The notes under the pieces: generated by a model | Databases searched by the model: none | The model's input: only the letters and a program-made list of their open reading frames with translations | What the model was told of the DNA's origin: nothing | NCBI GenBank assembly: GCA_905178155.1 | Contig: CAJINV010000001.1 | Span: forward strand, 8,693,642 to 8,757,641 | Source of the DNA: Amoebophrya sp. A120 | Taxonomy: Eukaryota; Protista; Dinoflagellata | DNA: 64,000 bases | Direction of reading: 5' to 3' | Made by a program: the position numbers and the translations under genes | Shown: positions 1 to 64,000 of the stretch, piece by piece | Position numbering within the stretch: the first letter of the stretch is position 1 | Layout of the letters: every line of letters starts with the position of its first letter

Positions 1-1514
1 CCTAGGAGCTCGACCAAGAAGACAGCGAAGGCTCTGTCGGTGCAGTACACGATTGCCGTCAACAACATTGACGATAGCCAGGCGTCAGCAGCGCTCGCGA
101 ATATGACCAACAACGTGGGTGCCTACTCCGCGAGCGTAGCCGGTGCCGTGCAGTCCAACTTGCAGGCCAAGGGCCTGAACGTGACAAGTACCGCCGTACC
201 AGAGCCGCAGGTAGAAGAGGTAGTCGTCGTCCCGTCTGTCGAAGAGACGGCACTGCAGGTGGAAGACCTCTGCATGACCGCAGGGTTCGAAGTGAGTCTC
301 GTCCTGGACGATGCAAACGACACCCTGGAAGACTGCATTGGATACGGATCAGCGCTCGGAAACCCCGTGGGATACGCTATCTTGGAAAAGTACGACGCGC
401 TAGCAGGGGAGCAAGCCGCGCTCGTGGGGACGAACTTCACCGATTCGCTGACTGTATTTTAATTTTCTCAGGATGTTTTGCATTTTTGTTCTGCAGCTTC
501 AAAATCAGCAGGGAATTGTACAGATGAAACACAGCATGTTGTTTGAAGGAACTCCTTGGAAGATGTTGAAGATGTGTCTTTACGCAAACGCAAATCAGAC
601 CAACCTGACACTTGCGGTCGTGCCGCTCCCTGGTGAGGCATCGCAGCAGAGCACCTCGAGTTCCCTCTTGGAAGAGGCCGCAGCGGCATCCTCCAGCAGT
701 TTCACGCAGCTCACAACGCGCGTGATGCGACGCGAATCTGCTGATGGCACGACAACTGCTGGACCAGCGGCACTTTTGGTACTTATAAATGCAGCCTCTC
801 TTTTCAAAAGAGACTTTTGGTCTTGCAGTTCGGTTGCTTGCTAGTAAAATGGAACTCCCCGAGGATAGTGATCAACGTCAGCCTCTTGTCGCACCAACTG
901 CATAGGTAAACTACACATTGAAGTGGTCCGAGGCGAACGCGCAAAGCAACCCTGGCTTGGCGACAATTCTGATGGCGTTCACGCAAGACCCGGCTTTTTC
1001 GGAGGCGCTGGGAGAGAAGATCCTGACGGTGGTCGACGACGCCGACCTGCCGCTCGCTGCGGTGGACTTTCAGTTCCTTGGCGCGTCCACAGGAACGGAA
1101 GTGAAGGCCACGGATTCGCGAGGCCCCGAGATGCCAGAAGACGCCGACGAGATAGATTCTGACACCGAGGAGGAGGACGGGCAAGCAAATAGGCCAGACC
1201 TGCAAATCGGCTACGCGGTATCAATTTATGTTCTTCACTTGCCAGAAACTGTATCCATCATGCACTGCTGCACTAGGAGTTGGAGTTACCACATTATGCA
1301 TTTTTGCGTGCGCACTCGCTGTTGTGATATTAGTACGACTGTTGCATTAACTTTTTGACGGTTACGGTCGTGATACACCAACAAACAGGCGCGTTCGGAG
1401 AGTACCGAGCGGAATCTGGTTGCCGCGGGGTTGTTTGTGGCTCTACTGCTTGTGCTCTGCTCTTGGACCCGGAGCTGCTCCAGCGACACCGATCCGAAAG
1501 GGGAGTTGATGTGA
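1..1514 (+). CDS. 3' part of a multi-exon surface or membrane-anchored hypothetical protein (5' end outside the window)
   Basis: ORF pieces join in frame through GT-AG introns 454-496, 779-905 and 1218-1388. The last exon (1389-1514) encodes a hydrophobic tail, LVAAGLFVALLLVLCSW, before TGA. Confidence 0.65.
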
Positions 1515-2178
1515 AAAAAATGAGGTTGGTTGGTCAGTTGTAATACAAAATGTCAAATTGAATTTGAAGTACTTCGAAAATCCCCACTTGTACAATTATG
1601 TCAGTTAGTACCCCACGCTACATGTTAGAAGAAGAAGAAAGATTCCAAAAGAACGAGTCTGACCCGTCTGACACCCTTGTATGATGGTCTACGACGAGTA
1701 GACGAGCCCCCGCCGAAATGTACACTTGTCTGGAAAGATGTTGAGATGAATTTCCGATTCTGACACAGCAAGATCTCATGCATTCTCTGCTACAGTGTTC
1801 GCTGCATGGCCGGTTACCTTCTCATATCATTATCGCGATTACAATCTTGCGATTCATTCTGACGATTCGGTTTCTGTCGGCGTTTGGTGTGGGCACTCTG
1901 TACAGATGGGATGCTCATGTATGTTCGTTTTTGACACTACGCGAATCGCATGCAGAACCATAAGATAAAGGGGCTTGATAGTTCTCGGCAGGAATAACTG
2001 AACGTCAACCCACAAAAAAAGACCGCCTTTGCCTCCCCCCCGCCGTGTTTGTTTCTCCCCCATTCAGATTCAGAACATTCTGCGAGTTTCAGCATCAACA
2101 CATTGTGGCTTCGTTGAGCCTACTACTGCTAGCAATCCGCGGCCGTCTGTCACCCCTATTGGAGTGAAATTTTTGAGA

Positions 2179-2907
2179 ATGACACTGCGCTCGTCGTTAC
2201 GCCGGCTTCCGATGCCGCCCCGGGGGATCACCTTAGCGACAGTTACCGTGATCATTTTTCTTCACCCTCTCACCACCTCCGTCACAGCCACACCGGGGAA
2301 ATTGACCAAGACCTACCGGGACATTGCGGAGGGTTTCTCGGCTGCAGAAGTGAAAAGTTGGATGCAAGCGCGTGAGTACGGCACGTGCGCGCACAAGATA
2401 CCCCAAGCCGCCCTGCGCTGGGGCTGCAGCGAGGAGGTGGCAAACCGAATCTGTTGCCAAAACCGGCATTACGCCGAGTACGCGGGCTACTGGCAGAGCA
2501 CGATGTTTTTAGAGGACGTGGCCGAGGAGGTGGCGAAGGGGGAGCCCGTAGACTTTTACGACCCGGAAGACCCGACGAAGTTGCTGTTTCGCGCGCCGAT
2601 TGGCCGGACGTGGGGCGACTTTCTGAAGGAGTCGGAGCAGCACGGGTGGCCGAGTTTCCGCGACGCGGAGGTAGTTTCCGAGTATGTCCGCGTCCTTCCA
2701 GACTCCGGCGAGGTGGTCACGCCCTACGGAACCCATCTAGGACACAACCTGCCGGACCGAAAGGGCAACAGGTACTGCATCAACCTGGTCTGTGTTGCGG
2801 GACAGCCCGAAAAAGACGCTGAAAAAAAGAGGGCTACTATGAAGTCCGCGGCAGCTTTGAAAGGAACTGCGGGAGGAGCGATCAGCAAGGAAGAGCTATA
2901 TCAGTAG
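2179..2907 (+). CDS. MsrB/SelR-fold (methionine-R-sulfoxide reductase-like) protein with a probable signal peptide
   Basis: Motifs HGWPSFRD, THLGHNLPD and RYCIN match the MsrB GWPSF/HLGH/RYCIN pattern. Hydrophobic N-terminus ITLATVTVIIFL. Start is ATG 2179 or 2212. Confidence 0.75.
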   Translation: MTLRSSLRRLPMPPRGITLATVTVIIFLHPLTTSVTATPGKLTKTYRDIAEGFSAAEVKSWMQAREYGTCAHKIPQAALRWGCSEEVANRICCQNRHYAEYAGYWQSTMFLEDVAEEVAKGEPVDFYDPEDPTKLLFRAPIGRTWGDFLKESEQHGWPSFRDAEVVSEYVRVLPDSGEVVTPYGTHLGHNLPDRKGNRYCINLVCVAGQPEKDAEKKRATMKSAAALKGTAGGAISKEELYQ

Positions 2908-3815
2908 CCGAGCGCCTGGTCGTCGGGTTCCGCCTCTGGGCTGAAGCGAACCATCTCTGACTGTGTCTTCATATGAGTTCTGTTCAATTGTGTGGTCCGT
3001 GTGCAGTCGAAGTCGTGTAGATGTACTTGATGAAGGAAGATAAGCCAGAGGGGGACGGTCGTTGTCGTAGTATACCCAAGCATCTTCAGCGTACGTAAGT
3101 ATACTGAAAGCTGCATCATGGGGAATCCAAATAGCAGGCTTCACCTCGGTTTGACTACAGTCATGGATAGATTGGAAGCATTTATGCGGTCTCATGAGCA
3201 AATCATAAAACTAAAACAGGGCGAGTTTGTAGTTTGATGCCGTTTTCTCTCCTAGTACGTAAAGCTACCAAAGCCTGAAATCGTGGGACGCGCCGGGGCA
3301 GAATCGGAATGTCAAAGTGTTTACATCATCGAGTTTTCTCATCTGGGCATTCGAACTATTGGCCAAAAGAAAAATTGAAGTCTGGGGAAGATTCGTCCTT
3401 GAGAAAATTTCGGTCTAGTCAGAATCTACGGGCAACAGCGCATGGATGCTCGTATGTTTGATACCGCGTACAAGAGAAACTCGAATCTCCAGCTCGTTGG
3501 CAAGCTCGCATTTATTTCGTTGGTTCGCTGCTCTATTGCAGATGCAATGACAAATATACTTGATTCAACGATACGAATCAGAGAGTTCCAGTGCCTAGTA
3601 CCAGCAGCGGCTGCAATTGCTCGTGCGAAGTCCACTAAACCGGTCGCAGTCTTCCAATATACATAACCTGAACGTAAAGACAAACTCATACGTTTATTCT
3701 CGCAGCTCGTCTCAGGAACAGGGCCTGTCCTCCTTTCCGTTGTTGTCTATGTTACTTTGATGTTTTCAGTTGCACGTTTCATCAGTTTTTTTTTGAACGC
3801 TACCTGGATGCACCA

Positions 3816-5003
3816 TTGACTCGCAAAGCCAGCGCGTACGACTTCGGCAGGCCTTTGCTATACAAGTTTCCTGATCTCAACGACAAAATGCTGGTCACGC
3901 TTCGGGCCCGCGAGCATTTCTTGCTTGGCTGCACGGAGTATCAGCATGAGCTGGTGAACCTGATTTGCGTCGTGTTGCAGGTTCTTGGCGCCGTTTTTTT
4001 TCTAAAGAACCAACATGAGCAGGAGGATCAGTACACGGCTTCTTTGCCCTCCGAAACTACGACGAGGAACGAAATGAAACAACAAGAGCCAACGCACTTC
4101 ATTTTCCACTCGGGGTCTGTTTTACCCTTTGCCGCCGGAGGCTCTTCAGAACAGCACGATGCTGCCTTCGCTCGCCGCCTTGAAAGCGCCACTACGAGGA
4201 CATCAGTAAACTCGGGGTTACAACAACATCACGAAGTCATCGCGAAGATTACGACCGCTCCGTCACTGTCGCACCAGTTTGATCTGCTGCAATTAGACTT
4301 CACGAACTTTGGAGAGGTTCTCCTTGCGTTCGGAATCTTCGTGCTGGGCTGCAATGTGCTGATTTTCGGGTTTTCCGAAGCCCTTCGCGCGCACTTGGCG
4401 CTTCGCGGCAACCCCACCCTGATTCAGGAGTCCGGGGGCCGGGGGCAGCGGGAGTTGCCGGAGTCTGCCCTGCACGTCGTGGGGGTGCTCCTCTTCCTAT
4501 GCGGGGTGACCGCGCACTTCTGGGTGAATAAAACAGAGCCGTCAGCAGGAGTAGAACTGGCGCTTCTCTCGCCTACGACGTGCTCTCTGCTGCTCGCCGG
4601 ATGCTCGGCCCTGCTTGCCAGCGCATTCATGAACGCGTTGTCCGTTGCCTGGGTGGGTGCGGCCGGCCGACTCGGCCTGGACGACCAGCTTGCCGTGCTG
4701 ATTCTGGCGCTGAAGGCCCTCAGCTTCCACTGCTTCGCCGTGTATCTAGCTGCCTTGTCCTCGACGCCGACATCGACATCAACTACTACGCCTGCCACGT
4801 ACCCGATCGTGCTGTTTACCGGCATGCTGTGCCTGGCAGCGGCAAAGGGGTTCCTGCTGTTTTTGACCACTCTGAAGCACCGAGAGCTGAGGATTCGCCG
4901 CACCGTGCGGGACTCGCTTCTAGCAGCCGGTACTCCGGTCACGCCGGCGATGACCCCGACCGACCTTACGCCCGGAAACACGCCGTTGCCGCAAAGGGCT
5001 TAA
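3816..5003 (+). CDS. Polytopic membrane protein (about 6 TM; possibly YrhK-like)
   Basis: 395-aa ORF with several hydrophobic segments. First ATG is near 3888. Family call is tentative. Confidence 0.6.
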   Translation: MTRKASAYDFGRPLLYKFPDLNDKMLVTLRAREHFLLGCTEYQHELVNLICVVLQVLGAVFFLKNQHEQEDQYTASLPSETTTRNEMKQQEPTHFIFHSGSVLPFAAGGSSEQHDAAFARRLESATTRTSVNSGLQQHHEVIAKITTAPSLSHQFDLLQLDFTNFGEVLLAFGIFVLGCNVLIFGFSEALRAHLALRGNPTLIQESGGRGQRELPESALHVVGVLLFLCGVTAHFWVNKTEPSAGVELALLSPTTCSLLLAGCSALLASAFMNALSVAWVGAAGRLGLDDQLAVLILALKALSFHCFAVYLAALSSTPTSTSTTTPATYPIVLFTGMLCLAAAKGFLLFLTTLKHRELRIRRTVRDSLLAAGTPVTPAMTPTDLTPGNTPLPQRA

Positions 5004-6154
5004 TCAGGGGCTTGTGCGGATGAAACGACGCCGATAAGCTGGTTCATAATAACTAGCCAAGTAGCTGCTGTTCGTGGAAGATGAAAATGCTACAAATGAA
5101 TGTGCGGCACGTAGTCTGGTGTTTTCACAACACGGACTCGGACGTTGCTTTACATCGGCGGAAAATAAATGCACATGATAAATCATAATCAAGTTTGTTA
5201 CAGGCGGCAGTGAATTGAGGCGTTTCATCGACCTGTGCTGATGTGACTTTTATCTTCCGGCTTGTCAGCGGCGTCGTCTGCAAATATGCCACGAAAGTTC
5301 AAAGTGATACGGATGGATAAGAACGTAGTATGTTCTCAACCTCCACTGGAAAATGACTTCATTACAGCTTCAAAATGATGGATTGTCTGCCTAGTGACGC
5401 AGTTGCAGCTGCGCTTTTATTGCGGAAATGCAAACAATTTCGGTTAAAGTCTATGTCGTGCATGTCTGGTTTTGTCTTTGTGCTGGACCGTGCGCGCTTG
5501 CGCAAAAACAAAATCAAAAGCATCGAGTGGTGTTATGTTAATGCGAACAGAGATTGATCCACAAATGTGATCCAGGTGATGAAGGATGGAATGTAGTGTA
5601 TACTAGTTAATAAACGGAAGCGAAGTAGTGATGAAAGTGGAACGCGATGGATAGAAATCGCGGATGCAGATGAAAGGTGGAAGTAGCAATGAAGGTCGGT
5701 CACTGAAATGAGAGATCCCTCGGATACAGATCGTGAAGGGCTGAAATGAGCCCAGGAAGTATTGGAATTGGCTGTATTTTTTTGCGCTCCCTGATGCCGA
5801 TATAGATTACTTCCCGAGAAGCCAAAAGAACAAACTGACAAAAATGAAAAAATGCGAGATGCTGGCAACTTCATCTGTGGTGATCATCGACATACAGCCC
5901 GATTCTGTAAGTAAGTAATTATTGTTTTGTTGTTTATTGTGTATAATTCATTGGTTTTGGATTTGGTTGTGCCGGTTTTGTTTTTTGACCACAAAAGATT
6001 CAAATTAGTGCACCAAAGATTCTATGTTTGTGAGCCATTTCGTATAAAGCTACCTCCTTGCTGCGTGAGCAAACGTTTGTAAAGACATTTCTACATGATC
6101 TCGAGATACAGTTTAAGTAATTCCCCCAAAGACCAAAAGATCCTAGACTATAAA

Positions 6155-8104
6155 ATGGGCGTTTCTGCCGGTGCCTCGCTAAGAAATTCTTTCCTTCGCG
6201 CGCTTTTGTTGCTTGGGATATTCTGCCACCTGCACCACACCTTGTCCACGTTCGACACGGTCATCGCACTGCAGGTTGGTGTTCGTGCACCGGGGCCGCT
6301 TGATGGCACCCCTCCGCCTGCGTACGCACACGCGCCAGTCGTGGTAAAGAACGGTCCAAACGGCTTGCGCAACTACGGCAACACTTGTTATTTAAATTCG
6401 GCGCTGCAAACACTTTTCCGCGTGCCTAAACTCCGGCTGTTCTTCGAAAACGAGTTTTGCAACAACCCCGCCGTCGAGGACACGCCGGCTAATCGCGCCC
6501 CCGGCAGCCCGCTGCCGTATCTCTTCTGCAACGTGTGGCGCGCGTTCAAGGCAGCGAACGAGGCGGCCTGGGAGGCCCACCCGAACTCCCTGCAGCAGTA
6601 CGACGCAAGTAGAACCCGGAGTACCACAAATCATCCGTCCGGCAAGCCGGAGCCGCGACCAACGGTGAGTAACGCGGACGCGGGTGATCCGCTCAACGTG
6701 GCCCTGCAGGCCTGGCTGGCTGCCTACTTCAACCCGGCCCACGGCGGGGTGCTGCAACCCGGCGAGCAAGACGACCCTGCGGTGGTGTACAACATGGTGA
6801 TCGCGAATTTGGAAACGACGAAGCAGCTCGATCCTGCGGACGCAACCAGCACGCGAGTCTTCCGATACATAGACGTTCTTGCAGGTACATACGAACAGAG
6901 CCTGCGGGTGCTGCCTCCTGGGCAAGCGACGAATCCGTCGCCGGACCCAGCACACCGGTGCTCCGCAAGCCGGGACGATTTTCTCGAGCAGCACCGAGTC
7001 AATCTGGCTGGCGTCGAGATGCGCGAAGTGCAGAACCCGCATCGGCTTGAAGATTTGCTGCACCGGAAATACACGGAAGAGCAGGACGGGGAACGCAACA
7101 GCACACCCTGGGAGCACTGGCGCGACCACGCCGACCCGCACTGCCGGACAGAACCGGAGTTGGGGCCTGACGGGGCGCCGCGACCCAAAGTCGCCGCGGA
7201 CGGAAAAGGATGGTACCGCCAGGAGCAGTACTACAAGCTGCGGACGGTCAATCCGGATTTGCTGTCTCTGGACGTCAACCGCGATGTGTACGATCCAGTG
7301 GCGAAACGCAACGCCAAGGTGAAGAATAATGTGCAGCTTCCGCGGCGGCTGCGGGTTCCGCTCAGCTGGTTTGCGGACGCTCCGGCCGCGGGGTCGCCGG
7401 CGGCGACGAGCCCGGGAATCCGGCCGCAGTCCGCCGACCGCCCTCTCTTGTACGATTTGCGGTCCTTCGCCGTGCACACCGGCAACGGAGGCGGGGGTGG
7501 ACACTGGCGGGCCTACGCGAAACTGGCAACGCCGGGGATCCGAGACCTGCTCCCCTCGTGGTACCTGTTTGACGACTCCGTCGCCACCCCGGTTGCCAAG
7601 TTCGGAACTCGCCTCTCCGCGCCGGAGATTATGCAGAGCGTCACCAAAACCTGGTACGAGCGCGTGATGGCGGTGTCGCCGGCAACGGGCGATCTGGTTC
7701 CCTGCGACACCCTCTCGTCAGAATTAGAACACTGCCCCGTCGAGGAAGATGAAGCAGATCCTGGTGGTTCCGGTGGCGGCGCGGGAGGTTCATCCGGTGG
7801 CGGCGCGGGAGGTTCATCCGGTGGCGGCGCGGGAGGTTCATCCGGTGGCGGCGCGGGAGGTTCATCCGGTGGCGGCGCGGGAGGTTCGGGTGGCGGCACT
7901 GGGGGTTCCACTGGCGCTCCTGGTACAGCGCCCCCTAACGCAACTCCGACGCCGCAGCCAAATGAACCGCAAGGCTGGTCGACTGGGGCGATCGTCGGAG
8001 TAACAGTGGGCGTTGTCCTTGGCCTTGCAGCATTGGGGATTCTCGTCTGGGTTCTTGTGGCACGACCCTGCGGCGGCAGCAGTACGGCAGAAGACGAGTT
8101 GTAG
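6155..8104 (+). CDS. Ubiquitin-specific protease (peptidase C19) with N-terminal signal peptide, Gly-rich linker and C-terminal TM helix
   Basis: Cys box GLRNYGNTCYLNSALQTL, EQDD box, His box YDLRSFAVHTG...GGHWRAY and WYLFDDS. N-terminal LRALLLLGIF; C-terminal GAIVGVTVGVVLGLAALGILVWVLV. Confidence 0.9.
   Translation: MGVSAGASLRNSFLRALLLLGIFCHLHHTLSTFDTVIALQVGVRAPGPLDGTPPPAYAHAPVVVKNGPNGLRNYGNTCYLNSALQTLFRVPKLRLFFENEFCNNPAVEDTPANRAPGSPLPYLFCNVWRAFKAANEAAWEAHPNSLQQYDASRTRSTTNHPSGKPEPRPTVSNADAGDPLNVALQAWLAAYFNPAHGGVLQPGEQDDPAVVYNMVIANLETTKQLDPADATSTRVFRYIDVLAGTYEQSLRVLPPGQATNPSPDPAHRCSASRDDFLEQHRVNLAGVEMREVQNPHRLEDLLHRKYTEEQDGERNSTPWEHWRDHADPHCRTEPELGPDGAPRPKVAADGKGWYRQEQYYKLRTVNPDLLSLDVNRDVYDPVAKRNAKVKNNVQLPRRLRVPLSWFADAPAAGSPAATSPGIRPQSADRPLLYDLRSFAVHTGNGGGGGHWRAYAKLATPGIRDLLPSWYLFDDSVATPVAKFGTRLSAPEIMQSVTKTWYERVMAVSPATGDLVPCDTLSSELEHCPVEEDEADPGGSGGGAGGSSGGGAGGSSGGGAGGSSGGGAGGSSGGGAGGSGGGTGGSTGAPGTAPPNATPTPQPNEPQGWSTGAIVGVTVGVVLGLAALGILVWVLVARPCGGSSTAEDEL
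7769..7888 (+). repeat. Coding tandem repeat, 5 x 24 bp (SGGGAGGS linker)
   Basis: TCCGGTGGCGGCGCGGGAGGTTC(A/G) repeated five times in frame. Confidence 0.95.
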
Positions 8105-9908
8105 GTAGGAACAAGTTAATATGCTGGGAAGCTGAAGCACGATAACGTCGCAACTTCATTGGCATATCGAATTCCGTCTGACGCTGCAGTTGCGACAAAA
8201 GACACATTTTTTGGCGTTTTGTCACCCGCCGCCCCCGTAATATTCCGACAGCTGACTCGACCAAACCCGCCGGACAAGCATCTAGTCCACTATGCGCGTT
8301 GCGACGCGATCACTTTCCGTATGACACTGAGTAGAACGGACGTGACTCGCTCTCTCTTTCTGCTCTCTCTGCCGAGGAATGCCGACAAAACACAGCACTT
8401 TTCACACCTGAAGAGGAAAGTCGACCATAATATGCGGCACCCGCCGCTTTCAAAAAAACGTAGCATTACAGTACACGCAAAGTAGTTCTTTCTAGTTCGA
8501 GGTAGAGCCAGTGAGTAAAAAATTCGTCGTAAACGAGGCTGTCCATGGCATTAGCCCGTTCAATTCCGGGATGAGGAATCTTTCACTGCACCGAATGTCT
8601 TATGGGTCGTAGCAAAAAGACATGCCATTTCTCATTCGGAAGAACGATGCAATGGCGCCCTTTTCGCTTTGTCTACCCCGTGTATGAGCTTGTGGACAGT
8701 CCTGGAGTTTTAAGCCCGTCTTTATCTATCATTTTCATTTATCATCTTTTTTGGACTGGAGAATCTCGCTCAACTAGAAGGGAGCACACATTCATGTTGG
8801 TTTTTGGACTGAAGAACGCACTTCTCATCTGAAAGAAAGCACATGATATAGACGTACCGGTGATGGTCTGTACAATTCCCAAATAAAGAGGATGTAAGGA
8901 GCTCCGTTTGGGATACGTCTATACGTGACTTTGTGTATGATTAATGATCGTCAACAGCTGGAGGTTGTAGTAATGCTGAGTATTCAAGACGACTGACAGC
9001 AGCATCCGCTTGAGCGGCGGTTGCATGTCGCAAGCAGCCACAGCCTCGTGTCTGACGGCCGAGACGAAAAACCTTGACGACGCTAGTAGCGAAAATCAAA
9101 ACTCTATAACATGTACATGAACATGGATCACTGCTGGCATTCACTATTTATTCGGGAACATGATTTGCACCGAGGGTGCGAAGAGCTTTTTTGTGAGATC
9201 GATGGCACGCGCCACACCGGAGCAGATAGAGATACACACATCTCCCGGATCGCTGTTCAATTCTCGCGGAGTCGCTGGATTTCGAAATATCGTCTGCTAA
9301 GACCCCGAATCGTCGTGGTCCGTTCAATGGCTATCGGGTCGTCTACGTTTAACCAGGTTCGAGGATCGTTTCGTAGATAGTCAGTGTGCGCGTTGTGTCA
9401 GACCAGGAAAACAATGATCGGTTTCTGGGAAGCATGAACTGATTTAAAGATTATTGTTGGCAGAAAGAACAAGAAGAATTAGGATTGATTTTGATAATGA
9501 TGTCGTCGGGGCGTGGTCAATCAGTAGAGTGGTGCGCAATGTTGTGGGCCAATGTAGTGCTGCGTACAAAATACTCTTTTTGATTTGAAGCACTGAGGAT
9601 CAGATCTGAAACCTCTTTACTGTGTTGAAACGTCGCAGCTTGTCGCGATCTCCAATTTTGATTCATTGCCATCATTCGATAAATATTTGTCGTATCTTGT
9701 GAGTCGGGAATTATGGAAGGTGAATCGTGTTCGTGTGTGTGTGTTTGTATCAATTTTTTGCACACATAATCTTCTTCCTCGATGGTATCGTATTGATTAT
9801 GATTTTGATCCTGGTCAACATAAATTTCCCTTTCTTTACCCATTTATGAATGGAGTGTGAGGGGTTGAACTTTTTTCGTTGTAGTGCCAATTATAAGTGC
9901 AAGGAAGA

Positions 9909-11672
9909 ATGAAGCTGAAGCTCTATTTGCCGCGCGTGCCGCTCCTTGTGGCTCAGCAAGTTGTGTTCTTGCAGTATGATGGTTCGATTTACCGTGGTGT
10001 GGAAGGAACCACGAAGACTACTGTTCCGAAACTGCGGGGGTCGTCCGCGCAGGACGAACTGGATGTCGATGTGGGAGCGGATCATGACGACGAAGAGAAA
10101 TATACGGCTCTGGACGGGGCGGATGAAGTAGTCTTTGGCAACACGGGGCCGCTGGCGGGCAGTGGTACCACGACCGCCGCGTTTCGTCTCGACGCTGCGG
10201 GTGATCATCACCTGGCGTTTCTGGAGCAGAACCAAGTGCACTTTTCGCAGCAGCTGCAGCAGCGAGAGGAAGCCTGGCAGGATGTGAAAGACTGGTTAGG
10301 GAGGAAAAAAGAGTGGGTGATGGAGCACTACCGGGACACGAAAGAGTGGGTGAAGGAGCACATGGGCATGCACAACCGCACCGAAACGCTCACGCGCTTT
10401 TTCAGTAAACTGGCTTCGCAGAAAAGCGTGCAGTGGACGACGACGATCAAGATGATGAAGGATCTGAATGTCACCTTCGGGGGACTGAACCTCGCCGCGT
10501 ACGGTGCCATGGCGGCGATGAACTTCCCCCCGGTGTCCCTCGGAGCGCTGGGGAAGTATGCCGGAAAATTTTTGCCGGCCGGTCTCGCGAAGTACATCGA
10601 CAAGGGGATCGAGTTGCTGCAGAAGCCTTCTCCCCCGAAAAAGCGAGGCATTTGCCGGACCAAGCGCACGTACTTCTCGGGGAATCCTAACCCGAAGTGC
10701 ATGGAGGCGGGATTCGGCCCCGCCGACATGAGCCCCGGCAGAGTGCTCTTGGCTGCGGTTGAAGATCACATTCCCTTTCTGAAGGCGGTCGAGGGGGACG
10801 AAGAGTTTACCGACGACCTGGAGAAGGTACAGTAATTTCACGCATGAATCTAAATCATGATCATCAGACATTATTGATTTGAGGTTTTGTCCTGTCTTAC
10901 TTTACCGAACTCCACTGTAGACAAAAATAAATAGAAGAAGTAGATGACAGGGATACCAAAACGATAAACATAAAACTAATGTTAAATTCGCACGCAGATC
11001 CGCTACACTCCATGCCGTCTGCCCAAGGGCATGAACAAGGAAGCCGGAGCCGGCGACCGTTGCGAAGGGCGCAGTGAAGTCCCCGCCTGGGAGCCCGCCG
11101 GAACGGAGCAGGAAACCGAGGAAACGAAAGAATTGCGCGCGGAGTGCTGTGTGTTTCTGCGACTGGGCACGTCCGACATGCTCAGCGATCTGAGGCGCAT
11201 CAAAGATCGGATACACGCCTTCGACACATCGAAGATCGACGACGAAGCCGCAGCAGAATTGGGACTGGCGAAGAAGCCCGAAGAGGGGAGCGACGAGGCG
11301 AAAAACCTGAACCACTTTCGGCTGTTCGAGTTTTTCGGCATTGCCTGGGTGTTTTTTGAGCACTTCATGCCGGACTACGCCACCGCGGGGCTGGACGCGC
11401 TGATCGCGTTGCTGCCGCCCCCGCTCAACACGCTGTCGTCGGTGGCGGAGACCGCCGCGGACATCTTCACGCCGTACTTCATGGAGCGCGCGGAGGGGTG
11501 GGCCGTCCGCTGGCGCCGCGAGAAAAAGCTGGTCCTCGACCCGGCGGCGGACCCCGAGGATCCGGCGGCGGATCCGGAAACGGACGACGAGCACCACCGG
11601 GAACTGGAGGAAAAGGAGGCCAGCCACGCGGAGGAGGCGGCGAAAGCGGACGGCAAGACAGGGTCCTCGTAG
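9909..11672 (+). CDS. Two-exon hypothetical protein (5' end uncertain)
   Basis: ORFs 9897-10835 and 11031-11672 join in frame via the GT-AG intron 10827-10997 (...DLEK|IRYTPCR...). Confidence 0.7.
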
Positions 11673-12758
11673 AGGAGGAAGTGACTCGTGCTCGATCGGA
11701 GAGACGGAGGTGGTGCAGCTACAAGTACAACCCTCCGCTAAATTAATGGTGACAGTGAGAACAATATGACTATTGGTAGTTCCTTAATATCCGTCGTTGA
11801 TGTGCATCTTCCTCTTCGTTCAACTAGTACAAAAAATCTGTAAAGCAATGCGGAAGTAGTCGTGTTTTCTTGGTATCGAACAATCATCGTGTGCACTAAT
11901 ATCTGAATCTGAGTTAATCATCAAGAAAGAAGAAAAATATCTGTAGAAAAATGTAAAAGGGTCTGCTCCTCCACTCAGCTAAAGAGAAAAAGCAATTCGT
12001 TTTGAGTTTCGTCAGCTTTATCATTACAACTGTAAACCAAAAACGTACTGAATTCTAAAAGTGTTTGTTTCCCAGAAATTAGTCTAAGTAGATCTCAGCA
12101 GTGTTGCGTGCCACAGACGCCGACAGAAAACGAAAGTTGTAGTTTGTTTACCCGGCAGCATCCCCAGAATCTAGTAAATCAATAAATCCCCTGCACTATC
12201 AGTGTACCTACTTAATATGTATGATCGATATTTCCCCTGCCCTGCGACGGTGTCTGTACTTACTTACCAATCAGCTCCGTCGCCGTGCACTTCCTGGCGT
12301 TGATTCAATGATTCCACAACTCGTCATATCGAGCGTAGCGTGTTCAGAACAAGCAAATCAATAACCGTGATCGCTCGCAACGATGCGGGCGAGAGGAACG
12401 CCAACGAAGTACTACTTGACTCTCCTCCATGATCTGAGAGTTTGCAAGAACACGAAAAACTCTACGGGGGATGGCAGAGTGAGGACTGCAGTCATCATGC
12501 GCGGAGAGAGCCGGCACGGAGAGTCGTGGAGGGATTGGCGGGCACAATTTGCCGCCACAATTCGTCTTCAAAAACAACTGATACTTGTTTTAAGCAGGGT
12601 CTGGACCCTGGTTCTAGACATTATTTTAGAAATAACGCGTTGTTGTTCTTGTATCTGTGGTATCGCGGACCTCCGCAGTGTTGTATCTGTTTATATGTTG
12701 ATCTTGATCACCGTGTCCGCGTAGAGGTAGACGAAAATAAGTATTCATCTGCGGAACA

Positions 12759-14034
12759 ATGAACGCGAAGGGTGTGTGCCTGCTCGCTTGCTGGGCGGCG
12801 TTCATGGTCGCCAAATGGACGCCGGCTGCTGCAATCGACGTGAAGAAACAGGCTGTGGCCGTCGACTACACCGCCGAAGCCAAGTATCGAAATGATAAAA
12901 GAAATAGCTGGGGAAACAAAAAATGAATTAGTACGGACTAGTAGAATGTTTGCATAGAAGGACGCCCGTTGGGGTCAGAATTTGATGTGAGCGATGCGAT
13001 GTTGTAGATAGCGGGTATGATTTTTTCTTCTTGTTTGGACCGCGCGCACAAGTACTTACTTCAGTGTAGGATGACAAATGTCTAAAAACGGAATGTGTGC
13101 TGCATGATCATGCAGCTTCTATTCGGGTGACGTCTCCCTTACGTTGCACTTTTATCATCTCATACTAAGGAGGAAGTCGAACAGGTGCAAGATGAAGTGT
13201 TGGGGTCGACGGCGGGTCAAGCGCAGGCGAAGCCGAAAGCATTTGTGCAGGCCGATCCGGCGACCGAGCCCGTTCCGGCACCTTCCGGTTCCGCACCCGA
13301 GACACCCGAGCAAGCACCGCCAGCTGCCAGTCCGGCACACGAGCCCGTGGAATCCCCCAGTAAACCTACACATACACGTGGTTCATTTAGTTTTCTACAC
13401 TTTTGTTCTACTTGTACTTCCGTCACGGCGTTGCATTGCATGAATGTAGAATCTTCATGTTATAACTGACACACATCCAGCGCTGTCTTGAACTTGAGCG
13501 AATTGGAATTGACATGCTTGATTCGGTTTTGGACAGTAGTTCCACTACTTCACTTCGACATTGATATAATTGATTTGCGAACCTAAAGACTATGTTGATT
13601 TTTCATTTGTGAAAGTGAATGCTTTTTGTTTCGTTCGCATAGGTTTCCGTTCCAGAGTTACCACTGGAGCAGGGCACGCATTCAACGCCACGAAGGAATG
13701 GGCGTACAACGTGTCGCAAAAGATGTACCAAAAGTACAACACCACCAGAGAGTACCTGAAAGAGAAGTTTTTTAACGTGACGAACGGCGTGAGAAATGCG
13801 GAACACGCAGCGGAGGAGAAATTGGAGCACATCAGCGACGCCACCAGGCAAGCTGCGCACCGAATCAGCAACGCCACCAGGAACGCCGCGCACAACCTCA
13901 ACGACGACATGCACGGGAATTATGCCCACGAGCACGTGGCGAGCACCACGGCCACACCGGCGGAGGAAGAATCTGCAGCACCGGCCGCAACGGAGGCCGC
14001 TGCGGCGCCGTCCGCGTCCCCGACCCCCGCGTAA
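12759..14034 (+). CDS. Secreted Ala/Pro/Glu-rich protein with 11-mer amphipathic repeats; exons 12759-12884, 13170-13359, 13643-14034
   Basis: Signal-like MNAKGVCLLACWAAFMVAKWTPAAA. Intron 1 is a decayed introner; intron 2 is GT-AG (13360-13642). Spliced length is 708 nt, in frame. Confidence 0.65.
12885..13164. mobile_element. Decayed introner (280 bp)
   Basis: Left end TATCGAAATGATAAAAG versus right-end reverse complement TATGAGATGATAAAAG. Flanks CCAAG/CTAAG. Removal with one TSD restores AEAK|EEVEQ; no in-frame GT-AG alternative found nearby. Confidence 0.65.
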
Positions 14035-14990
14035 GAATCAATCGTGATGCTTTTTTCATGGCACTTTCCTTTGCCGCGCGTGGTGGGCTGCTCTGGAACC
14101 GCTTCAAGGAAACTTATGAAGTAGAAAAAACCCGGTTGCGGGCTGCAGTTTTTACACACTATTTTTTTCAACCTAAACGCAAACCAGTAACAGATCGCAA
14201 TTAGTTACATTTGATGTACACGCATAGTCGATGGAACGCCGAGCGCAAAACGCGATGTACGTCAACTTTTTTCATGAATGATTTTGTGCTTTCGACGCAC
14301 CTGTATGATAGAACTCGAAATGCAAGAAATCTGCACTGTGAGATGACAGCGACTTTCGTTTGCCTCACCTAGTTTTCGAAGAAAACAAGACGATGAGACC
14401 GGAAAAAAACAATCTTCTGCCGCTGGCAATGCAGACAACAGTAGATAATAAATGACGAGCAGAGGCAGACCACCACTCAAAAGCAAAACACGACAATCAG
14501 TTTTGAAGGAAAACGAAAAAAATTTCTGTGAACTTTCCGGCACATGAAGAGACTACTCTCGAGGTCGAGACAAGAAGGCTTCGTCGTGTCGCAAATACGA
14601 GGTGAATCGTTCATCGACTGATGTTCCCCCTTTGTTTTCTGACTGGCTCTTATTGTGTTTTCAATAGGAAGAACATTGACGAGACGAACCGAAATAAACG
14701 TGTAGAGAGCGGCTCCACTGGTTCATGTGTCTGTACAGTGTGAATAACGACCAGGAAAAATATCTCACTCGCAGTGAGACGTCCCTCCAAGAAACTCGAT
14801 ATCTAATATATTCATATGTAGTTTGTCGACGTGTTTCTGTTTTCTGTGATGTACGGATCTGATTGTTCTTTACCTCGTGAAATGTGAATGCGTCACCTGT
14901 TCAAGTCCATTCCGACTCGACCCGGACGATTTAGGTGCTGCTGTTTAGTCTGACGGTAGAGGTTGTAGAAAAAGAAACGCGAACGCGAAG

Positions 14991-15367
14991 ATGAAGCGCT
15001 TGATCTGTGGGGCTGCTGGCCTCGCGGCCGCTGCGTTCGGTGGGGGACTTATCCTAGAGGTGTTTGGGGCAAAGCCGGTGAAGAATGTGCTGCAGGACGA
15101 CGGCAAGCAGACAGGGACAGTCCAGATGAACCGCACCTCCTTGAAAAAGTACTTAGCTTTTACAAGATTATACTTCAACTGCTTGCTCATGCTCTGCATT
15201 TTTGTCGTGCAGCCCGCTGACAGAAGACATGCGTGGGGATGATAATAGGGTTTATGACTACTACGTAGTGAAAGAAGGCTCACGTCCTTACAAATGAAAA
15301 AAACAGGAACAAAAAGGCGGCGTCCGCCACGCCTGTGAAGCCCGTTGGAGGGCCGGTGAAGCGCTGA
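14991..15367 (+). CDS. Small two-exon protein with an N-terminal hydrophobic segment
   Basis: Exon 14991-15148, GT-AG intron 15149-15306, exon 15307-15367 (K NKKAASATPVKPVGGPVKR*). Confidence 0.5.
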
Positions 15368-16913
15368 CGTAAGGCCAACGGAAAGTCTAGCTGAGACAAC
15401 CGCTAAGCGGTGGTATTTCGATAAGAAAGTAGGATGCTATGCTTGCAACTACAACGTGTTTTTCAAGATACAAGATAACTGTTGTAGCAGGTTCCGGCGG
15501 GATTGCTTATAGTAATAAAAATGTCGTGCATCAGGTGCTCCATCATGGTCCCATTTCCCATGGCGCCTTTGCTTCCCACTCGCAACGAGAGGGTGGACCA
15601 AGTGCTACATCAGCTGCTGATTATCCTTTTACCCTTGTATTGTCACTTATTTCTATTTTTCGAATGCGATGCCACTGACGACAACGTCTGCCTCTACCAT
15701 GGACCGGTCGAGATGAAATTTCGACCAAGCAGTCGCAACAAAGTGATTAAGATTATGCATGCTTGTTTACGAAGACAACGATATACTAATATTTATTAGG
15801 GAAGACGCCTACAGTGTTGCTACATCACGGTTGATACGTTCGAGACCAACTACTGGTCGATTAGTTAAGGAATTCGCTTTTCCTTCTTGTGGGACGTGCC
15901 GCAGGGCAAGCTCGTAGCCGACGTCTGATTTCTACCTACTAGGTTTCTTTTCCATTACAAGATGAGGCGTTGCGTTGGATAATAGTCGCATTGTTTTGTT
16001 GCTGGTATGAGCGCTTGCGTTGGCCAGGTACAGATGTTTCTCTATCTTTTCAGATTTGTGACCTTTTTTATATTTACTGTGTTACGGTTACGGTAACGGT
16101 TTCTCTTTCTGTTTCTACCTTGGAGTAGAGAACGCAAACTTGTTGCTCCGGGACTTTTTTTTCCGTTTACAAAACTTGTTGAGAACCACACTTGTTGAGA
16201 TGATTTACAAATTGAAATCCATAGTTAAATAGCAACGATGAAGATCTCTTTTATTGGTCAGGAAAGGGGGAACTCAATACAAAGAGTTAGTAGTGGTCAA
16301 CGCTGTGATTTCTCATTACTGGTTGCACTCCCTGTCCCTGTGTACCAGTACCAAGGTGTTGACTGAGAGGACGCAGATCATGTTGGTGCTAGAAGAGCGT
16401 GTAGTAACGTAGAGAGTTGTGGTGAGGATTTGGATTTCTTGCACTTGGCAAATTCAGGCCTGAGTGAGATCGTTCGGCTCACCGAAAAATGGAAATGAGG
16501 AGGATCCTGCTTCTACTAGCGGAAAATCTGTCAGAGATCCGCAGACAAAGGCTCGGCTCGCGCTGAGGATCATAGGAAAAGGAGATTCGGGGCGAATCCT
16601 TTTCGTAGCCCACGAGGAGCAAGGAAGCTCGGGAGTGATTTCCGAGTAACATCCTTAGTCAATATTGCCATTCTGCACTCGCCTTTTTCATGAAGCGCCA
16701 CGATATATTATCACAGATATTATGTTGCTCGTCAAATCGAACTCACCGTTTTATTTTAATTCTTCCAGGGAGCATGCTGGCCTTGGCCATATCGACATGA
16801 GAACTTGTTGGTAGAGAACGAGCCGAGCACAGATATCTCCATAGCCTCTAAGTTGGTATAGATATGCAGCATCAGTGGTGACGCGAACCAATACTATAGA
16901 AATCGAACCAATT

Positions 16914-18068
16914 ATGGCGATTGACAGGGAAGTGCAGCCGCAGCCCTGCGTTGTTGCCCTCGATGGGCTCTCCGATAACGCTGAAGCGAGAAAGGGGGAA
17001 GCGCAGCAGAAACGTTTTGAAGTAGATGAAGTTGTTGAAAACGATACCAATTCAGATGCCAGTAGCGACGCTCCCTTCGACTTGTTCGCAGAAGATGTCG
17101 ACGCGGCGGCAAATGAGGCTGACTCCTACACACACACAGAAATAATCAGTGCGGACGGACCGCAGTTAGGTGTTGCGAGTCTGGGGATGATTGACGACGT
17201 TCGGCATGCAAAGGAAATAAACCAAAACAGTAGCGGCCCGCTCTCTGGAAGTAGATCATCTTCACCAAGATGCAGTACAGCACGAGACAACCTCGCTACT
17301 GATGACAATCGCCGCGACGCGCTATCGTTGTCGCTCCGCATTAACCCGTCCCGTTCTTACGTGTGGCCGTCCGCGCGGCTCCTCGCGGAGTTTCTGCTTC
17401 AAAACCCAGCTGTGTGCGCGGGCCAGCGGGTTGTCGAGCTCGGGTGCGGACTAGGGCTCCCCTCTTTCGCGGCCGCCGCCTGCGGGGCCGCGTACGTCCT
17501 CGCGACCGACTTTTGCGAGAGGTACCTGCGGACGTTGGAGGCCGTGCGAAGTGTGAATGGGAAGTTTTCTGCGCGGCAGCTCGACACCCAACGGGTGGAT
17601 TGGTTCGACGCACTGAACCGGGAAAGGAAGCTTGCAGAACAGCATTATGATGAGGATCAGGCCGAGGATGAACAGGGGTTCGAGTGGAAGAGGCAAAGCG
17701 ATGAAAATAATAGTAGTACGTCGACCTCCACTCCCTGCAAGGTCACCGAGATGAGACGCCTACACGAAACTTTTTCTGCCTTCGACGTTTGTCTGTGCGC
17801 CGACGTGAACTACAACCCAAACACGGTGGAAGCGCTTCGCGCCACCGTCCGGGCCTCCGGAGCCGAGGTGGTGGTTTTGATTTCGCGGGAACGACGGGCC
17901 GGGTTCGACGACTTCGCGGAGTGTCTGCGCGAGGATTTCGAAATGTGCTTGCTGGATCGCTGTCCGGTCGTTTCCACACAGCACCAAATCGGCACCACCG
18001 AGGACGAACGTCACAGCCTCTTTCTATTTGCAGGCAGGCGAGTAAAGAGTGTCAAAAACAAAATTTAG
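16914..18068 (+). CDS. Methyltransf_16 family (METTL21-like) protein methyltransferase
   Basis: Motifs YVWPSARLLAEFL, VVELGCGLGLPS (motif I), LATDF, VDW and DVCLCADVNY. Confidence 0.85.
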   Translation: MAIDREVQPQPCVVALDGLSDNAEARKGEAQQKRFEVDEVVENDTNSDASSDAPFDLFAEDVDAAANEADSYTHTEIISADGPQLGVASLGMIDDVRHAKEINQNSSGPLSGSRSSSPRCSTARDNLATDDNRRDALSLSLRINPSRSYVWPSARLLAEFLLQNPAVCAGQRVVELGCGLGLPSFAAAACGAAYVLATDFCERYLRTLEAVRSVNGKFSARQLDTQRVDWFDALNRERKLAEQHYDEDQAEDEQGFEWKRQSDENNSSTSTSTPCKVTEMRRLHETFSAFDVCLCADVNYNPNTVEALRATVRASGAEVVVLISRERRAGFDDFAECLREDFEMCLLDRCPVVSTQHQIGTTEDERHSLFLFAGRRVKSVKNKI

Positions 18069-18794
18069 GACGCTTGGAGTATTGATCAAACATGCAGCGA
18101 CATTGAGTTTTTACCTCATAGTAAGTAAGTACTTAAAGTACTTACTTACTCTCTTGCTTACTTACTTACGCGATATATCTGGACGAAGTTATAAAAAAAA
18201 ACCAAAACAAGAAGGAATCAATGTAAGCTGCAGCTGGATTCTGCATGGATGTTCGTAGTTTCCAAGAAGACTACTGCAGGGATACGCTTCAAACTGATCC
18301 GGACAACAACTTCTGGATCGATTGGCTAGGAGAAGCCTTGGAGCGACGATGAGAGCTACAACATATCATTGGCTACGAAAGGGCTTTTGGTAGCACGGTC
18401 CATGTGAAGTTCAGAGCAGGATATACACTATAATGTCGTCCAACATCGAGTGAGGCTGCTTCTCGCCTGTCGTTTCTGCAACATCAGCGCATGTAAGAGG
18501 ACAAATTTACGTGCTTCTACTTTCTTATTTGTCCTACAGGTCCTTACATAGACAAGCACTGGTATATGATTTATGGTCAACATGATACGGAGATTGCAAC
18601 ATAGTAGCTCTCTTAAAGCTGAAAATCAATTTTGTCGCGGATCATAATGCCTCCCCCCGTCTCGTGTGTCGTTACCCTTACCGCTTTCCTAGTCGGTGGT
18701 CAGACTGGGCCTGGTTCCAGATTGGCGGGGCGCAAGCAGTGCCTCATGAACAAACGTGTTGGCAGTAGCATGGCGTCCTAAGAATAGCAGCACG

Positions 18795-21562
18795 ATGATG
18801 TGGCGAAAAATACCGAAGGGCACGTGGATCATTGGGTCTTGCTTAGCCCGCTTCTTCATGTCCCTCTGCCTCACATTGTGCTTGCCGTTTTACTTATTTG
18901 CGCGGATGAACCTCCACGGAGGAGGAGGGCGGTATCGGGCCAGTATTTTTGCTGCAGCCGAGATTGCAGTCCATGACGCATCCTTCGAGCAATTATCACG
19001 AGCGCCAGCGACACAAGACAGCACGCCTGCAAGCTCGGAAAGAAATGACTGGACGCCACAGCAAGTCATTGGCACCATCTTCGACGTGCTACGTGAGAAG
19101 AAGCAGACGGAGCGCAGGACTTCCAAAAAAAAGGAAGCAGCGGGCAGTTTCGAAAACAATAGGAGAACACACCCACCAGAAGACCCTTTAGCGCAGGAGC
19201 AGAGTTCCTGGTCGGGGTCGTCGTGGTGGTCATTAGCTGGTGTCGATTCCGGAGCTGTTTCGCGTCCTGCTGCACAGCTGCAGCAGCTACCGCGAGCTCT
19301 ACAATTAGCCATGAGTGAATGCGCCCCGGGCAACACGGTGAATAGTTGCTTGACTGATCACTGCACTCGATACGCAGACCGGACCCACTGCCTGGAAAAC
19401 GGGGGCGCGGACCGAGATTGTTGTGCGTTGGCGGGCACTGGCAGTTGCAAGAACACCACGGCGGCCAAATTTGTACAGATTCGGGCAAACAATCGGGAAA
19501 ACGTCTGTAACACAGGGGTGCGGGCCATCTCCACCTGCTGCATTCCCGAAGCCACCATTCTTTCGGGGGCCTACGTGGTGACTGCGGAGGACCGGGCGCG
19601 ACCGGTGTCCCGGTCGGACCGCTTGACGTGCAACGACGAGTGGTGCCGATCGCCCGGCTTGGCCCCCGCGCAATACGACTGCTGGGCGGGGTCCTCGCGC
19701 GAGGCCTGCGACTGTGACCAGGGCAAAGCGAAGCTGACGGGGCTGACCTCGGAGTACGGAGGGGACAAGTACTACAGCTACACCTGCTGTTTGGGCGACG
19801 ACTCCTCCCTATCAAATGCAAAAATGTCTGGGTCTGGGAGGATGGTGGAACTTGTCGTGCTAAATCTGAATCATGCAAGAAATCTGTGCTGCGTGATTAC
19901 CAACAGCCGTCATTTTTTACCAAGTTGAGAGGGAATTTCTCATGCAGGATAGGCATGCACATGCTAGAGATCTCACAGAGTTTGTTATGCTAGGCGCTGC
20001 ATTCCAGACCTCATGAGTCATAGAAAACCTGCATGACAAACCGTAGGGAACAGTCGTGCTCGATAATCAAAGCGACATAGAGTACAGATTCGGTTATTCG
20101 TGTTAGGCCGTAGAAGGTTGCCACGTCGTTAGCGCAAGGTTTTGACTAGGTATGAAAGAAATTAAAACATGGGAGAAAAAAGCACAACAATGATACCAGC
20201 ACCTCCCCAATGAAGGGGAGGTGTGTGCATGCTATTCCTTTTTTACCATTCCAAAGACTTAGGCCGTTCTTTTTTTCTTGAAATGGGGGAAGTCCTAGTA
20301 TGAAGTCCTAGTTAAGACACATATGCATAAGCTGCTCCAGGTCAGGGCAACTATCACAGACAAAAGTGCAGATGGAGCATGGGTGTTCTACTTGTGTGAA
20401 CTGTGATAGGCCGTGGCTGCAGGTTTCCGACTACCAAAAGACTCTGAATGCGCGGCACTAAACATTCAGGCGGGTAACAACATCTGCTATGTGATACGTA
20501 TTCTGAGAAAGTCTCTCGCTGCATTTTCGAATGTGAAGCTATGTATGAGCACTGGCTTGGAATAGCAGATATGTATGAAGATTAATGTGATGAAAAATAT
20601 GAAGTGTCTTAACAAAAGAAGGACGTGACTTCTTTTCATATTTGGGGATCTAAAGAGAAGGAAAGGGCTCACGATGCTACCTATATACAGGAGCAGCTAA
20701 ACAGGACTGAAGGGCTGGACGGGACAGGTACTGACGTCGAAGCGCTCTGCGCCTGAGACGTCACACATAGCAACAGAGATCAAACGGGCGCCGCGATACA
20801 TAAACGTGCCGATGTTGCTATCTGGGACAGACATGCAGTCGCATCGCACAACCGGGAGAAAGTAGTTTTTTTTGCATGTGGGTAGCCGTGTATAGAGGCC
20901 GAAATCCCCTCCCGCATTCAAAAAAAAAAAAAAAACCTGCATGACAAACCTGGCAATCTTCCAGACCCAGACATTTTTACAGTTGATACTCCCTGGTCGG
21001 CCGAGAGTGCGGGGACTTCAGTGAGCTGCCGGTGTGGGCAGTGCTTATCATCATCCTAGCCGTAATGTGCCTATGCTGCGGCACGTGCGCGGTTATCTTC
21101 TGCGTCTGTTGCCGCCAACAGAACCAAAATCCTCCGGGGCACACATATTACAACACGGGGGCCCAGCCACAGGTGGTGTACGGTGCGGGGCAGCAGCAAA
21201 TGATGATGCAGCACCAGCAACAAGCTTTCGGCGGACCATCTTCGTACGGGCCGCCTCCACCTGGAGGAATGCAGTACCAGACGTACGCAGGCTATCATGC
21301 TCCAGGAGGGCCTGGCAGCGGCCAGCCCCCGATGGTGATGTACCAGATGAACAACGCGCAACCCGTGATAGGGCCGGACGGGCAATTGCTATATCCCATG
21401 CAGCAACAGCCGCAGCCAGAGGGCGGCGCGTTTTTTCCTCCGGTAGGCAGTGGTGGCGGCAGTGGTGCCGAACAGCCTGGCCTGGTAACACACGGCAGGC
21501 CTGTGTCCTCCGATCAGCAGCCAAGAGGCCCCATCGTCGTAGAAATGAACCGCAAGTATTGA
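18795..21562 (+). CDS. Cys-rich type I membrane protein with a Pro/Gln/Gly-rich cytosolic tail; exons 18795-19809 and 20994-21562
   Basis: Removing introner A plus one TSD gives ...TCCLGDDSSL|VGRECGDFSELPVWAVLIIILAVMCLCC, in frame with ORF 21032. Confidence 0.8.
19810..20988. mobile_element. Introner A (TIR family 1), about 271 bp core plus a nested insert
   Basis: TATCAAATGCAAAAATGTCTGGGTCTGG...CCAGACCCAGACATTTTTACAGTTGATA; TSD CTCCC at 19805-09 and 20989-93. Confidence 0.92.
20043..20931 (+). mobile_element. Poly(A)-tailed retroposed insert (889 bp) nested in introner A
   Basis: 19-bp direct repeat AAAACCTGCATGACAAACC at 20024-42 and 20932-50, with an A-run at 20920-35 running into the second copy. 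Confidence 0.85.
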
Positions 21563-22451
21563 GTTCCTCGTGGAGCTTCGCGGTGGATGAAACCCATTTT
21601 GTGTTTCTATTGGGAATTCAATTGTTGCTCTTCGTCTTTTCTGCAGGGGCAGAGCAGCTGGCTGTGCGAAAATAAAGTGGAAGCTTGCAAGTGGCAGCAG
21701 GCAGCGAATGAGGTACTCACTTCAAGAGGTAGCCGCAACATGAGCAGACCTTCGATTGGTGGTGGGTGGCTATGGCGGCTTCTTATTTCTGTGTCACGGT
21801 GTCCAGGTGTTTCAAAAAGCTACGTTAGTTTTCGTGAAGCCGCTGGCGCAGTCCTTGCTCACAGCGAATCGTACAAAAAACATGATCTTACACCATTTCA
21901 GATCGGTTTCGGTACAGAATGGTATTGGCGTCATCGTGCTCGTGAATTGTCGCAATTTTCAGGTAAATGACTTCAAGTATTTATCCTCGATGCGAGGAAC
22001 AGACTCGTCACATATTTGATTCACTGAAAAATTTTTACAAAATTCTCAATGTCAAAACCTGTGCTTGTCTCGGATTCATCCCATTCCGTGGTCGCTGGTC
22101 GAAATGAAAGCTATCGTCCTTCGTCGCGCAGCAGTCTACCTACGTCGTGATGATCGTGTGTCGTGAAACTCCTGGATCGGTGCTACTTACGTCATTGACT
22201 CAGGCTTAGTCGGTGTAGAGGTTCGTAGACAAGTTGAAGCAACTATGTCAGAAAAAGAAGACGTTGGTTTCCGTTGCGACGAACATATAAGTATCGCTGA
22301 TGAACAAGATCGTATCTACACTTCATAGATTAGTTTGGTGGTGGTCTGAGCCCCATGTTCTTTGTTTTTTTTTCAGAAAGGGCCAGTTTCTGTACGAATA
22401 AATGGCGTCACCACCGTAGGGCAGAAACGTTAAACTAGAGAGCAAAAAAAA

Positions 22452-25400
22452 ATGGTGCTCCACCGCCCAGCGCCCAGCGCGGATCAAGATGACCCGGGCG
22501 CCTTTTCATTCGCAAGCACGAACCGGTTGCATGCGCGCCGGGGTCCCAAAGACCCGGACACGATCTTCGTAGGGGAGACGCCCGATTTTGTGTACTTGAT
22601 TGATTCGCTGGGTAATGTGTTGGTGGACGATATCCAGGAAAAAAAGTGTGTAAGTGTAACTTTCTTTGAGACACAGCATCACAAATTTGCTCTACATGAC
22701 AAAGAAAACCTGTCATGCGTGGCTTATAAGGGAAAACACACATGGAAAGAGGACTTCGTGTCTGTCTGGCATGACAGGTGTAACTCTGTTGCATGCTCTG
22801 CAACACAAGTTTACACTTACACAGTTTTTTTCTTGCATAGACGACGATCTCCGTCTGGTACAGCCCGAGGACTTGACCTGGTCGTCGCAGGGAAAGGTGC
22901 AAGTAGTAAACAAGCGGAAACTATCCTGAGTAAAAACGTACCCACACCAGAGTTGTAATGCAGATTTGCAAAGACAGGAAGACTTGTAATGCGCATCCCC
23001 ATGAGAGCCATTTCCAATCGTGTTTTGGAATTTGTGATGCTGTGAACAGGATGAGCAGATGAATCTGTGACGCGGCTGCACTTGCTAACCTGCACTACGC
23101 TGCAGAGTGCAGCTTGTCATGCGTGACTCACAAAACTCCGAGGTTTGTGTTGCAAAATCCTCATCCTGACTCTGGTGTGGGTACGTTTTTACTCAGGATA
23201 GAAACAAGGAAGTAAGAGCAGCAGACCGGCACGTCCCACCGCGGGTTCTTTCGGGCTGCTGCAGAGCCGAGGCGACGCTGTGGTTCTGGACGAAGCGCAC
23301 GCGAAGAAGCGACCCCTGGTCAAGGACGTGTCGGAGCAGATTGCAGCGGACTTTGCGAAGTCGGTGAAGCAGTCGACGAAATACCTCGGATATGCGCCAA
23401 CGGTGTCCACGGGCGGGTTCCAGGCGAAGCCTGTGTTTCCCCAGCAGCACACGCAGTACAGTGCAACGGGACAGTGGAATTCGAAGTTGTTCGATGACTA
23501 CTTGGAGGACACCAACGCACGTCTCATGCGGTCCGTGGAAAACATGCGGCAAAGTCAGAACGGCGACTATTCAAGGCGAAAAGCGTGGCGGTTTTTTGTC
23601 TCAGAAGGGCTATGCCATTTTTGCATGATGGTTCTTTGATAATCTCCTCGCCATGATGTGCTGCTGTCAGCTGATTCGATTGGATTTTCAATCGCGTGAC
23701 CGCATTAAATTCTGATACATAGATACAACAATCAAAGGTCATGCTGGTCATCCACTCAACCATGCAAGCATAAGCAACGCCCGAGGTGTACTAGTTCAAC
23801 GCATTATTTTGCTTCTTGATTGCAGCAAACCGGAGGGAACGACACACTTGACTCCTCGCGCACGGCAACGCGATGGGGCCTATTTCAAGGTACTATGGCA
23901 AGAACGGATTTTCTCTTTTTTGCAAAGTTGTGGCAGTTGTACGTACAAGTCGGGGGAGACTTCTGAAGGCCCATACCCACTATATTTTTTTATGTCATTC
24001 TGCTTTACATATGTCGTGCGTAGCAGTTATATCAATTTACATGATCAAGCAAGAGGGTTGCACACTCCGACGTCGGGCTGGCTGCCCGATGTCGACCAGC
24101 TTCCGCTGGTTCTCTGTCCTCTATCTAGAATCTCCGCTTCGTCCGGGCTTGCCTGGACTCGGCGTTTTTTCCCCGCCCTCCCACCCAGCTGCTGCAGCTT
24201 CATTGCGAGATACCCTGCGGCACCCCCCGCAAGCCTCCCCAGATGTTCGGTGGGCCATGTCGTGTTCCACGGCTTGGCCCACCTTCACGTCCGGGGCGTG
24301 GCTCTGTGGGGTTTGAGAGCTTGGCTCGCGCGGCTTGCTACTTGTAGCTCGCTGTGCCGGCCGGGTTCTCTTCTTGCTCGCCAGTGTGACCGTCGCAGGG
24401 CGTCCCGCGACGAGGACTGCAGCGCGCGTCAGCACTGCCTTCGATTATCATCGTTTCCGCGCGCTTTCGCTCGTTGGGTGAATTGCGCCAGGAATGTGAA
24501 TTTATATGTCGTGCGTAGCAGTTATATCAATTTACATGATCAAGCAAGAGGGTTGCACACTCCGACGTCGGGCTGGCTGCCCGATGTCGACCAGCTTCCG
24601 CTGGTTCTCTGTCCTCTATCTAGAATCTCCGCTTCGTCCGGGCTTGCCTGGACTCGGCGTTTTTTCCCCGCCCTCCCACCCAGCTGCTGCAGCTTCATTG
24701 CGAGATACCCTGCGGCACCCCCCGCAAGCCTCCCCAGATGTTCGGTGGGCCATGTCGTGTTCCACGGCTTGGCCCACCTTCACGTCCGGGGCGTGGCTCT
24801 GTGGGGTTTGAGAGCTTGGCTCGCGCGGCTTGCTACTTGTAGCTCGCTGTGCCGGCCGGGTTCTCTTCTTGCTCGCCAGTGTGACCGTCGCAGGGCGTCC
24901 CGCGACGAGGACTGCAGCGCGCGTCAGCACTGCCTTCGATTATCATCGTTTCCGCGCGCTTTCGCTCGTTGGGTGAATTGCGCCAGGAATGTGAATTTAT
25001 ATGTCGTGCGTAGCAGTTATATCAATTTACATGATCAAGCAAGAGGGTTGCACACTCCGACGTCGGGCTGGCTGCCCGATGTCGACCAGCTTCCGCTGGT
25101 TCTCTGTCCTCTATCTAGAATCTCCGCTTCGTCCGGGCTTGCCTGGACTCGGCGTTTTTTCCCCGCCCTCCCACCCAGCTGCTGCAGCTTCATTGCGAGA
25201 TACCCTGCGGCACCCCCCGCAAGCCTCCCCAGATGTTCGGTGGGCCATGTCGTGTTCCACGGCTTGGCCCACCTTCACGTCCGGGGCGTGGCTCTGTGGG
25301 GTTTGAGAGCTTGGCTCGCGCGGCTTGCTACTTGTAGCTCGCTGTGCCGGCCGGGTTCTCTTCTTGCTCGCCAGTGTGACCGTCGCAGGGCGTCCCGCGA

Positions 25401-28400
25401 CGAGGACTGCAGCGCGCGTCAGCACTGCCTTCGATTATCATCGTTTCCGCGCGCTTTCGCTCGTTGGGTGAATTGCGCCAGGAATGTGAATTTATATGTC
25501 GTGCGTAGCAGTTATATCAATTTACATGATCAAGCAAGAGGGTTGCACACTCCGACGTCGGGCTGGCTGCCCGATGTCGACCAGCTTCCGCTGGTTCTCT
25601 GTCCTCTATCTAGAATCTCCGCTTCGTCCGGGCTTGCCTGGACTCGGCGTTTTTTCCCCGCCCTCCCACCCAGCTGCTGCAGCTTCATTGCGAGATACCC
25701 TGCGGCACCCCCCGCAAGCCTCCCCAGATGTTCGGTGGGCCATGTCGTGTTCCACGGCTTGGCCCACCTTCACGTCCGGGGCGTGGCTCTGTGGGGTTTG
25801 AGAGCTTGGCTCGCGCGGCTTGCTACTTGTAGCTCGCTGTGCCGGCCGGGTTCTCTTCTTGCTCGCCAGTGTGACCGTCGCAGGGCGTCCCGCGACGAGG
25901 ACTGCAGCGCGCGTCAGCACTGCCTTCGATTATCATCGTTTCCGCGCGCTTTCGCTCGTTGGGTGAATTGCGCCAGGAGTGTGAATTTATATAATGTTTG
26001 TTCCACCTTGTCGAAAAGGAAAAAAATCGGAATCAGGATCGCGTTGCGAAGAACCGCGAGCGCATTCGCGGTGCCCGGTTTGCGTATTTTGCCCAGCAAA
26101 ACATGGACGAGTTGGAACTTTTGGAGAAGGCACCGGACTGGGTGGCGGAGGGGAAGCTTTCGGAGTGGGACGAGCACCGGCACTTCCAATCGCACAATGA
26201 GGACGGGAGTCCGAAGAGCTACGCCACGCTGGCCGACGAGTTTATGAAGCACAACCGCGACGTGCCGATGACCAAGCGGAAGATGCGTGCACTCGTGGAG
26301 GCCCGCGAGGCGGAGAAAGTGGAGGAGCTCGCGCGGCTTCGCCAGGCGAATGAAAAAATGCTCTCGCTGGACAAGCCCACGGTGGAATCCCGGAAGCGAT
26401 CGTCAAAATTCGGATTGGAAACGGGTTCGGGTGCGTTCGAGCGCCGGTACAGCCCCGCCAACCGGCTCGCCCCCGGCCCGGTGGTGGCCGACCTGGCCGT
26501 GCAGGATCTGCGGGCCGCCGCGGAAGCGCTCGAGCGGGAGGATATCAAATGCAAAAATGTCTGGGTCTGGAAGGATGCAACTTGTGATGCGCATTTCACA
26601 ACACACAAAAATCTCTCATGCATAGGTAGCAAAAGCTGCCCACTTTCTGTCACCAAAATGGGGGATTTGTCATGTTGATTTGGCATTGCTGAAGCTTCTC
26701 GAAGCCTGTGATGCTAGAGCTTCCATGCCAGACCTTCTGTGTCATGCAAAAACAGTATGACTCTTCCAGACCCAGACATTTTTACATTTCATAGAGGACG
26801 AGCTCATGCAACGCAGAGACGCCGCAGTCGGAGTGGTCGCGCGGCGCCCCAAGTCCGCACCCGCGGTGGAGACTACTACATCCAGTGCTGCGGAGGGTGC
26901 AGCTCCTGTGCTGGACGACACGATGAACAACTCGCTGAATTATACCATGAAGAGTGGCGCTGGTGCACTTTCCACGTCTAGCAGCAAACAACCCGGTGGA
27001 GGAAGCAGATCTAGTGGTCTCACGACCCGCCAGGGGGAGAACATCAAGATGGCGTATCACCACTCCCGGGGGATGGTGAGACCCCTGGGTGCACCCGGGT
27101 GGAACTCGTGTCCCCGGTCCGCCAAGACCTTTGACGGCATCGCACCGGCGCACCACTGGAAGAAGCGCCAGGGTTCGCGCCGCCCGGATGGAACCAGTGC
27201 GTACGAGCGGGTCGGTGGGCAGCATCACCGCATCCCGACCTCCGCCTCCGACGTCGGCCAGCACTTCCCGAGGGGCGCCGCCGACCGCCTGCGCCAGGTC
27301 ATTTTCACCCGAGCAAAAGCCAAGGCGAGACCGCCGGTTGCAGTGCCGGAAAGGCCGCTATTCACGCAAGGCGGAACACTGCTCAGTGAGCAGCCCCGTT
27401 TCTTGTCATACCAGAAATCGGTGGAACCTGGCGAATTAGATGTAGCGGAACACGAGGCAGCGGCAAAAGATTTTGAGAACTACGCCAACGAGAACAACAA
27501 CGTCGTTGACCGACAGGACGTCTCGGGCTATCGGGTGGTAACCAAACAAGACGACATCACCTCTCAAGGCTACGACGAGGGAGATATGGCGAGTGGCGGA
27601 TCACGAGGAGATTTGCTAAAATCCGGAACGTCAGGACCCCTGGATAAGAGCGGTAAGTACTTGTGTTGAAGACCTTTGTTGTTTAGTCTTCCTCTTCTAA
27701 AAATTCAGTCCAAAGCATGTACAGCTAAGTTCAAGGTCGTTCTTAGGAGACAGACTACTTAAATGTTTTTACGTGCACACAACGAAAGGAAAACTGAAAC
27801 TTTTCAGTAATCGTAAAAATATCAACGGCAGATCATGTTACTTTATCCTGATACTCGACTGATAGATTTTCTGCTCCTTCAGGTACAGGGAGGAACAAGA
27901 GTAACGTGACCGTCAGTGAAGACATTGACGCACTGATACAGCGCACGCTCGAAGGCCACTTGCGTAAAGCGATAGCGGAAGAGGGGCCGGACTCGGAGCG
28001 CGCGCTCGCCATATCCATGAAGTTGGGTCTAAGCCGGACACCGAGTCGGAAGCCGCCGTCTTCTTCAAAGGCCTCGGTGCTTGGGAAAGAGCCCTCGGGC
28101 GCAGACTTTCCGGATTCTGATGACGTCCCGCCCACGACGGAGGAGGAAACCATCTTTGTGCCCCCGACCAAACAGGAGGCCAGGGTGAGTGCCGCGCAGG
28201 GACGCGGAAGCAGCACAGCTAGTGCCGCTGATCGCGGAACGACTGGTAGCAAAAAAAGCGCTTCTGCTAGTGGTGCTGCAACACGACCTGCCGGCGTCAA
28301 AAAGTACAAGGAGCTGGGTGCTACAGTGGACGCCAGGGAAGTAAGTGAGTTCAACAGAACGAGCAAAGAACCAAGAAATGCCAACGACGCGGATGAGCAA

Positions 28401-31400
28401 CAAGATTACTCGGAGCCGCGTTCACTCTCGGAGTTGGTTGCGACGGGACGTGGTACTATCAGTAAAGGACCCCGGGATAAAGCCGCGTTCACGAAAGAGC
28501 GCGGCTCGAGCGCAGACTCAGCCGAACGTAACAGAGACAACCAGGCAGGTACTCGTCCTTCCGGTCCAGCGGCCGCGGCCACACGGTCTTCTAATGACGC
28601 AAGTCGGAGGACCTCGAGAGCTCACGATGACACCGAGGGTAGCTATGCGCGGTCGCGGTCGCCCCCTTTACCGACCGAAGCTCCCGCCTTCCACATGCTG
28701 GTTTCCCGGTTCTCCCAGCCAGAACCCAACGAGGCCGGGCAAGCCATCCGCGGCCTTCGCGACCCGCTGACAAACCTTCCGCCCGAAACGAGTCCGCTGG
28801 ACGAAAACCGAAAGCAACAGCACTTCGGGGAGCGCCGGCTCGACCCGCGTGACGGTATTCCACTGTCCTACGACGCGTGGCTTACCAAGTATCCATGGAG
28901 CAGCGACGACCAGGCGCGCGAGGTTTGGGGCGAGCTGATTTTGCACCACATGTCCCAGGGGGACGACCACGAGGTGCGGACAAGCGCGGCGCTTGCAGTC
29001 GCACCGGGAAGTGGACGCGCGACCAGCTCAAAAAATAACAGAGCGGGGGCCAGCACTCCAACGAGAAAAACCTCGTTGGACGAAGAACAACCACCCGTCC
29101 CGCGATTGCCTTCTCAACAAAAGAGCTACCGTCGTGACCAACAGACTCCGAGCCCGCCGCGGCAGCAGGGGCAACCGGTGCCGGAGGTGCGCCCGACGCA
29201 AGTGGACTTTCCGGCCAAGCGAGTCGGGCAAGACGGCAGAAGTCCGGGCTTGCTCGGGGCCGGACGGGGGGTCGGGGGGTTCGATATGTTTGGCCCCAGC
29301 AAACGGCCGACAAAGCCGGCGGAAAGTTTACCCGCCCCGTACAACACCAGTCACGTTGGTCCCGGGGGGGCGACCAAAGTCGCTTTTCCCTTCGGTATGA
29401 ACGCCTCTCTACAACCACTCACGGCGGCGACGGCCCATCCTTTCGCCACCGATGCGATGATACCAACCCGCATTCCAATGCGCGGGGACCACCGCGGAGT
29501 AGGAACAATGGCAGCGTCCTCCCGTGGTGAAACCAATCCATATTTTGCATCACCCAGCACCGCCGCAGCACCACCAGGCCGAGGACGCCCGGGAGCGAGT
29601 ACGAGCCCCTTCGCGCAGCGGCTTTTCGGTTACCAGGGTGCAGCTAGGGGGGAATCTTTTTCAAACCCCGCAACATCCGCCTCGCCGAGTAAGCAGAACT
29701 TCATGTTTATGCCAGAAGGAGCAGCGGCGGGCCACGACAATCAGCAGTGGATTGCGATGATGCTTGCCACTCAGCAACAGTTGCTTGCCGCGCTCGCAGC
29801 GCAAAATATGGGTGGCGGGATACTTGTACCGCAGCTTCCGGGATCAGGGTCTTCATCTTCCGCTAGCTATACCCCCTCCACCGAACGAGGACCCCCTCCA
29901 CGAACCAGGACCAGCAAGGCCGATGTAGAAGCAGCAGTGACAGTAAGAACGCCAGCAGTTCCAGTTCAGCAGCTGCCCTGGGCGAGAGCACCAGATCATG
30001 AGGTATTTCAACCAAGAAGCAGGACTACGTCGCCTGAAAAGGTAGCCTCTGCGTCGAGTAGAACTGCAGCTGCAGCCAACAAGGTTCTGATCGACTACGA
30101 TACGAGAGTCAGTCAGATAGGGACCATGTTAGACGCAGAGAAACATCAAACAGCCGATCATCTTGACGGCGACCAGGTGGAGGTGCGGGGAACGCGACCA
30201 CCAGCACCATTGAAATTGCTAACGCAGTTCACACGCGCCACACCAAACACAAATTTTCACGCGAGCTGCGAAACATCGCTGGAGGAACCCATCGGCAAAG
30301 CAAATGATGAAACTACCACAACCAACAACTACGTTGCTGTAGCTGCTGTTGACGATGTAATTGTGGACTCGTATAAAAATGTAGTTCCAGAAGTTGCGAG
30401 AGCACAGCTTTTGCAAGATGCAGCTACACCAGATGAAAGTCGTGCAAAGGACTTGGTCCAGAGCTGCAGCAGAGCGGCGAGAAAATTTGATCCAGTGGAA
30501 CCACCGGCTGAGATCATTTCCGAGGAATTTTATTCCCCGGGAGTAAAGAGACCGTCTCTAGACGCGGGGCTTGGTTCTCCAGACCAACCGGGCCGGTCGT
30601 CGCCGGAGGTGCCGCGTTTGGTCGTCTCGTCCGCCGAGGCGGAGGGGGCAGAAAAAAAGTCACCGCTGGTGCCGGGGGGACGCGAGGACAATATTAAGAC
30701 AGCGGTTGTTCATGTTGACCTTGACGTCGAGATCGAGCGAAATGGTGCTGGGCCCGTGCAGCTATTAGATCTCAGCGTGGGGGGCGAAACTATTTCACGA
30801 GCGGACACGACAGAGGACAACGCCTCGTCTTCTCGTTTGTTCGCGGGGGCCGAACCCGATGTCGCTTGTTCGTCGTCCACGACAGGATCGCAATTCCGGA
30901 GCAACCAGGCGCAGCTGGCCGAGCCGCGGCGCGGTGACGAGCCGCCCCGGGCACGCAGCAACGTGAGTTGGCGACGGTCAGGTGACTTGCCAGAAAATAT
31001 TAAGGGAGAGCGCACCAACAAAAGCGGCTTCAGCGACATGTTGTTCGATCCCGCGACGGCACTCTCATCGGCACCCACGCCCGCCACGGCAACCACCGCG
31101 ACCGCGAGTCGCCTCGATCACCTACTGGCGCAGGCCGCGGCCCGGGAGGTACAGCTCGAGGAACCTGGGTTGTTCGAGAGAAACCCACTGCTGGCCGCAT
31201 CAAGGGACGGCGGAGAGCGGCAACTTTCTTCGTTCGGAACCCCGGGCGGCGGAGCTCCACTTCATCCCGGAGGTACAACTAGAAACACCAAAAGTCCGAC
31301 GACCCGCAGCGAAGCGAATTCTCTATCGCCGTCCACGGCTGGGGCAGCCACCCGGAAGATCGAGCACCTGTCCGGGGGGTTGTTCGAGAGCTTCGCCGGC

Positions 31401-31613
31401 GTGCGGGGCCGCTTGCGCAGCACCGGGGGCAACAACTCCGCCTCCTCGCCAGAGATGGATCACCGCTCGCTACAGGAAGCCAAGGCGAAAGTTATGAAGA
31501 ATCTCTTCTCGCAGTCCTCGGGTCCCCCGCGCCAACGCGTCCACCGTGGCGCTGCTAGTACTGGTGCAGCAAGCACGCCGAAGATCTACACGCCGTTGCC
31601 GGAGATGCAATGA
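22452..31613 (+). CDS. Large (~1930 aa) low-complexity hypothetical protein; exons 22452-22630, 22845-22921, 23206-23575, 23826-23889, 26019-26542, 26799-27652, 27883-31613
   Basis: Three introners (I, J, B), a GC-AG intron 23576-23825 and GT-AG introns 23890-26018 and 27653-27882 join all ORF pieces into 5799 nt in frame. The middle exons are less certain. Confidence 0.6.
22631..22839. mobile_element. Introner I (TIR family 2), 209 bp
   Basis: TATCCAGGAAAAAAAGTGTGTAAGTGTAA...TTACACTTACACAGTTTTTTTCTTGCATA; TSD GACGA; reverse-complement homolog of 45938-46151. Confidence 0.92.
22922..23200. mobile_element. Introner J (TIR family 3), 279 bp
   Basis: Perfect 32-bp TIR TATCCTGAGTAAAAACGTACCCACACCAGAGT; TSD GAAAC; frame restored into ORF 23280. 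Confidence 0.93.
24009..25992. repeat. Four head-to-tail 495-bp units, nearly identical, probably intronic
   Basis: Units start at 24009, 24504, 24999 and 25494. The only difference I noticed is A>G at 25979. Confidence 0.95.
26543..26793. mobile_element. Introner B (TIR family 1), 251 bp
   Basis: TATCAAATGCAAAAATGTCTGGGTCTGGAAG...CTTCCAGACCCAGACATTTTTACATTTCATA; TSD GAGGA; restores LERED|ELMQRR. Confidence 0.93.
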
Positions 31614-33186
31614 AAAATTTCGAGACAATTAATTATCATCATTTCCATGAAACAAAAAGTAAATAGAAACACAGGAAGATGATGAACACGTACACGAGGC
31701 ATAGATACTTACTCCTCATGATGAGTGTCGTTTTCGAGCCTTACTATTCATTGCTTCGTACCAGTACCAGTTAAGAAATGTGCCGTCTCTGGGTGAGAAA
31801 TGCCTTAGTGCCACGTGCTCGTCTCCTGGAGCACCCGACTGATGATACAAAATCAATGAACAAGGAATAAAAGAATGCCAAACTACCAATAGATTCTACT
31901 GCGGAATATCGTTTTCAAACATAACAATGGTTTTATTAGCAAGTGCCACAACATTGATTTTTGTTTAATCATTTTCATGTGTGTGCTGCAGGTCCAGGTG
32001 CAGCTTCACTCACTCTTATTCATGCATCGTTTCATCTGTTTTTTAATTTTAGCTCCTAGTTCATCATCATCCACCTCGTACGTGCTTCCTTCTAGCGCTA
32101 GCCTGTTCGTTGGGGCCAGCACTCACGGCCTACTTCCAATCACACACATCAATCATACTAAACCAGTAGTCATCTGGAAAAGGCTAAAAGCTTGAGCTTC
32201 CCTGGTTATATTTTGATTTGCTGTACAGTATTACTTAACTACTAACTCTAAGGATTGAACGAGATGCACATGCATGCTGTGAACAATTTTCTGCTTCTGT
32301 ATTCATAAAGCTCAGTGGCAGTTGACTGGGCCTGGTCGGAATTTCGAATGCGAATCTCAACAGGAAATGAAAGATTTAGGAAACCATGCTCGCAGATTTA
32401 GCAAACCACCTTGTCTGTACAGATTCATTGAACACCACCAATATTTTCCTTCTCATTCATATTTTTATGTCAGGTTTCGTGGGACATACAAAGATGTGCC
32501 TCCGTCCGAAACAAAGGACAGCGGAGGAAATCGCGTCGAGTGTTAAGTATCGATGCCAGTGATGCGCATGCGACAGATCCAACGCATCCGCACGTTGCAC
32601 GATCCTTTCTTTTTGATTTTTGAAACCGTGTGACAGTGCGACGATCTTCAGGATCTATCTTTGAATGGACCACAATTTCCCATCTCCATTTTTTCTTTGT
32701 AGTTGTACCTACTTTTTTTTTTTGGGTGCACAAAAAGAAGATGAAGAAGTGATGCGAGAGGGAGTCCGTCGATTGTCCATTATTTTTTGGAGGCGATTTT
32801 TTTTTTGTTGAAGGCAATAGTCTAAGTCTTAGTTCTTAGTCTTTATCGATCAGTGTCCGACCACCTGAGCATCAGCGGGTAAGCCTGATGCTTTTTTTTT
32901 GGGATCCTCAATGATATAAGTTTGTGATGTTGATGTGCCAGTCAGTCTCCCGCAGTGTTGGAGTTTGATGTTGTAACTCTCTTTGAGGCATTGTATCATA
33001 TGTTGCAGGTAGCGTCTTATGCCGCGAGATAAAACAGGGTTTTTTCCCTTTTGATATACTTAATTTTCCTTGAAACTGCTAAACAGTCGGAATTTAAATT
33101 TTGATTTTCCGTATCCCTATTATCTTGTGCTAGAATTCGTATGAAGACGGGACCTCATCCTCAAGTTTGATTGAGAAAGAAGTACT

Positions 33187-34891
33187 ATGGCGAGTTCGAG
33201 CGGATCGAAGGGATGGCGTGATGCCAGCTCCAGTACTACAGCACTGGCTGTGACCGCCTTGGTCTCGACGGTGGTAGGGACCTACCTCGCCGTAGAGCAC
33301 TACAGGAGAAAAAACTCTACTAGCTCCTCAAGCAGCCAAGCCCTTTCCAAGGACAGGACGAAGGAAATTTTGCAGAAACTCGCAGCGGCGTTCCACGAAA
33401 AGTGCCGGGAGTTCAGCGAGATGAGCTTTTCCGTCCGCGAAAATTTGGAGGCGAAAAACATGTCGGTAAAATAAATGTGGTGCTACTATTTGTTCATCAT
33501 GGACAACGTCGTAGATCGATAGTTGTACTGGTACTTAAGTAACTTCTCTTGCAATTTTGTCAACCTTTTGCTTTTGCTTTGCAAAGACATCGGTACTATG
33601 TATAAATAGGCGGAGTAGAATGAATGAAAGTCTTGAGAAGATGTTAATTCTCCCGACAGAGTGATTTTCATTTTTACGTTGTTTGTACTTCATGCACATC
33701 TATCGCCATTGTTCACAGTTTCCGGAAGAGCAGCTGAAGCAGCAGCTCGTACAGCAGAGCGGCGCTATGGAGAAGCTGGAGGCCATTCAGATGGCGGTGC
33801 TGCAGGAGTCGGGTGTGGCGCCGGAAGAGATCCAGGCCGCACAGGAGCGATACCAAAAAGATGCGGACATCAGCGAGCTCTCTGCCAGCTTCGACACGAT
33901 GCTCGCAGACGCTTTGTCCGGTCTCGTACCTTTACTGCCCCTGATCAAGAAACCACAAATCGCGGACTCTGAGATCGTACTAGTATTGCTTTCATACTGG
34001 AATAGGCAGAAGTGCAGTAGTACAGCGAATTTATTGTCGTGCATACAAAAATGTAAATCGGATTTTTAGAAGAAAAAGAACTCCATTTATAATTCGATTT
34101 CAGCACGGCAGCCGTTTCTTGCTTTTTTGTGTCTCCTGATTTCATGGTGAATTTCCACATACTATCACTAACAGATCATAGACGTTCTCCAGGAGATCAA
34201 CGAAGGTGAGGTCCTGGAGCTGTGTCGGCATTTTCGCGAGACGGGCGTGACCCACCACAGCGTGCAGCACCTGGGTGAGGTCATCACTAAGGCACGCGCC
34301 GACGTGGAGAAAGAGGCGGTAGCACGCATGTACTACGGTAAGAGCGTGGCGGAATTCTGGACCGCAGTTGGGTATTTCGACCGGATGTCCTTCAAATTTC
34401 TCAGTGAACGCCGGAAGTTGACCAGAGCCCACCGCCTAAGGCTGGTACGTGATTTTAATTCTTGCAGCGCTGCGGATGCTATAATGTATTTCGTGATGTT
34501 GAGGGGGTGTTGCTGTTGCGTGCGTGCTACTCAATTTAAATTATTGAAACGTTATCTACTCCTAATTGATTCATTTAAACAGTCGAAGCTCTTCGTACCG
34601 GTTGAGGCCCAAGGCGGCAAAGGAAAGGACGGCAGCGTGCCGGGGGTGCAGTTGGCTCCTGACGCACCACCTCCACCCCCTACCGCTGAACGGGAAAAAG
34701 CAGCGGCTCCTTTGCTAACGACTACGAGTCCAAGTCCGCAAAAAAAAGTATTCGAATCGAGGAAGGAGTTCGAGGAGGGGCGAGCAGCCGAAGAAAGGAA
34801 ACTACAACTCGAGGAGAGGCGAGCAGCCGAAGAAAGGATGAAACTACTCGAAGAAAGGCAAGCAGCCGAAGAAAATCGAAGAGACGAATAA
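33187..34891 (+). CDS. N-terminally anchored helical hypothetical protein, 4 exons
   Basis: TM segment ALAVTALVSTVVGTYLAV. GT-AG introns at about 33466-33718, 33977-34174 and 34445-34582 join the ORFs in frame. E/R-rich repeats at the C-terminus. Confidence 0.7.
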
Positions 34892-35944
34892 AGTCTGCAG
34901 AGTACCATGGGCCACATTCCGCGAAAGCGAGAGCGACTCGTTACTTTCACCTCCAACAGGGGAGGTATCTATCAAGTATGTCATACTTTTTTTTCTATAC
35001 GCACGAGCCGGCTCACAATGTATACAGTAAGGCGACAATGAAATTCAAATTTGACTTACGCGGATATTGATGATGTGATTGCGACCATAGGCATAGCGCT
35101 TCCTTTATATTGCTTACAACGAACTTACCACACACAGTAAAAGTTTTCTTCTGCGGCGATTCCCGCCCGACACGAATAATGTTGATTCTGGTGAAAAGAC
35201 TCCTTTCGTTCCTTCTAGTACTATTCCCACTCGGTGGCCGCTGCTCGGAAGAGGAACAGAGGAAGCAGGATCTTGCTTCTGGAGTGGTATCATCCATAAG
35301 AAAGTGTGCTCGACGACCTGTATGTCAAAATAACAATAAGGCGACCGGAGCTTCGTTCGAACTTCGAGCTCTTCCTTCAATTTCTCTAACCATAAGGAGC
35401 GCCACTAAGCAGGGCATAGTTCCAACCCAGGGCGCGCTTGCACCGATAATCGCATGAGAATTTGCGCGAGAAATTCAAATGAGTGCTAACAGGCAGCGAA
35501 AATCTAGATCGTCACGTGTCTGTGATTCGAGGCACACTGTGATCAATCAAAATCTGCACTTGCAACGGAGACAAGTACAAGGAGAAGTGACTATCAGTGT
35601 TCATAGTGATCGCCCTTCAAGAATTTGTGCCGCGATATTTCACGTACATGTCCTTGCCCCGGGGCTGAAGTTCTTAGTTGTTTTTCTCCGGGATTTATTT
35701 CCACTTGCACTTCCGACAAAAACGTTTCGCAGAATTGTATATAATTTCTATTTCATTTGAATAAGGACCTGGGAGTTGTTTCTCCAACTGCCAAGAGCAA
35801 CCCAGCGAGTTCAAATCCAGCGGGCGCATGCTAAACGAAAGCAAGAGGAAGAACGAAGTACTGAGGACGACAGGAACAGCAGCAGCCAAAGCCATCCTTC
35901 TATGTCGTTTTTGGAACTTTTATAGCCCTTTTGTCAGTAATTTG

Positions 35945-36044
35945 NNNNNNNNNNNNNNNNNNNNNNNNNNNNNNNNNNNNNNNNNNNNNNNNNNNNNNNN
36001 NNNNNNNNNNNNNNNNNNNNNNNNNNNNNNNNNNNNNNNNNNNN
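35945..36044. other. Assembly gap (100 N)
   Basis: Run of N. Confidence 1.
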
Positions 36045-37268
36045 AAAAAATATAATTTCTATTTCACACCTACGTTGGTGACCAGGTCCTCCTCGTACAA
36101 CACAAATGCCCCCGATATTTTGTCGTTTAGTTTTTTCGAAAATATTCAAAACAACTCTAGCGCAATGACGGTGAGGCTCTCGTTTGATCGTGGTCGCCTC
36201 GGTCCAGTATCGTTGTCGCACATGAGGTTGCAGCAAGCGAGAGACATGATTCAATATCGTGCTTTGTTTTCCTTTTCCACCAATCGAATTCGATTTCGTT
36301 TCGGTTACCAATAGATTGATAGAAGCCGCGTAGAAGCAGGATATTGGTGGCACTGTTGGTGTATCCCATGTACTCAAAAATTTTTTTGGCATTGTTTGCA
36401 TGGAAATCAAGCGCATTACAAGAAGATGAAATTTATGATAGCAACGTATTTGTTGGCAATCAGAAACTACACGTTATTGCTAAATATGCTGATCACTCGC
36501 AATAACAATATGAAAGAGACAGTAGATCGAGTTCCACTTCCATGTGGGGTTTGCGTTTGGGATGACATTGGCAAAACAAACATACGATCATAAAATCGAC
36601 GCGAAAAATTAGAATTCATGATCATGAAGATCCCACATAATATTCTTTCAAGCAACGAACTTAAACGAATGCAAAAAAATCCAACGTTGACAAAAATAAA
36701 ATGTGGCTCCTTGTCATTTCTGTTTGGTAGGGTGAAAATCATATGACCTGGTCAGGGAACTACAACACGAAGATGAAATGTTTGAGTCCAAAAGTCGCAA
36801 TCAACAATTTTGGCAGGGATACATTAATTTTGTTTTGTGTGCGGCATGACTGCGGAAATGCTCACCGCACCATTTGATTTTCGTAGCATGCGGAAATATC
36901 GCTATCGCAGGATCTGAGGCCGCCGACCCTGGGTCGACGGCTTTAGAGCATGTAGACAGTTCTTGTATACCTAGGCATGAAACAACCATGAATATCAGAA
37001 GAATCTTGAATTACACGATTATATTAATGACACAAAGTATGGGTGAACTTTTGGAAGGTAGGAGAAGACGAAGAGTATAATTCTAAAGCTCAGATTCATA
37101 GCACGACAACGACAGAAAAATTACTATACGACATCTTGACAACTGCAACTCCATGTAGCAGGGTACTTTTTTTTTCGGTTGATCGTTGCTGCGGCCTGTT
37201 TTGAGTGTGTTTCCTTGATCCGGAAGCATAACTCTTGTACTTGTAAAAAAGCAGGACTGTGAAACTTG

Positions 37269-40200
37269 ATGCAACATCGCCACGAGCTTCCGTCTCGCCC
37301 CCCTACCTTCTCCATCCGACGGCCCCCGGCCGGCGAGGATAGTACTCCGAGAACCGCTCGGTCTGCCGCTACAGCAACGTCTCATAGAGGACGTGGTAGA
37401 GTAGACGAAGTAGAGGACTTCTATCGCAGCAAGAACCACCATCGGGATCGCGACCATCGGGCCGCTCGCGCCTTCAACGACGAACGCATCCATAGTACTA
37501 CTGCAAGAACCTCTACTACTCCACCACGACCTGCCCTGGTCCTCGTGGGCAACAGCCGAGGATTGGAGCGTTCCCGCAGCCGTAACGGAGACAGAGAACA
37601 ACCTCGCCAACATCACCGGCGACGCTCTACTGCCGATCCCACCGCATCCTACATCAACCGCAAGAACTTTTCGCAAATAGAGTCACCCAGAAATAACCAC
37701 CACGGCGAAGAAGAAGCAGAACATCTCCCTTGTTCATCCACAAAGACCACGACCCGAGCAATCAATTATAGCCAGAAGGCTGCTGCTCGACGAGGAGATC
37801 TTCATAGTACACCAGGTCGTACTACTAGCGCACAGAACACTTCTAGACTTGTTCTTGTACCAAGGTCAACTACCTCTGCGAAAGACAAACGGGAGGACAA
37901 CAAAACGAGAACAAGGGAGAAAAATAAAGGAGACAACATGGGTAAGAGTGAGGAGCCGGTGTATCAGCGCGGCGACTACTTGCAGGTCGGCAGCTCGTCG
38001 GGCGGCAGCTCCTCCTCGAGTTCCGCCTCGGGCACGGTGCAGTCGCCGCGGTACCGGGTAGAGCAGCTCGTGGGGCATGGCGCATTCGCCGAACTCTACA
38101 ACGTGTACGACGAACGCTCGCGGTGCAACTACGCCGTGAAGGTGGAGAAGAGCCGGGCGGACGGGAACAGTAAACTGGAAAAGGAATCGCAAATCCAGCG
38201 CGATCTGCACAAAGCGCTAAACTCGCAGGCAGAGTACGAAAAGTCGAAAAGGTATAATAGTACATAGACGCGGCAACATATTCTTGCTTCTACTTAAGTA
38301 TACCTATTCCTTTTCATTCGGACCTGGATTAGTAAGATATACGAAAGGGGATGTCAGTGTCAATCTGAATGTCGAAGTTGTCATACTGGTGTCGAGAGAA
38401 TTAGAAAGACGCAAGAAAAAGCAGTCCACGACTTCGTACAGAGTTTGATTGACGAAGCAAAGTCATTGATGAACACTACCACAGAATCTACGTTCCCCGA
38501 TGGCACGGATTTCACACGACCGACAGTGGGCCGTACATGGTGCTGGACCTTCTGGGACGCGACCTCTCCAAGGTACGCAAGACCGTATCCCGGCATAAGC
38601 TGTCCATCAGCAGTGTGGGCTACCTCGGAGAGCAGCTGATCCGGATTTTGGAGAAGGTCCACGATCAGGGCATCGTTCATCGTGACATCAAGCCACAGAA
38701 TTGTACTTTCTAGTAGCTTGTTTTTGAATCGAGTAAGATGAGTACGCTGGTGTTGATTATGCGCATGCCGCATAATTTCAATTTGCATTCGTGTGATATT
38801 GATTCTTCGAAGACCTTGTTTCAGAGGAAAACGAGTACGCGTAGACGAGGATGCATGTATGATCTCTTGATGTTCAAAGGTGATTCGTGAATTTCATCTG
38901 CGTCTGCTCCGTGACAGAGAATTTTATTCGCATTTTGATAAATTCAAAATTACATCTCAGGTATGCTTGGCAACTGTCAAACAACGAAATTGAACCTCCA
39001 CCTTGTCGATTTCGGTCTCGCGCGGGAAGATTTTTTCGAAGACAAAGTGCACGCAAAACCTGCCACCGGTGTGTCGTTTCGTGGCACCGCCGCCTATGCG
39101 TCTTTGCGGTCCTTGGAGAACGTGGAACAAGGAAAGCGGGATGACATCGAAGGCGTGTTTTGGGTAAGATTTTTTATTTTGCTCCGCAGAAGTGGTGTAT
39201 GTTTGTCGCGCCGGCGCAAAGAACATATGCGAAGCTATTTTACAGATAATATGCACGGAAATTTGAATTATAATTTATCATCATTATCATCATCCGTTTC
39301 ACACTTCGTGGCTATCAATGAAATTATTGAATGTTTCACAGGTTTTCACGGACTTGTTGTGGGGCGGTCTGCCTTGGAGAAGGTTGAACCTTGGAAAGAG
39401 CAAGGAGCGGGATCAGAAAATCCGGTCCGGAAAACAAATGATCTTTGACGCGCTCGAAGACTGGGACGATGGTATTGAAACATCAATTCTCGTTCGTATC
39501 ATTTTCATCTCGACCTTGTTATTATAGCTTGTTTTGGATCCGTGGTCTAGGTTTCAGTTGTCTGCAGCTTCTACTGTACTTACTGAATAATTCAATTTTA
39601 GTGGTGGAGTTGCCATTTTTCAATCACTTTGATTTGAATTCATCTTAGGTCGCCTCCATCTGAAGCTGAAAGCGCATCGAGAGGGCGTCTACTCGGGTCC
39701 GATCGACGAGCATGGGGATTTTTGTCAGACCAGCAGCAACGATGGCGGGTCTCTGATTGAAGCCCTTCCCGAGCCCATGGTCGAATACTGCCGAGAAATG
39801 CGCAGTTTGGGCTTCAACGAGAAACCAGACTACAGCTTCTTCGCCGGCTGCTTCGAGAGGCTGAAAACTTTGGGTATGATACGTGATGTCTCAGATCAAC
39901 ATTAAAATACAAAAAGAATTTGACTCTTTGCTGCATGATTTTTGCTGATCATACATGTGTTATCACCAGCCACGCATCTACTTCTGTGCATCAAACTAAC
40001 GCGGTTACAACTTCTCCGCGCAAGCGCGCGCATTGGTTTCTTTTTTTGGTTGTACTAACTTCTAGTGCGGAAAAATTTGCGGAGAAAGTGAACGTCGCAT
40101 GATCTGTCCCCACAGGCGACCGCAATGGGAATTTGCGCAAGAAGTTCGAGGCCCGGACGCTTCGGGAGGCCATATCCAAGGAGATTTACGCGCATCACCA

Positions 40201-41140
40201 CGCGGACCAGAACTTCAATCGGCTCACCTCGATGGCCCCCATCAACAACAGCTTGCTGCAGCAGGTCCCGAACACGGCCCCCGTGTCCCGGAAGCGTACT
40301 CGCCCGGGGGACCACGAAGAAAACGAGATCGACGAGGAGGTTTTTCCTGCGGCCGTCCGACAAAAAAGGAGCAGCCAGAATCACGCCGCGGACCTCCAGG
40401 AAATTCTCGCGCAGCAGAGGAGTAAAAGGACCTCCCGGATGATCGAGGAGGAGTTGCAGCGCGGTGGCAACAACCCGGTTCTCCCCATTGATCCCGCGAG
40501 CGACCGCGTCGGGAACACGATTTACCCCAACAACAGCTATACAGGACCGGACAGCGGATTTATCCCCCCGCCGGCTGCGAAGCGCGCGTACCTGCAGGCC
40601 CACCCAACGAACACCAGCATGGCGAATGGCGGCTCGAGCTGCAGCAGCGGCGGCGGGCTGACGAGTCAGGCCGTAGAGTCCGTACGGCCGACCAGCAGTG
40701 CGGACGGTGGAACCGCAACCGCCCCGCAGCGACAACCGAACCAGCTCACCCGGACGCAGCGTGTCAACACCATGGAGCCCGAAGAGCTCGAAGAGCTGAA
40801 CCGCGGGCGGGGACGTACTACTGTCGCTGGTGACGGCACCACGCGGCCTCAGTCCGGCCGGAGTGGGCCGAATCGAAGCGGGAACGCGGCGCGGCGCTCA
40901 AGTCCCCCGCGCGACGGCGACGCAACTACCCGCGCAACGGGTGGTGCGACCAATGCGCGGACCGGGTCGGCGAAAAACGACAATCGGCGAAATAACTCCC
41001 GCAACGCGCCTGAGCAGGCCCCCAACTCCAGCCGCAGCAGCGCGCCGCAGAACAGTCGGGGGGGCAATAACACGCGCGGAAACGGGCGTGGTGGATCCTC
41101 ACGGCCCACCAGCAGTCGGCAACCGCGGAGCGGACGCTAG
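37269..41140 (+). CDS. CK1-superfamily (TTBK/CK1-like) Ser/Thr kinase; exons 37269-38251, 38485-38702, 38961-39163, 39342-39471, 39649-39873, 40116-41140
   Basis: Motifs GHGAFAELY, AVKVE, MVLDLLGRDL, HRDIKPQN, DFGLA, FRGTAAYAS, RDDIE, GLPW and EKPDY. All five introns are GT-AG. Confidence 0.9.
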
Positions 41141-42943
41141 TTCGTCGTAGCGCAAATACGACGAGTGGGTCTCCCAAAAATCTAAAATCATTGAGCGACA
41201 ACTAAAATCTTACTTCTTACTTACTTGTTCAACTGTACATCTTCAACGCTAACCTTTCCAAATAAACCAAGACGAAGTGATAAGATACGCGACAACATTG
41301 ACGCAAAAAGACGAACCGCATGATCTCAAAATATCAAAAAACATATAGAAGTCATTCCAAGCGCATTGTGCTAGTATCGTTTTCTTGTATCAACTAACTA
41401 ACAACTTATACTGAAATTTGCAGCTGCAGAAACGTCCTTCAAAGAGCACCTGTACGAAGCAACGCAAGAGAGCTGCGGGAAGAAGTCGTCTATTAAATGA
41501 ACAATCAGTCACTGCTACCTAGCATCGACAATGCAGTAATATACAGTTTCTGACCTCAGTGACGAGAGCGTCGAAACAACGTAGAAGGAGAATTTGGAAC
41601 GCCCGACAATCTATCAAGCGATAATTGTATGCAAAATCGGACTAAGAGCTGGCAGTCACACAATTTCTGATTTTTTGCGACGTAGAGCGGTGGGTGCTAG
41701 GGCTTTTCCTCCATTGAGTATCAGGCTTTCTTACACGACGACTATCCCACTGCTAGGACAAAGACCATTTAAGAATAAGACGTAGTTCGCGTGCCCGATT
41801 GTATAGTTGAAGATGTATTGTATTTATGTAAACCCCCGGCGTCACTCCTCCCCTTCCCTACCCAAAACTAATTCTTACGGAAGTTTTCTGAAAAATATCG
41901 AGATCCACCGCTTGTACATTCAAGTCGAAACTCGCTTTATTAATTTCACTCTTCACTGGCGACGCGAGAATCTTTCAAGAGCGGAAGAAATGAACGAATT
42001 TACGCTAAGCATGTACACTTTTTGTACGGAATGAAAAATGTCAATTTTATGCCATCTGCAAGTGTCGATTTGTTCGCATATTTTCTGAGTTTGAGGGAAC
42101 TAAAACTTCATCAACCTCCAGTTCTTTTTATAGCGTTTTTCGTCTGTACCGCTGTTCGACTTTGATTGTGTAGAAGTATAGTTGACCGGGCTCGGTTCTC
42201 GTCTTTACGTTTGCTCTTCTTTACAACTCACAGTTTTCTCACAGCGTAAGCGTATGCGTATGGTGTATTTTCGTCGCGTTCTTTCTGCTCAGGTCGCGTG
42301 ATTGATGTCCGACCAAGAAATTTTTCAAAATGATGAAAAATCCTCCTGCATTTGAAGGTATGGCAATGATTCTCAATAGGTGTACTGTACATTCTTGTTT
42401 TGCTCGCTAAAAACAGCAGTATCAATACAGCGAACCTGTTGCAGTCTTTGTACGTAAGAAACGCAATCATGACAGCCTGAAACAAACAGCGTGTGCATTT
42501 TTTGTGTCACTAGATAACAAAAAAATATCGTGAGACACACAAGAAAAGCCGGCACGCAAAAGCTTCTTCCGAAAAGGAATCTTGAAATAACTCCAGGCTG
42601 TCTTGTATCTGCACTTATTATCTTCCTCCAAAACGAATTAATACGAATCCTCCCCACCTTACAATTACTCCACAAAAATGCCGTCGCCGATCAGGTGTGA
42701 ACATGAAAAAAAAGAAAAGAAGTCAGTTTCAATTTGCCACTATTGCTCGTGCTGGAAGTTGTAGACAGCACGCATGCACACCCTGTGGTGCGACTTAGGT
42801 AAAGCTGTTCCTTTCCACATGGCTGTGCAACCAAAACATACAACTAACTGGCAGAGCACTTCCGCGCACTCTTCCTTTCCCGACAGGATGATCGCTAGAT
42901 TCACACTTTTTGAATTGCCCTACCTGCGCATAGCGCTTACACG

Positions 42944-45205
42944 TATCCAGGTCTCACTCTCGATCTCCTTCTACGATAAATGAGCATTTGTCGTAGACCA
43001 TTCCGGCCAACGCTCAAACCAGCTAAAAGTCGGTTTTGTTGCTGATCAAAAGAGAGTTTAGTAGTACTATCGTGTTGGTGAGAACGTGGATGGGTAACTG
43101 TAGATAGTGGTGAAAAAACGGATCTTGCGAGCGTTGTATTATTATCTCCTCGACCTAAAACTCGTTTTTACTTTCCTTTTTTGTAAAACTCACCTTGTCC
43201 CGATAAGAAAGTCAAGCACTCGCTCACTTTTGCTCTAGCTTTGCCTTTTCCCTTTGCACAGTATTAGCTTGTTGTTGGTAAGAGAAAAATTATCTCCCCG
43301 ACCTGTAGCTCGTTCCGCCTCCTCCTTTACAAAAAAAGTGAAATTTTCCGCCTTTCGAAATCAGCAACAAGTAGATCGTTATGTTTTGACTAGCGCTACC
43401 TAGAAATAGTCGATCTAGCCTACCTAGAGTTTCGTGCCACAAGAGAGCCCGGTGAAAGAAGTTGAAAAGTGAACCCGCAGAGAAAGACAGACCGTGAAAC
43501 CTGGACAATCGCTGCCATAGTCGACTTTGTCGGCTGGCTAGCTATGTATGTTTTATGTCTCCTCGGCCGGTAGCGAGCCGCATCTTCGCGAAAGCCGTGC
43601 ATTTGCCACTAGTTATAGGTGAGACCGCATCTCTCACGCCCCGCGTTGTTCCTGGGCCGTAGTGTCATATCTACTTCTCCAGGCGCGGCGCATAGCGCTT
43701 TTTTTCGATTTGTAGACCCTCGTCGGCACAACTTTTAGATTGTAACGTGGCGGCGCGCGCAATGCGAATGCTATCGCTCGCGGTGCTCAGTTCTCTCTGA
43801 GTTTTGGATTTCCCTTGTCGGGGTGACGGTTTTCTAGTTAGGTTCAGCCTGGGTCGATTTGGGTCGACAGCAGTACTTTTCAGACGATAGGACGTCTTTC
43901 TCTTTCTGTGCGTTCCGAAGGGAGTTTTGTTTCGCGTCCCCACCAACGGACCGGCTTGCGCTGACTGTCTGCTAGGTCCTGGCGGGCGCCGTTCGCCCAG
44001 GTGGAAGTGTGTCGCGTCCTACGGGTTTCGTAGTGGAGTTAGTTTTGCGGTGTCCTCTGGTGGGGGACGGTTTCGCTATCACAAACCGGCTTTTATAGGC
44101 CCCCCCGGCCGAGCCAGCCAAGGGGACGACGGCCGGGCTTTTGCCTGGGGGGCGTGCTCCCTTTAGTATGGCCTCAGTGCCCCGGGATCGGGTAGAAGTT
44201 TTTGCCCAGGTGGGGGTCTGTGGTTTTGTGTCATGGGCTAGTTGCCACCGTTTGGGTGCAGTTGGCTTCTCGCCTGATTGTTTGCTAGCAGGCGGCTTTA
44301 GGAGCCGTCTCAGGGTGTTCTCTAGCTGAGTTGCGGGTGGAACAAGGAGCCCTGGGCGGGTTGCGCGTACGGGTCTCGGGGATTGCTCGCGGACAGAGGT
44401 TCTAGTTTTTCTTAGTCTGTTGCCCGTTAGGCCCTTCTCCAGGTCGGAAGGGCCCGCCTCGTCGTTTCACCATTCGGGTGCCCGGAATCCAAGCAAGCTC
44501 GCCTTTGTTTTCGCGCTACTTACGGGTGCTGTCCGCTTTCGTTCTCAGGGTTTCCTTTCTTCCAGATAGATCTCAAGGCCCGGTGGCCAGGGGAGGGCTG
44601 CCTTTGGAATTGCTTTTCGGCATTGAATGGCTGCAGATCTTTGTCGAGCTTGGCTCGCTGCTGTCCAGTTGCGCCCGCTAGTGGGGGCTGCTGTTGGTTG
44701 GCGGGTCCTTGGGTGACCACTGTTCTGTTGATGGACAGGCACTGTGCCTTGTTGCCGGTTTTGTTTGGCCCGCTTCGCCTTTGTCAGAAGGGGTAGCTAG
44801 CACCGCGTCCCGACGAGGATTGCTGCGAAGTGGTTGGCTTTTTGTTGAAGACTATCGAAGAAGCCTGTACTCGCCTTGTTTTTTTTTGTTGATGGTTTGC
44901 TGCTTTCTCATCACCCCTGTGCCGCGTGGATTGTGGGTGCTATTGCTTGTTGCTACGCCGTTTCTCCCTTCCATTTATTTCCGACACAGCTTGGGGCTGT
45001 TTTCCTGTTTCGAGGGGGTTTTCCGCCTCTTCATTATTGTGGGAGGTTCGCGCTGCCGTTCGTCCGGCGGCTGGCCCTCCTTGTGTCATTGCTATCTCGC
45101 CCTATCTCGCCCTCCTTGTGTCATTGCTATCTCCTGTGCCAACGTGGAGCAAGGAAAGCGGGATCCCTATCCAGGTCTCACTCTCGATCTCCTTCTACGA
45201 TAAAT
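42944..45205. mobile_element. 2.2-kb compositionally distinct segment between 38-bp direct repeats (possible insertion or decayed TE)
   Basis: TATCCAGGTCTCACTCTCGATCTCCTTCTACGATAAAT at 42944-42981 and 45168-45205. The interior is G/T-skewed and has no credible ORF. Confidence 0.5.
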
Positions 45206-45552
45206 ACGAAAGATCATGACTCAGGATCCCATCAGCCCCCAAGTTGTATATATCGTAGTGCTATTTCAAGGCTCAAACTAGTATGAAGGAAAGCAGCGAC
45301 AAACGAAAGTTTGTTCAGGAAAGTTCTTTTGCTTGTACAGTGAAAAGTTTTTACTAAAAAAAAACTTGGAATTCGAATATTGACATAACTCGCTTCGTTT
45401 GGTGATTTTGTATTTGTTCCCATTCCTCAGCGAAACAAAATCTTCATTTAGTGTGTTGATAAGTAAGGCTTTTGAGGTTGTGATTTGTGAGACATAGGAC
45501 GTTCATCTTTCTTTTCCTGCAATTGGAAAACTCCGTATAAAAATCGAAGAAA

Positions 45553-46500
45553 ATGGCGATTCTGTCCAAGTTGAAGCACGTGACCGCTGCCGCCCTTTTC
45601 CTGGGCACGACGATGCAGCAAAACTTCCGACTGGCAGCTGCGGAGGACGCCGCCGCGGCGGACGACAAGGAGCTTGACGACCTCGATGACGAGTCCACCG
45701 CCGCTTCGAGTGTCCCCGGCGAGCCGCTGGTGCTGACGGACGCCTCGTTTAAGAGCGAGTTGGACAAGGCCCTGAAACCGATGTTCGTCAAGTTTTACGC
45801 GCCCTGGTGCGGGCACTGCAAGGCGATGGCGGCGGACTGGGACAAGCTCGCGGAACAGGCGACGGGGGCGGTGATCGCGAAGGTGGACGCGACGGTGGAG
45901 CGGGAAGCCGCGAACTTGATGAAGGTGCGGGGCTTCCTATGCAAGAAAAAAACTGCGTGAGTGTAACTCTGTTTATGCAGAACATGCTACTACGCTTACG
46001 CCTGTCATGCCAGACAGCCATGAGTTCCTCTTTTCATGCGTGTTTTCCCTTACAAGTAGCCACGCATGACAGATTTTCTCTGACATGTAGAGCAAATTTG
46101 TGATGCTGTCGGCCAAAGATAGTTACACTAACACAGTTTTTTTCTTGGATACTTCCCGACGCTGACCCTGTTCGACAAGAACGTGATGTACAGCTACAAC
46201 GGGCCGCGGACCCTGGACGCCATGCTGCAGTTCGCGAACGGCGGCTACAAGGCGGGTAGTAGCAAAAACCTGCCCTGGAACGAGTCCATCGTGGACAAGG
46301 TGAAACAGCACGTGGAGGAGTACTTCACCAAGGTCGGCCAGATCATGGCCTTCGAGCCGACCATCCTGCCAATTTGCTTCTTCCTCGGCTTCTTCTTCGC
46401 GTTTATTTTCTTCTTCCTCTGCTGCGGCTTCTCCTCCTCCTCGTCCCCGGTCGACAAGAAGGAGCTGAAAAAGGCGGAAAAGGCAGCCAAGGCGGAGTAA
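45553..46500 (+). CDS. PDI/TMX-like thioredoxin-domain membrane protein; exons 45553-45937 and 46157-46500
   Basis: FVKFYAPWCGHCK and IAKVDAT. Removing introner H restores VRGFPTLTLF...YNGPRT. N-terminal signal-like segment and a C-terminal TM helix. Confidence 0.92.
45938..46151. mobile_element. Introner H (TIR family 2), 214 bp
   Basis: TATGCAAGAAAAAAACTGCGTGAGTGTAACT...AGTTACACTAACACAGTTTTTTTCTTGGATA; TSD CTTCC. Confidence 0.95.
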
Positions 46501-47375
46501 AGGAACAAAGCATGGAGTTGCGACAAAATGGAATATGATGTAACAGCAGAAGTCAAGCGGTATGTGCGAACAAGAATGTTTAGCGTAACATGATCATCTG
46601 CACACTTCGAAGAAAACGAAACACCGTTGCTTTGTTCTTTTTTCCCCGGGAAGATGATTTTTTTCTTTGAAGAACACTTGGTTGGCACTTTCTTGCTTGC
46701 ACCGCTCGACGAGGCATTCCGTCAGACCACGAACTTGGCTTTTTGTACACTACACGACACACTCTTCACTTCGCTCACATTGACTTTCTTCAAATTGTAC
46801 ACACTCACTGACTCGCAACTGCTTGCATTTCACCTATACGTATCACGGGAAGGCGTTTTTGCCTTTATCGTCTTTTATGGCGGCTTTCGACGCACCACAC
46901 CTACGCACTCAGGGAGGAAGCAGCCAATCAGGAGGATGGATGGCTTTCTCGAGAAACCGTCTTCGCGACTGTTTTTATGAAAACGAAAAAGCCCGCAAAA
47001 AAAGCAAAAAAATCCAAACCAGCGGAGCGCTGTTAAATACCGGCGTAGAGTCTTAATCTGCACCGCGTGCGTGTCTGTGTCTCAACCCGTCTGTTTGAGT
47101 CTGAAGTGGAATAGGCTGACAGACTTTCATCTTTCAGGGATAGAAAAAAGAATTAGTGTCAGTTCGAGGCTCAGTAGACGCTTTTGAGAAAAAGGAATGT
47201 TGAGTTTAGTACACTGACGTGTTGAGCGGTTTCAGACGAGGGTAAAAAATGATGACAACGTTGTAAGAAAACGCATTGATTGAATTCATGCGCTATCGTG
47301 GCGTGCTCGTGTGTGTCGTCTCCGCTAGAATTCGAAACCAAGAATAGTTTTTCTCAGTCACGATCGTGAAGAAAG

Positions 47376-49502
47376 ATGGCGGGTGTGCTAGATCAAGGTC
47401 GTCGACCTGCTGCTGCGCCATCTCTCGCGTCCCCCGCCGCCGCGTCCACTGGTACTGCGATCAGCTTTAATCGCGCGTCCATGGAGACGGAGCTGCGGCT
47501 CTTTTGTTTGGATTTGGTTGCGGGCTACCGCTCGGACCTGCAAAAGCAAGTAACGGAACTCCAGCTCTGGCGAGCAGGATTGGCAAAGACGGGCACCAGC
47601 GAGGGTTCCTTATTTCGCGCATCCGACACCGACGTGGATCATCCCGGGGCAGACGAAGCTGCAGGAGACGATGTTACTACCGAACAGCGGATGAAGCTTA
47701 CTAGCGGAGCACGGACAAAGTACTTGTTTGCCACCGAAGATCCGCACAATTCAAGCGCAAGCAAGAATGGTACTTCTAAGACCACCTCCCAGATGTTGAG
47801 CGGGGACCCCTCCACTTGTTCTGATGCGGACGAGGTACGCAACTACTTGCAACGGGAGCAAAATGCGGTGGAATTCCGTGCTGTCCTACGCGATCTGCTC
47901 CCCGAGGAGTGTCAGAGCGAGCTGCGGCGGGCCATCCACTTTTTGGCCACCGGCCGGGACTTGGATACCTTGCGCGAGGACCTGGCTCTGTTCGAACAGC
48001 GGCGGCAGGAGGACGAGAAGCGCTTGCGCTCCCTGGAAAAGCGGATTGCGCACGCACTGGATCACGGTTTTTCATCAGGAGAAGTTCAAGGCAGCATCGG
48101 TGAAGATGGTGAAATTGAAGCAGCGAGCCAGGAAACTGACACTTCTACACCGGGCCGCGCACCACCTGCAATGGCCAGCAAAGGGAAGATGTCATCGAAA
48201 CCTGGTGCTAAATCGAATCTCACGGATCATGCTGGAGGAGAGCAACTTTACCAACCAGCGTTGACTCCCAACAAAGGGGGCGAAGATAAGGATAAAGCAA
48301 ACGCAAACCCTGCTGCTGGTGCTCCCGGCGCGTCTTCCTCTACTGCTTCGGGCAACAAGGCAAACAAGACTGTGCTGATCGTTCCAAAGCAGAATACTCA
48401 GAACACGCTGTCGCCGTCTGCTGGCGGTGGAGCCAATGATGGAGCAGTCCAGTCTTCGGGTCGCATCAACTCGAAAACACTAACACTGCTCCAGTCCTCG
48501 GATCACCAAGCGGGGGCCCACGGCAGCTCCCGGAGCCCGTCGAAGACCACCCGCGCATTGTCACCGCGTGGCAGCTTTAACCTTGGATCCTCGACGTCGA
48601 CCTCCGGCCTAGCAGAGCAAGCGGTTGGCGCAGCAGCACCGTCTCCAGGACATAAACCTCCAAGAGGCATGGTAGAGATTACGCGGGATATCGTGGTCGG
48701 GACCGAACCGCCGAAGCCAACCCCGACGTCGACCTCAGAACAAACCAACCAGCAGGCTCCTTCCGCACCCATTACTTTTTTGGAAGCGCAGAAAATGAAG
48801 GCGGAGGCAAGAGACCGAAAACGCGAAATCGACGAAGTCTCGAACCACGTGGAGCAGCAGCTGCAGCGGTTGTGCCGGGAGTTTGCGCAGCTGCAGAGCA
48901 GCACCACGCGCATGCTGGACGGACTGCAAACGCAGATCGACCAACTTGCAGCGTCCTTCGACACCCGCGACAGCGAGACGCGCAGCATGTTTGTCAGGTT
49001 ACAGAGTCACATAGATTTGCTCGTGCAGCAACCCGCTTTCTACGGGGGTGTAGGGAAGAACCGAGATGGAAACGAGGAAAGTGTAACACCGACGGAGCAA
49101 ATTATTTCCTCCGGGGCACAAATGAGCAGTCTTAATGCGGAGCCAGGGCCTGCTCCTCCTGATTTCAGAGATGCAATAGACCTAGGCGGAGATGAGGACG
49201 AGGATCATCGCGGGCGGAATCTTCAGACTGTCGATGTAGTGCGGGAAGAAGCAAATGACGGCGCGCCACTAGAGCGGCAGTTCAGCGAAGAGCAAGACCA
49301 CATGCATGTTGGTAGCGAGCCAGTACTGTGGGAGACCCGAACGGAAGCAATGCAGCGAGTTCGGGCGCAGATGGAAAAGATCGAAGCGCGCTTAAGCGCT
49401 GCGGAAAAACAGATTCAGGAGCGCACGTTGGTCATGCAAAGTGGGCTGCGAACGGAGTACGATCGCCTGCGGCATGCTATGTTGCAGCAAGACGGAGAAT
49501 AA
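47376..49502 (+). CDS. Hypothetical coiled-coil/low-complexity protein (708 aa)
   Basis: Long ATG-initiated ORF with coiled-coil-like segments. Confidence 0.75.
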   Translation: MAGVLDQGRRPAAAPSLASPAAASTGTAISFNRASMETELRLFCLDLVAGYRSDLQKQVTELQLWRAGLAKTGTSEGSLFRASDTDVDHPGADEAAGDDVTTEQRMKLTSGARTKYLFATEDPHNSSASKNGTSKTTSQMLSGDPSTCSDADEVRNYLQREQNAVEFRAVLRDLLPEECQSELRRAIHFLATGRDLDTLREDLALFEQRRQEDEKRLRSLEKRIAHALDHGFSSGEVQGSIGEDGEIEAASQETDTSTPGRAPPAMASKGKMSSKPGAKSNLTDHAGGEQLYQPALTPNKGGEDKDKANANPAAGAPGASSSTASGNKANKTVLIVPKQNTQNTLSPSAGGGANDGAVQSSGRINSKTLTLLQSSDHQAGAHGSSRSPSKTTRALSPRGSFNLGSSTSTSGLAEQAVGAAAPSPGHKPPRGMVEITRDIVVGTEPPKPTPTSTSEQTNQQAPSAPITFLEAQKMKAEARDRKREIDEVSNHVEQQLQRLCREFAQLQSSTTRMLDGLQTQIDQLAASFDTRDSETRSMFVRLQSHIDLLVQQPAFYGGVGKNRDGNEESVTPTEQIISSGAQMSSLNAEPGPAPPDFRDAIDLGGDEDEDHRGRNLQTVDVVREEANDGAPLERQFSEEQDHMHVGSEPVLWETRTEAMQRVRAQMEKIEARLSAAEKQIQERTLVMQSGLRTEYDRLRHAMLQQDGE

Positions 49503-50144
49503 GTACGGAACAGTGAAAATCGACTTGCACTTGCTCGTCACCAGCGCGTCACAGTAGAAGAAAAGGAAAGTTAAATAGAAAAGGCTTGAATTTGTTGATA
49601 GTTTTGGTGAGTGTGTCGTAACAAGAAGATGCAAAAAGTAGTAAAGTTTGTTTGGTAGTTGTGAAAAACAACTCCTTCGCTGAAAGAAACACGAAACTTT
49701 TTTGACCAGCCTGCCGCTCGCCGTCAGTGATGTGACATGATACGTGACAGAGTATACAAAAATACCGCCAGTGGTGCTGCCGCAAAAGCTTACCGTGGGA
49801 TGGCACTCTCATCTCAAATCACAAGCGTTGTTCTTCTTGCAGCTAGTGCGTTCGAGTTCTTTCTCATCTTTTTGGATCTACTTTTTTTCCTGATCGCTCT
49901 AGTAGAAGACAAAAGCCACTGAAAAATAAAGCCCCGGAATGTAGTCGAACAGCACTTCGTGTGGTGGCGACGCGGCAGAAATGCGGTGGCATTTGATGAA
50001 GATCTGTGGGCCGGGTCTTCAAGTACAAGTTCGCAGATCCGCAGGCTCCCGCGGAAGCTAGACACAGGCCGTGCACTCCCATTCGTGGGCACACACTAGA
50101 TGCAGACGCCGCACTTGGTAACCAGACCCAGAGCCACAAGCAGC

Positions 50145-53038
50145 ATGCGTTTCAGTGTAGTAAAGTCGCGCTCGCGCCTGTGGCTCCGCACAGTGGCTGG
50201 CATTCTTGCGACCGTGCACGGACTGAAGCTGCATGGATCTTCTCGAGAGGACGACGGTAGCATCTTTCGCGCGAAAGTCGAGGTCGCTAAAGGCGACATC
50301 ATATGGCTGCAGCATGTCGAGCCTGGATCCACCTCTGGTAGCGCTACCACAGCAAAAATTCGGTTCGGCCACGGCTTCTCGTCCGGGTCAACAGCAGTCG
50401 CCTCTTCTCTTTCTGGTCCAGGATCCGCTCCGCGAGTCGAGGACTTGGAGCCGCCTGTTTGTCTAACTTGTCCACTGTGCACCGAGCCGTCGCCGCTCGA
50501 ATACGATTGGCGCTTGCTGGCCAGACAGTCAGAACAGGCCAAGCTGGAGCAAGAAAGTATCGAGTGAGCCCGTATAATCCGTTCTTTTTGGTGTCGTCTA
50601 ATCATGTACTTAACCACACTAGTTCGGCGATGAAGATGATCTTCTACTTCGGAGGCCACAAAAAAATGTAAAAGATCCAAGCGACGGGGACTGAGATGTG
50701 AGATTGTAGCGTGAAGAAGTAGTTTAAAACGCGAACGAACAGAGACGACGGAGCCGATCGAGCAGCTGTACTACATGTACAACAGCGACGCGGTGCTGCG
50801 CCTGCCTCTGCGTGTTTCCCCGGGCGATGGCGTCGTCTACTTTTCGGTGCTTAACGCGGCAAAGATGGGAGGCATCGGTTTCGGCGAGTTTTTTCCCCGC
50901 GGCTTGGCGAAGAAGTATCTGCTGTACCAAATCGCCATCCGCTGGCCGGCGGAGCACTCCTTCGCGTCTTGCGACAGCAAAAAGGACTGCTTGGAATTGC
51001 AACTGCTGCACGTGGCCGAGGACCTGTCGCAGTCCTGGGTGAGTTTCGGGTTCTCACCGGCCGTATCAACAGTAAAAATGTCTGGGTCTGGAAACTTGTG
51101 ATGCTGGGTGGCGTCTCATGATGAGGCTACAGATGCTGGCTCAGCATGACAAGTTTCTGAGCTCCTACGTGTTGCCTATTCTGCATGACAAAGCGCGCTT
51201 CTGCATCACAGAAAAACGGAGCTCTCGGGTAACTTGCATGACAGATTTAAGAGTCATGCCAGACAAGCATGACAAACATGAATTCTTCCAGACCCAGACA
51301 TTTTTACAGTTGATAGGCCGTGGAGCCGTTGCGGCCGAGTTTGCTCGCGCAGCTCACGCAGATCAACCCAAGTACGGGGAACCGCCTGCACAGCGACTTG
51401 GCGCCGGAACTGGCGGAGAACGAAGAGCTCCCGATTGGCACGATCGATTTGGAAGCCTTGTTCGCTCCTTTGAGAAGGGACGAAAAAGACACGAGTGCGG
51501 TTGGTCTTACACTTCACGCGAACGGCACTAGTACTGCAGCGAATAGAACCAGTCGCATCTACGCCGCGCAGAAAAGCAATGAAACGACCACGAGTGGGAA
51601 TTATCTGGAGGCAATAAACAACTCGACCGCAGTAGAGCCAGCGCCGCCTGTGAAGGCAGGGAACAAGGACAAGAACGCAGTTGAGTTCGTCACCTACGAA
51701 GACCCGGGAAGTGGTACGGCCGGCACCGACAACGTCGCGCCGTTCACTCCAACCCGCTGGTTCGTCCGAGCAAAAGAGGTATTTCCGATGAAGGCTACCG
51801 TGTTCGAGAAGATCAAAGCTTTTATCGCACTTCACAAAGCCGATGGGAACAGTAGGGCGTCGGTTGCTCCGAAGCCTGTATTGAAAAGTGTCGTCGGCAG
51901 CATGAGTGGTCCGGAAAGTGGTGGGAACGCTGTGATGTTTTACGAGCAGACGAAATCAGCAGAGCACAAAATAAGCAAACCTCCTACAGTGGCGAAATCA
52001 TCATTAGCTTCCGGGAGTTCTTCTTCTACCTCTCCTGCGATGCCATCGTGCGTGCCAGCCAAACTGATGCCCTCTGCGGCCGCCCGACCGCTTCTTGCCG
52101 CAGTCCCGCGCGTGGCGCCGATTAGCGGGAAGCTGCAAGGCGTGCAGGACATTTTCAATCGAATCGAGGCGGAGAACGCAACGAAATCAAAGCCAGGTGC
52201 GGCCGCAAGCGAAGACGAGCCACCTAGTAGTGCGGCTGGAACAAATACAAGCGCCGCAGCCGCCGTTCAGCTTGCGCTGCCGCCCAAGCCGGAAGATATC
52301 ACGATCGACTGCACGACGTGTGGCGCCCGCGGGATTGCCTACCGCCATCCGAACGTGATTTCTCGGAGCCGCACGAACCGCACCGCGGAGGACCTCGCAG
52401 AGCACTGCAAACTCGTACAAAGCGCACAAGCGGTGGTCAAGGAAAAGCAAAACAAGGCCTTGGCGATCGCAGTGGAGCGGGCCCGATGCAGAAATTTGAT
52501 CGACAGCCGCAACTACAATCCGTACGCCCCCTATGCGCAGTGCAAGCACGCCATTCAAAGGCTCGAGAAATCATACGCGGACGCAAGCGACGAGCTGACG
52601 AAAGCCCAACGGGAGAAGGATCGGATCAAGAGTGCGAAGGCCGGAAACATCGCAAAGGCGCAAGACATGTTGGATGCGGCCAAAGAGGCCGCAACAGGCG
52701 ATGACGCAAAGACGGTGACCGAGGCGCCATCCGAGCCCGGGGTGGTGATCCCGGAAGAAGAAACCTCCACGACGCCCGCGCCGGCAGCCACTACCGACGG
52801 CAGCATGATCTCGAACCTGATGGGTGCAGGGGCAGATGCGAACGAAAGGGAATATCACCCGCCCGAGGACCCGCTGGTGTGTCCGGAAATCTTTTTGAAG
52901 CCGAAAAAGACGAACTTCGGTTGCGCGTTACAGAATGTCGACCCCTTCGTGATGGATAGTGCAATGACCTGTGCAGGAGAAGTGCCGAGTGACGCCAATT
53001 TCCGGTTCGGAGATCCGTCCGCTGACTTGGTTCGCTAG
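50145..53038 (+). CDS. Probably secreted hypothetical protein; exons 50145-50556, 50743-51063, 51321-53038
   Basis: Signal-like MRFSVVKSRSRLWLRTVAGILATVHG. GT-AG intron 50557-50742 and removal of introner C give 2451 nt in frame. Confidence 0.7.
51064..51315. mobile_element. Introner C (TIR family 1), 252 bp
   Basis: TATCAACAGTAAAAATGTCTGGGTCTGGAA...TTCCAGACCCAGACATTTTTACAGTTGATA; TSD GGCCG; restores FSPAV|EPLRP. Confidence 0.93.
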
Positions 53039-54100
53039 TAGAAGAATAGCGTTTGTTGGTGGCCCACTTTCTTCGTTTCAATTCTGCACTTTTCTTTTCC
53101 GTTTCGCTCGCAACGTGCTCTCGTTTCGCTGGTCTGACAGGAAGAAGGTAAACGGTTTCCGAAGCCGGAGTATTGTTTTCGACGGATCCTGTGCAATAAT
53201 CCTCGCTGGATCGTTTTATGTTCTGAGGTTTCTGTTTATCATTATCAACAATGGGTCACTCTTCGTCTTCAGATAGTCTCAGTACCAGCACAAAAAAACG
53301 AGGACAGTGGTACAACAAAGGAGAGATTTGCTTCTGCAAAATGGAAAATGCAAATTGCGATCAAAATCATCAAATACGAAAGAAAAATAATACACGATGT
53401 TATTTAAGTATATTCATATACCGTCATGAAAACCAAAACTTGAAGTAGCGGAATAGTTGTGCAGCTTCTGGTTTATTTGCGATGCCGCAAGTGCTTTCTG
53501 TGAGCCTCGTGCTTCCTCGTTGTGCGTTTTTCCATGGAAAAATGTTGAAACAGACCGAAACTCATGATGATCTGCACATTGCTTTTGGTTCAAAATCAAA
53601 AATGATAGGGGGGCACTACGTCACGTAGCGTACCGTAGTACCACAGCTAGTAGAAAACATCATCACGCACACAGACACGCGCAAGCGCGTCACGTCGTGT
53701 GTCTTGAAATGATACTGTGAAAGATCCTGCTCGTCCTCGTGCCTCAATCCTCTCTCGTTCTTTTTTGCCCATATTAATATAGCCCTTGCAGTAGAAGCTG
53801 TGTTTTTTTCCTAAACAAGAGTCCGGGACTACCATCGATCGGGCCAGCGGCACGGCTGAGGACCTGCGAGGCCGCACGTCTGCTGCATCGATCATGAGCT
53901 TTGTTGCCACCATGGCTGAATCGTGGCCGACAGCAGCAATACGGGGTTGATCAAGCTGCGACATGAAGATGTTACATCAACTTCTGTGAAGCTGAGGACG
54001 ACGCGCAAGTGTAAGGACGACCAATCAGGTCGTGGAACAAAAGCTCCCTGAATAAACGGCATCCATTCGGCCACCAGTACTTCTATCCAGAAGTGCAAAA

Positions 54101-56915
54101 ATGGAGCTGGCCATCAGTGAGCAGCAGACCCGCGAGACGCGGCGCGAGCGGCAAATGCGCAAAACTTTATCTACTCGACGGAACGAACAGTACTTGACCA
54201 ATTTGGAGAAACGGAATGAAGAAAATCGAGAGCGGCTGGTCGACCGGGCGGAAGCAGACTTCTTCCCCGCGCACTTGCTGAAGGACGTTTCCCGCGTTGA
54301 AAGCGACGAGGAAGAAGACGACGCAGAAACCAGTGGCTCTTTCTATCCCCCCGCAGCCGCGGACGACACAGACCTGAGTAGCTCTTGTACTGCAGGAGCG
54401 AACCACCAGGAAGATTCGAACTCGTCTCGGCGCTCCGCCAGCTGCTCGAGCGCGGCGAATGCAGCAGGGGGTCAGCAACATCAAACAGCGTCCGCCTTGT
54501 CTACTTTCCGAACCCCATTCACCAGGACCACAAGCAGTCAAATACTAAAACCCGCGATTAACCACAACTCGCTGGTGATTAAGAGCCTGGCGGGCGTTGC
54601 GAATCCGGAAGAGCTATCAAATGTAAAAATGTCTGGGTCTGGAAGAGTCATGCTGTTTTTGCATGACACAGAAGGTCTGGCATGGAAGCTCTTGCATCAC
54701 AGATGTCGAGAAGCTTCCGCAATGCCGAATCCGCATGACAAGTCCCCTATTTTGCTGACAGAAAGTGGGGAGCTTTTGCTACATATGCATGAGAGACTTT
54801 GCTGTGTTCTGAAATACGCATTACAAGTTGCATTCTTCAGACCCAGACACTTTTGCATTTGATAAGAGCGGGAGCAGCGGGAACTGGAGTTGCGGGAGAT
54901 CTACCTGTATTCTGTGCAAAAGTATCGTACTCGTACAAATGCAAGCCTTGCATTACAAATCTTGCTGCCAAGGCAAATCTGCATGACAAATTTAATTTCT
55001 CATGCTGAGGAAATTTGTAATGCATTTATACGAGTACGATACTTTTGCACAGCATAACCTGCGAAAAGGCATTCCCTTTCCGGACGACGAAGTCTTGCAT
55101 ACGAACCTCGCAGGAGCTACCACATCGAGCAGTTTGATCAGCTATCAAATGCAAATATGTCTGGGTCTGGAAGAATAGGACTTGTGATGCTAACTCTCGA
55201 TCATACAAAAAACTGTATTGCATGACCAGCAAAAGATGCTCAGATTTGTGCAACCCGGATCGGGCATTTCTCATGCAGGATAGGCATGAGAAAGCCTTCG
55301 CGAGGGCTGTGATGCTAGAGAATGCATCACAAGCATCGTGGGTCATGTACAATTTGCATGACAAACACCCAAATCTTCCAGACCCAGACATATTTGCAAT
55401 GCATATCAGCGACCGGACGAGCAGCGAGGTGCAGCACTACACCATGGAGGACGACTATGGAACTGTCAGAATCAAAATTGACAAGGTCGAAAAATCTGTG
55501 ATGCATAAAATCGATACCAGTTGGAGCCTCAGTTTGTAAGTGGCGCATGACAAATTTCGGGAGCAACCAAATCCAGTCTGTCATGCTGTTTGGGCAAAGA
55601 AGACTGCTCCTGTCGTGCTACTCTGGCAGCACATTGCATATCCCTAAACACACTGACAATCAGTCTCATTTTCCTGCTCCCCAATACAGGCCTCCAGTGC
55701 CCTGCATTTTATGCATGAGAAATTCTTTCTGCGGTAGCTTCACGACCTGGTGGCCGAACCATCTGCGGTGAGGTGCCCTTACAGGTTGTGTAGTGGTTTC
55801 GGTCGGTTTAGCATGAGAAATTCTTTCAACTTTGTCGATTTCGATCCTGACACATCCATAACGACGACGACGATCTGGAGGACTGCTCGGCCGGCGCTGA
55901 ACTAGTCGACGTCTCGCAGAGCGTAGTAGAGCAGGATGAGGGTCGTGGCGGCTTGAGAACAAGTGGCGGCACCACTTCTACTGCGCCCGGGGCAGCTGCA
56001 CCTCCTGCAGCTGAGCAACAAAAGACGACCGAGGGCTTGCTCCTTGCTGCGAAAAAATTGATATCGGCGACGAGTGACAGCTGTACAAGCACCACGGAAA
56101 ACGATGAAGCGCAGGTTCCAACAACAACTTTTTGTTCTCAAACCAGCACTGGAAGTTCTTCTGGGATTGTACCAGGAAATTATAGAGGCGCTACAACTAC
56201 TTCTACGCCACCACCTGTGCACCAGCAGAACCGAGATGGGCGTTCGGGAACGTCCTCATCTAGCGAACAAACGACAACAACCTACGAAAGTTGTGTGGAG
56301 GGTGGAACTATGGTAGCTCCAGCTGTACCACATCCGCAATCTACTTCTGACGCAGACTTCCTGCCAGCCCAGGAGCCGGCGAAAATGCAAGCGCAGCGCC
56401 CGACAAAACTCCCGCCGTTTACTGCCGCCGTGACGCCGAAAACTGCGACCTCGACAGGGTCGTCTTCAAAACGCCGCGACCAACCTCCGCCGCGCTTTTA
56501 CACCCCATCCTCCGGCGGGGCCCCCGGAGCAGATCGGGGGGACGAGTTGTACAGAGGAGGAGGCGTAGACGAGGACGATGAATTATCGTGCCAACAGCAA
56601 ATACCGGTTCGGAAACAGTCCGACTTCGCCTCACCGGCATCGAGCTACAAGACCACGCACAGCGGCGCCACCTCAGCCGCTGTGTCCCCGGTAAAAGTGC
56701 TAGCTGCAGTAGAGATGAAAATGAATACAAACGAGATCGGGAAGAACAAGCTTTTTGTACAACCTCCAGGAGCTGCCCCACCTCATCTCTCGACGACGGG
56801 TGCTGGGGTAGTTGCTTGTGCTGGTGTAGACAACTCGAATAAAGAGCTGCCCGACGACGTGGAGGTGGTCAAGACGCTGCCGAACATCGAGGAGGACCCT
56901 TGGTGGAAAGCTTGA
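54101..56915 (+). CDS. Hypothetical Ser/Thr-rich protein split by four introners; exons 54101-54614, 54870-54907, 55062-55142, 55411-55455, 55866-56915
   Basis: Sequential removal of D, E, F and G (each with one TSD) gives 1728 nt with no internal stop. Confidence 0.85.
54615..54864. mobile_element. Introner D (TIR family 1), 250 bp, inverted copy of B
   Basis: Family-1 TIRs; TSD AGAGC; interior aligns by eye to the reverse complement of 26543-26793. Confidence 0.93.
54908..55056. mobile_element. Introner E (TIR family 4), 149 bp
   Basis: TATTCTGTGCAAAAGTATCGTACTCGTACAAATGCA...TGCATTTATACGAGTACGATACTTTTGCACAGCATA; TSD ACCTG. Confidence 0.93.
55143..55405. mobile_element. Introner F (TIR family 1), 263 bp
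   Basis: TATCAAATGCAAATATGTCTGGGTCTGGAAG...CTTCCAGACCCAGACATATTTGCAATGCATA; TSD TCAGC; interior related to the core of A. Confidence 0.92.
55456..55860. mobile_element. Introner G (TIR family 5), 405 bp
   Basis: TATGGAACTGTCAGAATCAAAATTGACAAGGTCGAAA versus right-end reverse complement TATGGATGTGTCAGGATCGAAATCGACAAAGTTGAAA; TSD ACGAC. Confidence 0.9.
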
Positions 56916-57910
56916 GTGGAGTCAGGAAAAGGTACGTCTACTTGCACAGGGCCGCGACTTGGTCGATGAGTAATTGTAAGTGAGTCAATGTCTTCTATCT
57001 GTCGCTCATCAGCAGCACGGGGGGGTAGGTAGTTCATTCGCCTGCGCGGGACCGCTCAGGCGACAGCTTTTTGGGCTACAAATTGTCACAGGAAGTATTG
57101 AGGGCGGAATCTGAAAGAATCATCGTGCCTGAAAGTCAAAATAAGTCAAAATGCAGCTCATGTACACGACAGCAAGAAGAACGTACTCGTACACAACTAA
57201 CACCATCATACTAGCATGGATAATTTGCAACTCACGCGCATTCAAAACCGATACCGAGATTTTTTGTAGCATTGACCTGATACAGTTACAAAGCTTATAA
57301 GCCGAATCTCGCTGCCTGGAGTAGATGAAGCCCCCAGTTTGTGCACTGGAAGATATTGGAAGTCTGATCATGCCAGCCCCTATAATCGCTTGCCAAGATG
57401 GTGCAGTATGCCGATGTTCAGTTCAGTCCTTGTCCCAGTTGATATGCGAAAGAAAAGCAGACGGAGAGGTGCTGTTGAGCCAGCCCGATTCAAAGAACAA
57501 TTTGACTCTGGTTTGGAATGTTTTGTGCTCATTAGACGAGTTATATATAAGTATATTCGCTGTTCGAATATGGCGTGACCATCAGCGAAAGGTGATCCCG
57601 ATAAAATAGCAGAGGAGATCTGCGTGACCACTTCCTGATGAATATCAAATCAATGAGAGCAGATCTCAGTAAGGCTAAAGACTTCCCCTTTATTCTTTTG
57701 CATCCTTCTCATGTAGAACAAGAATTTGCAAATTACTTGTTTGTTGATGTTCATAAAAAGGTCGTCCTTTTTCCACCCAGTGAGCTGAAACTTATCTCTA
57801 CTTACTACCTAGCCACCACCTGCTGGCTTTTTTTCCTGTCAGAATATGAATAAGTTATTTCCACCTACAAAGATGAACGAGTAGTCTCCTCTGTCCGTGT
57901 CCTCTCTCTG

Positions 57911-58543
57911 TTGGCTTCCGTCATTTCTTTGGAACAGCAGCGTGAAGATTATGTTGAAAACTACAGCGAGCTTGTGCTTGACCCTAGTAATATGAAACGA
58001 CATGCGCTAAAATTCGGTGAAGACGCTCCGACGTTCCAGGAATTTCGCCAAAAGCACGACAACATCCCCTTGCGTCTTTTGTTCAAGACGTTCTGTGTCT
58101 ACCGGCAGCTCGACCATCTGGGCCAGTGGGAAAACTTGGAGGTTGTTGTGTTGGATCTACTTCCGTTGAACGCGGCGGCGGCGGGCGGCTCAAAGAAGAC
58201 ACTTCTACAGAAAACGAAGGACCAAGACAATACCGCATTGTTGCTGTCTTCACGGGCAGTTGTGAGGGAGACCGAGGAGGAAGTCGTGATCCGTGGGAGG
58301 AACAAGGTAACGAACGAAGTCGAGACCTTCGTTCCGGTCGACGCCTTCGAAGATTCCGTTTGCTTGCAGTCGAACGGGGAAAGAACAAGGCACGCAGGGA
58401 AGGATACGCGTTTGAAACTTGCTGTTGTTGACACGGACGGTCTTGTGGTCATCATCGACGTAGGCCGAAGCAGGTCTGCGCAAGAAGTCGCAGAGGAGCA
58501 CCTCCAAGCGGACCAAGAGAAAAATCTGCTACAGGTCGTGTGA
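57911..58543 (+). CDS. Possible tRNA-splicing endonuclease Sen15-like subunit (5' end uncertain)
   Basis: VYRQLDHLGQWENLEV, ETFVPV and LKLAVVDTDGLVV resemble Sen15 motifs (VYxDL...W, FVxP, LAIVxxDxTxV). Confidence 0.45.
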   Translation: MASVISLEQQREDYVENYSELVLDPSNMKRHALKFGEDAPTFQEFRQKHDNIPLRLLFKTFCVYRQLDHLGQWENLEVVVLDLLPLNAAAAGGSKKTLLQKTKDQDNTALLLSSRAVVRETEEEVVIRGRNKVTNEVETFVPVDAFEDSVCLQSNGERTRHAGKDTRLKLAVVDTDGLVVIIDVGRSRSAQEVAEEHLQADQEKNLLQVV

Positions 58544-58650
58544 AATATAGCCTAAGCCCACCTCGGTTGTATCTATCACGTAAGGTGAGGTAGAGCCGAG
58601 ACCATTTGTTTGAAGAAACCCGTTTTCCCCCGCAGTAGTAGATCTTCAAG

Positions 58651-59478
58651 ATGCAGCAGGTCCCTTGGTTGAAAGCGGTGGTGCAATTTTGGGCACTGTA
58701 CAAAGTTCAGCTGATACTTGCCGTCGTCGTGATTTTGGTGACGTGGTGGCTTGTATCCGGCTCTGAAAGCGAAGATGCCGACAGCAAAGGCGGCAAGGGC
58801 AAGAGCAAGGAGCGATTTGCTGTCTCTTTCTGTTTTCAAATACCACCTAATACGGCGAGTGGCGAGGAGGACGCAAATACGCCACTAGCGGTACAGTTGG
58901 TCAGCTCCCTGCGCAAAATCTACGAGAAAACGCGGAGGGGTGTATGGGTAGACACCTATGCTTTCGGACAAGTGAATAACGAGGGCGGGCAGGCCGCAAA
59001 AACAGCAGAGAAACTTCCAAAGGTAAAGCAGAAGGAGCTGATAGAGGAGGTGACAAATACATTGCAGAAACTCCATCCTACCGTAGAATCCCACAAGCTT
59101 CTGGTTTGCAGCTCCCTCGAGGGCCGTGTTTCCATGGTGCGGCAGCTCAACCCGGCACTGCACTTCGACACGAATTCTGACGTCGTGAAGCAGTTGCAAC
59201 AGGTCAAAGAGATGAAGAACAAAGTATTTCACATTCCGGTTTTTCTTGGCAATAAAGACGGAACAAGTGCAAGTGCATCCCCTTCAGACACGAGCGCATC
59301 TGATGCGTCAAGTGCAACATCAATCTGGTCAGCGACACAGGCCGTCGACTTCATGGAGTCGACTTTCGACCAAAAAGTGTTTGAGCTTCTCAACCCCAAT
59401 GCAGTGAAGCCAGAGTCGCCGGCAACGTCCTCTCCCGCGAGGTCGCCAAGAGAGGGCATGTTGAGCAGCGGTGCCTGA
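58651..59478 (+). CDS. PEX22: Peroxin PEX22-like protein
   Basis: N-terminal TM plus HKLLVCSSLEGRVSMVRQLNPALHFDTN, which resembles the plant-type PEX22 motif (KVLFCST.GR.SFVRQL.P.WH.DT). Confidence 0.7.
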   Translation: MQQVPWLKAVVQFWALYKVQLILAVVVILVTWWLVSGSESEDADSKGGKGKSKERFAVSFCFQIPPNTASGEEDANTPLAVQLVSSLRKIYEKTRRGVWVDTYAFGQVNNEGGQAAKTAEKLPKVKQKELIEEVTNTLQKLHPTVESHKLLVCSSLEGRVSMVRQLNPALHFDTNSDVVKQLQQVKEMKNKVFHIPVFLGNKDGTSASASPSDTSASDASSATSIWSATQAVDFMESTFDQKVFELLNPNAVKPESPATSSPARSPREGMLSSGA

Positions 59479-60299
59479 GTTGCTCACTTGAGCTTGAGGA
59501 TGCTGCTAGAAGACATTCTGCGAGCAGGAGGACCACTTGTAGTTCGAGTAGTTCTAGTTCGTACGCGGCGAAATGACTTTCTCGCAACAGTTTTTTACAT
59601 TGATAGCGACCAAAATTCCACATCCTGCACCCTTCTCTCATGGGGAGAACAAGTGTAGAAATTCAAATTCCGGCGTGAGCCTTTGTGCCAACAGTGTTCA
59701 TGCATCTTCGATCTTTCGTCATTTTTGTCGTGTTCAGCATCAATGGTAGTGAACAGAAAGCATCAATATCGTTTCGTAGATCCTTCGAGCAACTACAAGC
59801 GCGTCATGGAGCCGAGATTCATTCAGATTGGACCCATCGTTTTTTTTTTTTGGTAATCGCAGTCAGTCACTAAGCTCCAGTTTTGCGATCTGAATCACAG
59901 GGGGGGCGCCTCTTTCGTCGCCATCGTCAATTGGGTAGACCTCGTATTCTTGAAGAAAGTCGTAACTATCGTCAACTAGAGGTTGTTGGAGTGCTCCAGC
60001 CATAGCAAAAAATCTGCTCGTGGATAGTACAAGGCAAAGTTTTTGAGGTTGCAATGATATCGTCTGTCGAACGTAGTTTTCTTCGTTGCTCCCTGAAAAT
60101 ATATACTACAAGCCTCGGGGCGAGCCCTGCTGGGCTCGCCTGGGCTTGGGGTTGTCGGATGCGACCGGTACGTCGGTGACTGAGTAAACTGCAAAGAGAC
60201 AGGGAGAGGGGGCCCGATGTCAGTGGGGGCGTTGTGCGCGTTCGCGCGCCAGCCTTCGACAACCCCGTGCAAGCGGCTTGCCCCGCTCCGGCCTGCCAG

Positions 60300-61040
60300 G
60301 CCGACTCTAGCCTCTGCCTACCGGCTGCCGCTAACCTGCCGGCTGGCTGCAGCTAGCCCGCCGGCTGCCGCGCCCGCATGAGCCCCTGCCGGCCGGCTGC
60401 CGCTGGCCCCTACGGTCCTCCCTGCCGGCTGCCGCTGGCCCCTGCGTACCTCCCTGCCGGCTGCCGCTGGCCTCCGCCTGCCGCTGGGTGGCCCCTGCCT
60501 GCCGCTGGCTTCCTCCTGCCCGCCGCGGGCCTCGGCCTGCCGCTGGCCCCTTCCTGCCCGCCGCTGGCCTCGGCCTGCCGCTGGCCTCGGCCCGCCGGCT
60601 GCCTGCGTGCCGCTAGCCTTTGCCGGCGGGCCGCTACCCTTTGCCGGCGGGCCGCTAGCCTTTGCCGGCGGGCCGCTACCCTTTGCCGGCGGGCCGCTAC
60701 CCTTTGCCGGCGGGCCGCTACCCTTTGCCGGCGGGCCGCTAGCCTGTGATGCTTGCCGGCGGGCCGCTAGCCTGTGATGCTTGCCGGCGGGCCGCTAGCC
60801 TTTGATGCTTGCCGGCGGGCCGCTAGCCTTTGATGCTTGCCGGCGGGCCGCTAGCCTTTGATGCTTGCCGGCGGGCCGCTAGCCTTTGATGCCGGCGGGC
60901 CGCTAGCCTTTGATGCCGGCGTGCCGCTAGCCTTTGCCGGTTGCCGGCCGCTGGCCAGCCTGCCGACCGGCCACTGCTAGCCTTCCGGCTGTTGCTGGCC
61001 TACCGGCCGCCGCTAGGTAGCCTGCCGGCTGCCTTGCGCA
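60300..61040. repeat. GC-rich minisatellite; core of 21-, 28- and 24-bp units at 60609-60940
   Basis: GCCGCTA(G/C)CCTTTGCCGGCGG x6, then GCCGCTAGCCT(G/T)TGATGCTTGCCGGCGG x5, then 24-mers. The flanks are degenerate. Confidence 0.9.
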
Positions 61041-61161
61041 TGTTGGTGGCTCTCCTGTTGTGGTCCGTGGCTGCCGCTCTGCTCACGGCAGCCAGGGCCC
61101 TGCAATATGTAGCTTTTTGCGCCCTGTCTCCTGACGAAATCGCGTTGGCCGCTCTGCGGGC

Positions 61162-61449
61162 TCCCTTAAGCATCCCCTTAAAGATCCCCTTAAAGATTCC
61201 CCTAAGAATGCCCTTAAAGCTGCCCCTTAAAGATTTCCCCTTAAAAATATCGCCTTAAAACCTTTCGGCCTGAATCCATGCTATGGGCCCGGTTTTTTGC
61301 TGGGTGCCAAAACCTTGCGCCATCGCGCACAGAAAAACGCAGCATACCGCCGGTGCAAAAATGAACCCCCATGGTATGAATGATTCCGCGCCCCCCCTTT
61401 TTTTAAGGAGTTTCTTAAGGGGAAGTCTTAAGGGGAGGTCTTAAGGGGT
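61162..61449. repeat. Inverted arrays of CCCTTAA and TTAAGG(GG) units
   Basis: About 8 CCC(T)TAA units at 61162-61260 face 4 TTAAGG(GG) units at 61402-61449. Confidence 0.8.
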
Positions 61450-61850
61450 TATGTTCATAGGAATAAGTAAAGGGAATAACAATGTGAGGTTAGATTCAGA
61501 GCGGCGGCAGTTGCGTGGTTTTTTCAGATTCGCTTGTTAGCAGGAATAAAGCTCTGTTTACTATTAAAACCAAGATGTCCGTCCGGTTTCCCTGCCTTTT
61601 CGCGGTAACTGCAGAGTATTGACGGGCCCCTGCACCACCAGAAGCTTGCAGTTGCATGTACTGGGTTTTCGCGCTCTTTAGGTCGTGTTTACGCATTGGT
61701 ATAGTTCGACGGGTACGACGGAAATTGATATGGTGAAGAAATGAGCAGAGCAGAACCAGAACCAGAAGCCTGTCTTCCAACAGAGTCTGTAATCAAGGAC
61801 CTGTAGAAGTCCTGCCGCGACGAAGGAACCGCTGACGCTCACCACCAGCG

Positions 61851-64000
61851 ATGGACCTCTACAATTACTCTATCAAGAAGCGGCGCCCGCAGCTGCAGCG
61901 GTCCTACACAGATGGCCACGAGCAGGTAGGTGGCTCGTCTGCGAGCCTGCGGAGGGGAACTGCAGCAGGCTACCACGATAGCTACAACTTCCCCCGAAGC
62001 GGGGCCAGCGCGACCCTTCTTGCCGGGGGTGCAGTTGGTATCAGCGACGGCAACAACGGTGGCGGAAAGAACACGTCAGGGACGCGGAAGCAGTTGAAGA
62101 AATCTGTGACTGTTTACGGAGCGTCTTCCTCCTCGTCTTCAAGCAATTACAATGCACTTTTTTCGGCGCCAAGAAACAATGTGCCAAGAAACATTAATCA
62201 CGCCAGCGACGGCCCGGAGGCCGCCGTGATTAGTAGTGTTCATACGAGGTGGTCGGACCACTTGCAGGATGAGCACCAGGTGGAGCAAGGCAGGGCTCAT
62301 ATTGGCGGTGAATCAGGAGGTCTACTTCACAATCCCGCCAAAAGCACGACAGGATCTGCGCAGGAAGTAGTTGGGGACCATTCCAACAATTTTGGAGCTG
62401 CTCCGTTCATCCCGCAACGAACTAGTATGCTGAGCAAAGAACACGATCTGAAGGGAGTTCGAATCGAACCGAACGAGAACTCGAACTGCAGCTCGCCGGC
62501 CGACTATCCTGAATGAAATCACCATCACCTGTTCTTCCCCGCAATTTGGAATGGTGCAGAACATCTTGCGAGATGTTGTACTTCGTAGCTTGTGATGTAT
62601 CTTTCTAACTATGCATGTTCGTTTGTAGGAGCACATACAAATCCAATTGTTCGTACGGGGTGAGCAGTCTGATTTTGCACAGGATGCCGCGCACAACACA
62701 AAGATGAACGAGGTTGGTGTGATGGTTGGCTGTGGTCCAGCAACTTCGTCTTCTTCAGCCGGCCATCATCACACGGCGGGAGGCGGGTCCTCGTCTGCTG
62801 GTGGTACAACAGGAGGCCAGCCATCTCATCGACAGCATCACGGAAATAAAAGTACCAACATTTCGACGATGAACACAGTTTCCTCGTCCACCGCGGCCGA
62901 GCAGAGCACAAGGTGCTGCACGCGTGGCGGTGCGATGTCCCCGCTGCTGCTTGAGGAGATGAGAAGCCCCGCCGCGAATCGCCTCGATTGGTCGTCGACG
63001 CGGAAAAACTTGCAGTCGGGGTTCAAAAACGCCAACAACGCCACGACCAGCGCAAGAAACAATCACTCGAACACGGGCTTACTACACGCATCCTCCTCCA
63101 GTGGCAAGAAACGCAGCAAGAAGACGGGCGGTGGAGGACAACAGAATTACCAGAAGATGGGAATGAACAATAATGATAATCCGTACTTTTCTGCGGTGTT
63201 TGGCACACCCAACGGCTCGGCGGGAACTGGAACTGGTACGGCGACCCAGAATGGAAGAGGTGGTCTGGGGACAAATAAAATCAATGCAGCGACTGGGATG
63301 CTGTCAACGGTGAACGAGGATCAGCAGCTTCTCAACCATAGCGCGGTTTTCCTCGAAGATGGTGCAGCACATCATCATCGAGGCAACCACCAGGTAGAAG
63401 AACCCAACCAGTTCTCCCCGGTCCGACCACTTCAGTTCGAGCAGATTCCACGATCGGACGATGAGTCCGTGTCCCTGTCTGCACAAGAACGTCAAGCTGG
63501 TGGAGCGGGGCGAAACAAAAGTCGGAGGTCATCACAGGGTGACGCAGCAGATCGAGACTACTTTCGGAAGATTAAAGATAGAGGCTCCTATTCCTACGGC
63601 GGAAGCAGTAGCTCGAGTGCGCGCATTTGGTTTTCGCCAGGACAACGCGGAGATGAAGGAGGTTCCTCAGGTGCAAAGAAGGTGGAGCTTGAAGATTTTG
63701 GCAGTGCTGTATTTCACGACCGGAAGCAGCAAGAACACAATGAACTACACACAGCAGCTCGTGCCAATGCAAAACCTATGGGGGACAGCGAACATGATTT
63801 CCTGAGAAGGAAGCCAAAGGCAGCCTGGGAAGACCAGTTCTTGAATGGCAATGGCGTAGCACAAGGGACACAGCGGGGAGATGATCAGTTAGCAAGAACA
63901 GCTTCCCAACACTCCACTTCGCAATCGCGGGCAGTGTCTGCCACTGCAAGTCAACATCAACAGCACGCTGAGGCAGCAGACAACTTGCAACGAACAACCT
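61851..64000 (+). CDS. 5' part of a large low-complexity protein (runs off the window); exon 61851-62504 then about 62692 onward
   Basis: ORF 61851 joins the downstream frame HNTKMNEVG...ATSSS after removal of the decayed introner 62505-62686. That frame appears open to the window end. Confidence 0.65.
62505..62686. mobile_element. Decayed introner (182 bp)
   Basis: Left TATCCTGAATGAAATCA versus right-end reverse complement CATCCTGTGCAAAATCA. Flanks CCGAC/CCGCG. Removing 187 nt restores the frame; no GT donor nearby. Confidence 0.55.

What the first reader, a model, noticed from the sequence alone, without database searches (positions are those of the whole stretch)
22631..46151. A second, independent family also occurs in both orientations (I versus H)
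Seen: the reverse complement of 22631-22839 aligns with 45938-46151 (shared CCTGTCATGCCAGACAG, GTGTTTTCCCTTA and CATGTAGAGCAAATTTGTGATGCTGT). Bidirectionality therefore looks like a general property of the system and not a quirk of one family.
Basis: seen in the sequence. Interest (0 to 1): 0.75.

Follow-up and report, generated by a model that had tools for sequence, protein, structure and literature searches.

The report
Transposon introns removed in either orientation
In the marine parasite Amoebophrya A120, two copies of one small transposon-like element lie in opposite directions inside two genes, and both are missing to the base from transcript assemblies although neither has GT-AG ends; they belong to this strain's already published "introner" introns and are likely cut out using signals in their mirror-image ends alone.

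Summary
Confirmed. I (22631-22839) reversed matches H (45938-46151) end to end (84%; interiors 83% reversed versus 51% same-strand). Both run TAT...ATA with ~30-bp inverted ends and 5-bp flanking repeats, and both hosts read on the + strand: H splits a thioredoxin identical to an Amoebophrya A120 protein; I splits a gene colinear with an AT5.2 orthologue. Putative RNA contigs skip element plus 5 nt at H (depth 252; 22) and at I (one contig, 1 of 4 runs, depth 6; 24). No register gives GT-AG (35). A second family is also removed both ways round. These are the introner elements of Farhat et al. 2021 (PMC7789003). Either-orientation introners are in print for Polarella and Aureococcus, with canonical-type sites; I found no printed statement for these non-canonical ones. 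The scan noted this before elsewhere in this genome. Likely mechanism: termini-defined splicing by a relaxed spliceosome. A reverse-transcription artefact is unlikely but not excluded.

The parts
22631..22839 (.). Element I: 209-bp TAT...ATA introner element, ~30-bp terminal inverted repeat (26 of 30 matched), reversed relative to H
   Evidence: joint 22625->22840 (skips 214 = 209+5) in one X3 contig, depth 6, 61 letters on the short side, listed 'between: not known'
22626..22630 (+). Left 5-bp direct repeat (GACGA) of I; right copy 22840-22844
45938..46151 (.). Element H: 214-bp TAT...ATA introner element, same family as I in the opposite orientation (27 of 30 terminal bases matched)
   Evidence: X1 contig of 1285 nt, depth 252, joins 45932 to 46152 (219 = 214+5) with no differences; X5 contigs run unbroken into the element from both sides
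45933..45937 (+). Left 5-bp direct repeat (CTTCC) of H; right copy 46152-46156
45553..46500 (+). Host gene of H: 242-aa thioredoxin/PDI-like protein; spliced product identical to A120 protein GSA120T00005822001 / CAD7925964.1
   Evidence: Pfam Thioredoxin E 2.7e-18; P0007 identical
22452..29006 (+). Host gene of I (also holds elements 22922 and 26543); unknown function; orthologue g5895.t1 in Amoebophrya AT5.2; 3' extent inferred from homology only
   Evidence: tblastn of P0121 hits 22551-22631, 22837-22920, 23304-23549, 26037-26345, 27169-27351, 28836-29006, all on +; name
22922..23200 (.). Neighbouring element of another family, 279 bp, repeat GAAAC
   Evidence: joint 22916->23201 in one X3 contig, depth 6
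23567..23825 (+). 259-nt intron reading CT..AG (or TA..GC); likely a decayed element with broken flanking repeat, which limits the cut to the 1+4 or 0+5 register
   Evidence: joint 23566->23826, one ambiguous letter, in X3 (65 letters on the short side) and X2 (23 letters); termini compared
19810..20988 (.). Second-family element, 1179 bp, carrying a nested 908-bp poly(A)-ended insert; skipped whole
   Evidence: joint 19804->20989 in 4 of 4 runs
26543..26793 (.). Second-family element, 90% reverse match to 54615-54864; removal not tested with reads
51064..51315 (.). Second-family element, reversed relative to 26543
54615..55860 (.). Four elements in one + strand gene (54615-54864, 54908-55056, 55143-55405, 55456-55860); the first and third are second-family copies in opposite orientations
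   Evidence: removal of all four inferred from one X1 contig, 165 = 165 nt between aligned pieces

Best explanation
I and H are two copies of one family of Amoebophrya A120 introner elements that lie in opposite orientations in + strand genes and are both absent, with exactly one 5-bp repeat, from putative RNA contigs; they are likely non-autonomous DNA transposons that a relaxed spliceosome would remove using only their terminal inverted repeats. Steps: (1) inferred: a cut-and-paste transposase inserts the element either way round and duplicates 5 bp; (2) shown in sequence: the first and last ~30 bases read almost the same in both orientations while the interior does not; (3) predicted: the ends pair into a long stem in either orientation; (4) shown in contigs: element plus 5 nt is missing and the reading frame is restored; (5) inferred, weakly: the cut falls 1 nt before TAT and 4 nt after ATA, giving an N-T start that resembles a G-T donor and no fixed acceptor letters; (6) inferred: the catalyst is the U2/U5/U6 spliceosome core of a strain in which U1 was not detected.
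For: Interior homology in reverse. Hosts on + (codon-usage score best in the + frame for both hosts). Removing element+5 gives the best match to the AT5.2 orthologue among 11 lengths (219; next 208 and 206; retained 130). Skips in contigs at 9 of 9 elements laid: 4 direct joints, 5 by length arithmetic. The runs behave as mRNA: non-templated A tail after 21756, a GT-AG intron (50557-50742) also missing, zero depth at 21903-22538. GT..AG in no + strand register for 10 of 10 elements; H has no register ending in AG. Stem predicted, z -4.3 and -5.9, with like energy on both strands. A 908-bp nested insert does not stop removal. Farhat et al.: TAT+7 nt+AAA ends, 3-5 nt direct repeats, 83 of 89 spliceosomal proteins and U2, U4, U5, U6 found in A120, U1 not detected; all 9 predominant A120 non-canonical motifs in their Table S4 have T second.
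Against: The joint at I rests on one contig in 1 of 4 runs at depth 6; X1-X4 are one sample code and one study code, their RNA status is the tool's guess, and contigs show neither strand nor rare forms. Raw-read runs X8 and X9 gave 11 and 10 mostly partial reads and no junction. Hairpin plus direct repeat is also the recipe for reverse-transcription skips (PMC8240250). Nothing here tests the catalyst. The 1+4 register rests on one decayed element whose identity is inferred (right end ATT, no 8-mer, polypyrimidine-CAG end like an ordinary acceptor) and on published motifs whose placement inside a repeat may be a convention. No transposase was seen among 30 window ORF pieces scanned with Pfam, and Farhat et al. 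report none in A120.
Confidence: 0.6

Rival explanations
1. Removal is real and at RNA level but not spliceosomal: a structure-guided endonuclease-ligase recognises the base of the terminal stem and releases a linear or circular intron, as proposed for euglenid nonconventional introns.
For: Orientation symmetry, no fixed end letters, strong terminal stem on both strands, indifference to interior content. Euglena precedent: inverted repeats are said to be crucial and circular products reported (PMC12501133 passages). U1 not detected in A120.
Against: A120 keeps nearly all spliceosomal proteins and 35% GT-AG introns, and 15% of its canonical introns carry the same repeat layout, which suggests one machine; the likely decayed element at 23567 has poorly matched ends (7 of 15) yet is skipped; T at +2 in all 9 listed motifs looks donor-like.
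Confidence: 0.27
2. The skips are reverse-transcription artefacts: the enzyme jumps across the hairpin between the 5-bp repeats, and the mRNA keeps the element.
For: Same anatomy as 'falsitrons', a hairpin flanked by direct repeats, reaching up to 70% of cDNA reads (PMC8240250). The contigs are presumably from cDNA. Orientation independence would follow trivially.
Against: Retention would stop the thioredoxin ORF at 45960 inside its domain and shift the frame of I's host against its AT5.2 orthologue; removed length is not a multiple of 3 for 8 of 10 elements; the intron at 23567 is skipped with only one ambiguous letter; the skipped form is the main contig at depth 252 for H.
Confidence: 0.06
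3. The elements are cut out of the DNA in the transcribing nucleus, as ciliate internal eliminated sequences are, or the RNA comes from alleles without them.
For: Precise loss of element plus one repeat, in either orientation, suits a DNA-level reaction; 676 joints were not shown, so a joined DNA form is not excluded.
Against: X5 contigs cross both boundaries of H unjoined at depth 42-45. The putative RNA runs hold element-internal pieces of 19810 with no differences and one piece across its 3' boundary (30 letters each side, just under the tool's 31-letter rule) while the intergenic stretch has zero depth, which fits element-containing precursor RNA.
Confidence: 0.05

Closest known systems
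Introner elements (IEs) among the non-canonical introns of Amoebophrya sp. A120 (Farhat et al. 2021, PMC7789003; seen: abstract, sections 10, 11, 12, 16, keyword passages, supplement part 2 of 5 and Table S4 rows; figures not seen)
   Same: Same strain; TAT + ~7 nt + A-run termini, 5-bp direct repeats, hairpin, ~240 nt, no GT-AG, families of copies, no internal transposase.
   Different: Orientation of IEs is not discussed in what I searched: the 4 main-text and 3 supplement hits for 'orientation' concern gene orientation, and 'strand' has 0 hits.
Either-orientation introners of Polarella glacialis (bioRxiv 10.1101/2020.10.14.339549; seen: passages) and Aureococcus anophagefferens (Huff et al. 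2016; not held, known here only through that preprint)
   Same: DNA-transposon-derived introns with target-site duplications that form introns when inserted either way round; several classes.
   Different: Those use GT/GC/GA donors and AG acceptors carried by the element or taken from the duplication; I and H have no GT..AG register and H has no register ending in AG.
Nonconventional introns of euglenids (PMC12501133 and PMC11282704; seen: passages)
   Same: No GT-AG; terminal inverted repeats that pair; repeats at the junctions; proposed MITE origin.
   Different: Other lineage and other terminal motif (CAG/CTG near the ends); 'orientation' has 0 hits in both papers.
MITEs (non-autonomous TIR DNA transposons)
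   Same: Short, non-coding, terminal inverted repeats, fixed-length target-site duplication, both orientations.
   Different: Ordinary MITEs in exons disrupt the gene; these are skipped precisely. No autonomous partner or superfamily was identified here.

Membership tests
Amoebophrya A120 introner elements | Occurs in the A120 genome | tested here: met
   Spliced H host identical to A120 protein P0007
Amoebophrya A120 introner elements | Terminal inverted repeat starting TAT, ~7 variable bases, then at least 3 A | tested here: met
   All four termini of I and H; definition
Amoebophrya A120 introner elements | 3-5 nt direct repeat overlapping the exon/intron boundaries | tested here: met
   GACGA and CTTCC; 5 ambiguous letters at the I joint
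Amoebophrya A120 introner elements | Removed from RNA with non-GT-AG ends | tested here: met
   Contig joints and registers; strong for H, one low-depth contig for I; RNA status of the runs is a guess supported by a poly(A) tail and a missing GT-AG intron
Amoebophrya A120 introner elements | Repeated in the genome | tested here: met
   Two copies in the window; summed contig depth over H in X5 is far above the ~45 of unique flanks (not a copy number)
Aureococcus/Polarella-type introners | Canonical-type donor and AG acceptor in each orientation | tested here: not met
   I registers GA..TA, AC..AG, CG..GA, GA..AC, AT..CG, TA..GA; H registers CT..TA, TT..AC, TC..CT, CC..TT, CT..TC, TA..CC
Aureococcus/Polarella-type introners | Intron formed in either orientation from a TIR/TSD element | tested here: met
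Spliceosomal intron | Excised as a 2'-5' lariat by the spliceosome | not testable with these tools
   Needs lariat sequencing
MITE | Mobilised by a cognate transposase | tested here: inconclusive
   No transposase family among 30 window ORF pieces; no whole genome held; none reported for A120
Self-splicing or other catalogued structured RNA | Match to an Rfam model | tested here: not met
   0 matches at gathering score in the 64-kb window

The most novel reading that the evidence does not exclude
A120 has a strand-symmetric intron code: a ~30-nt palindromic pair of transposon ends is sufficient to define both cuts at fixed offsets (1 nt before TAT, 4 nt after ATA), with no GT, no AG and no interior signal, so that any insertion of these transposons in either direction and with any cargo is silently removed. 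It would be a splicing mode in which a transposon end replaces donor, branch and acceptor recognition.
Probability: 0.5. Interest if true: 0.72.

Novelty: already known. Interest (0 to 1): 0.42.

Why it matters
The element class is published, but how A120 removes tens of thousands of introns without GT-AG ends is still open. Showing that reverse-complement copies of one family are removed alike rules out any required strand-specific signal in the interior and confines the search to the inverted ends and the 5-bp repeat. That makes the question testable with short synthetic or naturally damaged ends, and it explains how such transposons could fill coding exons at little cost.

Tried and rejected
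No whole genome was held, so no genome-wide orientation count. No holder was on record as RNA; raw-read runs X8 and X9 gave 11 and 10 mostly partial reads and were uninformative. X1, X2 and X4 show no joint at I and no cover of the host's first exon: no cover, not evidence of retention. Word-indexed protein searches for I's host found nothing; the full HMMER search gave 3 hits, of which P0121 is the orthologue and P0122 and P0123 were dropped as weak repeat matches. The alignment to P0121 does not cover the 26543 junction well. A - strand host was considered: H has a long antisense open frame with no Pfam match; rejected. Palindromic elements with undefined orientation: rejected. An inner canonical intron from the donor-like words at 22650 and 45957: no such joint listed, but contigs drop rare forms and the table was cut. 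Rfam: nothing. Literature searches for orientation in Amoebophrya introners found no statement; Huff et al. 2016 is not held; PMC13326754 and PMC8469720 had no relevant passage; supplementary figures of Farhat et al. and datasets of the introner surveys were not seen and may show it. A sequence look-up in earlier findings gave only an unrelated hit; none near this window.

Full report
Observation. With 40 bases trimmed from each end, identity is 83% in reverse and 51% on the same strand; the score of 191 compares with a maximum of 62 in 500 shuffles; each interior against its own reverse complement gives 51-52%. So the two are homologous throughout and orientation is meaningful. Both start TAT, end ATA, have 26-27 of 30 terminal bases complementary and an exact 5-bp flanking repeat. 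The window holds 10 such elements.

Organism and hosts. The H host, with element and one repeat removed in a script, is letter for letter the 242-aa Amoebophrya sp. A120 protein GSA120T00005822001, a thioredoxin-domain protein. I's host has no Pfam family, but an AT5.2 protein (P0121, g5895.t1) matches it on the + strand on both sides of I without a gap, and further at 26037-27351 and 28836-29006. Among 11 removal lengths at I, element+5 scores best against that orthologue. Both hosts therefore read on +, and I and H are inverted relative to transcription. Element 26543, the reversed partner of 54615, lies in the same + strand gene as I.

RNA evidence. Four runs guessed to be RNA (X1-X4; one sample code, one study code; kept as contigs) hold the window. 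An X1 contig at depth 252 joins 45932 to 46152, skipping H plus 5 nt, while contigs of X5, which covers the stretch evenly at about 45, cross both boundaries unjoined. At I, one X3 contig at depth 6 joins 22625 to 22840, skipping I plus 5 nt, with 61 letters on the short side; the other three runs show no joint there and do not cover the first exon. Direct joints are also seen for 22922 (1 of 4 runs) and 19810 (4 of 4). Five more elements are removed by length arithmetic on two X1 contigs (165 = 165 and 316 = 316). The runs behave as mRNA: a non-templated A tail after 21756, a GT-AG intron at 50557-50742 also missing, and zero depth at 21903-22538. Raw-read runs X8 and X9 gave 11 and 10 mostly partial reads and nothing on junctions. 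Whether X1-X4 are independent of the published gene models is unknown.

Generality. The second family (19810, 26543, 51064, 54615, 55143) has 3 copies one way and 2 the other, all in + strand frames; two of each orientation are skipped, and 54615 and 55143, opposite copies, lie in one contig. I/H interiors are 42-49% identical to the four short copies of this family, about the level of unrelated pairs. They are separate sequence families of what is probably one system.

Mechanism. No + strand register gives GT..AG for any of the 10 elements; GC..AG and GA..AG are possible once each; some register ends in AG for 6 of 10, including I (AC..AG) but not H. Since the interiors of I and H are reverse complements in RNA, a required strand-specific interior signal is excluded unless present on both strands, and a 908-bp nested insert in 19810 does not block removal. 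What both orientations share is the terminal sequence and a predicted terminal stem (z -4.3 and -5.9; similar energy on both strands). The exact cut cannot be read inside a perfect repeat. Earlier notes of this scan proposed 1 nt before TAT and 4 nt after ATA. Here one likely decayed element (23567-23825) allows only that register or 0+5, and all 9 predominant A120 motifs in Farhat's Table S4 have T in second place; both supports are weak. Under it I reads AT..CG and H CT..TC. I favour a relaxed spliceosome (0.6) because A120 keeps nearly all spliceosomal proteins and U2, U4, U5 and U6, U1 was not detected, and 15% of its canonical introns have the same repeat layout. A structure-guided endonuclease-ligase is the main rival (0.27). 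A reverse-transcription skip fits the anatomy (PMC8240250) but would leave conserved genes broken (0.06); DNA-level loss is less likely still (0.05).

What is known. Farhat et al. 2021 (PMC7789003) describe these elements in this strain: 29,850 IEs in 1,954 families, TAT ends, 3-5 nt repeats, hairpins, unknown splicing (figures not seen). Their text and supplement mention orientation only for genes. Either-orientation introners are reported for Polarella and Aureococcus, with canonical-type sites (bioRxiv 10.1101/2020.10.14.339549, passages); one survey allowed opposite-orientation matches (PMC9860276, passages) and a later one, which covers A120, required the same orientation (PMC12130899, passages). 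Two reviews repeat Farhat's description (PMC11282704, PMC11453091; passages). Five searches found no statement that the non-canonical A120 elements are spliced either way round; unseen figures, datasets and subscription papers may hold it.

Verdict. The elements are an already described class in their own genome, and insertion in both orientations is expected of inverted-repeat transposons (established knowledge). The added value is the constraint on an unexplained splicing reaction. Earlier notes report the same property in other parts of this genome; they are unchecked and not counted as support. Interest 0.42.

Noticed in passing
window 20043-20950, inside element 19810-20988: A 908-bp insert ending in a 16-A run, flanked by a 19-bp direct repeat (20024-20042 and 20932-20950; its first four A overlap the run), is nested in a 271-bp second-family element; it looks like a truncated retroposon (no ORF over 78 codons). 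The whole 1179 bp is still skipped in 4 of 4 runs.
   Followed up: partly
window 22650, 22816, 45957, 46128: The inverted repeat of the I/H family carries a donor-like word (GTAAGT / GTGAGT) 19 nt inside the 5' end and, as its mirror, a branch-like word (CTTAC / CTAAC) followed by ACAG and a T-run at the 3' end, yet the contigs remove the whole element. The second family lacks these words.
   Followed up: partly
all 10 elements: An internal 8-mer (TGT[C/G/A]ATGC or its reverse) occurs 2-6 times in every element, across families, often in both directions: 35 hits in 3,451 bp against 4 in 60,549 bp. A candidate transposase binding site.
   Followed up: partly
window 24009-25993: Four identical 495-bp tandem units lie between a GT donor-like site at 23890 and the point where homology to the AT5.2 orthologue resumes (26037); each unit holds a TAT start loosely complementary to an ATA end at 25993, without a matching flank repeat. 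Possibly an expanded intron or an assembly artefact.
   Followed up: no
window 60285-60970 and 61163-61234: GC-rich minisatellite with 21- and 28-bp units and a short 12-bp array.
   Followed up: no
window 6083-8104, 16845-18068, 58642-59478: + strand ORFs with Pfam UCH, Methyltransf_16 and HAD_Pex22 matches; all identified genes in the window are on +, in line with the co-oriented gene blocks reported for this strain.
   Followed up: no
window 54609-55860: Four elements of three families sit within 1.25 kb of one gene, separated by 43-86 bp of exon, and all appear removed in one contig.
   Followed up: partly

Follow-up and report, generated by a model that had tools for sequence, protein, structure and literature searches.

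The closest described counterparts of the elements studied here are the introners of Amoebophrya A120. According to the searched portions of Farhat et al. 2021 (PMC7789003), this genome carries about 30,000 repeated non-canonical introns whose ends read TAT, seven variable bases and AAA, which are bordered by short direct repeats, have no coding capacity and are removed without GT-AG signals. The same portions report no transposase in A120, reject general mobilisation by a transposase, and leave both the gain of these introns without a recognised transposase and their removal unexplained. Among DNA transposons, the BED domains of Hermes bind short repeats of the subterminal regions in either orientation and need an AT-rich tail, as described in a part of PMC10368747, and a part of PMC12730594 gives 5-bp duplications for hAT5. 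IS3EU elements have TA..TA termini (PMC10045372, in part), and fungal IS3EU/GingerRoot elements are given, in a partial account, ends of the form TAYGG..CCRTA and repeats longer than 30 bp.

Here we describe an internal motif of A120 introners, GCAT(G/C/T)ACA in its short form and GCATNACARRTT in its extended form, which is probably a docking site on double-stranded DNA for the copying machinery of these non-autonomous transposon introns and is likely unneeded for splicing. Neither the motif nor a spacing rule nor a selection test is described in the searched portions of PMC7789003 and PMC12130899, and an internal motif is likewise undescribed in the searched passages of the preprint of Roy et al. 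(10.1101/2020.10.14.339549). Literature searches for the motif and for internal motifs of Amoebophrya introns, with subscription journals outside their scope, found no description. Internal binding repeats are already known in DNA transposons; new in the literature searched are their sharing across families and the spacing rule.

Results

Elements of the window are introners

All ten elements found in the window, the whole 64-kb stretch of DNA that was analysed, are bordered by a 5-bp duplication, and at all ten an open plus-strand frame results when the element is excised together with one copy of the duplication. Seven of the ten are skipped exactly as element plus 5 nt in RNA-like contigs of one sample and are thus removed without GT-AG ends. 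The RNA nature of these contigs is a guess; nine elements, all but 26543..26793, were compared with them, two of the nine (22631-23200) lie outside their coverage, and four of the first six skip joints carry the flag 'between: not known'. The 252-nt element at 51064..51315 has C-type ends with terminal inverted repeats that begin TAT and span about 30 bp, and lies between copies of GGCCG (51059-51063 and 51316-51320). Here an RNA-like contig skips 257 nt, the element plus one duplication copy, and this excision opens the plus frame. This contig is likely spliced RNA, since a GT-AG intron of the host gene (50557..50742, plus strand) is missing from it too; this intron fixes the transcription of the host gene as plus and serves as a control without the motif. 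The raw RNA runs X10 and X11 were uninformative, as a 13-kb stretch drew 11 reads from the first and 10 from the second.

Four more elements have C-type ends: 19810..20988 (1,179 nt, duplication CTCCC), which is skipped as 1184 nt in X3, X4 and X5 from one sample, with no 1184-nt joint listed for run X1; 26543..26793 (GAGGA, three motif copies); 54615..54864 (AGAGC, four copies, skipped as 255 nt); and 55143..55405 (TCAGC, four copies, skipped as 268 nt). The second and third of these are 90% identical in opposite orientations. One family is formed by the elements at 22631..22839 (209 nt, GACGA, three copies) and 45938..46151 (214 nt, CTTCC, three copies, skipped as 219 nt). The others are a J-type element of 279 nt at 22922..23200 (GAAAC, four copies, all antisense to the host frame), an E-type element of 149 nt at 54908..55056 (ACCTG, three copies, skipped as 154 nt) and a 405-nt element at 55456..55860 (ACGAC, three copies, skipped as 410 nt).

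Two window elements contain inserts of their own. The element at 19810..20988 carries a poly(A)-tailed insert of 908 nt with a 19-nt duplication (20024-20042 and 20932-20950) that contains the motif, and is excised exactly from RNA-like contigs despite this insert; at L062:10001-10972 a different, 710-nt A-tailed insert occupies the same position. In 55456..55860 there is a 98-nt insert (55708-55827), and its 17-nt duplication contains a GCATGAGA variant.

In their ends, short direct repeats and non-GT-AG removal the window elements resemble the A120 introners of the searched portions of PMC7789003. Published A120 introner lengths of 106, 149, 208-214, 252-260, 278, 305 and 319-321 nt match those of the present families (Gozashti et al. 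2025, PMC12130899; 21 of the 58 A120 rows). TAT is invariant at both ends across 13 family consensuses, and positions 11-14 are A in 77-88%. The direct repeats are given as 3-5 nt in the portions of Farhat et al. searched, whereas 336 of the 382 copies counted here have an exact 5-bp duplication, a count made with an element caller that itself required 5 bp with at most one mismatch. Judged by length, ends and borders, the window elements themselves match known Amoebophrya A120 introners.

A motif concentrated in the elements

GCAT(G/C/T)ACA occurs 39 times in the window, whereas 100 dinucleotide shuffles gave 6.35 +/- 2.43 and none reached 39. A lack of enrichment over the background, which the preliminary description of this DNA had named as a finding that would count against it, is thus clearly not what we see. 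Thirty-five of the copies lie inside the ten elements, in 3,451 nt (10.1/kb), with two to six copies in every element. The other four are spread over 60.4 kb (0.066/kb), and two of these fall in GC-rich tandem arrays. Within 51064..51315, GCATGACA stands on the plus strand at 51144..51151, 51183..51190, 51236..51243 (the first of a right-end 31-bp pair) and 51267..51274 (starting 49 nt from the right end), and GCATCACA at 51203..51210, 33 bp before the next copy. These five positions and their spacings of 39, 20, 33 and 31 had been reported exactly; a further copy, the sixth, had been overlooked and lies on the minus strand (51097..51104), directly behind the left terminal repeat. The copies reported for the E-type element (54950, 54981 and 55016) and the J-type element (22954, 22985, 23033 and 23115) are exact as well. 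The view that the families carrying the motif are otherwise unrelated was overstated, since the window holds five end types and not about ten families. Five elements have the same, C-type terminal repeat, each matching another of the five at 67-90% across 143-264 nt, and two further elements form one family at 84% identity; the number of independent families in the window is therefore smaller than had been implied.

The window also includes host genes with Pfam matches to ubiquitin C-terminal hydrolase (6083-8104), lysine methyltransferase (16845-18068) and a Pex22 HAD-like domain (58642-59478). Four copies at 495-bp spacing, 100% identical over the 300 nt compared, occupy 24009-25793 and sit in an 843-codon plus frame without a Pfam match. 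GC-rich tandem arrays with 17-28-nt units, and after them an inverted pair of CCCTTAAG-type repeats, occupy 60285-60968 and 61163-61451, and a 100-N assembly gap lies at 35945-36044.

Breadth of the motif across families

Metagenome contigs scanned with the C-type end yielded at least 142 loci, merged to 128 pieces of 629 kb; all outside copies accordingly come from one related assembly and were chosen via the end of one family. The window and the listed loci together gave 389 called elements, seven of which, longer than 480 nt, were set aside. Among the matches listed there are 12 families of 3-173 copies with median lengths of 150-322 nt, and a 109-nt group. The motif is carried by 349 of the 354 copies in the 12 families of at least three copies (window and matches listed), at a density of 6.8-33.8/kb; shuffles have 0-1.1/kb and the DNA outside elements 0.28/kb (matches listed). 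Its family-weighted profile reads GCAT(G/C/T)A(C/G)A(A/G)(A/G)TT, and in 11 of the 12 families at least half the copies listed contain GCATGAC. Three full-length copies among the matches listed lack even the wider motif. In 179 candidate GT-AG introns without element similarity the motif stands at 0.4/kb, an indicative value only, as the crude gene parser behind this set was imprecise and missed the RNA-supported acceptor at 50742. Clustered motif matches outside called elements of the related loci mostly resemble decayed elements, judged by eye.

Some interruptions of about 100-170 nt, among them those in L010, L026, L043 and L051, may have GT-AG ends, resemble none of the called elements and keep motif pairs 32-33 bp apart; these are possibly old introners that became ordinary introns. 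An 866-nt TAC…GTA element with a near 5-bp duplication at L023:11405-12270, rich in internal repeats and lacking the motif, is an element of a different kind. At 378 insertion sites (window and L004-L145) the symmetrised target preference is T at -15 (0.51) and G at -13 (0.44), i.e. 15 and 13 bases from the centre of the duplication, with none within the duplication. Viral contigs gave three matches to the C-type end, none with a surrounding element, four to the motif pair, none similar to elements, and none to the F4/F7 end.

Spacing follows the DNA helix

Spacing was tested on one consensus per family, in 13 families including the 109-nt group. The best motif period is 10.5 bp (p=0.007 for same-strand pairs, p=0.003 for all pairs), which is the period of B-form DNA. 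Thirteen of the 41 same-strand pairs lie 30-33 bp apart, against 2.1 expected (p=0.001), and such a pair is present in nine of the 13 families, or in 12 when the wider motif GCA(T/A)NA(C/G)A is used. The remaining same-strand pairs are phased as well (p=0.001), and opposite-strand pairs show a 10.5-bp peak (p=0.001). When the set is reduced to the seven least related families, significance holds for the 30-33-bp pair (p=0.001), the same-strand period is weak (p=0.146) and opposite-strand phasing is not significant (p=0.27-0.34). The outermost wider motif begins 34-63 nt from the end at 25 of 26 ends, and motifs whose tail points to the end begin 40-41, 49-54 or 63 nt from it. The lengths of the elements are not convincingly periodic at 10 bp (R 0.12-0.39, 14 lengths), nor do they favour multiples of three (139/114/129). 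The period and the 30-33-bp pairs thus support the helical phasing that had been suggested for these sites.

The motif is selected while elements multiply

All families have TAT ends and the 5-bp duplication, and most have the A-run at positions 11-14. After masking of the motif, 13 of 78 family pairs still score z >= 2.5, the strongest being F4-F7 (z 10.5), F4-F5 (7.6) and F3-F8 (5.5); other pairs, F1-F2 and F5-F6 among them, no longer resemble each other. Two C-type interiors are homologous, with a 9-nt difference, about one helical turn, behind the end, and the C-type consensus interior is roughly palindromic, its two subfamilies aligning almost equally in either orientation. Between-family identity of the spacers within motif pairs is 41%, compared with 37% in shuffles. 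We infer that the families likely share common descent and that their spacers are nearly randomised. As a description of the families, 'unrelated' is correct only in part: the shared TAT ends, the duplication and the several pairs that align after masking count against it. The shared ends and duplication, the pairs that align under masking and the homologous C-type interiors would also fit a motif that is a mere remnant of common descent in neutral decay, an explanation on which the substitution pattern bears directly.

This pattern was determined on 21 subfamily trees with 316 copies, groups under five being omitted. On internal branches the motif core is substituted at 0.0038, compared to 0.024 at other interior sites, and at the tips at 0.031 compared to 0.077. 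Relative to expectations from matched trinucleotide contexts, there are 19 core substitutions versus 158 on internal branches (0.12) and 253 versus 593 at the tips (0.43); mutational bias as the source of the conservation is rejected by this context-matched control. The free fifth position of the motif behaves like the interior, with 0.027 versus 0.024 on internal branches and 0.083 versus 0.077 at the tips. Internal branches show a balanced turnover of motifs (17 losses, 11 gains), and the change at the tips is one-sided (187 losses, 7 gains).

The fate of the motif after insertion was followed in 509 full-length copies (of 520 loci) gathered via interior similarity alone, with mismatches at invariant end positions or within the duplication as age marks, which are noisy and sensitive to end misalignment and assembly error. 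The extra divergence of old over young copies, motif relative to interior, was 1.14 (0.78-1.78) and 0.90 (0.55-1.44) for all copies, and 0.87 (0.55-1.43) and 0.60 (0.24-1.07) for those in coding context. Since these intervals include 1 and exclude 0.12, selection on the motif acts mainly during element multiplication; the value of 0.60, one of four, allows partial constraint after insertion. The motif is thus protected in multiplying lineages and decays about neutrally in ageing copies. An apparent orthologous insertion at L086 proved to be a chance neighbour pair with different flanks and duplications.

Neutral decay, which the preliminary description had set down as a finding that would speak against its idea, does not occur along the multiplying lineages. 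A mere remnant would not leave the core at 0.12 of expectation next to a neutral free position, nor the motif intact between spacers hardly more alike than shuffled ones. We give this explanation almost no credence: it is refuted as stated, in that common descent is likely true and neutrality is not.

The motif probably acts as double-stranded DNA

Transcription direction could be called for 280 of the 389 elements and was unanimous in nearly every listed contig. Among the matches listed, 406 motifs are sense and 438 antisense, and none of the families shows a significant insertion strand preference (280 directed elements). Tip substitution of the motif does not differ by strand (0.034 versus 0.029, p=0.22). 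The J-type family, among the matches listed, carries 98 motifs on one strand and three on the other, yet its orientations to transcription split 14:15, and a strict sense motif is missing from 14 of its 29 copies embedded in ORFs; in predicted folds, J-type motifs show no motif-motif pairing. Together, the strand asymmetry of this family, its two-way insertion and the overall lack of strand bias exclude a simple RNA signal.

A motif acting in RNA, as a protein-binding site or through self-complementary pairing that stabilises an intron hairpin, would be in line with the roughly palindromic interiors of several families and with the 35% of motif bases that pair with another motif in predicted folds. 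Against these observations stand the J-type elements, nearly all in one orientation without motif-motif pairing and inserted both ways, the absence of an overall sense bias, and a 10.5-bp period that belongs to B-form DNA. The features of an RNA splicing cis-element are lacking, with motifs at 406:438, strand-independent substitution (p=0.22) and near-neutral decay. This possibility is very remote and already largely refuted. TGCATG may resemble RBFOX and ApiAP2 sites; the RNA reading fails the strand tests.

The preliminary description had suggested that the sites mark elements for removal from RNA. This is unsupported by the 406:438 distribution, the p=0.22 for strand and the loss of the motif in ageing copies at about the neutral rate. 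The suggestion can be recast as a redundant DNA mark that is read during transcription and recruits a non-GT-AG removal machinery, one intact site being sufficient. Such a mark needs no strand bias and would suit elements that are excised exactly without GT-AG signals; one strict motif or more survives in 365 of the 371 coding-context copies (six lack it), and the few short interruptions dissimilar to called elements retain 32-33-bp pairs. As each copy has 3-6 redundant sites, splicing may still depend on one or more of them. Single sites, on the other hand, decay about neutrally in ageing coding-context copies, and a need for one site leaves the near-invariant 3-6 phased sites of multiplying lineages unexplained; the three full-length copies without even the wider motif would also speak against it, provided that they are spliced. 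All told, we regard a redundant removal mark as very unlikely.

Discussion

The common trans-acting factor that had been proposed from the window is supported by the presence of the motif in all 12 families of at least three copies, by purifying selection and by both-strand occurrence, and its binding would be to double-stranded DNA. We favour a docking site for the copying machinery, in which a transposase DNA-binding domain (compare the subterminal repeats of hAT elements) or a partner protein would occupy several phased sites. The bound sites would share one face of the helix, and binding may help to bend an element of 110-320 bp, such that both TAT ends of the short element can meet. On this view the families are likely offshoots of a single transposon group: the spacers and inner terminal repeats drifted, and the motif with its spacing was retained by selection for copying.

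Most hAT elements duplicate 8 bp of their target. In the introners 0 of the 382 copies are exact at 8 bp and 336 are exact at 5 bp, the length that the caller selected, and in this they are like hAT5. They further share with hAT elements (Hermes, Ac and Tol2, as partially covered in PMC10368747) short repeats behind the terminal repeats, in both orientations and with an AT-rich tail. They differ in that an 8-12-bp motif is common to families with different inner terminal repeats and extends throughout the interior, with a fixed 30-33-bp pairing. The elements have the TA..TA termini of IS3EU/GingerRoot; IS3EU duplications, however, are usually 6 bp, and here 0 of 382 copies are exact at 6 bp, again with a caller that required 5 bp.

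By Pfam, no transposase was recognised in the 26 of 68 window ORFs searched, or in 105 of the 145 ORFs of at least 250 aa at related loci, overlapping antisense frames and loci from L068 onward being omitted. Long paired ends or an autonomous element were not found in the window and the related loci listed. These negative results, like the rejection of general transposase mobilisation by Farhat et al., weigh against a transposase docking on the motif. Two adjacent frames at L017:2635-6090 match C-5 cytosine DNA methylase.

A host chromatin or architectural protein could instead bind the phased motif and bend or expose the elements, with the result that carriers are copied more often. This would accommodate all selection and strand results, the sharing of the motif by families whose inner terminal repeats differ, and the failure to find a transposase in A120 that the searched portions of Farhat et al. 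(PMC7789003) report. It would also fit the ten inserts of at least 60 nt within elements, all ten of which are no more than 10 nt away from a motif centre, as compared to 44% of positions, though gap placement within repeats may inflate this closeness; five of the ten have 13-19-nt duplications overlapping the motif. The motif is, by contrast, at chance level in the host DNA of the window, with four copies in 60.4 kb, so that no host use of it is visible here, and clustered matches outside called elements mostly resemble decayed elements, judged by eye. We consider a host protein as the reader of the motif quite unlikely.

A broader scenario, unlikely in our estimation, would have one protein read a family-independent, helically phased code in all A120 introners and mobilise tens of thousands of them via the internal motif and not via their own terminal repeats. 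This protein, host-kept or an unrecognised enzyme, may also guide non-canonical removal, and retro-elements would home on the motif to hide in introns that are spliced away.

The gain of A120 introners and their removal are separated as problems by this evolutionary pattern. As the motif likely belongs to copying, the ends and the duplication, not the motif, are where a signal for removal would have to be looked for. For the copying side, the selected and phased motif offers a bait for pulling down the missing factor and a signature by which autonomous partners may be recognised.

What the first reader, a model, noticed from the sequence alone, without database searches (positions are those of the whole stretch)
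54615..55860. Introner hotspot: four elements from three families in 1.25 kb, leaving 38-, 81- and 45-nt micro-exons
Seen: D, E, F and G are excised in series to give one open frame. D and F share family-1 TIRs, so the left TIR of D could pair with the right TIR of F and skip two exons, but their TSDs differ (AGAGC versus TCAGC). This is a natural experiment on whether TSD identity or proximity sets splice-partner choice.
Basis: partly seen in the sequence, partly recalled or inferred. Interest (0 to 1): 0.75.

Follow-up and report, generated by a model that had tools for sequence, protein, structure and literature searches.

The report
Jumping introns cluster beside each other
Four already-known transposon-like introns sit 38-81 bases apart in one gene of the marine parasite Amoebophrya and are each missing from the assembled likely-RNA transcript with no exon skipped, and such tight spacing recurs far above chance in a related assembly, likely because new copies land next to older ones.

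Summary
Observation confirmed to the base: four TAT...ATA elements with 5-bp target duplications (three families) and 38/81/45-nt exons. Removing them gives the annotated 575-aa Amoebophrya A120 protein exactly. Contigs from 4 of 4 RNA-like runs keep all three small exons; no skip was seen, but contigs drop rare forms. The class is published.

The proposed experiment cannot decide the question. Each element's own end is both nearest and TSD-matched, and the skip would frameshift. D and F are oppositely oriented, and equilibrium folding prefers the wrong D:F pairing by 7-16 kcal/mol, yet the cognate product is seen. Imperfect TSDs occur in 10 of 103 elements in open frames. Local, co-transcriptional pairing is therefore the likely partner rule.

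The hotspot is real and general. In a related assembly 46 of 147 neighbour gaps are 30-99 nt (12 expected), and 2 gaps are under 30 nt against 35 at 30-59 nt. Neighbours are no more often the same family. I did not find this spacing rule in print or in earlier scan notes. The shared internal motif and motif-targeted inserts were noted earlier by this scan on other DNA.

The parts
54615..54864 (.). Element D, family-1 introner, 250 nt, TSD AGAGC; removed with one TSD (255 nt)
   Evidence: 90% identical to 26543-26793 in reverse orientation
54870..54907 (+). 38-nt exon (counted with the upstream TSD copy of E)
54908..55056 (.). Element E, second family, 149 nt, TSD ACCTG; removed length 154 nt
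   Evidence: 30 of 286 elements in related loci share this arm
55062..55142 (+). 81-nt exon
55143..55405 (.). Element F, family-1 introner, 263 nt, TSD TCAGC, opposite orientation to D; removed length 268 nt
55411..55455 (+). 45-nt exon
55456..55860 (.). Element G, third family, 405 nt, TSD ACGAC; removed length 410 nt
55713..55827 (.). 98-nt secondary insertion in G: 81 nt between two 17-nt direct repeats that begin at the shared GCATGAGA motif
   Evidence: relatives align to G 1-272 and about 352-405 only
54101..56915 (+). Host coding sequence, 575-aa orphan protein P0001; the insertions fall at codons 172-226
   Evidence: no Pfam family; no relative found
53518..57368 (+). Stretch covered by the RNA-like contigs of this gene (left ends 53518-53775; contigs cannot fix true ends or strand; strand taken from the ORF)

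Best explanation
These are four Amoebophrya A120-type transposon introns from three families, each missing with one target-site copy from the assembled likely-RNA transcript; each end likely finds its partner locally as the RNA is made, and the cluster likely arose because new copies land 30-100 bases outside an existing copy. Shown: anatomy, cognate product in contigs, frame, excess of 30-99-nt gaps and lack of gaps under 30 nt. Inferred, splicing: D's hairpin (about -107 kcal/mol) is predicted to form about 280 nt before F is transcribed and is removed or kinetically trapped before the more stable D:F duplex can form; exact TSD identity is likely not the partner rule. Inferred, insertion: a still unknown transposase shared by the families is drawn to resident ends (probably to the common GCATNA(C/G)A arrays) and inserts just beyond them; the 30-nt floor comes from its footprint or from selection against shorter exons. 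The splicing part I put at about 0.65, the insertion part at about 0.5.
For: Cognate product in 4 of 4 RNA-like runs, at most two samples, one study; DNA-like run X5 runs unbroken into D and out of G. Equilibrium folding favours D-left:F-right by 7-16 kcal/mol in 5 of 5 segments tried, so equilibrium pairing does not predict the product. The swap is also favoured on both strands in 9 of 16 close family-1 pairs in related loci, and inverted pairs are not depleted (8 opposite, 11 same within 400 nt; 12 and 8 at 400-1500 nt). Imperfect TSDs: 25 of 162 family-1 elements (7 with 3 or more mismatches, some of them boundary slips) and 10 of 103 elements whose removal opens a frame of 600 nt or more; mismatches spread evenly over the five positions (11/7/10/12/10). 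Clustering: 46 of 147 gaps at 30-99 nt against 12.3 expected, 0 of 2,000 simulations; within stop-free frames 27 of 63 against 8.7, 0 of 5,000; 2 gaps under 30 nt against 35 at 30-59 nt. Gap length is unrelated to element length (rho 0.001, n=75), so it is measured from the end. Close neighbours are the same family in 13 of 48 cases against 16 of 79 for distant ones, so this is not local hopping. Motif: GCATGACA occurs 18 times in 10 of 10 window elements and 0 times in the other 60,449 nt; the looser motif is in 283 of 286 elements in related loci; commonest same-strand spacings 39, 31, 32 nt.
Against: Contigs drop rare variants, and 339 joint rows were hidden, so low-level skipping is not excluded; the raw-read runs X8-X10 gave only 7, 7 and 1 partial reads. 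The folding margin is 1-5% of total energy, within model error. The TSD-mismatched elements have no RNA evidence here. If only a quarter of the DNA were target, the 30-99-nt excess alone is not significant (P=0.059), though the lack of gaps under 30 nt then is. No 10.5-nt periodicity in gap lengths (P=0.14), which protein-guided targeting might have given. No transposase was found or tested.
Confidence: 0.55

Rival explanations
1. Matching target duplications pick the splice partner (recombination-like joining of two identical 5-mers), so D cannot join F.
For: All 10 window elements have perfect TSDs; 137 of 162 family-1 elements do; no skip seen.
Against: 10 of 103 elements in open frames have 1-2 mismatches, at all positions. 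TSD mismatch per site (about 3%, my count) is close to arm-to-arm mismatch at conserved end positions (2-8%). D and F TSDs differ only at positions 1-2, where 7 of 12 gene-oriented mismatches fall.
Confidence: 0.15
2. Clustering comes from selection, not targeting: insertions survive more often 30-100 nt from an existing intron because the splicing machinery is recruited across short exons, and shorter exons are purged.
For: Sharp floor near 30 nt and end-anchored distance fit an RNA-level constraint; family identity does not matter.
Against: Isolated elements are spliced (45938-46151 is bridged in X2-X4) and are the majority (112 of 200); clustered and isolated elements are equally intact (TSD mismatch 12.5% and 14.3%).
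Confidence: 0.25
3. Clustering comes from chromatin: a resident element leaves open, linker-like DNA beside its ends, and new copies insert there without sequence-specific recruitment.
For: Linker-biased insertion is reported for introners in many genomes (PMC9860276, passages); the 30-100-nt range resembles linker lengths (my knowledge).
Against: A fixed nucleosome repeat predicts shorter gaps beside longer elements; none seen, and centre-to-centre distances spread from 207 to about 410 nt. Amoebophrya chromatin was not examined.
Confidence: 0.25
4. The elements are cut out of DNA (as in ciliate DNA elimination), or the spliced contigs come from DNA of a strain without the insertions.
For: Runs X1-X4 are only guessed to be RNA; precise loss of element plus one TSD is what DNA excision can give (my knowledge).
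Against: X2-X4 fall to depth 0-1.7 over 43102-45003, where X5 has 47-130; listed pieces have 0 other letters; X5 contigs continue from exon into D (to 54638) and from G into exon (from 55835).
Confidence: 0.05

Closest known systems
Introner elements of Amoebophrya sp. A120 (Farhat et al. 2021, PMC7789003; sections 10, 11, 12, 16, passages and a term search of the supplement text read)
   Same: TAT-starting inverted repeats, 3-5-nt direct repeats at the borders, non-GT-AG removal, many families (29,850 repeated introns, 1,954 families). The annotated A120 protein equals my spliced product.
   Different: In what I read the paper does not report neighbour spacing, cross-pairing between neighbours or the internal motif. 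Supplement figures could not be seen, only legends.
Amoebophrya A120 introners in Gozashti et al. 2025 (PMC12130899, passages)
   Same: States that diverse introners make, in some cases, tens of introns in one A120 gene, so four in a gene is ordinary.
   Different: No spacing rule in the passages found; its datasets were not read.
MITE-type introners of Micromonas and Aureococcus (as described in PMC9860276 and PMC7789003, passages; Huff et al. 2016 could not be opened and is recalled only)
   Same: TIRs, TSDs, non-random insertion (linker DNA).
   Different: The Aureococcus elements are described with canonical splice motifs; none of D-G can be shifted to GT/GC-AG on the sense strand.
Euglena nonconventional introns (PMC12501133, abstract and passages)
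   Same: Non-GT-AG introns with border direct repeats and complementary end motifs at fixed offsets; incidental exon skipping seen in some CTG-motif mutants.
   Different: Different motif (CAG/CTG type); genetically tested there, not in Amoebophrya; unrelated lineage.
IS3EU/GingerRoot DNA transposons (PMC10045372, passages)
   Same: TA..TA termini.
   Different: Usually 6-bp TSD, 5 bp here; no transposase linked here.

Membership tests
Amoebophrya A120 introner elements | Inverted repeats at both ends starting TAT | tested here: met
   4 of 4, arms 27-37 nt
Amoebophrya A120 introner elements | 3-5-nt direct repeat over the borders | tested here: met
   5-nt perfect TSD in 4 of 4
Amoebophrya A120 introner elements | Repeated elsewhere in the genome | tested here: met
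   D 90% to 26543-26793 and F 70% in the window; D, E, F, G have 78-92% relatives in related loci
Amoebophrya A120 introner elements | Absent from the transcript without GT-AG ends | tested here: met
   Four joints in X1, 165-nt bridge in X2-X4 (RNA status inferred from coverage); no sense-strand GT/GC-AG in any shift
Amoebophrya A120 introner elements | Host is strain A120 | tested here: met
   P0001, named Amoebophrya sp. A120 by its source, is identical to the spliced product
Canonical U2 spliceosomal intron | GT/GC...AG on the transcribed strand | tested here: not met
   0 of 4; 5 of 93 sense and 3 of 93 antisense in related loci
Relaxed spliceosomal intron cut at -1/+4 (earlier scan notes) | Fixed cut position and end-specific conserved bases | tested here: inconclusive
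   Perfect TSDs hide the cut in D-G. Among 14 strand-called of 17 end variants, position-1 changes were 5 at the 3' end and 1 at the 5' end, position-3 changes 3 and 3
IS3EU/GingerRoot | TA..TA termini | tested here: met
IS3EU/GingerRoot | 6-bp TSD | tested here: not met
   5 bp throughout
hAT (5-bp TSD group, proposed in earlier scan notes) | Cognate transposase gene between the same ends | not tested
   I did not look for an autonomous element; no whole genome is held

The most novel reading that the evidence does not exclude
Amoebophrya introners breed next to each other: one transposase docks on a motif array shared by all families and drops new copies 30-100 bp outside a resident copy, so intron gain is self-reinforcing and chops exons into 30-100-nt pieces, while purely local hairpin folding keeps neighbouring same-family ends from cross-splicing even when the crossed pairing is more stable.
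Probability: 0.35. Interest if true: 0.75.

Novelty: already known. Interest (0 to 1): 0.48.

Why it matters
How A120 removes tens of thousands of non-GT-AG introns, and what moves them, are open questions (PMC7789003). This locus shows that the removal machinery copes with 38-nt exons and gives the cognate product although a crossed pairing is predicted to be more stable, which argues against equilibrium RNA structure as the partner rule. The 30-100-nt neighbour peak with a 30-nt floor is a measurable footprint of either the transposase or the splicing machinery and can be tested with the existing annotation. The elements themselves, and several per gene, are not new.

Tried and rejected
Raw RNA runs X8-X10: 7, 7 and 1 partial reads on repeat pieces only, so no read-level test. 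No run on record as RNA was listed as a holder; X1-X4 are treated as RNA from their coverage. Other G boundaries: three in-frame-length candidates did not open the frame, four did, and the contig picked the 410-nt one. E reads GT..AG on the antisense strand in one shift: treated as chance, since 3 of 93 elements do so. An apparent excess of TSD mismatches at position 1 in family 1 vanished in the full set. Helical periodicity of gaps: 10.5 nt P=0.14; best period 8.2 nt, P=0.037 against jittered gaps, not pursued. Depletion of inverted same-family neighbours: not seen. Local hopping: not seen. Fixed nucleosome repeat: not supported. End-specific base conservation: inconclusive. Protein relatives: only P0001 itself in three searches (sensitivity limited), no Pfam hit, so conservation of the small exons could not be judged. 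The X1 joint 55598-55820 (side 20 nt) probably comes from another G-family copy. X5 joints between element ends come from other loci and were not counted. Literature searches and scan look-ups showed no report of the spacing rule; look-ups list 8 notes at most and most subscription papers are not held, so this is weak evidence of novelty.

Full report
Observation. Each starts TAT, ends ATA, has 27-37-nt inverted arms and a perfect 5-bp duplication (AGAGC, ACCTG, TCAGC, ACGAC). Removing each with one duplication leaves 38-, 81- and 45-nt exons and a 575-aa frame. That frame is identical to P0001, an unnamed protein of Amoebophrya sp. A120. It has no Pfam match and no relative in three searches. 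Retaining any one element truncates it to 222-253 aa.

Expression. Run X1 holds one 2,738-nt contig with joints of 255, 154, 268 and 410 nt at exactly these elements. X2, X3 and X4 each hold one contig that links 54608 to 55861 with 165 letters, the three exons. These runs are only guessed to be RNA, but X2-X4 fall to depth 0-1.7 over 43102-45003, while X5 is near 42-59 in most bins and its contigs run from exon into D and from G into exon. No D-F skip joint is listed, but contigs drop rare forms, 339 joint rows were hidden, and the raw-read runs gave 7, 7 and 1 partial reads. The four runs are at most two samples of one study.

Known class. PMC7789003 (sections 10-12 and 16) describes A120 introner elements with TAT-starting inverted repeats, 3-5-nt direct repeats, non-canonical ends and an unknown removal mechanism. 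PMC12130899 (passages) says they make tens of introns in some genes. None of D-G can be shifted to GT/GC-AG on the sense strand.

The natural experiment. As posed it cannot separate TSD identity from proximity, because the cognate end satisfies both. The TSDs share AGC, and the skip would drop 119 nt and end in a 197-aa product. The locus does test something else. D and F are inverted relative to each other (67% over 257 nt), and equilibrium folding prefers D-left:F-right over the two cognate hairpins by 7-16 kcal/mol in 5 of 5 segments. In folds of growing transcripts D pairs with itself until about 55180 and switches by 55220. The observed product is cognate, so equilibrium structure does not predict it; the margin is small against model error. 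In 163 loci of another assembly carrying the same families (contigs JACKZZ01; merged to 146 pieces, 406 kb, 286 elements, 2 false calls in 244 kb of reversed sequence) this layout is common. There are 19 family-1 pairs within 400 nt, 8 of them inverted, and the swap is favoured on both strands in 9 of the 16 adjacent pairs folded. TSDs are imperfect in 25 of 162 family-1 elements and in 10 of 103 elements whose removal opens a long frame, at all five positions. I infer that partners are chosen locally and early, and that exact TSD identity is not required. The mismatched cases lack RNA evidence here.

The hotspot. In the window, 6 of 10 elements have a neighbour within 81 nt (D-G and 22631-22839/22922-23200), P<=0.001 under uniform placement. 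In the related loci 46 of 147 gaps are 30-99 nt against 12.3 expected from uniform placement per locus, or 22.8 if half the DNA is target (0 of 2,000 simulations each). If only a quarter is target the expectation is 37.6 (P=0.059), but then 21 gaps under 30 nt are expected and 2 are seen. Within stop-free frames the count is 27 of 63 against 8.7 (0 of 5,000). Over all loci 2 gaps are under 30 nt and 35 are 30-59 nt. Gap length does not depend on element length, close neighbours are not more often the same family (13 of 48 and 16 of 79), and there is no 10.5-nt phase. So this cluster is an instance of a general, end-anchored spacing, not a special site. These loci were picked by a family-1 pattern, and some elements were missed.

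Shared motif. GCATGACA occurs 18 times inside 10 of 10 window elements and 0 times in the other 60,449 nt; the looser GCATNA(C/G)A occurs 44 against 10 times, with a mean of 1.9 in 1,000 resamplings. It is in 283 of 286 elements in related loci, in both orientations, most often 39, 31 or 32 nt apart. I found this before looking it up; earlier scan notes report the same on other DNA. G is a normal family member plus a 98-nt insert bounded by a 17-nt repeat that starts at this motif, and element 19810-20988 has a 908-nt insert ending in an A run with a 19-nt repeat at the motif, which agrees with note e1-10628456.

Mechanism. Shown: anatomy, cognate product, clustering, motif. Inferred: hairpins form as the RNA is made and are removed one by one; a shared transposase binds the motif arrays and inserts just outside resident copies. 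Rivals for the clustering are selection on exon length and open chromatin beside ends; my data do not separate them well. The cut position inside the TSD (-1/+4 in earlier notes) could not be confirmed. In that register D and F would both read CT...AG, which would make D-left and F-right a nearly equivalent splice pair and strengthen the case for proximity.

Verdict. A real feature of a published class. The proposed experiment is weak, but the spacing rule and the mismatch between predicted fold and product are new leads that I did not find in searches or look-ups. Supplement figures of PMC7789003 and the datasets of PMC12130899 were not seen and may bear on this.

Noticed in passing
window 19810-20988: Family-1 element of 1,179 nt: a normal-sized element plus a 908-nt insert that ends in an A run and is bounded by a 19-nt direct repeat at the shared motif; looks like a retro-insertion.
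   Followed up: partly
   Followed up: partly
window 26543-26793: 90% identical to D but in the opposite orientation, between + strand frames.
   Followed up: partly
window 45938-46151: Isolated element, 84% identical to 22631-22839 in reverse, bridged as a 219-nt joint in X2, X3 and X4; flanking frames are on the minus strand.
   Followed up: yes
related loci, family 1: Orientation relative to the inferred gene strand is 31:16, a mild bias. Arm positions 10 and 14 agree within an element more than random pairing predicts, positions 4, 5 and 7 do not.
   Followed up: no
L010:7463-8717: 1,255-nt element with a 21-nt internal direct repeat starting at a variant of the shared motif.
   Followed up: no
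window 50557-51058: The X4 contig is about 186 nt shorter than the DNA here, beyond element 51064-51315, so another intron lies in this stretch.
   Followed up: no
window 24009-25992: Four 495-nt tandem copies, 99% identical, inside an 843-codon frame.
   Followed up: no
window 60314-61448: G+C-rich and CCCTTAA-like short tandem arrays.
   Followed up: no
window 35945-36044: Run of 100 N, an assembly gap.
   Followed up: no
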